A stretch of 63,481 bases of DNA, counting the filler, from Reticulomyxa filosa (lineage: Eukaryota > Protista > Foraminifera): NCBI GenBank assembly GCA_000512085.1. It is 14 parts of 14 records of this genome, joined end to end, with 100 filler letters (N's around TTAATTAATTAA, not from the genome) between each part and the next. Parts side by side here need not be neighbours in the genome. Positions count along the whole stretch, not along the records: positions 9,156 to 21,325 come from ASPP01005981.1; positions 21,426 to 38,621 come from ASPP01022609.1; positions 38,722 to 41,734 come from ASPP01020860.1; positions 41,835 to 43,340 come from ASPP01047124.1; positions 43,441 to 44,868 come from ASPP01011401.1; positions 44,969 to 51,164 come from ASPP01022981.1; 8 more parts are not named here. One strand, 5' to 3'. Position numbers and translations under genes: made by a program. Below are positions 1 to 63,481 of the stretch, piece by piece; positions within the stretch are counted from its first letter, which is position 1, and each line of letters starts with the position of its first letter. The notes beneath the pieces were generated by a model. That model was given only the letters and a program-made list of their open reading frames with translations, was not told the origin of the DNA and ran no database searches.

Positions 1-18
1 ATATATATATATGTGTAC

Positions 19-908
19 CCGTTCTCCAATCGAAAACACAGTAGTGTTTGCATATGTCTCATGAAATAGTGAATACTGTCGTAGGCGGGGTTCCAATTCA
101 CCCTTGGCTTGAAAAGCTCTTTTTCCACTCCGTTTTTGTCCCTCGTCTTCGATGGCTTGATTTCGTACAGTCGATAGCGAATCAACAAGTGACAAAACGT
201 CAGCTCCACGTGTTGAATGCCGCCCTTTGTCAATGTCATTCGATTCGTACTCGTGCGCTTCAGCTGTGGCTCGTTCTTCAACTCCTTCTCTTTTTGGTCT
301 TCTTCTTGCTCACGTCGATACGCTTCCAATATGTGCACAAAGTCTCGTCTCAGCCATCCCAATAGCTAAATTGTTGTACACAGGTATACATATACATATA
401 TACATATATACATATATATACACATATATATATATGTATGTATATGTATACGTATATGTATATGTATATGTATATGTACGCAGACACAAGACACAGTGTC
501 TTTGTTTGATTGCTTGTTTAATATTGTCTCATGCACACCAAGAGTGTCTCTTTGCGATGGATTGGACTGTAAAAACGAGGCCATTTGGCTGGATTTTTGT
601 CGTCTTCCAATATCAATCCTTTTTCTTTTCTTGCCAGGTCATTGTATGTAAACACTTTCGCTCGGATATCATAAAATGTTGTCAATATTTCTTCTGCTGA
701 TTTGCTTGTTTCACTTGCTTTGTATTGTTTTTAAAACGTCATGTAATCAGTAAGCCGAAAAACAAAACACCACTTGTGCTTATTCGTTTTTTTTGTTTTT
801 CCTCCAGTCAACATCTATACCTGGAGGAGGTGCATGCACGTCCCATTCCTGATCTTGCCAATCGAACTCCCTCGTTCCAGGGAGATCATTTGCCGAAATG
901 GGTATCAT
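19..908 (-). CDS. Spliced hypothetical protein, 3'-truncated at window start
   Basis: Open exons ...KWPRFYSPIHRKETLL |GTGTGC...TTTAG| LLGWLRRDFVHILEAYRREQ...CFRLENG (exon 365-19) join in phase. The start is uncertain and no family was recognised. Confidence 0.55.
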
Positions 909-1739
909 TATTTATCAATAAATCGCTGATGTAAGAATTTTTTTTTAAAAAAATACCCCTCTCGTGAACGTTTGAATACATTAAACGTATACAAACATCC
1001 TGATGCTACTTGTACAATGTATTGTCAGGAGGTCAACTGGTACAAAGTAATACAAAGACTCACTTTCTTAGAGCAAAATTTCAACAGAAAACGAAAAATT
1101 TTTACAGACTTGTGGTTTTTGTTGTGCAAAACTTATTTCCTAGAGACATCAACTGGTGCTGAGTTAGAAATGTAATCCCAAATTTTTTAAAATGATAATA
1201 TTTTCTTCTCCTTCTTGTTTAATTATTGTAATTTTTTTGGAGTATGGCTTTGATTTTTCATGTTGATTAAGATTTTTTTTATTGTCTTTGTTATACTTTT
1301 CCTCCTCTTGGATTGTTGTTCCTCAATCGGTACCAAAAAAATAAATCACATCACAAACGCAGTTGACTAAGATTAAAAAAACTTTTGTTGATTTAAAAGT
1401 AATGCAAACAATCAAATAAAAAAAACTAAAGAACATAGACTTTCAAAACAATTTGATTAAATATTGTTCTTCATAGAAAACCGGTTATTTCTATAAGATA
1501 CTATATTTTGTTAAATACTTTTAAACTCTTTAGCTTTTTCAAAATGAAAAAATTAACACATATAAAGAACATTCTTTTTTTTGTGATTGTATGTCTTTTG
1601 CCATTGGGCATTTTAGGCTGTCCAGAACACCTGTCAAAATAGGTCTTCTGCAGATGAGTGGAATCGCCACTGGATAAATGAAGGATCAGAAGGTATACGA
1701 CATCAACACCAAAAACTTTTCTTATCAAGTTTGGCAGAA

Positions 1740-2253
1740 GCACAAACATTTGAAAATATGATATTACATCGTCTTCAAATACATGAGCGCAGGATCATTT
1801 GCAGATTAATCACTGGGAAAGTAGTATTAAATGAATACATACACTCAATAAAAAAGGATGAAACACAGTTCTGCAATTAGTGCAAACACTAGACAGAGTC
1901 AGTAGGACATTTCTTGATAAAATGCCAGCAGTACGAAAACAGCATGCAAGATTGGAAAAAGAATGCAAAAGACATAAAGACAGAAATCTCATTTGACGTA
2001 AGCAAACTGAAGATACTGACCGTAGGATCAGTAACTTGGGCTCCCGAAATCAGGATCAAGCTAGTTCAAGAACTTGTGAAATTTGTTGTGGCAACAAAAA
2101 GAAATGTTTAAAACAAATAACTACAAAAGTATTTGTCGCTTGAAAAATTCTACAAAACATAGAATGTAAGTATTAAAACATATTTCCACTAACTTCCTTA
2201 TTTAAAGAGCTATGTCCTTTGGATCGATGCTCGCAACTTGCAAAAAAAAAAAT
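1740..2253 (+). mobile_element. Degenerate 3' end of a non-LTR retrotransposon (LINE ORF2 C-terminus, 3' UTR, poly-A)
   Basis: Reads RRIICRLITGKVVLNEYIHSI...FCN*CKH*TESVGHFLIKCQQY...LVKFVVATKR. This matches the RLxTG...CxxC...ExxxHxLxxC zinc-finger tail of LINE ORF2, with two in-frame TAG stops. An A-tract follows at about 2242-2253. Confidence 0.75.
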
Positions 2254-3511
2254 ATGTCTTCTAATTTTTAATTCCTTTAATGGGCACCTCCCAAATGTGA
2301 TACACTTGATAGACAAACTATATTTTGATTTTTGAATTAATTTTGTATGTATTTGTTATTAATACTTATATTCTTAAAGAAATACAGGTTCTTTACGCAT
2401 GTAATCACAGGTTCCCTTTTTTTAGTGTACATCTCCCCTTTATCGTCAAATGGAAAAAAATTATATTGCTCATTTTAGATTGAAGAGACCGTGAAAATCT
2501 CAATATTGTGAAAATGCAATAATTTAATTCGACACAAATCTCTACTGCTTCACAATCAAAGTAAATACATTCGAGAAAGATATAGAAAAAGAGATATGGA
2601 GACTATCCAGTTGTCTATTTTCAAATATTTCTCAATTTATTCAAATAATGTAATGGAAAGAGCACTTTGCAACAAAGAAAAGATAGATATTCTACCAAAA
2701 AAATTATTAAAAAGATTGACAAAAACTCAGCGCGCGAAAAAAAGGCAAGTTTTCACAAACGATAAACAGAGCTCTTCATAAGCGATAAACGAATTTCTTG
2801 ACACACGACGAACAGTAGCTTCTTGACACGAGACAAAAGTGTTCTTGGAGCAATTGGTTATAAAAAAGTGCTCTTTACAAAATTGAAATTAAAGAAGAGT
2901 AACTAAAACTGGCAATCAACAAATAAGGTTAATTATGACACGCGACAAAAAAAACGCAAACACTACTAAAAAAAAATAGTTCAGTCATTAACATTGCAAT
3001 TAATGAAACAAAAAAAACAAAGAAGAAATAACTGTTGGCGCTTTGTCGTTCAATCATGCTGGATGGTGACATTCTTTAGTCAGACAATGAGTCTCACACA
3101 CGCTGTCACCCATTGCTCGGTTGGCTACTTTGGATGACATTCCACTGCAAAGTCCGAATCATCTGCTCAGACTTGCTTCCGCGAATGTAAAGGCGCATGC
3201 ATGATTTTGAACCTTGGGTTTCAGGGGCCTTTACTCTCCAGATTCTTTTCCACATGCTTATATTGGCCCACTTTCTTATTTATCATTTTTTTTATAGCAT
3301 ATGAGACTGTTTGTCACATGTCTATTTATTTGTGGCACCACTTTTGAAGACATATAGCACTTTTTGTATTGCACTCATCGTCTCCTTTTTTGCATATGTC
3401 ATGCCATACACTTTGCAACTACAGTAATTGTAAAAAAACTACAATACTTAAATGGCACTATATGAAGAGAATCGATTTTCTCAATGAAAAATAAAGATTT
3501 AAACCTAATTT

Positions 3512-3611
3512 NNNNNNNNNNNNNNNNNNNNNNNNNNNNNNNNNNNNNNNNNNNNTTAATTAATTAANNNNNNNNNNNNNNNNNNNNNNNNNNNNNNNNN
3601 NNNNNNNNNNN
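3512..3611. other. Artificial contig linker N44-TTAATTAATTAA-N44. Also at 5442, 9056, 21326, 38622, 41735, 43341, 44869, 51165, 53131, 54746, 60746 and 62041.
   Basis: The same 100-nt spacer, with stops in all six frames, occurs 13 times. Composition and genes break at each copy. Confidence 0.98.
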
Positions 3612-3613
3612 CA

Positions 3614-4251
3614 GTGGGCTAAAACTCCTCAACCAACTTCACTTGCTCTTTTACTTTGTTTTCTTTGGTTGCTTATTCATCTTTCTTTTACTTAATTTAC
3701 TTTTGTTTTATCGAACATTGGTTTCTTGAGCAAAACCATTTTCGTATTACATTTAGTATACCTCTTCCAGCTGACTCTACAAAATAATGAAAATCTATTT
3801 GAGTTCATTATAACGATAAACGATATTGGAATATTTCATTTGCATATTGTACTTGTTTGCAATGCTGTTATTGCTTTGGTAAATCATTGCTTTGACTATA
3901 TTTGATGTAATACTAAAGCATTTTGACATATTTAAATTAGTATTTACATTCATATTGACGTTTGCATTTTGAATAGTTTAAAGTAACAAATTCTTGTTTT
4001 TTGACAATATACATTTAAGTAATCATAGACAATGTAAGGCAAGGCCCTATAAATATCTGAACGTGAAGGAACCTGGGAGTCACCGTGGGCTAAAACTCCT
4101 CAACCAACTTCACTTATTCTTTTGTTTTGTTTTCTTCTTTTGTTGCGTTATTCATCTTTCTTTTATTTAATTTACTTTTGTTTTATCGAACATTGGTTTC
4201 TTGAGAAAAACTATTTTCGTATTACATTTAGTACAACCTCTTCCAGCTGAC
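3614..4251 (+). repeat. About 165-bp imperfect direct repeat (3614-3775 and 4085-4251)
   Basis: Both copies run from GTGGGCTAAAACTCCTCAACCAACTTCACTT to CCTCTTCCAGCTGAC with few differences. Confidence 0.9.
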
Positions 4252-5541
4252 GTCCCACAACAATTACAAATTTGCCATTATTTGTAATTATTTTTTATAT
4301 TTTTGCTAATGTGATATCTGGAGAATATTTTCGATTATGATTTGTGCTCCAATGTTAGAACTTTGAAATTGTTTCATTTAAATCAATCTAAATACTTTAA
4401 TACAACGAAATCTTCTTTTTGATAAATTATCATTGTAAATACTTTTCAAACTTTAGTATCTTGCACCATCTGGAACAACTATTATATTGCACTATTATCA
4501 AATACAACGCACATGCTTGCGACATTTTTCGCAACACGAATCGTTCGTGTCTTTTAAGTGCACTATGCTATCTTGCTGTATTTTTATATAACTGTCGTAC
4601 TGGTCATGATAATACAATCAACTCGATCTATTACTCAATTTGGTCAGTAAATACACAATATCTTATAGTGCTATTCAGACTTTGGATCCGACCATGAAGT
4701 GCATTTGTCATTTGAGCAAACTAATGTTCGTCAAAACTTCACTGATATCTGTTTTATTTTTGTTCAGTGTAAAGACATTTTTTTGCCACCTTTCTTTTTT
4801 CCCATTCCAAAAGAAACGCATTATCAAAAGTCTACCAAAAAAAAGTAACTGTATATTTTTTTATCAAATTTCTATTTGCATATGTGTCTTCTCTTTTGTT
4901 TTTTTCTTTTGTCAAGTTTCTCTCAACTTTTTTTAGATAATTTACCCTTTTGTTCGGTCTTATTAGACTGCCTTAGCCGAAACTTTTTATGCCAGGACCA
5001 GTATTAGAACTGAGATATTTCTTTACAGTTTTCCTCACGACTTTTAACTTATAATTTTTTTTTAGAAAATGTTGAGTCAACTCAGTTTCCAAATTTAATT
5101 TATCAAATACTAACTTGTCACGCTACTGCGAAATATGCAACTTTTCAATTAAAACCATTGTGCAAATGAAAAAATTAATTGAAAGTTTAATAAATTCAAC
5201 ATACATCATATTGCAAAAATAAACATATGAATGCCACCTTACGAAGATGATCGACTTTCTTCATGAAAAGCAAACATTTAAACATAATTTTTAAGAGGCT
5301 ATCATTTTTATACTTTTTTAAAATAAAATGTTTGTTGTTTTATTTATTTTCAATTTCAACGACAACTAAAAATAACTTTTGTACTTATTTTGTGTTTAAT
5401 TTGCAAAAAAAATTTTTTGATAGATTTAACAAAATGTTTTGNNNNNNNNNNNNNNNNNNNNNNNNNNNNNNNNNNNNNNNNNNNNTTAATTAATTAANNN
5501 NNNNNNNNNNNNNNNNNNNNNNNNNNNNNNNNNNNNNNNNN

Positions 5542-6608
5542 ACATCTACTTCTATTTCTCTTTCTTCTTCTTCTTCTTCTTCTTCTTCTTCTTCTTCGTC
5601 GGCGATTGGCGAGGGAAACATTCCAAATCTTTGTGCCACCACTTCATTGCGTACCAAAATAACCCAACGCTTATTTGCGGCGTCGAAGCGCATGATTACA
5701 GCCTTGTCGTTATGTTGGCAACGAAAGGTCGGACGCCCTTCCCACGGAGTCTTCCAGACGCGCTCGTAAATGCCGCTAATCTCGCCGCCTTTGGCCGACG
5801 TGTTGACGCGGATGAGCTCTGTGGACAAGACCAGTCTCTGCAGATAGGCCTGTTTGAGTTCGAAATGCCGCCAGCGAAGGTCGCGCATGTGTTGCTTCAA
5901 GTCTTTGCGTCGCAACGTGGTGCGTACAGTTTTGTTGGCCACGCAACCGAGGAGTTCGAAAGGACAAGCCACAACGACCAGTGGACATGTGGTCAAATGT
6001 TGTGTCAAATTCTGACGAAGGAACTGTGGCTCATTTCCATTATCATCACCATTATCAATGCCACAATGATGAGGACATGAAATAGGAACACTCACACACA
6101 ACTCATTCACATGCTTTTCCATTTGCTTACGAAGCACTTTCTCTTGACAATACTTACAATCCAATGGATACTCTGCACACTTGTCCCAATGCTGCGACTC
6201 ATGCTTTTTGATGTATTCCTCCGTGGTGCAATACTTGCAACGGAAAAGCGCATATTCGCACTTTGTTGAGTGCTCATTCAGTCCATTCAATTCGCCCGTC
6301 CATTCGCACCCTTGCTTCTTATTCTTACATTTCACTCGCAATTGCAAAATTTCGCGCTTGATAAACGCGCTCATGTTCTTCGACTCCACCGCGCTTTGGC
6401 ACTGCGGGCAGGTCGGCTTATTTTCCGACAGATACTGTCCCAGACATCGTTTGCAAAACAAGTGTCCACATGGCTGCGTCTCCGTTGGCTCGCGTGCTAT
6501 ATGCTTGCAGATCATGCAACAAAATGCCACTGCTTTGCCTCGGTCTGCATCCACAAAGTCCTCATGGTCGTAACCTTTTTCCACGCTCTCCTTCTCTTCG
6601 CTCTGCAT
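5542..6608 (-). CDS. RING finger + TRAF zinc-finger E3 ligase-like protein, 3'-truncated
   Basis: C3HC4 RING (CMIC...CGHLFCKRC...CPQC), followed by LRVKCKNKKQGCEWTG and tandem TRAF-type CxxC/H/C fingers. Confidence 0.9.
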
Positions 6609-7074
6609 CTTTTTTTTTTTTTTTTTGATCCAACATCCAAGTTCGGCATATTTGTGGCTTTACGTCCTTGTGTGCCGTGTGGAAAATACTTAAAAAAAAA
6701 AAGAATTACGCCATATATGGACATAAAATCATTATATTTCTTTTGAACTGTTGATAATCCTTATCACTCTGGTGAAAGTATACTTGAATTGCACACAATG
6801 CTCACAATAACATTAAAGAGTTTTTTCTGTTCTTTAACTGAACAAGGCCTCAGTTGTCTGGACTGAAATTTTTGATATCTCCAATTTTTTTTACCTGTCG
6901 TTTATGAACAAAAAATTAGTGACAACAAAAAGAATTATTTAATCAGAAGTGAATTGGGCTAATGAAAAGCGATTGTACAATTTTGGCCCTACTTTTGCCT
7001 TGTTTTTGGTAATTTAATCGAAAAGAAAATTTTAAAGAGTGTACTACTAGAACACCAAGTTTTACTTAAAAACG

Positions 7075-7992
7075 TCATTGACGTTTTCTGCAAAAAAATT
7101 GTTCGGTTTTGACAATTTCTAACTTAGTAGAACATTTGAGCATAACAGCAAAGTGCCATGGCCCATTTTGAACATCACAAAAAGCCTCGCCTAAATCTAT
7201 GTCATTAATTTGAAAAGACAACGAGCATTTCTTAGTGAAAGGGTCCAATGCAACTTTGATGCCAACACAGTCCCCAGCATTGATGACGCTTTGGTCTGAG
7301 AAAGCTAATGACCCTGGAGATACAAGTGTACCCTTGGAGTAATAGTCGAAATCAGTTCTCCAATTATGTCTCGTGCTTCCATACAAGCCAAAGATGGCAT
7401 AGCTATTCTCATTTCCTAATTCCAAGCGAAAGTTATTCCAAATTTTGTCCTTGTTCAATTTCTCATCTTTATAAAAGTTGCTATTGATCAGTCCGAACCA
7501 TATGTCTCCTGGCGTTTCCAACTCCTCAATTCGGATATATATACACGTTGCTGGGATGTATAGATGCTCTTGTGACATCCACTCATCTGTCGCGTTCACG
7601 CCTTTTTGGCTGGCGCTGCTCTCCTGGCTATTGCTCCAATATATTTTACCCATCAAAGGCACGGTTATTGACGTGCCCTTTTTGTGTTTTGTTCTTTCCA
7701 AACGATGTGCGTCTGTACGTATTAGTGTGCTCAAGTCATTTTCGTACAAAGACTGCAAGTCGGACGACGAAGGAAACAAATGATAGAACGCAACAAACTT
7801 GGTTATCATTTCGATCAAGACTGATGGTACATTTTTTCGATATGGTCTCATAAACCAATGACGAATTATCATGTCATTTACGACATTCGAGGCTAACACA
7901 TTTTTGCCAGTCATTTTTATATATTTTGTTTTTAGTTGCCAAACCCCCTTCCAACACATATCTTCGAAGGGTATATCAATAATTGTTTTCAA
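7075..7992 (-). CDS. SPRY/B30.2-like domain protein (probable ATG near 7914)
   Basis: IWFGL...GDCVGIKV...LSFQINDIDLGEAFCDV...WHFAV is a SPRY pattern. Confidence 0.75.
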   Translation of the reverse strand: MKTIIDIPFEDMCWKGVWQLKTKYIKMTGKNVLASNVVNDMIIRHWFMRPYRKNVPSVLIEMITKFVAFYHLFPSSSDLQSLYENDLSTLIRTDAHRLERTKHKKGTSITVPLMGKIYWSNSQESSASQKGVNATDEWMSQEHLYIPATCIYIRIEELETPGDIWFGLINSNFYKDEKLNKDKIWNNFRLELGNENSYAIFGLYGSTRHNWRTDFDYYSKGTLVSPGSLAFSDQSVINAGDCVGIKVALDPFTKKCSLSFQINDIDLGEAFCDVQNGPWHFAVMLKCSTKLEIVKTEQFFCRKRQ

Positions 7993-8449
7993 ATGTTTAA
8001 AATCTTTTTTCTGCTCGCACTTAAATTTAATGGATAGATGAAATCAACATGAATAAAAAGTAAGATGGTATCGATTCTTGGTCGGCCGCAAACAAATCAA
8101 AGGTTGGATTTACTACAATTTCAGCTATTTGTTAAAATTTATCAAATAAAGTTCTGGCACCAGTCCAATATCTGAGCAAAGCATTCATATGTGCGACACA
8201 AAAAATGAGATGATATCTACAAACATTCACCATAAGTCGCAGCGGCATTGAAACCCAAAACTTTAACCAGTTTGCACACAGGTTTGACAATGTTAACGAG
8301 AGAAAACAAAAAAGACCAAAAACAGAACAACAACAAAAAAAAAACCAGAGAGAAAAAAAAAAAAAATTTATAGAATAGCGTGATTGTATGTTATTTTATA
8401 TTTTATTTGGTTATTGTACTATTTGTTTCATTTCGTTCAGGTGACAGAA

Positions 8450-9002
8450 TCAAGCATGCGGAGACCGATCTTCAAGAACAAATTCCACGACTGGTTCGTC
8501 AAACACAGAGACCATTTTGTGGATTGGTTCATTGCCATCATTATTGTCTGCATCCTCTTCCCTTTTCTCTTCGTGATCGGCATCTTGAGTGGAATGTGTA
8601 TGATGTTCGGACGACAAAGCATCGCTGGTGGCTTTGGCCAAAACACGTAGGGTCTTGGCAAGAGGATTGCCGGTGCGACTGTCCTCATGCTTTTTGTGTT
8701 CCAGGCTTTCCTCAGTGCGATCTTTCAATTGCGGCTGTTTTAATTTCTTTTTTAGGTTTTCGTATTCTTTGGTGTAACAAAAGCGAGAAAACGAGTTTCG
8801 CAAAAGCGTCATCGCCTCAAATGCCGCGTCATCAAAAATGTTTACATTCAGAAACAGTGGGTTGACATTCCATTCGTCTTCGGCTTCTATTTGTGCATTT
8901 TGATCCTTTATTTTCACATGTGTGGCTTTGTTCATTCGTTTTTTCAATACGTTATCATTATTGTGCTCTCCATATACTTTCACTAATATCACTCTTTGGA
9001 TT

Positions 9003-9004
<2 letters not shown>
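8450..9004 (-). CDS. Terminal exon carrying an RGS domain C-terminus, 5'-truncated
   Basis: IFDDAAFEAMTLLRNSFSRFCYTKEY matches RGS helices 7-9. A poly-A/AG acceptor lies at about 9005. Confidence 0.75.
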
Positions 9005-9038
<34 letters not shown>

Positions 9039-9155
9039 AGTAGTAAAAAGTAAAANNNNNNNNNNNNNNNNNNNNNNNNNNNNNNNNNNNNNNNNNNNNT
9101 TAATTAATTAANNNNNNNNNNNNNNNNNNNNNNNNNNNNNNNNNNNNNNNNNNNN

Positions 9156-9277
9156 CCCTTGTTTTTCATCAGTTTCAGCAAGTGCATTGAATTGCTTCTT
9201 TTTGTTTTTTTTTGCTGTTTTTTTTGACAATTACTTTGGCAATGTTCTCTTTGTGATTGCCATTATGCTTTCTTCGT

Positions 9278-9311
<34 letters not shown>

Positions 9312-10937
9312 AATTCTTCTTCTTCTTCTTCTTCTTCTTCCTTTTTTTTGACAAACTTTGCGCAACCTTCTGTTGAATCTGTACTGTGCACTGCGATTCC
9401 ACTTGACGAGTCCACTGCTTACCACATCGTGTCCAATATTGGCGATAGCGCTGCAAGATGTGCTGACAACAACGTCTGACGCAATGATTGAATCTGCGCT
9501 TTCGCGGATACAACAACTCTTTGCGATGGGACAATGTGATGCGCACTTTGGATTTGATGGCCCGTGTTTTCTTGTCTGTTCGATACCACCCTTTCCATCC
9601 AAGTGGATGCACTTTCACAAAGTACCACTTCCTTTCCCTCGTCTTTCTGTTTGTTCCCGGCACTTTCCCTGTCTGTTCCGGGTCTTTTGCAGGTGTTACT
9701 TTCTGGTCATGAATTCTGCTGTTCGGTCTGTATCGCAATTTGGAATGCCAGTGACTTGCCAATAGCGTTTTGTAAACGTTTCAATTCTTATTTTTTTGGT
9801 TAGGTATTTATATTATATATACATATGTGTGTGTGTGTGTGTGTATAAGTAAAACATATGCACAACATAAACATACAAAAGCAAAATGGTGGCATTGGAA
9901 ATGAGATATAAAAATAGCTCATCTCCGATAATGTGATGAAGGAACCCAAATTCTTTGGAGCCAACAACAAAGTTGGCGCAATCGTTGCGATGTTCATTCG
10001 CAATTTGATGATTCGCTTCCAATGGGAACACATTTCCTTGTGTTAATTTCTTTTTTTTTAAAACAATAAAAATAAATAAATCAAAGTGTGTAAATTTTTT
10101 AATAAAAATTTGGGGATTTTAATATAATTATATATACATACATATACATATATATGTATATGTATATGTAATTTTTTATTTTTTATTTTTTATTTTTTTT
10201 TTAATGATTCTGTCACAAACTTTATAACTGCTGTTCCAAAACCCAATGTCAATATATTTTGTTGTGATCCAATCCACGATGCGTTTCGTTGAAATCGCAT
10301 TCGCAATAACTCACTTACTAGCTATATGTATGTATGTGCATATGCATATTTTTGTCCCATTTGTCGTGTCCAATGGCCGTTGCTTCTTTCTCTTTGCAAA
10401 AAAAAAAATAATAAACAAAACGTAAGAATTGATATATCACTCAACGTCTTGTCTTGATGTCGATGCTGTGCCAATGCTGGGGAGTTCACTGTTTGGATTG
10501 TAGTTGTTGTTTGTTATATCGTCTGTTGGAAGATATACCTATTCATTGTTGTGGTGCATACACATACATATGCATGCACGTTGCATATGCACAATATACT
10601 CTTTTTTTTCCCCTTCCCCCCCCCCCAATTGTTACCAAAGTTGAGTGAACAAAATGTGCTATACTTTCATCTTGACTTGCTATCAATGTATCAATCACGC
10701 TTTGCTCGATATGGCATCGGTCTACTAAAAATCTTTCCAAAGTTAGAGCCGTTGGATAGATCTTGTGCACAAAGTCTGCTTTCGGGCCACTCTTGTGTTG
10801 GCTTAGGTCGTTGTCAGTTCTTTCGGTGGACTTCTGTTCCTGCTCGCTTCCATGTTCTTAGATTTAGACTTTCTTCTTTTCTTTCTATGGTCACCTGCAA
10901 ATTGATTATGCCATTGCAGGATGTCTAAACACTCCAT
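9156..10937 (-). CDS. TERT: Telomerase reverse transcriptase, N-terminal part (TEN domain and linker), multi-exon, truncated by contig end
   Basis: Spliced exons give IYPTALTLERFL...LIASQDESIAHFVHSTLV / ELLRMR...QNILTLGF / NDCANFVVGSKEFGFLHHIIGDELFLYLISNATILL / YWQVTGIP. This is colinear with the TEN motifs YxxVLxLxxF, NVLAFGF, VGDDxxxxLL and YQVCG. One apparent frameshift lies near 9740, and one junction (about 10220/10036) is out of phase by 1 nt. Confidence 0.85.
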
Positions 10938-11282
10938 TCTTACAACAAATGTTGTCGCAATTTTATTTTTTTTTGCCTTTATCGAAATTTGCAAAAAAAA
11001 CCAGTCTTTTAATAAACAAGTCTATACCGTGCTGCTTAGATTGCTTTGTATTCATGCAAACTTAGTCGTTATAGTGATAGAATATAGTGCTATATTAATA
11101 TAAAACCTTACTAATTACGAAACAGGAAGCGGAATTCAGCCCAATATGTGTATCATCGTTGTCTATGTGATTTAAAGAAAGCGCGTTTTCTTAAAACAAG
11201 CGTTTGAGTTTTTTTTTTTAGAAAAAGCGCTTTGTTTGTTCGAAGGTCTTCGAAACTTTATGTGTAGGAATTTCTACAATAA

Positions 11283-12988
11283 ATGGCACAAAATGAAGAT
11301 AAGTTCAAACTGAAAGCATGTCTGGCAGGTTTACTGAAAAGTGATACTCATCCACTGCTAGAATGGTTGGAGCACGTGACAGAAGAGTACTTGATAGAAT
11401 CTAAGAACATGATAGATGCCGAAGACATTAACAGTTTGTGTTCCACAATGTTGTTTACATACAAAGTTTGCACCAGTCATCAGGAGTGCGTGCAATTTTG
11501 TGAAGCCCTAGCGCAACAGCTGTTACGAGAATGAGCAACAAACCTTTTTTTTTTTTTTGTAAAAGAAGAGACAGATGAGTGACAAATGAATCGAAATGAC
11601 AATGATACTTGTATGATATAAATAGTGTGTTACACGGCATTGCAAAAGAGCATCCCGAGCCATTTCCAGTCAATAGTTCTTGCTTGGCCTTGTACCATGA
11701 AGATGGTATGGGGAAAAAAAAGAGAATAAAAATAAAAATGATAATGTTTGGTACATATATATAGAGATGAATACACGCACACATACACAAAGAGAGAGAG
11801 AAGGGAAAAAAAAATTATATAACAAAACGCCAAATGCGAGCAATCAAGATCGAAATTATAATTATAAACCTAAAAAAAAAAAAAAAAAATGTAAGGTTTA
11901 TGGTACCCAGCAAAGGTGTCACATGTAATAACTCCTCGAAAGAAATACACAGTGATATTCGACGGTTATAATAATGTGCAAGAAAATACGAATATAGACG
12001 AGATGATGGCGAGTAAGAACGACGAAGAACACGAAAGCAAACGCAGCGAAATCTCGCTGAAAGATCAATGGTCGAACAACAACAACGTCGAACTTCAGAA
12101 CAAAATGAGCGAGCTGCTAATAACCACTGGTCGACATGAATCCCAATTGCTAATGGAAGATCAAACGTCACGACAAAAAAAATATAAAAATGAACCTTTT
12201 GTTGAACATGCCATTGACGAAGCTACTCTACAGCACATTGAAGAACAAACTTAAAGGGTTTTTTTTTTTTTTAATAAATTCCTGAGCTCTTAAAACATAC
12301 GTATACGTTGTTGGGTGATGCAAATAGGGACCGATGACGCGGATTTTGAGAATTATTATAACACTCCTCAATTTGGTAATGAAGATGGCAATAACGAAAA
12401 CAACGACGACGGGGACGGGAACGGGAACGACGATGAAGAAACAAATTACGATGAGTTTGTTGGATTGCGATATAATTTCGGCTATTCCATCCCTATCAGT
12501 CCCAAATGCGATGAGTGTTGCATATGCCAACGCACACTTGCACTCACCTGGCATCATTTGATCCCTCGAACTACTCATTCCAAAATGATACGACTCCATG
12601 GATATGACCAAGATCATCTGAATAAGCGAGGTATCCATTTGTATCATGCCTCTTCGTCCTTCTCAACTTTTTTTGTGATTATTGTTAACAACAATAACAA
12701 TAATAATAATAATAAGGTATCTGGATTTGCCGAGCATGCCATTCTGCAGTGCATGGCATGTACGATAATTTTGAATTAGCGGAATCGTACAACAAATTAG
12801 ACGATTTACTGAAAACAGACAAAGTGCAAAAATGGATCAAATATATACAAAAAAAAAAACTTACTGCCCATAGCAACGACTCTAGAACTATTAAAAGCAA
12901 TCGCGTTGTCCAGTTAGAAAAGTTAGAAAAGAAAAAAGACAAAGCTGGAAATAGATCTCAGGAACTTACAAAGCCTAAATTTGTGTAA
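11283..12988 (+). CDS. Tudor domain + HNH (YisB-like) nuclease protein, spliced
   Basis: Tudor: CLALYHEDG|LWYPAKV...YTVIFDGYNN. HNH: CCICQR.LTWHHLIPR...ICRACHSAVH...ELAESYN. Confidence 0.8.
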
Positions 12989-13308
12989 GAGGTGTCAGTA
13001 TAGAAGTTTTTTTTTTATGAAAATCCAATCTTTCGATGAGTATACTATAAGTTTAACAATCCAAATAACAAATCATTTTCTTATTCAGCTAAACGCATTC
13101 TTTTTTGTTCCTTCAATATAAAGAATAATTGAAACTATGTGCAAAATTCCGTCATTTGATAATGAAATGAAAAGCTTTAGCAAATATGCGTGAATAAACA
13201 AGGTTATATCGATTGAATGACTAAATAATTTGACAAACTGTTTCGAGCAAAGAAGACGTTGAACAAAAAAAAGGGAATTGGTAAAAGAAAATTGAAATAT
13301 AACCGGAA

Positions 13309-14276
13309 ATGGCGAAAAATCTGTACCTTTTTGGTTTTAATTTGGTGTCATGTGCTGGTTGGGGTTATGTATTGTGGGAATGTGTAACCCACGTACCTAG
13401 TGTAGAAAAACAGGATTTCACTCCAGCAATCCGTGCCCTCGGCCCAATATTACCTGTTGTGCAATCGCTGGCAGTCATGGAAGTTGTGCATGCCATAACA
13501 GGTTTGGTGAAATCAGACGTATTTTCAACATTCATTCAAGTGTTAAGTCGATTGGGTATTGTGTGGCTGGTTTTGCACTGTTGAGTACAAAAAAACAAGA
13601 CACAAACACATTCATTGTAAAGAGAGAATTGTGTGCAATTGTTGTTCAGTGGGGTCGTTGAACAATGCACTCGGTTTTACGTCATCAGTGCCAAGACCAG
13701 GTAAATGCATTATCAAAAAAAAAAAAGGGAGGGGAGGAAAATTTATTTTTAAACAAAAAAAAAAAAAAAAAAAGAGACATATGGTTGGTCTTATTTTGGT
13801 TGTGCGCTTTCGTGGTCATTGGTTGAGGTTCCAAGATATTTGTTTTATGCATTGAATATTTACAAAATTTGTCCTTATCCTTTGTTATGGCTGAGATATT
13901 CGTTATTCATCATTTTGTACCCGACAGGAATCACTAGTGAAGTATTATCAGTACTTAAACTGAGATCTTTGCTTTCATCCAGTTTTGGGTCTTATTTGAT
14001 GCCAAACCGATTGAACTTCGAAATTACGTACCACCAAGCTTTAGTATTTGCGTTGTTGCTTTATGTTCCATGTATGAGCTTTCTTTTTATATATGTATAT
14101 ATATAGTATACATTGTGTATCTTTTCTTGCTTCTTTTGTCAAAAAAAATAAATACAATAAAATAAAATACAAATTTGCTGGTTTGACTGACAGTTTCGCC
14201 TTTTCTTTACAAACACATGCTTGCTCAACGATCAAAGCAACTCAATCCTGCTGATACAAAAAAGAAACGCGAGTAA
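13309..14276 (+). CDS. HACD: 3-hydroxyacyl-CoA dehydratase (PTPLA/PHS1 family), 4 exons
   Basis: QVLSR, WSLVEVPRY, WLRYSLFIILYPTG..E, LYKHMLAQRSKQL and a C-terminal KKRE ER-retrieval motif. Three in-phase GT-AG introns. Confidence 0.95.
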
Positions 14277-14867
14277 TTAAAAAGATTTATTTGTCTTGTT
14301 GAAGAGATAAGATGCTGAGGTTTGATTTATTCTTTAACGCTAACAACAGAAAAAAGTATTCTCTTTTTTTTCCGCGAGCCTTCTGTTGGGCTGCTATGTA
14401 GCCAATATTCTTTCGCATTAACTTGCCTTGTATCTTTTTTTGTTGTCGCAAGAAATTTCCAAATTTTAATGAAAAAAGAGAAACACATTTGCGCAATTTG
14501 TTAAAAATAAATGGTTTAGATCTATTATTAACTTTTTTGTTATGGCTACATTTTGTTTCATCGAAAGTATTAACTTTTACTCAATAGATGTACAAAACGA
14601 AGATATGTCGTACCCTAATCTCATTTTAAACATATGACTATGTAATCAAAAAAGAACGCTGTTTCCAAATATAATGCAATGAACAAAGTGAAAATAATCC
14701 GTCTATTTTAAGATGGAATCCCGTCACTTGAATGTAGTATTTTGATAATAAACAACTTGTAATATATTCTCAGCTATAGCAACTCGAGTGGATTGATTTT
14801 TATTGGTGGTCACTGCGGAAGAAAGCTTTAAAAGGTCGTTGGGTGTAAATTTTTAGGTTACAAGAGA

Positions 14868-17251
14868 ATGATATTAACATTTGTTGCCCTGTGTGCCCTT
14901 ATTTGTTCTACGGCCTATGGTGGTAAATCTCGCATTATAACCTGGACTCATAGATCCCTAGGTTCAGTCATCAACTGCACCGACGACGGCTTTGACGACG
15001 ACACGGCATGCGAAATTCGTTGTAACGCGGATCTTTCGTGTTACGACAGTACAGTGTATTGCCCAGCAAATGCAGACTGTCTGATATCGTGCAAAGGAGC
15101 AGAATCATGTTACCACAGTACAGTATATGGAAGAGGAATAAAAGACAGCAGCCAAAACGTAAACTTCAAGCTGAAGTGCGAGGGTGATAAGGCATGCAAC
15201 CGTATCCAATTATACGTATCGAACAAGCACAGTGCAAAAATAATAGCCAAGCATGACAACTCTTTGCAAGGTCATTGGTTTGAATTGACGAACATTGAAA
15301 ACGTTGAGATCGATTGTGGCCATGCGTCCGCATGTCAAAACGAAATGATATTCTTCAGCTATGAGAAATTTACCAACGTGTTGGATGTCTCGATGAACTG
15401 TACCGGCGACTCTTCGTGTTACCACATGTACCTTTCTTACGAAAATTCCACTGATGCATCATTGGCTATGCGTTGTGATGGAGACACTGCTTGCAAGGCA
15501 GTTTTACATTGGCGGGGTACGTTATCAAACTAATTTTTTTTTTTTTTTAAGTAACAAGGTTCTCCTTTCCCCCCCCTTTTTTTTTTTTGATAAAGTGTGT
15601 GTTTCTCTCTCCCCCTTTGGCTTCCTCAGCAAAAAAGATTTTTTTTCTTTTTTTAAAATATACACATCATATCTCTTCCGCCATGGACTCCAAAAAAAAA
15701 AAAACACACACACACAAAGTGAATAATGATCAGCAAACGGGCGCGACCATCGACTGTTCGTCCAACACTAGTGACACGACGACTTGCTCGATGCAAATGT
15801 ATGTGGAAGAGGGCTACCAAAGTGATCGAGTGCAATTGAAATGCAATGAATGGAATGACCAGTCTTGTGCACGCACTTTTTATCACTGCGGCACCTCTTA
15901 CCAACAGTCGTGCACAATGATGTATCAAAATGACACGTGGGAGTGCGTAGGAAATTGTCCTGTTGCGACCACGTCCACTACTACTACTACTACTACTGCC
16001 ATTGCAACAACAACAACATCCACAACAGTGGAGGAAAGCACTACCACCAGCACGACCGACTCGACAACAACTACGACGGAGGATTCGGTGGACACGTCCT
16101 CGACTACCGATTCAACGACGGCGACGACGACCGTCACTACCACTGGTGATTCCACTGACGCGACAGCCACCAGTACTACGACCTCGTCTGCAACTACCAC
16201 TGCTATCAGTGATTCAGAAACCACTACTTTCACAGATTCGACAACTAGCAGTGCCAGTGACTCCACGGATGCAGCGACGACTACCGTCACCACTACGATG
16301 ACAGTACTCCCACGACTGCTGATTCGACGTCCACAGATACCATCGATTCGACGGCCACAGATAGTACTGATTCAACGACTATAGATAGTACTGATTCAAC
16401 GGCTACAGATAGTACCGATTCGACGGTCACAGATAGTACTGATTCAACGGCTACAGACAGTACTGATTCAACAACCTCCACTTTCACTTCCACCGATTCG
16501 AGCGCTGCTGACGCGACGGAATCCACTACTACGATTGGTGATGTGACAAGCACTGCGACAGCTTCTACAACCACTGACATTAGTACAGACGTAAGTACGA
16601 CAACTACTTCGGGCTCAGAAGGTACGTATAATGCAACAGTCGTCGATGCAACTTCAACAGCATCGAGCGATTCCACAACCATCTCGACCACTCGCAGTGC
16701 TTCCGACACTTCTGAAACGACCACAAGTCAAACCTCCACGCAAACATTTACTACTAAAATTTCAACCGACTCCACCATTGTGACTCCGTCTTCACGCGAT
16801 GGAGATGGCGGTGGTGCGGGTCAGAACGTTAAGACTAGTACGACCACTACGACAACTACTGCTATTGGTATGCTCTACTGCCAAAAAAAAAAAACAAACC
16901 AATTGCAAAGAATATTGCTCTTTGTTTGCGTCTATTTTTTTTTCATACTTTTATGCCAAGACTTGTTGAAATGAAAGGATGGTGTGTGTTTATGGATACT
17001 CGATTATAGACGATGATGTTCGGTCAAATAATAAAGCTTCCAAAAGCACTTCTCATTCCAGTATATCTATACTGATGCTAGTGGCACTTGTTGTTGCGTC
17101 AATATGCTTGGTTTCATCGCTTGTTATATTATTTGTCATGTGTCGAAATAAACGACGCAATCAAGCTGCAAGCATCGCAGATGGTTCCGATGATCCTCTA
17201 TTAGATTATGATTCGGATAAATATGGCGCTTTCGAAGATGATGAAATATAA
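14868..17251 (+). CDS. Type I membrane glycoprotein: signal peptide, Cys-rich repeats, Ser/Thr mucin stalk, TM helix, acidic tail
   Basis: Hydrophobic N-terminus, repeated C-x5-C motifs (CxGDxAC-like), Thr/Ser/Asp stalk, TM ILMLVALVVASICLVSSLVILFVM, tail with DDPLL and YGAF. Two introns and a 1-nt frameshift at about 16297. Confidence 0.85.
16321..16472 (+). repeat. 24-bp coding tandem repeat (DSTATDST, about 6 copies)
   Basis: Units resemble GATTCAACGGCTACAGATAGTACT. Confidence 0.9.
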
Positions 17252-17663
17252 GGCAAATTCAAAAACGCCTTAAATCTGTACTTTACGTAGCATTGATGGT
17301 GTTGTTTGTTAAATTGAGAATTCTTTTTCTGCTTTTTTTTCTTAGTAAAACATCAGTTTCGAAAAAACTACATAAATAATTCTTAAATTTTACACATTCC
17401 TAAACCGTAAGATTCGATTGTCGCATGCCAAACGTAAATACATTTTTTTTACGTTTTGTTGTATTGAAAATCAAAAAGTCCCGAATGTCGTAATTAAGTA
17501 GCGTTCAAATTTTTTTAACTTTAAGATGTCAATTTTGTTACAATGCTGTATTGTGGCATTCGAAAATACCTCGAAAAATTTAATAAATGGCCATACAAAA
17601 AAAAAAGCATTATATCATGAAATCATAAAAGCAAGAACAAGCTGTGTGATTTTTATTTTGTTT

Positions 17664-19014
17664 TCAATTTTTTTGCTCATCCAAATTGGTAGTGCTTTTG
17701 TCACATTTTTGAAAAAAAGCAGCAATTTTAGCCCAATATTCGTCCCCTCCAATGGTCCAAGTTTCGTTATGAGTGCCTTCTGGAATGCTATACCAAGACT
17801 TGAACAAAGCAGCTTTCGCACCACGATTTAATTCGATCATGTGAGAACTAGGAACAAGTTCATCCTAACAAAAGGTGCAAGAAAGCCACAGACACATCCG
17901 GTGATTAGTCGCACGTGCGCACGCGTGTGTGCTCAAAGAGGTAGGAAAGGAAAAGAAAGAGAGAGAGAGAGAGAGGAGGGAAAGAAAAAAACAAACAAAC
18001 AAGATTCTACTAAACATTTTCACTGGATAAAAACAGCAAAGGGCAAGTGACATCAGCAATTGACTCGATCGATTTCCACTCGGATCGCAACATATATTTT
18101 TTGACAAAGCCGATATCTAAAATAGGAAAAACATGTTTGATCATGTCGCCAATGCTGGTAAAGGTATTTTCCAAAATGACACCGGCTAATTTGTCACAGT
18201 GTTGTTTGGCGATATAAATAGCCACAGCGCCGCCTAATGATCGTCCAAACAAGTAGATTCGATTTCTGTCCAAGTTTAATGCTTCGGAGTTGTACACATA
18301 ATCGAACGCCGTCTTTGAGAGACCAACAAAGTGTTAATATTAAGATGTTTCATTTCCTTATTTATTTATTTATTTTATTTTATTTATTTTTTAAAATAAA
18401 AATAGATTGAGTAATGTTGCTAACTCTTACTCAACCATGGCATCAATTTTCAAGCCGGGTTCACTCGGTTCTCCATCACTTTCGCCATATCTATCATCAT
18501 TACAAAATACACTCATTATCATTATACATCACTACCGACTTTCCTCCCTCTTCACTGTTTTCAAAGAGATACAAACAATCACCCTCGATATGACAATATA
18601 AATATGTTTACGCCCAATTTATGAAACATTTTGGAAATATTTGGAAGGCGAAATCCCATATCTACATTGTAGTTTATTGCTTGTGCAAAGGTTCAATAAC
18701 AACAACAACAATAAAAAAACTTGTTCGGAACTGCCAGCATTTTCTTGGAAAAATAACACGGTTGCACATTTGTCACTGTTTTTTTGAGGGATCCACCAAC
18801 AGTGTAACTTCAAGTTATCTGAGGTTGTCAGATGGATGTTTGTGTACTTCAGCTTCATTTGACCTGGGTTTTGAAAAGGCGATTGGTTGTCGCAAGTCCT
18901 TTTCGGGGGAACTGCTTCATTCAAGTAGAGCAGTTTATCTTGATTACTGTAAAGCAAATATATAAACCCGCCAACCACTACGCCCGAAATACAGCCAAAT
19001 CGTTTCCAACTCAT
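17664..19014 (-). CDS. ABHD13: Alpha/beta hydrolase, ABHD13/BEM46 family, 5 exons
   Basis: FQENAGNMGFR, SYRGYGESDGEPSEPG, GRSLGG nucleophile elbow, ENTFTSI, DELVP and GTHNETW. Confidence 0.93.
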
Positions 19015-19158
19015 TTTTCAATTTTTTTTGCTTTTTTTTTTGACTATTATCTCTGACTTATAAAAAAAAAAACTCAATGAAGCGTTTTATGCCCCCTTTT
19101 TTAAGGAGCTTTGCTTACACGGTTTCCCCTCCTTTTTTCGAAGTGATACAAAGAAGAA

Positions 19159-20420
19159 ATGCCTTTGACTGTTTGGCAATTAGTCGGTATTTGCTGGGTT
19201 TGCATAAACTACTTGTGCTTCCTTCCGTTTTTTATATATGAAGTACGTAGTTACTGGCAACAGCGAGGAAAGTCATTCATTCGAGGAAGAGAACCCAATC
19301 TTTCCTTAGCGACGTTTGTGACGCTTCTTCTAATGAACGGAGGTTTTAAAATACTTTTTTTTCAGCTTTACGTTAGAGTGGATATGAAAATTTTTTTTTT
19401 TTTTGGGAAAAGATATGCATTTATGTACAAATATGTAATGTACCTAATTCTTTATAATTTATTTTTTTTTTTGGAATAATACACGTACATACTTGCAGTG
19501 ACATTGTGTGGGAAGATACTTTGTAAAATATTTGTGGGCTCCATTGGAGCGTGGGAAATGGTGGAATTATCCAACTTGACATTACTCGAAGTGTTGATAC
19601 TGTTGCGCTGTTGGCACATGTTCGTGCGACACAAATACATGACATACCGCGTGCAGCAAATGTGGGTGTCATCGTTATCAGACGCATCCAATGATCCATA
19701 CATCGTGCATTACTATCCAATAATTGGCAATACCAAAATCACTTGGAAGATCGTGGCATGTATAACTGTTGTCATCTATGGAATTTGTTTGTTAGTTGTT
19801 TTTTTTTTTGGTTGATTGTTTATTTTACATATGTATACGTAATCAATTTTTGTTTTTGTATTTTACACACTTTTATCCTCTTCCTCCTCCCTTACTTTCC
19901 ATTTGCCCAATATCTTAACCAATGTTAAAAAAAAAAAATAAATAAATAAAAGTTTATTATGGGAACAAGGTAAAGACCTGTATGCAAAAGGATTGCTATC
20001 GTTGCTCGCCGTGATTGTGGCAGTATGTTTGTTGTTGATGACGTATAAAATGTCAACAGTACACGATTTGATATACGTACGAGAAGAGACATTTTTGAAT
20101 GCGATGTGTTTGTTGTCCTTGTTTGTAATTTACACGGTGTGGATGTCAATCTCGCTGGGCAGTGAAAGTGACCTGAGCAGTACCATGTATGTGATCGTCG
20201 GGGCGATTATACGTTCTGTATTTTATTATGCGTTTTTGGTGATTGGAACGACATGGGTGTTGCATCAAGAAAAGATGATGATGACGACCGACAATGTATC
20301 CAAGCCCCGTCGTCACTCGAGTCAGTCCAACAATTCCAGTCGCATTGACAAACACGAACCGAAGAAATCGAGACGTTGGACTTGGGTATGGTCGAGCTCT
20401 GCCGTGGCAGACCAGCAATC

Positions 20421-20457
<37 letters not shown>

Positions 20458-21284
20458 AGAAGTTATTCAAATCAATTTGACTCGCAATCGCAATACCAGC
20501 ACAAAGACAACGCACACGAACCGCAGTTGTCGAGCGTGATATTTTACAACCTGCCAATGGAACACGCCAATCCGCATCAATCGGTGGTGATACTTTCGGC
20601 TACGTCGTTGCCTCCTCCTCCTGTTGCGGCCAACGACAGCGCTACCACCTTGCAGCCAGACCAGCACGACTATGCCGGTGGACACATTCCAATTGCGAGC
20701 GACAGTGACGTGGGCGAAGCCAACAACCCCACCACGACCAATGCGACGATAGTGCAAAGCAGCGACAACAATGAAAACAAAGAACCTCTTCCGACAATGA
20801 CAGCAGGGACAACAACAGCAACAATGACAACAACAGCAACAATGACAACAACAGCAACAATGACAACAACAACAACAACAACAACAACAATGACAACAAC
20901 GACGGCGATAATGGAAAACACGAAAGAAACTCATTCTGATATCGCTGCCACGACCAACTCACCGTCACCGCCATCCAAAAAACGTCGATCCGCGGTATCC
21001 GTCGCCGAGCTGCTTCGCAAGACCAACAAAGTCCATTTGACAAACAAGCTCGCACGCAGAAGCGAATTCCAACTGAATATCAATCAGACTCGACTTTACA
21101 GCGATTTCGCCCTGCCCGGCGCCTCCGACTTCCCCAGCGGCGTGAACAAAAAGGAAAAGTTCCACCTCGACTTTTGGCAGTATCAGGCGGCCTGGAGTGC
21201 CCAGTACTCGCTGTTCCAGGTCATGAGTGACAAGAGCGGCTTCCAAGCGTTCATGCAACACTTGCTTCAGTTTTATAGCAATAC

Positions 21285-21325
<41 letters not shown>
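19159..21325 (+). CDS. Multi-TM (7TM-like) protein with the start of an RGS domain, 3'-truncated
   Basis: Several TM helices including the FIRGREPNLS motif, polyQ/polyT low-complexity stretches, then SLFQVMSDKSGFQAFMQHL (RGS helices 1-3). Confidence 0.75.
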
Positions 21326-21425
21326 NNNNNNNNNNNNNNNNNNNNNNNNNNNNNNNNNNNNNNNNNNNNTTAATTAATTAANNNNNNNNNNNNNNNNNNN
21401 NNNNNNNNNNNNNNNNNNNNNNNNN

Positions 21426-21981
21426 TATATATATATATGTATATATATAAAGATCCACTTTTTGAACTTTCATTTCCTCCCCCCCCCTTATTATCTCTTA
21501 TAACGAAATAATAAACTTTGGCGAACACGCCATTGGTAGAGTTCATTTTTGTAATCGTGTCGTCGATTCGCTTTGCCAAGTCCGGAATCTCTTCTTTTAT
21601 ATTCAATTGCAATGGCTGGACTGACTTCTTACTTTGCTCTTGCTTGCTTTCTTTCTCGTCTTGCATCGACGCCAAAAAACTTGCTTTTGCATGTTCGGAT
21701 ACTCTCTTGCACAACTCCAAGATTTTTTCCCCTTCTTTCAATGTTATGTTCACAAACACGGTCTCAAATGTCACATCTTTCAAAATATCGATCCATGACT
21801 CAATGTCAAATGTTTGCAGGTACTTGTCGTATTTCACTATCTCCTCCGCTGTCGGGTATCCACTCAGTACTGGGTCTGACTTATCTTTCATTTGTGCTTT
21901 TGTGTCTTTCAATTTCACTTCTTTCAGGTCGAGGGCAAAAGCTTTGGGCTTTTGGACTTTCTCATCGCTTGCTTCGCTCAT
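21426..21981 (-). CDS. Cdc123/R2K-like ATP-grasp protein, first exon, truncated
   Basis: FDIESWIDILKDVTFETVF...LAKRIDDTI...GVFAK ends at a GT donor just before the expected K-x-S-x-R-S-P-K-D motif. Confidence 0.65.
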
Positions 21982-22469
21982 TCTTCTCACTTGTTTTTGT
22001 TGGTTTATTGTTTGTTTGTTTGTTTCTAGGAACCAGAAATTGTGTAGCTTATATATTTTGGCCCTGAGAAAAGTTAAGGAAGTGTAGGAAATTGCATACA
22101 ATAGTGATCAAATAGATGCCAATGTTGATATCGTTTTCGTCAAACAAAAAAAAACAACATAAACACTTGTTTTAAAGGTCTTATATTGTACTATTTTACA
22201 TTCTTTAATAAAAGAGTGGTAGAAAAAGTTGTCCATTCTCCAGTTTTAGAGTCTTGTCCTTCAAGATTCAACAGTATTTTAATTATGGAACGAAAAAGAT
22301 TATATCAGCCAAGCAGTTACTTAGAAAAACGCTGTGCTCATATATTTTGCTTTCATGTTTATAGTGGAGCATTTAACTGTTTTTTTTAGACTATTCTGTT
22401 GATTTTTATAGCGTGGCTTTGCTTTTCTTTTTTTTTTAATAGGGGTTTTCACTTCTTCATCACTCAACT

Positions 22470-25400
22470 ATGGCGTCAGTGCCAACCAATGGCGTGGTGG
22501 ATGTCGACAAAGAAGATGCAAGTACTGCAATTTGGAACTTAACTGAACCCATGCTTTTTTTTGTTTCATCCTCTCTGAATTGTGTTTAACTTTTAGGGCA
22601 GTTGGAAAGGTTTGTAATTCTATGGTACACTATGTATGCGCTTTGTTTTTTTTTTGGTGATTTAATTAAACGAGCAGCTAAGAGGCATTTCAGGCGTCAA
22701 AGCAGCTCTTTCATGACGGATGTCAAACGCTATGTTCAGTTTCGTGCAGCCAACACGACGAACAGGCTTGGATGTGCATATATTCAAAATTAAACATATT
22801 TTTCCAAAAAAAAAAAAAAAAAAAAAAAAAAAATGAACACGAATAAATGAAAAGGGGGAAAACAACCAACAACAACAAAATTGAAAAGGACATATCCAAG
22901 GTCCCCAAGTGGGAGTATAGCAGAGCCTCCTCAAGGCATTGAAACGAACGAGACGGAACCCAAACAGCGATCGAATAGCGAATCCTTTAGCAATTTGTTA
23001 AATGTACGCACGCGCAGTGAATCACTGAGCGAAGCTGCCTATCGAGCGACCAAAGACATAATGCATGGAAGCATCGACGAAACAAACGAACATGCCGACG
23101 TCCCAAACGATCATTCCGATGAGCTCGATTCTATGCGAAAGCTGATTGTCAAACTGCAGTCGAGCATTCAAGTTTATTAAGTAGTGGTGTAGTCTTGTTA
23201 TTATCGTTATCATTTTATTGTTTGTCATATATTACTGTTGTTTGTTATTGTTATCATTATCCCTCTTCCCCCTCTTTTTTTATTTTTCTCCTCTTCTCCC
23301 TCCTCCCTCCTCCCTAAAAAAAAAAAAAAAAAAAAAAACGGCCTTTATTTCAAACTATAACTGGAAAACACACGAGCACCCTTTCTTTGAACGTATAAAG
23401 TAAAAAAGTTGCAAAAGGGGAGAGTGGAGAAGAACGAAATAAAAATAATAATAATAATAATAATAAACAAACAAACAACAATAAAAAAATAAATAACAAA
23501 AAAAAAAAAAAAAAAAAAGGAAAAAAGGACTTGAATTTAAAAATTGCGGCGGATTTGGGTGATTGTTTGTATGCAGAAATGAAAGAATTGGAACAAAAAG
23601 CTCGTGTTCTTCAAGAAGAAAAGGAGCTGTTAGAAACGAGATACGACGCCGCTCAGTCCCATTTGGACATGTTCAACTACTTTTACATTTTTGCTCTTTG
23701 TCATATGATGTATTTGTGGGATACTGTGTATTATATACATAGATGCATATATAAACATATACATATGTATGTGTATACACATACATATATTATGTAAATG
23801 TGTTTGTAGACAAATGGACAAGAGTGAATACGCGAATCAGGGATATTCTCATGAACTGTCCACTATGCAAGAAGAGCTGCAGCAAACACAACAGACGAAC
23901 CAACGCTTACAAGACGAAAACGAGGTATTGAAAGAAGAAATCGAAAAGTTAAATGACGAAGTGCGGAGATGGAGTTCGCTCAGTCGCTCTGCAAACCTCG
24001 AAATTCAAAAGTTCGAAGAGGACATCCGTTGCATCAAAAACGATGCAGAGGCACAAATTAACGACTACCAAGCCGAGCTCGCCAAATTAAAGGATCAAAA
24101 CACAGACTTGAGAAATTCTCATCGAGAATTGCAAAAAGAATATCAATTGATTAAAGACCTTGTAGATGTATGTTGTTTTTAACAAAGCTTTCATATCTAT
24201 ATCTATATCTATATCAATATGTATATGTATATATTGATTAATATCAACAAACAAGCAACGCGAGAAAAAAGGCGACCCGAAAAAAATTGGGTCAAGTACT
24301 GGAACTGATCGCAATGAAGATGCAAGCAACGCTGTAGAAAATGGCAATGTGACGAAAGAAGACTTGCAAGCACAACTGATGAAGCGTACGGCAGCCTCAA
24401 TGAACCTGCAACGTAATAATCAAAACCTGACCCGTCAACTCTTGGACGCAACCAAAAGACTTCGCTCATTGGAAAACCAATTGGAAGACACTCAACAAGT
24501 TTGTCTGTGTTTGTGTGTGTAACTATGTATATGTATACGTGTGCATGCATAGTTTAAAGTATGCAAGTGGCTAGCTTGGATAATGAATATAGTGTCTGAC
24601 CACGTGTTTGGAAGCATTGGAAGACGTTTTGACCATTAATGATCGCAACCAACTTTGTTTGGACGAAATATATAAATGCTGCGACAAAACAAGAAAGTTT
24701 TTGGGTATGTTAGAGAGTCCACCATTGCCAGCAGCTGTGCCACTCCCTCAACCGATACAACCCATCCAGCCTGTGCAAGCTCCACAGCCTCCTCCGCCTC
24801 AACCTCAACCTCAACTTCAGCCACAACCACAACCACAACCACAACCACAACCACAACCGCAGCCACAGCCACAGCCACAGCCACAACCAATACAACCAGT
24901 GCAACCGGTACAGCCGATACAACCTGTACCACGTGTAAAATCCCCGCCTCCAGAACCCAGGAAATTGGAAATACACATTATCCCGATGGTGGCGCAGATC
25001 GAATCGGAAACCACTTCTCTTGCATTAAGCCAACTCAAACCTGTTGTCGCAGACCCACCCAAAACCATCACTTTAGAAACGCCTTCCATTCGAAAATTGT
25101 CACACTTTTCAAAGAAAACAAAAGACACCAGAGATGTCTCCTTTCCAGAACAAAAAAAAGCACTCTCCGATTTTTTCGGCACCTACTCTGATCCTAACAA
25201 TTGGATTGAAAAAGAAACTGGAGGTTGGAGAGACCAAAAAAAAAAAATTAATCAGTCAAAGATAAAACAAAACAAATAATGTTTGTTCGTTTTCTTTTGC
25301 CACACATTTTAAAAAAATCCAAAAGACAATGTTACAAAGTATGTATTGCGATTTTGGACAAGAGAGCCAATTCGAGCACGAATGGCCTATTTATATGCAA

Positions 25401-26016
25401 TGACGTTGTATCTTGGCCAAATTGTTGGTGTTAATAAGCGCTGCATCACTTATGCTTTGTTATGTTGTGTTTGTCCTATGTGAATACAACTACTATTATT
25501 AAATAACGATATAATCCAAAAAAAAATATGATAAATAACAGTATGCTACTGAAGCGCAGCCAATCGCAAATTGAAACATTAGCAGAGGAGTTTGGATTAA
25601 TTCTTCAAACGTTAAATCATCACGATGATGAAAAACTATGGAAGTATATTTTTTCATTCTTTTTCAATACAACACAGTACTTTAAGCACATCTCTCGATT
25701 TGTGGGGGCACGAACAAAAGCGAGGCCTTCCATAGCTTTTGATCCAAATGGCGATTCGCTTTTAACTCCCACTGAAACGCGTGCGTCTATGAATTTGCGA
25801 CTCATGTCCGAAACTCATAATGAAAATTTTTCACACAAACGGAGTGACTGGGAAAACAGATATTCCACTGATTATCCAGCAGTCACAAGTCCTCGCCAAA
25901 GTACAACAGAAAGGCCTCCTCCACCACCCAAAAAGCCACCCCCTCCACCCATAACCGGAAAAACCACTCCAACGTCACCTCCTCACGTTAGCCCAGTTGC
26001 AAGTCTCAATGGCTGA
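22470..26016 (+). CDS. Long coiled-coil protein with CC1-box-like motif and Pro/Gln-rich region, multi-exon
   Basis: Exons with heptad-rich E/Q/K/L sequence, DLNLKIAADLG, a (PQ)n tract at about 24790-24890 and a PPPPPKKPPPPP tail. The exon chain is only partly verified. Confidence 0.7.
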
Positions 26017-26651
26017 CATAATCTCAAAATCAACACCGCTCGAATCTCACAGTTGCCAAAAAATAGAATAGTGATGACTGGACCAACTTTTCCACAAAAC
26101 ACACTTTTTTGACCTCATTCAAAAGTGTGTCACTTGTATTTTTTGAAATTTCACTGCAGCCAAATAGTTTTTTGAGTGAGCTTTTACAAGTATTGTGCTT
26201 GTTTTCAATTAACTACGGATTATTTTTCTTTTTTTTTCAAAACCCTATCTAGCCTGTTGTTTTTTAACTTGCAAAAAAAAAGCAAAAGCTCCTGAAGAAA
26301 AGCATTTTTCAATGGAAATTTTTTTAATTTCCTAGTGAAGATTGTTTGTTTAAGGATTAACCTTGTTCTCATCTGTCATTAATTATTATTTTTGATGTGT
26401 TTCCAAAAAAAACGTTGAACATTTTCACCTTTTTGTCTTTGTAAAGATTATGCAGCGCTGAACTAGAAGTAAACAATGAAATTGATTGGTGCGATGGTTC
26501 TTGGAAATAATTAAAGGAATGATTATATCATAGATGTCCAAAATCAATTTTTTGTCACTGGTGAATTGTCAAATGTAAGGAATTTAGTAAAAATTTTTTT
26601 TGTGACAAAACTTGAATTTTTCCGTTGTAAAAACTATTGACAACTTTTAGT

Positions 26652-28496
26652 TCACAGAGGCATATTTCCGTGTTTCTTGTTTGGATTCTTCAGGTCTTTG
26701 TTTTGGAAGAGCTCTAAGTCTTGGCAAATTATTCTTCTTGTGTGAGATGGAGTGATCACGTCATCAATAAATCCTATAAACATTCCAAAAACATAAATTG
26801 TTACTATCAGTCAAAAATCTGATCAAAAATAAAATCGACCACTTAACCTCTTTTGGCTGCGACCAAAGGATTTGAAAATTTTTCTTCATAATCTTTTGTT
26901 TCGGCTTCCATATCCTTGCCTCGGCAAATAATTTCAACAGCCCCTTTTGCACCCATAACTGCAATTTCACCACTTGGCCAAGAATAAAATGCGTCTCCTC
27001 GCAAATGTGAAGGACTCATCACACAATAAGCACCACCATATGCTTTTCTTAACACTACGGTTATTTTAGGTACCGTTGCTTCTGCGTAAGCAAACATTAA
27101 TTTAGCTCCATGACGTATAATGCCCCCAGACTCTTGTGCCGTTCCTGGTAAAAATCCTGGTACGTCAACAAACGTTATAATTGGAATGTTGAAACAATCA
27201 CAGAAGCGAACAAATCGTGCGCCTTTTATACTGCTGTCAATGTCCAAGACACCTGCAGATTGTTTTGGCTGATTGGCGACGACACCAATTGTTTTTCCTT
27301 CCATACGTGCAAATCCAACCACTAAACTCCCTGCCCAATCTTCGTACAACTCAAAGAATTCACCATTATCGACAATCATACCTATTTTTTCCGTGATATA
27401 TACACAAAAGTAATGTCATCAAAGTTTAAACCTAAACTCCGTTACCTTTACTTTAATTTTCACAAATCAATACATCACTCAACTGATGACATCTCTGACA
27501 TCATAAGGAACGTTTGAATCATCAGGAATAATTCGATCCAATACCTTTTCGCTTCGGTCACGTGGATCATTGCATTGATATTGAGGTGGTTTATCATCAC
27601 AAGATAAAGGAAGATAGTCGTAAAATTCTCGGATTCTAAATACAATTTTTGTTTTATATTATTTGTGTTTGTTCTTTCAGTTCTGCTTGTAAGGAAGAAG
27701 CAACTCCTTGCCTTCATTATTTTTCCAAGCGCAAGATGATAAATTTAAAAAAAGCGAGTTGGAGATTATTTTAGTTGTGGAACTTTTTGATCTTTGCTTT
27801 AAAAAAAATAAAAAAAAATTTATGTGCACACCTTGCCAAAGCGTCCAAATCATTCTCAAATGCACCGCATGATACACCTGATTTCTTAGTGTGGATACTT
27901 GCGCCACCCAAGTCCTCTTTGGTCACATCCTCGAATAAGACTTGTTTCACGACATCAGGCCCCTATTTGGAAGACACAAACATTCCGCGCTCTGAAAACC
28001 ACATGTTCAAACTGACATTTTCTTTAACGTTTCATTCCCGTTTTAAACCAAAAAATGGAACGAAAAAAAAAATAAAAAAATAAAAAAAAGCCCCCCAAAG
28101 GTGCACATACATATACATATACATGTGTATGTGTATAGTTAGACAGAAATATAAATGTAAAACGTAATGTATGTGTGCAAAGAATGATTACCGTCAAGAA
28201 CATGTAAGAGCTTTGCTTGACCATAAAAGTCCAATCAGTGAGTGCAGGCGAATAGACAGCCCCTCCAGCAGCTGGGCCCATAATGCAAGTAATTTGAGGA
28301 ACGACACCACTCGCCATAACATTTCTAAGGAATATATCAGTATAGCCACGAAGGGATGCCACACCTTCCTGGATTCGTGCGCCACCGGAATCATTCAATC
28401 CGATCACTGGAACTTTGATTTTCATGGCCATATCCAAAAGCTATAAGTTCGCCACAAACAAACGAGCAAATATGTATTTTTATAAATAAACTCCCC

Positions 28497-28530
<34 letters not shown>

Positions 28531-29533
28531 TTCTTTTATTCGCAATTGTTCTTTTAACTTTGCAAATTTTTTCCGCATGTGCTTCAGACAAGGAACCTCC
28601 ATGAACTGTAAAATCTTGAGCAAACACAAGTACAGGTCTGCCATTAATCTTGCCTTTTCCGGTAATGACACCATCACCCCAGAACTAAGTTTTAGTTTGT
28701 CCACACATCTCACATTTGCGCAATTCCTCTTGTCTTAAAGAAATTTTGTTTGGGAGAAAACGATCTTGTTTTAAGTTGGGTGAGGGGAAAAAAAAAAAAA
28801 TGATCAACTGAAACAAAACAAAGGTATTATTCAAAAAAAAAAAAAAAGCCAAAAGGACAAAACAAAACAACCATGGAAAAAACAACACAAAATCACAAAC
28901 TTGTTTGTGTTGCATATCAAAATCATAGCATCGATGATTCACAAATGCTCCAATTTCCTCAAATGAGTTCTCGTCACACAATACTGCTATTCTCTCTCTA
29001 TTTCATTTTTTTTTTTTTTACCTAAGTCTTTTTTTCGCTTTCTTCCTCCTTTTTTTGTTTCCAACCCCCCTTTTTTAAAACCCTCTTTCACCTCCCCCCT
29101 CTTCTTCCAATCCCTTCTTCTGCGCTTCTTGATTGGTACAGAAAAAAAATCGCAGCTAGGTATATACGTTACCGGGCAGTGAGCTTGTTTTTGTCGTGTT
29201 GTTTTTGAATTGAGTCCGCACCCCCACCCAATTTAGCTTCTGCTCGGTATTTTTCCAATCTGGGAAGAAAACTCTAAATCATTTGTATTGTCATTTTTTT
29301 TTATATCAATTAAGTTTACTTTGTTTGCATTGTTTGATTTTTTTTAGTGATTATGGAAAAAACAAGATAACTTTATTTGAGAATGCTTGACAAGCCAACA
29401 AACGCCATGGATTGATGTTGCTCTGTTGAAGATTAGAACGAAAAAAAAATAAATTATTTCAAAATTAGCAATAAAAAAATTTTGTCGTAACTGTCAGTTG
29501 AAAAGGTCGGACCAATGCTCGAGAAAACATCAT
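26652..29533 (-). CDS. PCCB: Propionyl-CoA carboxylase beta chain, mitochondrial, 10 exons
   Basis: [70 protein letters not shown]. Nine in-phase GT-AG introns. Confidence 0.97.
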
Positions 29534-29894
29534 TAACAAGACGTACCAATAAAGTTCCTTGTGATTGCAACTTTCCCTTTTTTCAGTGGTACCTCTCGAC
29601 TGTAAAAAAAAGTGTTTCACGCCTGTGACCGTTTTAGTAAGGTCTTTTCTCAACGTAAATGACAGAAAAAGACCATGTGACACTTTTCTACAGAGCAGCT
29701 GTCTTATGAAAACAATATGGCCATGCGTGATATCCTAAAGTTAAACAATTTAATTGTACGCTTCACTTGGTGCCCTCAGTGAAAATAACGTTACAAATGG
29801 TTATAGCCTCAAAACGATTTTCAAAATTACTATTTTTTCTAAAGGGAGAAATGGGGTCTTTGACGAAAATAAAGAGCCGTGAACATAATTCAGA

Positions 29895-31343
29895 ATGCTT
29901 TATGTTACTATGGCAAGTTGTATTGCCTCCATTTTGGGCTCTTTGGCCATAATAGGTGTTTACTTGTCAAATGAAAAGAAGCATTCGCGTACTTTGTTGT
30001 TGGTGAACAAAAATATATGATTTGTATATACATGTGAACATATGCAAACAACAAGCATTGTAATTATTTTGCGGTGGGATGGGAAGTGCTTGTCACTAAC
30101 AGACCTTGGTTCAGCGATTTCTTACTTGTTGACTTTGATATTCTGCTCAGGATGTTCTTGTGAGTTTTACAAGCGGAGATTATATACTTTGGCGACAGTA
30201 TTTTTTCCAGTGTCATCGTTCCTATGGACTGATTGCATTGGATTATACGTATACGCCACAACATGTCAAAAAACGTGGATACATCCATGGTGGAAGCTAT
30301 CTATTAAATTTCACTTGCTGTGTTGGCTTCTACCCTTACTAACAATAATTGCTATTTTGATTTTCAGAATTGGCTTCTCTAAACAAGGTTTATGGTGTTG
30401 GGTTTCAGTTATCTTGAAAAATGGAGTGAAAAAACTTAGGAGTAGCTTTTTTTTGGCGAAAAGGAGCAAAGCAGAAAAAGAAGAAAACGTTTTTAAAATG
30501 TATTCATGATTTAAAATTATAGACTGATGATAATATTTTGTACCAATTTTTAGGTGGCAAGGTGTAGAGTGGGTGTCATATTTATTTTTGCTAGGTATCT
30601 ATTTTTGGTCATATTTGGTCTTGCGGAAAGCGCAAATAAAAGAAGAAAAATTTAGACTTCAAAAACAAATCAAAGATAATAATAAAACTAAGTCTTTTAC
30701 AAAGACCCAACATGTTGAAAACAACAGATCCTTGAGAATTGATGTTACGCTTTTGTACTGGTTTTTTTCTTTGCCTTGTATTATCAGGATATTATGTGTA
30801 CTTATATATTATGTTTATGTGTATATAATATGACAACAAATACAATTCAATGTTAGGCGTCAAAAACAAATGAGGATAAAGCAACAAAGCTACTTCGTCC
30901 ACCTCAGAACAGCGATTCGGAGGATGAGAATGAAAAACATGATTCTATGGCAAGCACAAATTTTTCGAGTAATTCAACTTACCAAACACATGTCAAGGAA
31001 GAAAATAGAAAATTGAAGTCATTGCTCAAACGGCTATTATTTATTCCTTTGATTTTCATTTTAATTCGTATGCCAGGATCTTTGCGAAATCTTTTGCTGA
31101 TATTCCATTCAAAATTTAGACATACCACCTTTTCTAAAATACTCGAGCATTTGCAGCTTATTTTTGATCCTGCGCAAGGATGGTTCGGAACATGTTTTTT
31201 TTTTTTTTTTTTTTTTTAAATGCTTACTTTTTTCCTTCTTGAGAAAGATAAAGAAAGATAATATTATCTTTTTCAAGAGCAGTTGTTTTTTTTCTCTCTT
31301 CCTCCTCCTCGCTATTACTTATTTCTTGCACTTATTACAACAA

Positions 31344-31375
<32 letters not shown>

Positions 31376-31717
31376 CAATAATAATAATGACAATTGACCA
31401 ACAACAATAAAAGGTGTAACGCCATTTTATTTGTCGTAACAGTACCATCTGTTCGGGAAGAATTGCGCGCCAATAATCATGTTCTTATCGCGGGTATCTG
31501 TGAATTTCTCAATGGGATTTTTTGTTGCTTTTGCTGTGGTTACAAGTTAATAAAACGTCATTTTTTTCCAACATCCTCAAAACATGTTCCGCTGCAGCTT
31601 CAAAGCGATGGCAGCCATCCATCAAGTTATCAACAAGCCCAGGACAATATCAAAAAACCTAATGGAAATGACAGAATGATGAACACTCCAAGTAGTAACA
31701 GTGACAGCTCTTTTTGA
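29895..31717 (+). CDS. cAMP-receptor-like / GPR157/GCR1-type GPCR, spliced
   Basis: SILGSLAII, LLLCLSLTDLG, SSFLWTDCIG, FHLLCWLLP, GLWCW, GGK[G]VEW, LLFIPLIFILIR, DPAQGW-CNAILFV. 1-nt frameshift at about 30560. Confidence 0.85.
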
Positions 31718-32278
31718 TTAACGTGCGCACTTTTTTTATGTTAATTGGGGTTACAGTTTTCCTTCCAATGTTTCCCTCTCGCTTTCGTTCTCTTTGAAAA
31801 CTTGCTTGTTGCAGCAAAGTGTTTTGTTTTTTTTTTCCTACAAGTGTTTGGAATGAAATTTTTTCTTATGAGACCTGTCAGTATCTCTCTCGTTTGAGTT
31901 CTTATTGAAAGTTTTGGAGCCAGTTACATTTCAGTATGCGTTAAAATGTTGGTCTAATTTCAAACACAAACTGTACGGCAGCCACAAAAACGATTCAGAC
32001 CCGATTTATAGTAGATATGTTTATTGGCGTTAAAGAATAATTTCAAGTTTATTTGCTACAACAAATTTCAATTAAGTAAATGATCGTTTCGTGTTTACAA
32101 AAAAAAAAAGCAAAGTGGAAACAAATTCTTGTAAGTGACGCTTCTTATTACTTTTTTGTGCTTTCTACTTTGTTAAAATTACAATAAACATATTAGAGTC
32201 AAAATCTATTGTATGAATTCTTTTTTCATTTAAAAAAACATTCATTTATGTACTTGTAAATAATAAATAAATAGCTTA

Positions 32279-33020
32279 TTAATTGGGTAACATCATCTCC
32301 CATATTCGGATAATACCATTGGCTTCCTTTGCCAAGATTGTCTGTCCATCTTTTGAAATGCTTGCATGCATAAAATGAGAACGACAATGTTCAAATCTTT
32401 CATCAGGTGAAATCGCAAAACTGTAAGTACCAGTTGGATCTTTTTGCAGTCTTACTATCTGTTTTTTTGATGAACAATCCCACAAAGTAACAGTATAGCT
32501 AAATGTATATGACAAAATGAACGATTTTTGTGGTGAAAATGTGCAATCAGCCAATCCGGCATGTCCCCATTTGCTCATCTCTTGTCCCGATGCTATATCC
32601 CATATCCGAAATGTTAAATCACTGGTACTTGCTGACATAAACACAGTTCCATCTGCTGAGAATTTAAGTGGCTGATTGGTTTGATATGTCCATGAAAAGC
32701 TTGAATTTCTTTTTTGGAAAATATTTCCCACACGTAAATTGTGTGATTGTCGCTGCTCTTAAGCATGTGCCAGCCGTCCAGTGCAATTTGTATACATGTT
32801 CCAATACGATCCACTCGAAAACCGTCAGCTGCTTGAACTCATTAGCCTATCGAATTGGAAAAAGTAAATTTGTCAAGGATTACCACACTCTCACAAAAAA
32901 ACTGGCAAAGAATACACTCAACATATCGTAGAATCATATTCATCAAATCGTCAATCCATCCCCAATTAATAAAAGATTATTGCATCCAATTTTCCACGAT
33001 CGTGATTTTTACTTTTTTTG
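32279..33020 (-). pseudogene. Degenerate WD40-repeat gene
   Basis: WD-repeat fragments (FSADG...RIWD, GH..I, ISPD, IRIW) spread over several frames with stops. Confidence 0.75.
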
Positions 33021-33938
33021 TCTGTGCACAGATTTTGTTGCAAAAAAAAAAAAAAAAAAAAAATGGGTTCACTTTTTGATATATAAGAAATTGCTACTAC
33101 CATTATGATATCATCATTACCAACTTTTTCTTGTTTCTTCACAAATAGTCCTTTAATTGCCTTCATTCCTCCATAAGTCCAATCTTCCTTTCGTCTGTCT
33201 CAAACGTATACACAAAATTCAAGACTTGCACAAATCATCACAATTTAATACTTTTTCAAAATTGAGCTGAAAAATACAAATAACAGTTTTTTTTTACTTT
33301 GGCCATGGATATTACAACACTTGCGCGAAACATGTTTGTCTCATGTTCGATTTTTAGACTAATCATATTGTTTTGTTTCACGTTTAAAATGACATCGCAA
33401 ATGCGTCGTGATAATCTTTGTTTGTTTGGCCTTTTTTGACGCGGAAATTTTGTAGTTTTATCATACAGAAAAAAGTTTTAGTTTGAGGTTATAGTATAAT
33501 CTTGACGCAACTCGTTGTTTATTTCTTTTTGCTCGCTGCTTCCCTTTTTGCAAACTTACGCAAAATTAGAATAACAACATACCCAATTGTATTACAAGAA
33601 ACATTTGACAAACGAGAAGATATAGCTAAATCATACTTGCGTGTCGCTCAATTTTCGACTTTTTTCGATCTTCTTTTAATCAATTTTGACAGAGTTCTGT
33701 CCCCGGTTCTCAAGTTAAAAAAAAAAACTATACGCAGCAGTTTTACTGGCTCTACTCTTCTAAGAGCCCTTTGCCCTTTTGATTTTTTAGGTGAAAAGAG
33801 TGTTTATTTTGACTCTTTTTTATCTTAATGTAAAATTTGAATACACTAGATGTACGACATTATAAATGTTTTTTTCATTTTGACTTTATTCAAATAATTT
33901 GTATTGATATCAACTAACAATAACAAAATCAAAACATA

Positions 33939-35233
33939 TTATATGATTTCTGGTTGTGCATTCAAGAGCTCTATACACCCCCAGTGCAGGACAACTTGTG
34001 TTCCACTAACTGCTTTGATGGGATTCCACAAAGCACGTTCTCCAGTCAACAAGCCAACAACACCGCGAACATGAGCGCTGCCCATTAAGGCTAAAATCTT
34101 GGGATATTTGTGAGGATCACATTCATTAATCCCGATGCTTAAGTAGGCATTTCGAAACTCGCATAGAGCAAGAGTATGAGGGATCTTGCTGGGATTGGAA
34201 CAGAAGGACTGCCATTGGAAACGAGTCTTCCCTATCATCGGTAATACGGCAGCGAAGTGATAAGCATCCAAATACTGACAAAATAATGACAAAGGAGAGC
34301 TTATGAAAGAAGGGAGATCCAAAATTACAAAAGGCAGTTTATGTCGGGCCGCGTAGTCCAGCATTGCAATTACACCAACACTGGCAAAGGCAACCGTTGG
34401 AGATGCATGAAGTAATGTACGTCCCAATTGCAATCTTAATCCATCAGGAATGATTTTTGTCCATGTCGCCAAGCCTATATTTATATCATTCCTTTTTACA
34501 TTTTTTTTGGAGTAACTGGTTTGGGAGCAAAAAAAAAAAAGAAAAAAAAAGTACCTTTGAATAAAGAATTGACACCAGAGGCAAGCCGTGGATGAGAAAA
34601 CATTGGAAGTCTTGAAATGTCGGGTCCTCCCTCAAATGTGAGAATATCTGGTCGATAGGAATGACAGATAGTTTGTAATGCATGTATGTTATCCAAGTCT
34701 GGATGACAGTCTGGCCATATCATCAGCTCCTGTGTCCCAGTCTTTGTCTTACGTTTCAGAATTGGAATAAATACATATTTCTCTTTTCCTACTTTAAAGT
34801 GCTCATATCTCTCCAACTTCCACTCCATTTTTTGTTGTCTGTGCTTAATTTTTGTGGATGAGCCTGAGCACTCTTTTTGTTTTGGGAATGTTCTCGGAAA
34901 TGGATAACAGTCAAAAGTAGTCCACGCATCGATATTGTGCTTTGATAAAAGATCTCTCGAAAATTGAAAATTTTCGGCTGAAAAATGCTCGTTCAGAACG
35001 TTAGTTACAAACTTTACAATGTTGTCACAGGCCAACCTTGGATACTGTTGCTCACTTCCAATGTAGTAAAAGCCATCGCCTGTTCTGTGTTCAAATCGTT
35101 CGTGTAAACTATACTGTATTGGAGGAAAATGTGCCCAGCGGAGCTGTTTTTGAATTTTTTTAACGGCTGATGTTGAAAGGAGTGTTGGGTCAAAATAGGC
35201 TTTAGAAACTAATTGTAAAACGTGTTTACCCAT
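33939..35233 (-). CDS. TraB/TRABD-like domain protein, 2 exons, start uncertain
   Basis: YRPDILTFE and RNAYL...ILALMGSAHVRGV resemble TraB-family motifs. In-phase intron GTACTT...ATAG. Confidence 0.6.
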
Positions 35234-35671
35234 TGCAAAGGGGGACTGGTATGTTGCAAACCTCGTTTAGAAGTTTTTATAATGTTTAATACATTAGAGC
35301 ATTGTATTTGATATAAACCTTGAAAAAAAAATTATTTTGAAAAAACTTATTCATAAAAGAAGCCTAAATTCCTATGATTTTAACAGAAAAACAGATGATG
35401 TTCAAAATCCTTTGGAAAGTGTTCCTTTTTCATACATTCCACACCCGTTGTGATGCTTTTTTGTCAGATGCTACAAATAAGCGATAATTAAAAGAATGTT
35501 AAAAATTAGAGAATATTGCCGTTGACTTTATTTGTTATTAGATTTGTTCGAAGTTGGCAGACAATTCATTAAAAAAATAAAGCTAAAAATTGCACATATA
35601 AAACATTTGGTAATCAACAATAAAAAGTATTACACAGTTGAGTATTTACAATTTCGTAAGTATTTTGTCTT

Positions 35672-36649
35672 TCATTTGGTTGTTTCAAAGCAAGCAGCAA
35701 ATGCGTCAAAATCAACTTTGTCATCGTCTTTTAAATCTGAAAGCATTACCTGTGAACACCAGAACAAACATAAAACAATTACAAAAAAAACTATATCACT
35801 TGAGATTACGCAATCTTCAAAACTTTCAGCTTGTTCGTATTTACTCCGAGAGTTTCAACAGTCTGTAGAGATGCTTTGATTTTGGAAGCAAGCACGGTCG
35901 AATCTTTGTTTTCAGCGCCTAAGGCTTGAAAGGCAGCAATTAAAACGGGATCTTGTTGTTTTTGTGAGCGCAGGTTTAGCAATATTCGCTCAAATTGATC
36001 TGCGTTAACACCAGTAGACTCGGGTCCCTTTGTCTGGACTGTCTTAAGATATCGAATATCTCGATCATTGATACGTTATATCCCAAGTCTATTTACAAAA
36101 ACAAAATAAAGAAAAAGCAGTGAGCAGAGAAAGATTGGAGAAACGTGATAAAAAATAAAAAACGAAAATTTTACAACAATAAAAACAAAAAATAGATAAT
36201 AATTTCTTTTTTTTTTGCAAACTTTCAAGAATGGCCTTGATAGCATGTACATCTAATGCGTTTGGCACACTTCGTCTTCGGGAATAACGACCATCACTGT
36301 AGGAAGACATTACTTTTTGATGATGTTCAAAATCTTCTTGTTGCGAATTTTTGTTCTTCCCATTGGCGTCTTGTGATTTCCAGTTGCCAAACACTGTAAA
36401 AAAAGGCATTAAAAAAAGTTTGCTTGACAATTCACTTTGAAAGAAAATGCCAATAAAATATGTTTTTTATTGGATGCAAAAAACGATCTTTTTGTTAACG
36501 TACTTTCCGTGTTGGTATTGTTCAGTTGTTTGGATTGTTTCTCTGTTGTCATGGCTCTGCTATTGTGTAGAAGCTCAATATTTCCACTTGAATACAAATT
36601 TTGGGCAAATTTATTTTCTGGATTATTAGAAACTCATTGTTGAATCCAT
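35672..36649 (-). CDS. EF-hand-like (calmodulin/centrin-related) protein, spliced, apparent frameshifts
   Basis: DQFERIL...DPVLIAAFQALG...LKDDDKVDFDAF. Needs 1-nt corrections near 36631 and 36076. Confidence 0.55.
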
Positions 36650-37036
36650 TATGAGTAATGTTGCGCCCGGTGGTGATTGTTGATCTGACTAAAGTGTAAT
36701 ACGATTTGACTTTCTTACTTTTAAGTTGTGAATGAGCCAATTTTAAATTAGGTTTTGGCCAGATAGTAAGCTCTCACTAATTAATCGTCAAAAGAGAAGT
36801 TTGTTAACGGAGAACGAAGTTAATGTTTCGATTGAGCAAATTTTAAATATGGCTCTGGCGTATTTTTTTAAAATGGGTCTGTTAACACTTCAATTGACCG
36901 AGAAATTTTCAAAGTTTAAAAGAATGAAATCATTGTTTGTTTTGGTTTTGTCACTGTAAACGTTTTTCAAAAACAAAGTTACAAGCCAATTTTCCTTTTT
37001 TTTGAATTTGATGTCTTCTCCTCAATTTTGGATTAA

Positions 37037-38621
37037 ATGAGCGCATTTGTTTCTGGTGCTCGTGGGATAGTGTGGGTTATTGGTGAATGCAAAAGACATG
37101 CACATACATTATTAACAAATCCCTTTGGTCAATTTTTTTTGCTTGTGACAACGATGCATTATGTTCGATCGAAATGGTGAAGTTGACCTGAAATAGCTGT
37201 GTGTTTTTTGTTTGGAAAAAAAAAACAAAAAAAAAGAATTGGTTGAATGACCGGACAGGCATATTGTAAAAGAAAAATTGAACCGCATGAAGCATTTGAA
37301 AGCGGTGATATTATTGATATATGATTTGACAAAAACCCCTTCACCAATGTTGAGCAAGAAAAGGGGAAGTGATTAGGAGAAAGAAAAAAGGGATCTTTTC
37401 TTAGGGCAAAGGGGGGGGGGGAGGAGTGGAAGGAGAAAAAAAAAAATAGGCATGTGAACTCAATAGTATAATAACAACAATAACAACAATAACAATAAAA
37501 ATGATCCGAAAAAGATTGGAAGTGGCCAAACCAATAGCAGAATATGACGATCACTATTCGGAGAGAGGAACGAAAATAGCTTGCAAATGGGCAATGGCAA
37601 GTGCAAGTGAGTTGATAGGCAAACACTACAAAGACATAGAATCATTGCAAAATGAGTTGCAACGATTGAAACGACAAGGTACAACGACGAGGTTGGGATT
37701 GACATTGGAAGGTCGAAATCAAGACGAGAAAGAAGAGGAAGACAAGGGTGGTGAACAACAACAACAACAACAACAGCAAAAATATGAGTTGTGGATGAAG
37801 CTATGTATTCTTGGCAGCATACGTACAGTTCACTTGGCGTTTATGAGCTGCATGATCCATGTGCTATTGCATGTGGTGTTGTGTATCGTTTGCAGAAGAT
37901 CTCACTTCATTCATCTGCAACAACAACAGCAACAGCAATTACATGACACGGATTGCTCTCGAGACATCCATCCTCATTTACGTATCAACCAACTTATGAC
38001 TTCTCAAATACAAATGCTCTTCATGGTCGTCCAATCGTTTCATCGTTCTATCACAAGTTAGGTCTGATATGTTCTTTTTATTTTTTCCCATTTGATATAT
38101 ACATATATGCATATATACATATATATGTACATGTGCATATGCATCTGCGATAATAATAATAATAAGATGCGTTTGGACAATTGTTGCGCCATCGAATGCG
38201 ATATGATCTGTTGGAAATCGAGGAAAAAGACGATGAAGACGACAGGTCCAAAGATGGCAGTGGGTCCAAATACACGCTGGACTACACATTTGAGAGTTTG
38301 TACGAAGTGAACTCCACACTGTTCCAAGACCTCATTGACATTGCGACCATTTGCATCACGGAGGTGTTCCAAGAGCAATCGCGACGGGACGCCAAAGACA
38401 AAGACAAAGACAAAGATAGAGATAGAGATAAAGACAAGGGTAAAGGCGATGACAATGAGGACAACAGTGATTACGATAACGACTCTGTTGACACAATTGA
38501 AGAGGCAAATGGCAGCAATAGTAATGATGATGATAATGATAATGATAGTGATAATGATAATGATAATGATAATATAATGATAATGATAATAATAATGATG
38601 ATAACAAAGTCGAAGTGTCAA
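37037..38621 (+). CDS. PEX3: Peroxin-3-like protein, 5' exons uncertain, truncated
   Basis: KYELWMKLCILGSIRTVHLAF...LLHVVLCIVCRR matches the PEX3 core KxELWxxLKIxSxxR...LxxVQLxIxxR. Confidence 0.7.
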
Positions 38622-38744
38622 NNNNNNNNNNNNNNNNNNNNNNNNNNNNNNNNNNNNNNNNNNNNTTAATTAATTAANNNNNNNNNNNNNNNNNNNNNNN
38701 NNNNNNNNNNNNNNNNNNNNNAAAAAAAAAAAAAAAAAAAACAG

Positions 38745-40593
38745 ATGTGAAAAACGCATATCAAAACAAGAAGCCATTACCCAAAAAGAATTTACATTCA
38801 ACGAACGGAGTTAGTGTTAAATCTGAAGTTGTATTTGTCGGTGCTTTCAAATTCTGCAAACAAAAGGTGATGGAGTATTTCGAGCAAGAGGACATCACTG
38901 TGAGCGAAAATAAAATCCAAATGGGTAATAACTGTGCCAGCCATTTGGAGCGAGGAAGCCAAAGCAATGATGAAGCAATGGGCTCAAAAAGCTGGAATAT
39001 CGAGCCAGTCTGTTTCTAATCAATTACTTATCTTACTTGAACCTGAATGTGCAAGCATGCGTGTGATACTCGAAATGAAAGAGAAGCAACATGATGTGCA
39101 ATTCAATACAGGAGATTGTTACATGATGATGGATTTGGGAGCAGGGACTGCTGATACAGTGTGTCATGAAATTATTGGACCATTTGAAGTGAGAGAGATG
39201 ATTGCCTCATTTGGAGGGCCTTGGGGGAGTTCTTGCATTGATCGAGATGTGGAAACAGTCTTCAGACAAATGGTTGGAAAAGACGTAATGGATTTGTTTC
39301 AAACGACCTATCCTAAAGCCTATTTGCAATTGCTGGATAATATTGAACACAGTAAACAGCGATTTTTTCTTAACGAAAATATTAATGGCAATCATCGAAT
39401 TGAAATCCCACGCGAATTTGATAAGTTTATGCGGGAAAAAATCTCGGATACTTTGCAGGAATTAGTTTCTAATTTTAAATATCAAGGCATCTCTAAGTTG
39501 ATGTTTCTTTACTTATTGAAACGTCATATTACATACATATTGATTAAAAAATATAATCATAATAACAATAATAGGCATTTGTATGATGGTGCAGATTTGT
39601 CACTTTCTTGCAAATTATGGATGAAATTGTTTGATTTAAGAATTGATCCGATAATCGAACAAATGGATAAAATGTTAAAAAAAAATGAAAAGATATTGGG
39701 CAACAGATTAAAATATATTTGTTTGGTGGGTGGATTTAGTCAATCCCCTTATTTGCAATACAAGCTCAAACAACATTATGAGTCCAAATACACATTTGTA
39801 ATATCTAAAGACCCTCTTTTTTCAGTGGTGGAAGGAGCTGCTCAATTGGCAAGAATCCCTTCTTTCATCACTTTCAGAATTGTCAAATACACTTACGGAA
39901 CTGGCACCTGTTGGCGATTAGAAAAAGCCCGTCCGGCAGTCAGTCCAGAACATATTCAAAATCACAAATTCCTTCGTGATATTGACAATGAGGAGTATGT
40001 TGACGAATGTTTCAGATCATTTGTGAAAAAAGGTGAAAAAGTGCAAGTGGGACAAGTTTAATATTTGCAATACTTTTTTTTTTTTTTTTTTTTTTGGTTA
40101 TGTTTTTGACATCAAATGTTGATGTTGTACTTGTTTCATCATTTTACAGATGACTGAACGCAGTTTTACCAAACCAAGTAAAGATAAAGAAAATACGTAT
40201 GTTGCAATTTATCGTAGCGAGGAACATAATCCGAGTGTGACCACTAAGTGCAAATGTTTAGGAGTAATTGAAATTCCATTTCCAAAAGATTTTGATGATG
40301 TGAAGGATTGCTTTTATGTTCGTTTTTATTTTGGTGAAACCATGATTCGGGTGACAGTATGCATTAAAGGAAAAGAATATATTGAATATGAAAAAAAAAT
40401 TAACTTTGATGTTCAACCTCTGTATTGCAGTTTGTGTATATTATTTTTGCTTGTGCGCTTTCTTTTCCTCCAATTTTCTAATGTTTTTGCATTCATTAAG
40501 CAGTATTCTTCATTAAAACTTGGAATGTGTTTACTAATCAATACTTTAAAAAAAACATTTGAAATGTCGATGTGGATTGTAATCACGAATTAA
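38745..40593 (+). CDS. HSPA12-like atypical Hsp70, 5'-truncated
   Basis: QWVITVPAIWS (after a 1-nt shift at about 38920), LEPECAS, DLGAGTAD, GGPWGSSCID, LVGGFSQSPYL, KYTYG, FYFGETMI. Confidence 0.9.
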
Positions 40594-41056
40594 ATATATA
40601 TTTTTGTATGTGTTAATGACCGCCAAAATTGTGTTATACATTTGGCTCCGTTTCCAGTGTATTACCGATTTATAAAAACTATTAGTTCATTTTTTTAAAC
40701 AAGTTTAAATGATCTACGCACCTAAGAAAAAAAAGACATTTGATAGTTTCTGTTCTGCAACAATTTTAGAATTCAAAAAATTTGCTAATTAAATGCAACT
40801 AAAAAAAAATAAAATTTATGCACATACAATTTGAGTTTGTGTGGTTTAATGAATTATAACGATGCAAGAGTGTGTCTTGAGTCTTCTGCTTCTTCCAAGT
40901 TCATTTTATATTTAAAAACATATGAAAAGACAGTTACTAATCAGGTAGAGCTTTTTTGTTAAAAACTACTTTTTCTTTTTAAAAAAACGAAGTGGTGGAA
41001 AATCTTAAATGCGGTGTTCATTAACTCCAACCCAACAAACGTCGCTCTCTTACATC

Positions 41057-41560
41057 ATGCAACAATCGGAAGGTTAAAAAAAACTACGAGTTTAATCAAT
41101 TGAAAAATGAATTGTTTTCTGTTTTGACAAGACTGCAAACAAGCAAACGAAAACGCCGCCAAAAGCGGACAAGAACAAGAGAACGATTCAGAAATACCTC
41201 CAGGAACGCCAAGCTATCTAGTCGAGCGTTACAAGAGAAAGAAGAAGTTTATAGAGAGTTCTGGATCAAAAGCAGAATACACATTTGAAGAATTTCAGCA
41301 AAGTGTAATCGGAGGTAACGAGAAACAATCACCGCAAGACCTTTCCAAAGGAGAAAGGTTAAAACTGCACACAAATTGTAACTGTCAAACTGATGTCATT
41401 GGCATAAGCCCATCTACGGAGATTTCCAACATTCTGGAAACATTCTACCCCAATGACAAAAAAAGTATGTCGCAACGTCCACCAAACGAAGAAAAAATTA
41501 TCCTTTACAATGCAGTCTCAGCTCAGTCACGCCAACGCTTCTCTGGATCACCATTGGAAA
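41057..41560 (+). CDS. Spliced hypothetical protein, 5' part
   Basis: MQQSE|DCKQANE...VIGGNEK...|PSTEISN exons join in phase across GT-AG introns. Confidence 0.5.
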
Positions 41561-43440
41561 GGTTTTTTCATTTTTTTAAATTCTTATTGTACATCGCACT
41601 ATCAGAAAATTTCAGGAACAATACTAGTTTTCCTAAAGGGCTTTTTAAATTAAAATAACATTTTTTTTTTTTTTGCTGACTGTGCAAAAAAAAAAAAAAA
41701 GAGGTTAAAGAACACGTTCTAACAAATTTTTTTTNNNNNNNNNNNNNNNNNNNNNNNNNNNNNNNNNNNNNNNNNNNNTTAATTAATTAANNNNNNNNNN
41801 NNNNNNNNNNNNNNNNNNNNNNNNNNNNNNNNNNTCTAAAATCAAAACGACGGTATGTTGTTCGAGAAGCAGTAAAGTATCCATCATCTGCCTCATACTG
41901 TTGTTTCCTTCGCTTGTCAGATTTTGGGTCATGAAATGGTTGCGATTCCTTGTCATTTACAATGACCAAAACTCTGGAGTATTACCTTGTTTTTTTTAAG
42001 TTAAGCAAAAACGAACCATTTTATTTTTTGCACAAATTTGCATCTGTCTTTTTTTATTATCATTAAAATAAGTATCTAAAAATTATATAATATGAGATGT
42101 TTTGAGTGGTATACAGCTACCTCTTCCGAATTGTTGCATTTTTGAATAGATGTAATGCACTGTCGTGTACGTAATAAAATTCAAAAAACGCAAGTTATTA
42201 GTTTATTTTGTCAATCTATAAAAAGTTACAATAACAAATATGACTAACTTTGTCTCACTAAAAAATTTTTTAAGTGGTCACTTTTTTAAGATTCTCTTTA
42301 AAAAAACTAGTTCATAACATTGACACATGGTTAATCAAAATACAAATTCTTTTCAAAAAATGAAGAGCTTGCCATTTCTACTTCAACATGTTGTCGTAAT
42401 GAGTATAAAACTCAAAAAAAAATCAGCTTCAGAAACTTTTTGCGAAAAATTTAAAGATGATAAACATATCAGGTGTGCTGGAGAATTGGACATTGAATTA
42501 TCATTTTAAAAAAATTCACAAAGACTACAATTCACACAAAAGAAATTTTTGAGCAAAAATTGAGGCAAATGCAAATAAACACCTTGAGATCGATAATGCC
42601 ACCAACTTTGAACTTTACTTTGCTCTTGCTGGTACCGCAACTACTTCCAATTGCTCGACATACAAGTTTTGGGTTCTTTGGAAATCTATGTTATATATTT
42701 GTGTATTGATCATACATATTTCAAATATTTTCCATTCACAAAAAAAAACCATATAACTTGGAATATAGGTTGCGTACATCATCATGAAAATAATCAGCTC
42801 ACCACAACTTTTAAATTGTTCAATTTTCTTTCAATTCATCATGTTCCACACTACATTTGATATGGACCTTTTTTTTTAATAAAAAAAAATTATACGCCAT
42901 TCGAAGCGCAATATCATAATCCATATTCGATACACACCGTCATTAAAATCGATTTTTGTTCAATGATGAACAAAATGAATTTCATTGGAGAAATAACAGG
43001 CGCATGTGTTATAGTGTGGCTCCTTTCCATCAGCAGCAATTCGGCCATGATGTTGATACACTTCTTTTACACTCACGTACTGTAATAGCCATCAATACTG
43101 CTGCCACTATTGCTGTTGTTGCTGGGGACTCACTGCAACACTAGTGGCAATGTAAGTAGCAACAACATGTCCATCTGCGTTCCAAAACTTCATGTAGTGT
43201 ACCTCCATCTCCGTTTGTACACTTTGAAATATCTATTCAAAAATTTGAAGCAACACACATAAATATATATAATAAATATACGTATAATAGTTATTGGATG
43301 TGTACATAAAAAAAAATATATATGTACATATAAAAACTTTNNNNNNNNNNNNNNNNNNNNNNNNNNNNNNNNNNNNNNNNNNNNTTAATTAATTAANNNN
43401 NNNNNNNNNNNNNNNNNNNNNNNNNNNNNNNNNNNNNNNN

Positions 43441-43483
<43 letters not shown>

Positions 43484-44499
43484 CCAAATAATTCAATAAC
43501 ACACTCTTTTTTTTTCCTCCCTTCCCCTCCTCCCTTTCTTATTCGCTTACAATTCACCTCTTTTGGACGGGTTTTTTGCATATTCGTCCAGTGCGCTACA
43601 ACACACGGAAAAGACAGTCATATAGTTCGTTTCGTGCCATTTCTTGTGATCACTTGCCTCAAATTCCTCTTTTGTATGTGTGTATATGTATTAGTATGAA
43701 TGCTTTATGTTTTCGTTTTGGATTGCTTCTTTTCTTGCAGGTCGTGAATTGAAACAAACAAGTCTATTTGATTTTCAAACTTTGAATAGCAACTAAGGCC
43801 TTAAAACGCGTTTTGGCATCATATTTGTCATTCGAAAATTGATCAAATTTCTTATCTCTATTATTGAAAGGCCACATTTCCTTAAAGGGTTTATTTCTGA
43901 ATTTTTCATTATACACCCTTTGGGAAAGCATTGTCTTTGCACTTGGGGAAGGGAGAGAAAAGACGAAAAAACTTAATGAAAATAATTGTCCTAATCTTTC
44001 TTAAAACGTAACAAGGCTGACAAAGATGATGTTAAAAGATTCAAACCAGGTTTGGAAAATTGGTAAAAAGATGTATCCAAAACAACAATTGACGACCCCA
44101 AGTCGGTAAAAAACACAATCAACGGAAAGGGAACAAAGTGGCCTACGACGAATTGTAAAAGAGACAGTGAGGCTGGCCCATTTAAAATTAATATTTTAAG
44201 AAAAGAAAAAGGTTGAGAGTAGAGAAAGGAGAGAGGAAAAAAAAAAAAAAAAAGACCAAAAAAAAATAAATGAGAAAAACTTGTGCCCTTCCAATTGTAG
44301 GAGAAAAAAAATGAGAAACAAAACTTTAACATTTTTCTTAGATGGAGTGAAAAGACTATTAAAAAAAAGCTGGGAACTACACAACGTGTATTTACAGGTA
44401 GAAGAAGAAAGGGCAAGAGATGAAGAAGAAGAAGAGTATGGAAGGGGAGGGGAGCGGATGAAAGAAACAAAGCAAAAAAAAAATGTTGCGACTAAAAGC

Positions 44500-44837
44500 T
44501 TATGTTTTGGTGTCTTTGACATCATCCGAGACCGTGTCTTTGGCATCGAACCTCACCGATTTTTTCAAGTGATTGGGTGACTTGGACTTGGATTTGGAAT
44601 GGCTGTCTCTTTTTTCAGTCGGATATTGGTTGCGATGAGGACTACCGCCATTGTTGGTCTGACTTGCATTTTTGTCATTGGGATCATGAGTAGGATCCTT
44701 GTCAGTGGATTTGTCATCCGACACAAGTTCAACACGATGGGCATCATGGTCACCGCCATCATCGTCATCATCGCCACCGTGACTCGAATGTTGGCGATGG
44801 TGATCATGATGACGACGATGATGTTGCTGTTGTTGTC

Positions 44838-44868
<31 letters not shown>
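44500..44868 (-). CDS. Low-complexity C-terminal fragment of an unknown protein
   Basis: Open frame NNNGQQQQHHRRHH...DDDD...KKSVRFD...KT*. Confidence 0.45.
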
Positions 44869-45042
44869 NNNNNNNNNNNNNNNNNNNNNNNNNNNNNNNN
44901 NNNNNNNNNNNNTTAATTAATTAANNNNNNNNNNNNNNNNNNNNNNNNNNNNNNNNNNNNNNNNNNNNAAAAAAAAAAAAAAAAGTTCACCGATTCTTTT
45001 CCCCCTTTTTTTTTTTTTTTTTTTTGAAATGTTTGGAAATAG

Positions 45043-45555
45043 CTAAACACAGTGAGTGTAATTGAGTTGGCTCGCTCGTTTGTTCGCGTGGTTCGTTCTC
45101 GCAATAAAACGTCGAATCGACATTTGATTGCCGTAACCAGTAGCATGGCGGGCAAAATTGGAAGCCCTGGACAGCCGGCTTATACGGCCAGCAAACACGC
45201 GATTAATGGGTTTTTTGACAGTCTGCGCATTGAATTAGCTCGCGAAAATTTCCGCGTCTCTCTCATTTGTCCTGGTCCTACTCATGTTACCGATAACTCC
45301 ACCAAAGGGTTTGGAAACTCGGTCGAACAAGCCAGTGGCAGATTGCTGGATGACAAACGCAGCACATCAAAAATGACCACTCAACGCTGTGCCGAATTAT
45401 ATGCCACCACTTTGTATTTCAATTTATACGAGTCTTGGTTATGTCAATCACCTGTACTCACTTTTGGCTACTTGAGGCAGTATCTGCCCATGGCTTTTGT
45501 TCCTTTGTCGACCATACTTGGACAGAAACAACTCAAGGAATATGCCAGACAGTAA
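45043..45555 (+). CDS. Short-chain dehydrogenase (DHRS7-like), last exon
   Basis: TSSMAG, catalytic YxxSK (YTASKHA), GFFDSLRIEL, ICPGP, KMTTQRCA. Confidence 0.9.
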   Translation, partial: LNTVSVIELARSFVRVVRSRNKTSNRHLIAVTSSMAGKIGSPGQPAYTASKHAINGFFDSLRIELARENFRVSLICPGPTHVTDNSTKGFGNSVEQASGRLLDDKRSTSKMTTQRCAELYATTLYFNLYESWLCQSPVLTFGYLRQYLPMAFVPLSTILGQKQLKEYARQ

Positions 45556-45870
45556 ATACTAAAAGTACCATTAAATTGGCTTTCAATTTTGCATTTTTTT
45601 ATTTCTTATGCTCTCTTGGTTGATGGATCGTGCTATAGCACAGCACAAGCAAAAAAAAAATTACTCATTTTTCTTATGATAATTTTTTTAAAAAAATAAT
45701 GTCTCTTCTTTGCAATAAACATTTTCCTAAACAAATATCGTCAACTGTACTCAAACATTTTTTCACTTTTATGACAAGCAAGTTGTAGCGATGTACAAAG
45801 AGAAAAAAACAATGGGGTCCTTCCCTTGGACTGAAATTCTTTCAAAAGTTGTATAAAATTAAGCAGAATA

Positions 45871-46697
45871 ATGACAAATCCAAAAAGCTCCTTTAGCCGC
45901 GAAAGATACCTCAGAAAAACGTGCCTCCCAATTATCTCGAACGATAGACTTTACAATGGGATGGCCGTCAAGGGCAATGCATTTGAAGTCAAGCATATTG
46001 GCAAAGGCAATGGAAGCACATTTACACGAAGAAAATGAGGACGAGTATCATAATTCATTGGACTATGGACTGAACGAAGGTCCATGGAGCATGCGTTGTA
46101 CATTGGCAGAATGGTTAAATGGCATATGCAATACCGCGAATTACGGGGAGGAAAAGAAGAGTACTAACAATGAGAAGAAAGAGAAAGAAAAAGATGAAAA
46201 CAAAGATAAAGCAAAACCAAGAGTTTTAACGAGTATTCCAAGACTAACAGATGATGTGAGTACCGATCCATCGGCAGTAGGTTATCGAGGCGTGCACTTG
46301 TTTTTGACGGCGGGTGTGAGCGACGGACTACGTCTATGTTGTTCGACATTGCTGCACCCGAAAAAAGAGAAGGACATTGTGCTATGCGAAGACCCGACGT
46401 ATTTCATCAAGCCAAATATCATTCAGTCGTATCACGGACAAGTGTTGCCCATTGAGACGTCTCCGAAACATGGGTTGGATATTACGTATTTGCGCATGAT
46501 TTTGCAAAACTGTGCAAAGCATGACATGCTAAAGAGGATCGCATTTTTTTACGTCATTCCCTTTTTCCATAATCCCTTGGGAGTAAGTCTGTCGTTGGAA
46601 AAGTGTCAGCAGTTGATTCAATTGGCCCATGAATACGATATTTGGATTGTATCGGATGAAATTTATATGGCTTTGTATTTCCCTCGTGATGATGATG

Positions 46698-46728
<31 letters not shown>

Positions 46729-47530
46729 TAATAGCTATGAAAAAAATAATGACCATAATAATGACGACAGCAACACTGTGCATGGACATACTTGCAGTTT
46801 GTCCATTATTGAAAAACTCATGTATCCAGACTTGGACAGCGACAAATATCGCGTGCTGTCGTTAAGTGGTGTGAGCAAAATCATTGGTCCTGGATTTCGT
46901 TGCGGGTGGATTCATACGTTCAATGAACATTACTTGGATAATGTGCTGAGCAGCGATGGGGTCTTGATTAGCTCCGGCTGTCTCAGCAGCTTTGTGTTTT
47001 CTTTATTGCAACATGTATGGCTGTCCGATGATTGGTCCCTTCATTTGCGATACGTGCAAAGGCAACTCGCTCGCAATTGCAAACTGCTTTGTGCAGAATT
47101 GTTCAAATATAACACTCCGCAATTAACTCTGTTGAAGTGCTATTGCATTCCCTCAGGAGGGTATTTCTTGTGGGTTGAGTTACCACAGGGCATTACTTGT
47201 GACCAAGTCGAAAGTTTCATTCAGCAAAAACACACTCTTGTTAAAGTCTCTTTTTCTCATGGATGTAGTTCTTCCAGCTGTTTTTCTCCACTTGCCTCCA
47301 AAGTTTTGTTTCGAAATGATCTCATTTGGGATTGGTCCAAATACCAAACCATACATCACTTGCGCATGAAAAGATGTGTACGTTTGTGCTTTGGGTATTT
47401 AAATGAAAGCGACCTACAAGAAGGGGCCAAGATTTTTACTGACAGCGTCTTTGCTTTATATCAAGAAAATCTCAAACTCTTGGATTTTGAGCGGGACAAA
47501 AAAAATGGAGGGAACTCTTCTTTTCATTAA
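45871..47530 (+). CDS. PLP-dependent class I/II aminotransferase (MocR/Aro8-like)
   Basis: IDFTMGWP, TAGVS, EDPTYF, HNPLG, DEIY, SKIIGPGFRCGW, GGYFLW, VRLCF. The ATG at 45871 needs a 1-nt correction in the A5 run. Confidence 0.9.
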
Positions 47531-49082
47531 TTCCTTTTTTTTTGGCTCTTTCGCGTTTTGATTAATTTGGAAGGACACAAAAAATGTTTCTCAATTTGCA
47601 TACTGTTATTATGTTGTCCACGTTCCTTTTTGTTTTGTCCTCTATTATTTTTTATCTTCTTAGCAATTGTTGATGAACTACTTTCGAAGTGGAAATATAC
47701 AATGCATTATCCTTTATTTGTTCTATAGTTATCGTTTTTTAAAAAATTTGCCTTTTGATTGTAGTGGTGCTACTTCTCTCTTTGCAGAAGAATTTAGGAT
47801 ATTGGATTTCTGTGACAGTGAAATTCAAGGAATGTTGTAGTGCCAGTGACATGATGTTGAATGTCAACAGGCTTTTTCATTTTTGCAAAGTGATCCTCGT
47901 TTTTTTTTTTATAGAAGAATGTTATAGGACCCCGCCCCAAAGGGGCATAGCCCAACCATAAAAAAATTTGCTAATTCTCAAACGATCTGAACGCAGCGAG
48001 GAATTTGTTCCACCGATCACAAACAGCTCGCTTAAGGGAAAGTATAGTGAAATTTTTATCAACGTGCTACTATCTCAAAATCTCCAAAAAATTTTTAATA
48101 ACCAAAAAATTCCAAATTAAATTAAGTAAAAAAAAGACTTAATAACATCTTGGTGAATCTATAATCATTGATAAACTGGTTGTTCGAAATTTCTTCTTTT
48201 ATCGAATTTTTGATTTCTTAAAAGATCATGTCTTCTTTCCGAATGGTAAGGTGTTTGCTTGTTGTTAGGAAAGTACAAAAACATAACATAGTACTATGAT
48301 GTTGTCAATACTGTTCACCTTTTCTCAGACACCTAGCTTCTGAAGCTTTGCATGATAAGATGTGAAAATGATTTTTTTTTTCGTTTTTTATACTTGTTTA
48401 TTTGTCTTGTTATTTTGGATAAACGCGTAAAACAATTCTAGTAGATATTATTAAATAGCATACTTCTATTTTGATGATAACTATACTATCATAGCTTTAG
48501 CATCAACTTACTGCATTATCAGGACTACACTTCTTTCTCTTCATTTAAATTTAAGCACAAAATCTTTTTTGTTCTTTTTGTTTAAATAGCCAATTTGCCA
48601 AAATTGTACCAATTTTTTGAAGATTCATCTTTCAATTGTATATTCTACTGTCAGTAAAAACAATAATGTAATCTAATTGTAATGTTGCTGAATTTTAGTT
48701 TTATACAAAACTATTTATGAAAACGCAACACAATAAAAAACAATCTTTGTGACTGAGTTAGAAAAATATTGGCAATTGCAATAAGGAAGTGATGTTGTAT
48801 TTGGCATTTCATTTGAAATTACGTAACTTAATGTTTTGATTTGATTTTTTTAATTGAGTTTTGTTCTGTAAACCGAAAATTTGATGTTCTTTTCTGCTTG
48901 TCTGTTTCTATTTTCACAATTTAATTACATCAAAAGTGATGATAATTTAGTTGCACAAGATACTCCTTTGAAATTTGAAATCTCTTTGTCAAAGCTTATG
49001 CCTTTCTGCAGTGTAAAAGCAAAACTTTGAGCAGGGGCTTTCCCGATAGTGATTTGTATTTTTCCAGGTTTCGCTTCAAATA

Positions 49083-51164
49083 ATGGAAGGCACCCGCGAA
49101 GGTGTGGACATTGATGAATTTTTGAAAGATAATGATCTCTCCGACTTAAAAGATTCGTTTGTAGAAAAGCAGGTGTCGCTTGAAGAGCTAGCAGAGTTTA
49201 CAAACTCGGAACTGATTGCGTTTGCAAAAGATCTGCGTTGAGTACTTGTGCATTCTAAGTTGTCTCGGCACTGTGGACACGATAGTGTACTCTTTTGAAG
49301 ACGTCAAACAACAAAATGAAAAAGAGACAAAGGAAAATAAAATAAAACAAAACAAACAAACAAACAAATAAACAGAACTTGATGAAACTCGAACAAATAC
49401 CTTCATTGAAGCGATTCGAAAATTGAAGCCTGCAAAGGATGCACCAACGTCAACACTAATGGGGAAGAGTGGAGAACAGCCCGCTCCTTCAGTGTCTAAG
49501 AAGACGAGCGGAGGTGCAGATTTAGTGCATTTGATCATATCTCCTCAAGAGCATGAGGCCATAACAAAACTGCACGACAGATATGACCAAGCGGGCACCT
49601 TATTGAAAAAGTTGGACCAATCGTTTGACGTGCTAAAAAGAAACGGGGAAGTGTGCCAGCAAGATATAACTGCGCGGATGGAATCGGTATTCAAATACAT
49701 CTACGATTGGCAAGACGAGTTGCTTGGCGCTGTGGACTCGATGAAAGCCCAAAAAAAGCAAAAATTGGAACAGCAATTGGATCAGCTGAAAACTTATCGA
49801 GCAGAAATTAATCTAGTTTTGTTTGTGTGTGTGTATGTGTTTAACTTTACATTTTTTTTTTTTTTTGCGTATATATGTATATAATACATACATATATACA
49901 TATATGTATGATTTTATATAATTTATATAATGTGCGTCTGCAGAGAGAAGTGCGCACTTGCGAGATTGTTTTCCCTCCCCTTTTTTTTTTTTAATCCACA
50001 TAAATCCTCCCCCTTGCTTTTTTTTTTTAATTTTCAAAGAGAAAAGATCAAAACAAAATGAATAAATAAATAAATAAATAAATAAAAAAAGGGCAAAAGC
50101 AAGTACCAAGAGTTGATAGACAACCCAAGCTTGGACGTGCAATTTCGCAAGAAGCAGGTGATCACCATGGTGGATGAGTTGTTGAACCGTCAGGAGATAC
50201 CTTTGCTAATGGTCACCCAACCGAAGCTCGAGCTTAACTGGAACGACCAATATTTGAATACTCTCTTGTCGCAGGTCATTATCAACGATTGCGACCAACC
50301 TGTACCGCCACACCTGTTGATCGCTGGAGTGCGGCACAACTCTGTCACAGTTTTGTATTATCGTTATATATTTGTATGTGTAATATTGAAACAATAATTA
50401 AACATTTGAGGAAAGAAGAAAGGAGGGGGGGGGGGGGGGGAACGGTTGATGTATGTATATGCGACAATTAATCGCATGTTTTTTTTTGGGGGGGGGGCGG
50501 TGTTATAAAAGTTGTACGTGTCAATTCTGGCCAGTGACTTGGGAAAAGAAGTACTGGAATTTGTGGTCGAATATGCGGCGTTACCTGAAAGTGAAGATTC
50601 GCAATTGAAATCGGGAAACTCGAATGACATAACGACCCTACGAAACCCTTCGATTGGGTCTGACCAGTCGCGCCAGTCGCAAATAGCAGTGGGAGCACTA
50701 CCAAGACATATGTCGAGTCGTTTGTCAGCACTCGCTGCTCACACACAGACTAATGTGTTGGAAAAGTCAAAGAAATCCAAGAAAAAAGGCGACGACGACT
50801 CGTCTTCGGAAGACTCAAAGTCAGACAAATCGTCAAAGGACGACGATGACAAGAGCAGCAAGAGCGCCAGCGAAAGCGAAAGCGAGGAAAGTGGAAGCGA
50901 TACAGGCAGCAACAAGTCCAGCGGAAGCGAAAAGAGTGGCAGTGACAAGTCGAGTGGTGGTGATTCCGATGAAGACGATTCGGAAAGCGAAAGCAATAAA
51001 AAAACCAAAAAAAGCGGGAAAAAAAAAAAGACAAGGAAAAAAAAGAACTTAAAAACGCACCCAAAGCTCAACGAAGCTCGATCGCTTCTGCCAAAGTTTC
51101 TCGTGCAAAAAGCAGAAGTCGCAGCGCAAGCTTGAGTGACAATCAAAAACGCGCGGTTCGTATT
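49083..51164 (+). CDS. SAM-like + coiled-coil + FN3-like protein, truncated
   Basis: IDEFLKDNDLSDLKDSFVEKQVSLEEL...FIEAIRKL (SAM), a TRIM-like coiled coil, PVPPHL...HNSVTV...FVVEY (FN3), then a Ser/Asp/Lys low-complexity region. Confidence 0.65.
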
Positions 51165-51264
51165 NNNNNNNNNNNNNNNNNNNNNNNNNNNNNNNNNNNN
51201 NNNNNNNNTTAATTAATTAANNNNNNNNNNNNNNNNNNNNNNNNNNNNNNNNNNNNNNNNNNNN

Positions 51265-51517
51265 TCCCATGACGCACTGGATACTGCACGACCTGCGGAG
51301 AAGTTTCCGGACGAACCTCAGCACTCTCGGGGTGGACCAATTCACGGCGGAGCGCACCATCGGTCATGCACTACCGGGCCTGCACGCGGTCTATGACGTG
51401 AGTAGTCACATCGACCAAAAGCGCCGCGCCCTGCAGACGCACGAAGACTGGTTGCTCGGCTTAGTGAAGCCGAGCGCACCGCGCTCCAACGTGGTGCGAT
51501 TAGGAGCGAGAGTTTGA
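51265..51517 (+). CDS. Tyrosine recombinase/integrase C-terminus (P4-like)
   Basis: HDLRR, IGH, catalytic VY and an NVVRL tail. Confidence 0.92.
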
Positions 51518-51523
51518 CTGCCG

Positions 51524-51552
51524 TTGCCTTCCGGAGGCTAAGGGGCTAAATT
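51524..51552 (+). promoter_or_regulatory. Candidate sigma70 promoter for alpA
   Basis: TTGCCT-17 nt-TAAATT, with a GGAGA RBS before the ATG at 51613. Confidence 0.45.
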
Positions 51553-51612
51553 GTCTGAGCCGGAAATAGCACATAACTGATTTCATCCGTCCGGCACGAA
51601 CGGAGAACAGTT

Positions 51613-51885
51613 ATGGGCGTCTGGACTCATCATGAAGCTGCTGCCCGCCTGGAGCAGCTTGCCGCCTCAAAGGCGGACCCGCATATCACGTTTATTCCGT
51701 ATGCGCTCTTGGCGCATTACGGCGTTACTTATTCTCGGATCCACGTCATGCGTCTGGTGGCGCGGGGTGAATTTCCGCTTCCATTGAAGCTCTCGGCACG
51801 GCGCCTAGCCTGGCGACTTAGTGACGTCGTGCATTGGCTGCAAAGCCGTCCCGCTCATGTGCCTAGCTTGAAGCAGCACATCTGA
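51613..51885 (+). CDS. alpA: AlpA-family regulator/excisionase
   Basis: SRIHVMRLVARGEFPLPLKLSARRLAWRLSDVVHWL. Confidence 0.9.
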   Translation: MGVWTHHEAAARLEQLAASKADPHITFIPYALLAHYGVTYSRIHVMRLVARGEFPLPLKLSARRLAWRLSDVVHWLQSRPAHVPSLKQHI

Positions 51886-51901
51886 ATGCAGGAGAGCTGA
51901 G

Positions 51902-52204
51902 ATGGTTCGCGTCTTTTGCACGGCCGACGATGGCCGCCTGCTTTTTGATATCGACGTGCCGGGGAAGATGGACGGTGGATTCTTCTTTCCCGCGGACCCT
52001 GTGGATTTTCACGCGCGGTGTCGAGCCGGTGGGCTTACCGACGTCGAGATAAGAGATGGTCTGGCTCGTGTGCGGCGAGCTGCTTTCAGGGTTGTTCAGA
52101 AAGACAGTCCGCCGAGGGCTACGTGCGCCGCGCCTGGCGTTGAGAACAGACCCGCCGATGCTACTTCAGAGCCGACCGATGCGGTGGAGCCGACCCGTGG
52201 TTGA
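51902..52204 (+). CDS. Hypothetical protein
   Basis: GGAGA RBS; fills the gap between alpA and the primase. Confidence 0.55.
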   Translation: MVRVFCTADDGRLLFDIDVPGKMDGGFFFPADPVDFHARCRAGGLTDVEIRDGLARVRRAAFRVVQKDSPPRATCAAPGVENRPADATSEPTDAVEPTRG

Positions 52205-52205
52205 A

Positions 52206-53130
52206 ATGTCCTGGGTGCGACGTGCGCCCCCTGTGCCTGTCTGTCAGGAGGCCACGGTCGCGGCTATGAAGCACGCGCGGCGCTGGTTGCTTTTCAAATT
52301 GGTTCCGCAGCCGGGCAAGAAGGATAAGAAGATGCCTTTCTACGCCAACGGCGAACCGCGCCGGACAGTTGACACCCTTGAAGATCGAGCACGTCTTGTG
52401 TCCTTCGAGGATGCGCGACGGGCACTCGCGCAACGACCTGACCTCTGGAGTGGCATCGGCTTCGCGCTCGGCTTCGATCCGGACAGCGGTGAGCACTGGC
52501 AAGGTCATGATGTGGATGACTCATTGGAGGGCATGGAGGAGTGCGGCGCGCGCGGTGGTTACGTGGAGCTCTCGGTTTCCAAGAATGGCTACCACTGGAT
52601 TGGCCGGGGCCGCGACTTCAAGACGAGCGTGCAGGGTAACCGAGAATGGTACAGCCACGGTCGTTTCTTTACCGTCACCATGAGCATAGTGTCAGACGGC
52701 CCGCTGCTTGACCTGATGACGGTCAACCAGGCGTTGCGTCCCGTTGACACCTTGCCGGACATGCCTGAGGTCGCGCATCGAGTAGAGATGCTCGACGCGC
52801 GCCAACAGGCGGACTTGCTCTCAGCGTTGATGAGCATGCGTAGCGACGACAGCTACAACCGTTGGGTCGAAGTCTGCCTCGCCTTGCAGTCTGCCGACTG
52901 CGGCCAAGATTTGTTCGACATATTCAGTCGGATGTCACCGAAGTACGACCCCAACGAGGTTGCCAAGAAGTGGGATAGCCTCGCGGGCACGGCCAAGAAC
53001 TATTGGAAGTCGATCCTGATCTGGGCCGCTAACGACTTCGGATGGGTCAACCCGGCGAGCGAGCTGGAGCGTGTTGACCATCTGTCGGACTGGGCGCCCA
53101 AGCTCTTCACGCCAGACACCCATACTCCGA
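52206..53130 (+). CDS. AEP-type primase-polymerase with PriCT-2 domain, truncated
   Basis: GIGFALG...GHDVDD, YVELSVSKNGYH, EWYSHGRFFTVT; PriCT-2 YNRWVEVCLAL...FSRMSPKYD...KKWDS. Confidence 0.85.
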
Positions 53131-53230
53131 NNNNNNNNNNNNNNNNNNNNNNNNNNNNNNNNNNNNNNNNNNNNTTAATTAATTAANNNNNNNNNNNNNN
53201 NNNNNNNNNNNNNNNNNNNNNNNNNNNNNN

Positions 53231-53265
<35 letters not shown>

Positions 53266-53943
53266 TTTGTTTGCTTGTTTATTTGTTCGCCTTCTTTCTC
53301 TCTCTCCCTTTCTCCATTTTGTTTGTGTCCTTCAACCACACTGAAGGACATTCGGAGATAAGAGAGAAAGAGTGATGTATATGTGTATATGTGTATGTGT
53401 GCACGAGTTATAAACTGATTAAAAGAGGCCAAATTGTCCAACTTCATACTGGCTTCATCTCGTTGCTGCTTCACCATTTGTTGTGCTTGTGACAACAGGC
53501 TACGAGGAATCCCAGTACCATCGTCTTGGGCTTCTTTCAACAACTCCCATAGCTTTTCGACAAATGGCTATCAAACACACATACACCACAAATAACTAAC
53601 TTCTTTTGGACATTTTTTTTGCCTTTTTTTTTTTTTTTTGAATTTGACTACATACATAAGCGTCGGCGTCCAAAAACCCAGTCAAACTAATAGTCAAATC
53701 TTTGGGATCTGGAAACTGGCTTTTCTCCAACAGATTAAAAATTAAATTGCTCACAATGTCGTCGTCAAATCCTAAAATGCGATTTATTTCTTCTGTTATC
53801 CACGGCCGAATTACACTTAAACGAACGTTTTTCATGTTTACGCGCTCGTCAAACAGCTTTGAAAACTTCATTTTTGAGATAAACAATTTCTGCTTATCTG
53901 TGAATTTTCCAGTGTCAATTGACGCCGAACCTCGCACTGCCAT
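53231..53943 (-). CDS. PWI-domain splicing factor (SRRM1/SRm160-like), 5' part
   Basis: VIRPWITEEINRILGFDDDIV...PDPK...LTGFL|..FVEKLWELLKEAQ...GIP. Confidence 0.9.
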
Positions 53944-56900
53944 GTTATATCGGCTTTATTTAAAAACATAGCAGTAAATGACTGCAAGGGGGAACAAAAA
54001 ATCTTTCCTTCGTTGCCCTGACCTGAAAAACCGATAATATCGCTAAAAATAACAGTGAGGCCGGCAAAAAAAATAGAAAGACACACTTTTTTTATTGGTA
54101 TTTTATCGCTGCTGCAATAAAATCGGCTCGAATCTCTAGTGTATCCGATTAAATGATTGCTCTTATTTTCGTCGTTTGATTTTTTTCCCAATATTGTGAT
54201 GAAATAGAAATGAACATTCGTTGTTGGGCCACTGATTGATTTTTTGATAATTTACTCGTAATTGAGAGCGGAGAAAATAGCTGGGATTAAAGAATAGAAT
54301 AATAATCAATTATTACTGAATTTGATAAGATCCACAAGACCTTGAGAAAGTAAAATGATTCTGTATTGAGCTACCAAGCAACTGGTTTGTGTTTGCAAAC
54401 CAGCCAAAAACAAAATTGAAAAATGAGAAAAGAAAAAAAAAACAAAATAATAAGAATACAAGTCAATTTTAAGGCAAATATTGTGCAAGACCATAATTTT
54501 CCATGCCAACGTTTGCCATATCAACACGTGGTTTGGATTTGGTCAGCACGATTCTGTGATGAAACTCAGACAATATTTCTTTGGTTAAATCATCATTTCC
54601 CATCTGTGGGCATTTTTCATCTTGCAATTTGACGCATTGGATTCCTGTATAAAAGAAAATTTGTTGTACAAAAAATTGTTTGTGCAGGAAACAACGACCT
54701 CTTCGTTGTGAAAGAGAAGCAATAGAGAAAGAAGAAGAAGAAGAANNNNNNNNNNNNNNNNNNNNNNNNNNNNNNNNNNNNNNNNNNNNTTAATTAATTA
54801 ANNNNNNNNNNNNNNNNNNNNNNNNNNNNNNNNNNNNNNNNNNNNCATGACGACATTGTCACCGATGACAACGATAATTTGTAGTCACCACTCATATAAG
54901 TGCAACTTTGGGCTAATACTCCTTTAACTAGTACACAAAAGCCAATAAAATATTGAATTGCAAGCAACATCTTTAAGATGGTGAGTTTTTGTTTTTATTA
55001 CAAGACTTTTTTTTCCTTTTTTTTTTTCAACTAGAACACAGAAAAGAGAAAAAGAATGTTGTAAATAGTTTTTTCAAAACGAGTTTTAATAGAAATAAAT
55101 TTTTAAAATTATATAATTTTTAAGGTGAAATGGGTATAAGCTAGCTTTGATTAGAAAAAAGAGAAAAAGTGAACAGATGACTATTTTGCATCAATTATAA
55201 TTTAAAATGAAGATTTAAGTAAGCTATTTTTGTTCGGAACATTGTACAATTAGGCATGTTGTTTCGAAAATTCCAATTATATATGCATATAACAAAGAAT
55301 GGAATTGGTGGAGTCTGCTATCGAGACTTACTTGTTTGTCGTTTGCAACGAATTCAAAGAATACCAAATCGGAAATAGACAAAGACAAATGTAATTGACT
55401 CTTGGTTGAATAATCACAGTGAAGCATATATCAATGACGAAAATGATGACAGAAATGAAAAAGAGGAAGATAAATGGCATGTGATGCCAAAGACGACTGA
55501 TGAGAGATACCACTTGCACTTTTTGCAGTCATTGCAAAGCAAAGTGGCGAATAAGCAGTTGCATTCGAACTACCTAGTATCTCGCAAAGAACTGGACGAC
55601 ATGTTGCAAGATGAGCGTCGAGAGGTACTCTATAACATATTTTGTACCGTTTTCTTTACCTTTTTTCCATCTATTTTTTGTCAAATATCAACATTAACAT
55701 AAACATACATTTAAATTCAAATTCAAATTTCAATGGATATTATCATTCCTCTAGTAGCAAAGTTACAAGCGCTATTCAACAATGATCATTTGTGAATGTT
55801 TTTGTACTTGTATTTTGCAATACTATCCAATGTACATTACCAAGTACTTGTGCGAAAAGGCTAAGTGCTATCATGCTTCTCCATATTCCAACTCTGGTGT
55901 CACCAAAGGGCCATCGCTCCACAAGATCTGATCAAGTGGCATGCATCACTTACTGCGGCTTCATCTCTCCTAACTGGATACAGTGTCAACGCTTCATCGT
56001 CACTGTCTTTAACAAGTTTGTTTAAAAGTTTGTTCACATACCCCTTTTTTTTAAAAAAAAAGTATATACATACATTTGTATATGCATTTTTAAATGCTTG
56101 GATGGGGGAGGAAAGACAGAAGCAACAATCAAAGACTGATTGGAAGTGAATTGCTCATATCTGTAGAGAAGTTGCAAATGGCGCTAGACAATTCCGAGAA
56201 AGTTCCGTGCTACCAACTGGATAGCACGCATATGTTTTGGAACTGCGTACATCCGAATACATTCGCAATACTTCTGCAAAAAATACAATTGTATTACATC
56301 TGCAGATAATGCATAGCAAGTAATCGCCAAAACTGCCAATTTGAGTATGTTCTTGTTAATAGTCAATAAGCTTGCTGAACGGTTAAACAAAATCAAAGTT
56401 CTTGGTTGACGCTATCGCCGATTGTTCGCTAAACACCAGTAATTCCATCTCACTGTTTAATGTTGTCATCACTTCTTCGAATTTTCCAAATGGCCTTCAG
56501 TAGCGCTTTGTAGTGTTGCTGTTGGAGCATCTATTTACAAAAGACTCATATACAAAAATAATCATTGCATATAAATTTGTCTTTCTTTGATAATATATTT
56601 TAAAAACTTTTCAAAGCAACTGATTAATGCATGTACTAACATATACGTATTGAATAACGCAGAAATTAAATTCTGTCCAAGATTGAAGTATTCGTGGAAG
56701 ACGGCGATGCTGGATGGAGTAGTATGTCTTGAAAAAGACAATAATCTTTCATTAAGATCTCTTTCATGTCTTGTAATAAGTACTTTTGGTATTTGTTGCT
56801 GTCGTTGTCATCAACTCCAGCACGTAGATGTAGCTGTTGCTGCTGTTCCTACTGTCACTATTTTCACCAACGTAAGGCTTGTGCTCTTATTGTGATTCCA

Positions 56901-58089
56901 AAACTTTATCTATTGATGCGTCGCGTTCAGATTGCTGCTCCAATTCGTGCCTCGCAGATATACTATCACCTTCATCGAGTTGATCACATTGTTGTTTGGT
57001 AGGTCCATTTATTCTTATTATTTGTATCACGCCACTTGAGTCACAATATCTTCTTTCAGATTAACTTTGCCATTGATCGGTAGTCCACACTTGCGCGTCA
57101 TTGCTCACCGCGCAGCACAGTCATGTGTTCAGCTCTTCACATGTCCATTTTCACCGCTGCAAGAGACCAACGCGTCGCCGTATGTCGTCGAGGGCGACAA
57201 ATCTTTTCACCAACATTGCTCGTTCAAATATCGTCGTCTTGTCTTGGCACTCGCTCATGTAAAGCGTCCCTTTCCAAATAAAAAAAATTATGATACATTA
57301 TATATATGTATATATAATACTTGCTAAGGATGAAGGAAACAAACGAAATGATCATTATAGATTTTTTTGTTTCTTACTTTGTCAAAAAAAAAAAGAAAAT
57401 AAGAGAAATAGAAATGAGCAGGCAAACTGGAGGTAGCTGGTAGATTTGCTTTAGCTATGCAGAGCCAACAAAATATTATCAATATTAGTGTCTCCATCAC
57501 TGAAATGAATAGCGCTGTCATTATTCCAAATGATTGGCAGCAAAAATGGAAAAAATTTTAAAAAATTGTTTCCACCTTTGATTCTTTTTTTTTTGTCACA
57601 ATACAGTATTTTACCAAATTGTTCCTTAAAACAACTCAAATTTTGCACAAATAAAAAATCAAAAATTCTACATCAAAATATTAAAATTTAAACTGAATTT
57701 TTCCGAAACATTCAGTCAAAAAAATTTTTTTCAATGTGTAAATTGAAGATTAACAACGTAATACAATTTAATTATATAAACTAATTTAGCAATAGCATTT
57801 ATGATATAACGTATATTATTAAACATTTTTTCTTTCATTTACTTAAATTTAATATCATAGCTACAAATATCAAACTAATTTATTTTATCCAAACAAAATA
57901 TCTTTGTAACGTGAAATGAATTTTAAAACTTCATTCAAAAGAACGACTCGAAAAGATATTAGAAAATAACGTCCATCAAATCACTACCATTAATGGAGCG
58001 TAGCATAGTACGGAAGAATGTGATATAAAGTATAATCACATTTAATAATATAGATGATGTAATTGTCAATATGACATAAATATTGGCCC

Positions 58090-59340
<1,251 letters not shown>

Positions 59341-59599
59341 TGCAATAAAAATTTAACATTTCTTCATAACGAATAAAAAAATATATATAGCTGATTTTGA
59401 ATTAAATAATTCTGGAGGATGTGATATTGAAAAATTATCTCGTATCCCTCAAACAAAGAAATATAGAGGAAGTTGTTTTGTGCAAATGGAAAATGAGATG
59501 TTGTTTTTTTAAATTGAGATAATGGATACGAATCAAATATCACGAAAAGAGCAATCGATTTAAGTACGAAAGACTCCAAATCAGTCCACAATTTATTGT

Positions 59600-59790
59600 G
59601 TTCGATTGTTCCTACGTACGTGTCAGCAATGCTATTCCCTTATTCGGAGGATACGATAGTCATGACAAAATATCAGATCAAGTCCACACATACTTTTTCA
59701 AAAGCAGAAAATGGAAACAATATTCGTACATCTTTGCCATGCTTTCTTCGAACAGTAACTGGGTGTATATCATTTGCGGACAAAACAAGT
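59600..59790 (+). pseudogene. Kelch-repeat gene remnant
   Basis: LFGGYD...VHTY....RKW and VYIICG. Confidence 0.55.
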
Positions 59791-60845
59791 CTTTTGGAAA
59801 CTCGCACTTCAAAATCAAAATTAATACATTGTGCAAGTTTCATCTCTTTATTATGCACAATCTACGTATATACGTTTTATATATTGATTGTGTAATGTAT
59901 TTTTGCGATTACACAGTCTGAAGAACACATACTTACCGTTTCCAAGTATTTGTGCAGAATGTGTGATATCAAAAGATATTTTTGGACAAATTAGTTTTAT
60001 GGTATCATCGCAAACTTGAACATTTGTAATTTGTACAAATACATTATTTTTTATATCTATTTTCTTATTAAATCCTTTTCTTTCACGTCCCGTTGTTTGT
60101 TTCTACGTTTTTTATTTCTTTCACTGTGTTTATTTTTTTTTTTTTTGCATGTTATTGTTGTTAAAGAAAACGTCACCGGGAGCAGCAGACCGAACAGCGG
60201 CAAGCAATGTCGAGAAAGTCTTGCCTGCGAAAGGACAAGCAGTGATAAAAGTGGAGGCAGCGGGACAACCTTAGCCAAGAAGCAACTGCAACCATGCAGT
60301 TGACAACAAATCAACGACAATGTGTGTCCACTGCCGACGTGTTGACCAAGAAAAACAATTTATGATTTATTCTTTTTGTTTTGCCATCGATAAAAATATT
60401 TTTTTTTCAATGTATATTTTTTTGTTTTTTGTTTCATATTCAGTGATATTTTTTGTCCAACTAATACGAATAAAAAAAATATTAATTTCTTCTTCTGGTA
60501 TTCAGTATCATAAATGTGAAATTAAATCATATTTATTTGTAAATATGTATGACTACGACGATCACAGTCAGTTCTTTCACTACTGTCGATGTGATGCTAA
60601 CTAACACTAAAACTATTACTGCGACTGCAATTACAACTTCTCGTACTGCTTGTAGTTACTTCTTCCGATGTTTATTCAATATCAGTTGTTGTTTAGTATC
60701 GCTTGTGTTGATGCAGTATATATTATGACAAAAATTTTCTAATTTNNNNNNNNNNNNNNNNNNNNNNNNNNNNNNNNNNNNNNNNNNNNTTAATTAATTA
60801 ANNNNNNNNNNNNNNNNNNNNNNNNNNNNNNNNNNNNNNNNNNNN

Positions 60846-62040
60846 GGGCGACCTGCACAACCGCATGATCCTGCTGGTGGAAGAGCAGGAAGCAGAAGAG
60901 CTGTCACCAGATGACATCCAGCGGCGCAAGCGTAGCCTGCAACAAGCACTGAACCTGCTGACCCGTGATGCCGTGTTGCTGGGGGAACAAAGCCAGCACA
61001 GCCCGGCCTTGGCCGCCCAGATCCGCGATATCCAGACCGACCTGATGCGCTATCACACCCAGGCCAGCACCTTGCTCCAACTGCTGCCCAGCCAGGGCGA
61101 GGCGGCCGAGGCGCAAGCGCTGCAGATTACCCGGCAAGTCACCAACAGCATGGAAAAACTGCGGGCGCTGGTACGGCAGCAGCGCCAGATGGCCGTCGCC
61201 CATTATGAAGCCGACCTCGCCGACACCCTGCGTACCGGCCACCAGCTGCAAGGCATCATGCTGCTGGTACTGCTGGTGGGCCTGGTGCTGATCGGCTGGC
61301 GCATGCACCGCATCGGCAGCCAGCTGCAACAGACCGAGGCGCTGTTACTCTCCTTGGGTGAAGGGCGCAGCGAGGCCACCATCCCGCGTGGCGATGCGCT
61401 ATTCCAGCCGGTATTCGACGCGCTGCAACGCTTCCGCCAGTTACTGCTGAGCCAGCAGCAGCAGCTGGCCGAGCGGCAGGCCCAGCAGCAGCTGCTGGAA
61501 CAGATGGTGGCCGAGCGCACCGCCCACTTGCAGCAGGCCAACCGCCAGCTGGAAGACGAAATCCGCCAGCGCCAGCAGGCCGAAAAGCGCCGTCGTCTGT
61601 ACGAAATGGTGTTCGAACACACCGAAGACGCGGTCATCATCACCACGCCGGATACCCACATCGTGGCGGCCAACCCGGCCTACCAGCTGATGACCGGCAT
61701 GACGCTGGACGAGCTGTGCGGTAAACGGCCGCCCATCGCCCGTTCCGGCCATCACGACCGCCAGTTCTACCAGCAACTGTGGCAGGAGCTGGCCATTGCC
61801 GGGCGCTGGCAGGGCGAAATCATCAACCGCCACGCCGACGGCAGCCTGATCCACGCGCTGCTCACCATCAACGCCGCCACCGAGCCGGACGGCAGCATCA
61901 CCCACTATGTCGGCATCCTGTCCGATATTACCCAGCTAAAGCTGGCCGAAAACCAGCTGCGACGGCTGGCCTACTACGACCCGCTGACCGCCCTGCCCAA
62001 CCGCGTGCTGCTGAAAGACCGCCTAGCACACGAGATCGAC
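60846..62040 (+). CDS. Bacterial membrane sensor diguanylate cyclase (TM, HAMP-like, coiled coil, PAS, GGDEF start), truncated at both ends, foreign contig
   Basis: High GC; VAERTAHL, PAS (ANPAY..MTG...SGHHD..FYQQLW...WQGEI), LAYYDPLTALPNR. Confidence 0.93.
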
Positions 62041-63058
62041 NNNNNNNNNNNNNNNNNNNNNNNNNNNNNNNNNNNNNNNNNNNNTTAATTAATTAANNNN
62101 NNNNNNNNNNNNNNNNNNNNNNNNNNNNNNNNNNNNNNNNTTCAAAAATCATTTGAAAGAATGTTGATTTCATCCAACAAAAAATAAAGTTATTAAAAAA
62201 CCAATATCATATTTAAAAACTACAATATTTGTAGCTATTTTTTAAAATAAAAAAAAAATTATGTATAAATGTTGATTTTTCATGAAGAAAATCAATTATC
62301 ATCATAAGATATGTTTTAGGCTTTCAGTTTTCTTTGCAACTTACTGTAGTATACTTACATTTGGATCGCTTTTTTTATCTTTCTTTTTTTTTAGCTAAGA
62401 CGACAATAGCGCAACAGACTTTTTTTAAAGAAGAAATTCATCTATTTGTCAATATTTTGTTGGTGTCGGCACAGAGCGATTTGCCGAACGAAAACGAAAA
62501 CAGAGAACTTCAGGCACGAATTCGAGAGTTGGAAGAACAGTTGAGAACTAAACGGGAGAGGTCTCACATGGATGCTCAATCACCAAACAAAGGGACAACC
62601 CCAACAACATACAGAACATCCTAATGAAGCATCATGAAGAGGTAAAGGAACGGAGTTGAAGAAAAGCCAAAATCAAAACTTTTAGTCATTGCGTTTCTTT
62701 TTTGTTTGTTTATTTGCTTGCTTTTTATTTCCGTTTGTTTTTGTTTATGTTTTGTTATTTTTTTCTGAAAATCATCATGTGATTTATTTAAGAAAAGTGT
62801 ATGCAAGAGAGGATTGCTTAGTTATCTGCAATTGTGCATTTGACTTGAGTTATACTGTCTTAAAGAAATATCACGAAAAGCGTTTTGACATTCGCGACAG
62901 CAGAGGCAAATACTCAGTCAAAGATTTAGCTCAAAATCCATTTTCAATAATTTCAGGCCGAGTGCTCCAGTAATTTCCAACAAAATGAATAATTACTCAA
63001 GTAAAAAAAAACACAACAAAAAAAATTCCAAAATAACTATTTTCATATAGAAAAAAAT

Positions 63059-63481
63059 TTAAAAAATTCCACCATATTGTTCAACAACTGATGTCTGCAA
63101 AAGAGTTACACCTTTTGAACCTTTCCAAGTACTGCCCTTCAATGACAAACCAGTGCTTTGAACACCGCCTTGCCAAATGCATTTCCACAAAGACTTTTTA
63201 TCTTGTAAATCTGATACAAATTTTCTGTCATCCGCAACCAAAATTGAATCACTCGAAATATCAGACATGCCTGCAACGCGAGCAGAAAACGAATCATGCA
63301 AACGAACGGTTTTATCACACGAACCAGATACAATTCTGTTACCATCAGGTAAAAACTGAACAGAAGTAACATCATTTAAATTACCTTCTAAAGATTGGAT
63401 TTGTTTTCCAGATAATGCACCCCACAACCGAATGGTGTTATCATCTGAACCGGATACAATTCTGTTACCATCAGGTGAAAA
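63059..63481 (-). CDS. C-terminus of a WD40-repeat protein
   Basis: Near-identical PDGNRIVSGS.D.T.RL repeats 126 bp apart; tail LSLKG....KG....Q.GG. Confidence 0.8.
   Translation of the reverse strand, partial: FSPDGNRIVSGSDDNTIRLWGALSGKQIQSLEGNLNDVTSVQFLPDGNRIVSGSCDKTVRLHDSFSARVAGMSDISSDSILVADDRKFVSDLQDKKSLWKCIWQGGVQSTGLSLKGSTWKGSKGVTLLQTSVVEQYGGIF

Follow-up and report, generated by a model that had tools for sequence, protein, structure and literature searches.

How U1 binding bears on the spliceosome's choice of cut site has long been a question, and U1 registers shifted from the normal one have been described chiefly as human exceptions. For a stretch of 63,481 nucleotides of DNA of the foraminifer Reticulomyxa filosa (14 parts of the genome joined by filler; hereafter the window), the original prediction was that GTT[GAT]AGT may take the place of GTRAGT as the preferred donor, which was taken to imply altered U1/U6 snRNAs or associated factors and a lineage-specific spliceosome. 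A lineage with thousands of introns using such a shift would be a natural experiment on the donor code, through the register, the U1 arm or the U6 step. The shifted donor class is real and common in the window. The explanation that we consider probable is that there are two common GT-AG donor classes, G/GTR and a shifted A/GTT or /GTT[GAT]AGT, the second of which is read by U1 in a register one base deeper in the intron, with the cut kept at GT.

The R. filosa genome was reportedly described by Glockner in 2014, and older papers on foraminiferal actin introns exist. A literature search on splicing in foraminifera and Rhizaria and on shifted sites turned up no account of the donor class in foraminifera; the genome and actin-intron papers might show the pattern, and passages of PMC13746701, PMC10245619, PMC6783311 and PMC12730881 mention just GT-AG termini or intron sizes. 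A shifted class would explain why foraminiferal gene models often run into introns and would allow better gene prediction in Retaria.

Forty-one donors were placed, 15 by homology and 26 by reading frame only (Table 1 gives 18 of them); for several frame-only donors the choice among alternatives was made by eye, and roughly 15-20 more candidate introns were dropped before counting as unresolvable. All 39 introns with a placed acceptor terminate in AG, GT-AG termini being also a placement rule. The seven heptamers named originally all occur at their coordinates and strands; homologous proteins establish five of them as donors, whereas those at 49237 and 10445 are placed by frame. Two of the five, both in PCCB, are also skipped in the transcript-like X1 contigs, a comparison that covers 3.1 kb of the window in one run and in which the RNA nature of X1 is guessed; the joints of these contigs are GT..AG, with junctions ambiguous by 2-3 letters. 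The donor at 49237 was also chosen by a donor-blind gene model, which is noisy and served as a guide only. The gene at 10445 is putatively TERT by its motifs, a label that, like that of CDC123, found no support in Pfam or PDB. Some genes of the window are frameshifted, and the assembly is fragmented. The 16 donors with 10 GTT originally counted in PCCB, HACD and ABHD13 become 14 with 8 GTT on recount, and the window holds an eighth GTT[GAT]AGT donor, at 32922 on the minus strand, that was absent from the first list.

Table 1. Introns placed in the window, with donors written as exon/intron
Intron	Donor	Positions	Strand	Basis of placement
PCCB	a/GTTGAGT at 27483	27382..27483	-	gap-free alignment to close homologues; skipped in X1 contigs
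PCCB	g/GTTAAGT at 26847	26774..26847	-	gap-free homologue alignment; skipped in an X1 contig
HACD intron 1	t/GTTGAGT	13580..13649	+	top of 225 open-frame splice models vs P0241, junction ungapped
ABHD13 intron 3	g/GTTGAGT at 18435	18313..18435	-	homologue alignment
ABHD13 intron 4	t/GTTTAGT at 18015	17865..18015	-	homologue alignment
SAM-domain gene intron 1	c/GTTGAGT	49237..49375	+	frame; SAM match stops near exon end
TERT-like gene	c/GTTGAGT at 10445	10322..10445	-	frame only
Frameshifted WD40-like gene	t/GTTGAGT at 32922	32847..32922	-	frame only
PCCB, exon-side shifted	caa/GTTTGTG	28685..28900	-	homologue alignment
PCCB	aaa/GTTAAAA	28441..28558	-	homologue alignment
ABHD13 intron 1	gca/GTTCCGA	18662..18731	-	homologue alignment; conserved Asn at junction
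PCCB, normal-register	aag/GTGTGCA	27636..27831	-	homologue alignment; skipped in an X1 contig
PCCB, normal-register	acg/GTAATCA	27963..28191	-	homologue alignment; X1 loose end enters upstream exon
PCCB	ccg/GTAACGT	28998..29172	-	homologue alignment
HACD intron 2	cag/GTAAATG	13701..13774	+	splice models vs P0241
HACD intron 3	cat/GTATGAG	14072..14193	+	splice models vs P0241
ABHD13 intron 2	agg/GTGATTG	18491..18582	-	homologue alignment
PWI-domain gene	tat/GTATGTA	53568..53655	-	PWI profile 2-53 + 56-70 join exactly across

The donors begin GTT in 24 cases, GTA in 14 and GTG in 3. None of the 41 is GTRAGT (95% upper bound 8.6%) and none is GTRAG. The original claim that the window has no GTRAGT donor thus holds for every placed donor, but two of the 37 GTRAGT hexamers in the window (54981, plus strand; 59936, minus strand) could formally still be donors. 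Replacement goes too far as a description: the full GTT[GAT]AGT motif accounts for just 8 of 41 donors (CI 9-35%; 0/83 intronic GTT decoys) and 17 of 41 are GTR, so that the motif marks a second, co-dominant donor class. AGT at +5..+7 occurs in 8 of 24 GTT donors and in none of the 83 decoys; the predicted enrichment is borne out (8/40 donors, p about 2e-6 after correction for 384 trinucleotide-by-position tests). Among the homology-fixed GTT donors it is found in five of eight against a background of about 1-2% (p 2e-7), and these five lie at four unrelated positions in three genes. G at +6 is likewise enriched (15/24 vs 7/83 decoys), and G stands at +4 in six of the eight full-motif donors. 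T at +3 is itself only modestly over the T-rich background (24/41 donors vs 83/212 intronic GT, p 0.025).

The exon side of GTT donors is also shifted, which is new here. A is the last exon base in 14 of 24 GTT donors and in 1 of 17 GTR donors (p 0.0008), while G is found there in 3/24 and 11/17, respectively; within the homology-fixed donors alone the same comparison (4/8 vs 0/7) is not significant (p 0.08). Coding GTT is preceded by A in just 10 of 55 cases. In the 17 GTT donors that are left when the seven originally named ones are removed, A-1 (13/17, p 5e-5), M-2 with A-1 (12/17, p 4e-6), G+6 (8/17, p 0.0004) and a purine at +8 (12/17, p 0.01) all exceed the decoys; the full AGT is seen in 1/17, and for A+5 the excess does not reach significance (p 0.07). 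The GTT class carries the human-type consensus MAG/GTRAGT displaced by one base (M-2, A-1, A+5, G+6, T+7 and a purine at +8). A donor of this class seldom matches strongly on both the exon and the intron side: A-1 is found in one of the eight AGT donors and in 13 of the remaining 16 GTT donors (p 0.002). Normal donors show a similar seesaw, in which exon-side and intron-side strength are anti-correlated; here it lies within the shifted class, as MA//GUU versus NN//GUU[GAU]AGU, and NN//GURAG is absent from the 41.

Hydrogen bonds to a standard U1 arm were counted in the canonical, shifted and bulge registers. GTT donors do no better than decoys when paired canonically (10.3 vs 10.6) but exceed them when shifted (14.1 vs 10.5) or bulged (14.8 vs 10.8). 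GTR donors exceed decoys in the canonical register (15.8 vs 13.1) and show no excess when shifted. The shifted or bulged register gives the better complementarity in 19 of 24 GTT donors, and the canonical register is best in 14 of 17 GTR donors. Since full-motif donors mostly lack A-1, the bulge register fits them as well as a pure shift. U1 would be the reader of the shifted class, being the snRNA whose pairing reaches across the exon-intron junction, with A-1:U10, G+1:C9, T+3:A7 and G+6:C4; U5 and U6 would then set the cut. The exon-side shift strengthens this reading. The original reading is supported in part: the shifted class is common, but the normal register persists beside it. Counting against a role for U1 is the argument of Parker et al. 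(PMC11732430) that donor classes reflect U5 and U6 more than U1. A cut one base later, giving AG/TT introns, was rejected: it requires non-AG ends and alters conserved residues, and homologues favour the cut at GT in four of the five homology-fixed GTT junctions that are informative.

Within this explanation, an ordinary and a changed U1 arm are about equally likely. An alteration is possible but not implied, since in humans the ordinary arm can read sites of this kind (PMC4856993). If the lineage's only U1 gene, or a variant dedicated to these sites, had a changed 5' arm (at position 8, say, or through the insertion of a base), the arm would pair fully with A/GTT[GA]AGT, and the shifted class would be the machine's preferred site. 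This form of the explanation, which is included in it, is tenable but not favoured. It would account for the absence of GTRAG donors, which pair perfectly with an ordinary arm, for the GTT majority and for G+4 in full motifs, and it has precedent in Entamoeba and Mastigamoeba, whose arms altered with their donors (Roy and Bowser, bioRxiv 10.1101/2022.06.08.495308). However, a change of position 8 to A falls outside the top 8 in an in-silico scan of all single arm changes, and donors have changed without a U1 change in yeasts, Micromonas and Thecamonas. We consider it somewhat unlikely that a changed-arm U1 (possibly with a U6 box that reaches further) prefers the shifted site genome-wide and purges GTRAG while G/GTR is still spliced, and that the re-set code extends to Foraminifera and perhaps wider Rhizaria; if true, the spliceosome of an intron-rich genome would be using two registers about equally often.

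Rfam at gathering or E-value thresholds gave no snRNA in the window, the matches being TA-repeat look-alikes of microRNAs. A pattern scan of metagenome contigs with one guessed U1 arm gave a single chance match in a bacterial contig (L001), a weak test, as U1 loops of foraminifera may have another form and foraminiferal DNA may be absent; an HSP70-like alignment against the contigs for such DNA found none among viral contigs and one weak bacterial match (L002) among genome contigs. Six translations from the window had no exact match in the protein collection. A match to the guessed arm at 35635-35645 (minus strand) was rejected, as no U1 stems or loops follow it.

The change may instead lie in the U6/U5 step, with an ACAGA box that reads one base further in or with unmethylated U6, where loss of METTL16 or SNRNP27K would disfavour A+4 and so remove GTRAG donors. 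The U6-pairing class NN//GURAG, which makes up 53.6% of human donors (PMC11732430), is absent here, with NN//GUU[GAU]AG occupying its position, and 11 of 12 donors with G+5 have a pyrimidine at +4, a pattern tied to METTL16/SNRNP27K loss (PMC10581693). That +4 pattern does not clearly exceed background, as T before G is likewise the rule in decoys (32/45); U6 has little space for alternative registers (PMC4856993), and the confinement of A-1 to GTT donors is left unexplained, which makes this reading improbable.

We consider it more doubtful still that the donors are merely degenerate in T-rich introns, with a post hoc motif drawn from a small, partly hand-placed sample and with the GTT donors being of the Entamoeba-like GTTTGT type. 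The modest +3 excess agrees with this, as do read-throughs of paralogue introns, which imply T at +3 in 7/8 but G at +5 in 7/8; at one intron with a homologue in the window, the shifted AGT is lacking. Annotated R. filosa introns score as typical major in 12% (6,244/50,607) and as non-canonical in 23% of cases (PMC11347168, Table S4); such scores are compatible with general weakness or poor annotation, and a shifted class would also explain why most are atypical. Degeneracy does not account for AGT in the homology-fixed donors or for the excess of G+6 and A-1 in the held-out ones. It is very unlikely that homopolymer base calling or assembly added the T to what are truly GTGAGT or GTAAGT donors. 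Fragmentation and frameshifts might suggest such an error, and intronic bases are beyond a check with spliced contigs, but the spliced PCCB, ABHD13 and HACD frames (3,129 bases, with 191 G-plus-T-run contexts in sense and 154 in antisense) are free of frameshifts and stops, whereas 8 of their 14 donors would have to be wrong. The exon base at -1 would not be altered by such a mistake, and GTT is also implied by paralogue proteins from another assembly.

Human shifted-register sites occur at low frequency. A U1 register shifted by +1 at human U2-type sites was reported by Roca and Krainer in 2009 according to Tan et al. 2016 (PMC4856993), and a bulge +2/+3 register is credited to Roca et al. 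2012, as cited. As here, the human sites are GT-AG introns cut at GT with the consensus slid by one base, and the model shifted oligo in Table 2 of Tan et al. (PMC4856993) resembles the GTT class, its GU being preceded by CA and its bases from +4 onward being AAGUA. Unlike the human sites, +4 here is mostly G rather than A, and unlike a non-canonical exception, the full intronic motif makes up 20% and GTT 59% of donors with no GTRAG in 41.

U12-type introns have an RTATCCTT donor and a strong branch point. No GTT donor in the sample carries RTATCCTT, the nearest being GTATCCAT at 12631, and CTRAY occurs in the last 45 bases of 3/39 introns. Like U2-type introns, those of the window run GT...AG and are cut at /GT, the canonical GTRAG consensus being absent.

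Entamoeba has GUUUGU donors with a co-evolved U1 arm, ACAAAC, and Mastigamoeba has GUGCGC donors with the arm ACGUAC (Roy and Bowser, bioRxiv 10.1101/2022.06.08.495308), which shows that the U1 arm can change. Entamoeba resembles the window in its atypical donor with U at +3, which is lineage-wide there. Both systems keep the normal register (G+5) with a near-invariant motif and few introns, whereas here the key G lies at +6, the motifs are only loosely conserved, there are two classes side by side and the genes are intron-rich; GUUUGU begins 88-90% of Entamoeba introns and GTTTGT 2 of the 41 donors here. In Saccharomycotina, +4U donors are tied to loss of METTL16/SNRNP27K (Parker et al. 2023, PMC10581693). 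The normal-register G+5 donors of the window, mostly with a pyrimidine at +4, resemble these, but the yeast donors keep the purine at +3 and have no shifted class.

Across the window, 41 donors were placed. Homologues, transcript contigs or exact profile continuity fix 15 of them, and the other 26 were set by frame, with a donor-blind model and the eye as guides; some 15-20 further candidate introns, with ambiguous junctions or in broken genes, were left out before the count. Position +3 is T in 24, A in 14, G in 3 and C in none, and T exceeds the T-rich background only modestly (p 0.025). The original prediction had GTT[GAT]AGT replacing GTRAGT; the shifted class is instead co-dominant. It had also staked itself on AGT enrichment above background, and GTT[GAT]AGT accounts for 8/41 donors, including the previously unlisted 32922(-), versus 0/83 GTT decoys (non-donor sites) within the same introns, an excess with p about 2e-6 after a 384-fold correction (first 40 donors). 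GTTGAGT has 14 copies in the window against 7.8 expected, a number attained by 4 of 100 shuffles, and six of these copies are donors. The claimed absence of GTRAGT donors stands at 0/41 placed (upper bound 8.6%), with 54981(+) and 59936(-) as possible exceptions among 37 hexamers. According to a passage of PMC11732430, NN//GURAG makes up 53.6% of human donors. At 54981(+), a possible canonical donor, GTGAGT comes immediately after an ATG and leads into a T-rich tract, but the nearest acceptor has no open frame after it.

The seven heptamers named in the prediction are all present: GTTGAGT at 10445(-), 13580(+), 18435(-), 27483(-) and 49237(+), GTTAAGT at 26847(-) and GTTTAGT at 18015(-). Those in PCCB, HACD and ABHD13 are donors fixed by homologues or models, whereas the SAM-domain gene donor is set by reading frame and domain position and 10445 by frame only. 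The spliced PCCB frame lacks stops, and its alignment to the protein P0003 counts 405 identities and is free of internal gaps. Contigs of X1, a single sequencing run whose RNA nature is guessed and which differ from the window in 2-15 of 238 letters, omit three PCCB introns (26774-26847, 27382-27483, 27636-27831), and one loose contig end extends into the exon beyond 28191; the first two junctions, those of named donors, are ambiguous by 2-3 letters, with GT..AG as the sole canonical reading. The HACD donor is part of the best model among 225 open-frame splice models, and several homologues set the ABHD13 donors. For these three genes, the earlier count of 16 donors with 10 GTT is revised to 14 with 8 GTT; with corrected counts, the shifted-donor observation is real.

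The difference extends into the exon. The -1 base is A in 14/24 GTT donors versus 1/17 GTR (GTA or GTG) donors, and G in 3/24 versus 11/17, a contrast that is not significant (p 0.08) within the 15 best-fixed donors alone. When the seven named sites are removed, the remaining 17 GTT donors exceed decoys in G+6 (8, p 0.0004), A-1 (13, p 5e-5), M-2 A-1 (12; M is A or C; p 4e-6) and purine +8 (12, p 0.01); A+5 is not significant and full AGT occurs in only one. A-1 is seldom combined with the full intronic motif, being present in 1/8 full-motif versus 13/16 other GTT donors. Because of this avoidance and the excesses at -1/-2, +6 and +8, the GTT class is the entire MAG|GTRAGT consensus displaced by one base, the usual seesaw included.

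On the standard U1 arm (Tan et al. 2016, Table 2, PMC4856993), GTT donors have no advantage over decoys when paired in the canonical register but clearly outscore them in the shifted and bulge ones; for GTR donors the canonical register fits best. The cut is unshifted: conserved residues favour GT..AG at 4/5 informative junctions in our own reading of the alignments. At GTT donors U1 would thus pair one base deeper into the intron while U5/U6 fix the cut, an arrangement that we consider fairly probable and that passages of PMC4856993 and PMC9311317 describe for human shifted sites. Within this reading the U1 arm itself may be ordinary or may, in line with the altered spliceosome of the original prediction, have changed. 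GTRAG absence and the precedent of Entamoeba favour a change; donors in yeasts, Micromonas and Thecamonas changed without a U1 change. No snRNA was found in the window, and when every single U1 arm change was scored, no one change stood out. A scan of metagenome contigs for one guessed U1 variant gave a single chance match, on bacterial contig L001. L001:1106-1172 also has a sub-threshold match to the Xanthomonas sRNA sX9. An 11-mer at 35635-35645(-) would pair perfectly with shifted donors; it is located in a 3' flank, is not followed by any U1 structure and is ascribed to chance.

Where annotated paralogues read through a single homologous intron of HSP70-like genes, the implied donors have GTT in 7/8, G+5 in 7/8 and AGT at +5..+7 in 0/8, and three read-throughs of a second intron lack G+6; these donors, from two intron positions only and from proteins of which only some are named as R. 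filosa, are deduced from amino acids with a GT start assumed and a bias against stop codons. They show that there is a normal-register GTT-N-G subclass as well; G+5 occurs in 5/24 GTT donors of the window. That the extra T is a base-calling artefact is very unlikely, because 345 G-plus-T-run contexts in 3,129 coding bases contain no frameshift and 8/14 donors would require an error.

The 3' splice signal may be atypical as well. Acceptors of 39 introns are TAG in 20, AAG in 13 and CAG in 6, the tract before them is often A-rich rather than pyrimidine, and CTRAY lies within the last 45 bases in only 3/39. Of 12 donors with G+5, 11 carry a pyrimidine at +4, a yeast-like pattern that is not clearly higher than intronic background; it could reflect loss of U6 m6A.

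The literature searched, which excluded the genome paper and figure logos, holds no account of a foraminiferal shifted donor class. Olthof et al. (PMC11347168), in the text examined, class only 6,244/50,607 R. filosa introns as major and do not describe the donor motif. Public R. filosa models (proteins P0121, P0244, P0247, P0249 and P0243) often cross or stop within GTT-starting introns, suggesting that annotation missed the GTT donor class.

The window's 14 short, N-linked contigs are mostly AT-rich, intron-bearing DNA. The nearest named relatives of this DNA are R. filosa proteins (43-70% identity); other, closer homologues reach 94%. The source is a Reticulomyxa-like foraminifer, and six proteins translated from the window found no identical entry in the protein collection. 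The GC-rich contigs are probably contamination of the assembly, and the broken genes are either pseudogenes or assembly errors.

Other features of the window
Feature	Position	Strand	Remark
N-terminal exons, presumably telomerase reverse transcriptase-like	9156-10960	-	judged by sequence motifs; Pfam and PDB searches gave the label no support
Gene with Tudor-like exon pair and HNH-like Cys/His motif	11283-12900	+	Tudor is a weak Pfam match
Genes broken by frameshifts and stops	32279-33166, 41835-43340, 58000-59350	-	WD40-like, TRAF-like, SERCA-like P-type ATPase
Two GC-rich contigs, bacterial in look	51265-53130, 60846-62040		integrase-like end, AlpA-like and primase-like frames; PAS/GGDEF-like signalling gene (labels by eye)

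The HNH-like motif is interrupted by an intron whose donor, GTATCCAT, is similar to a minor-intron donor.
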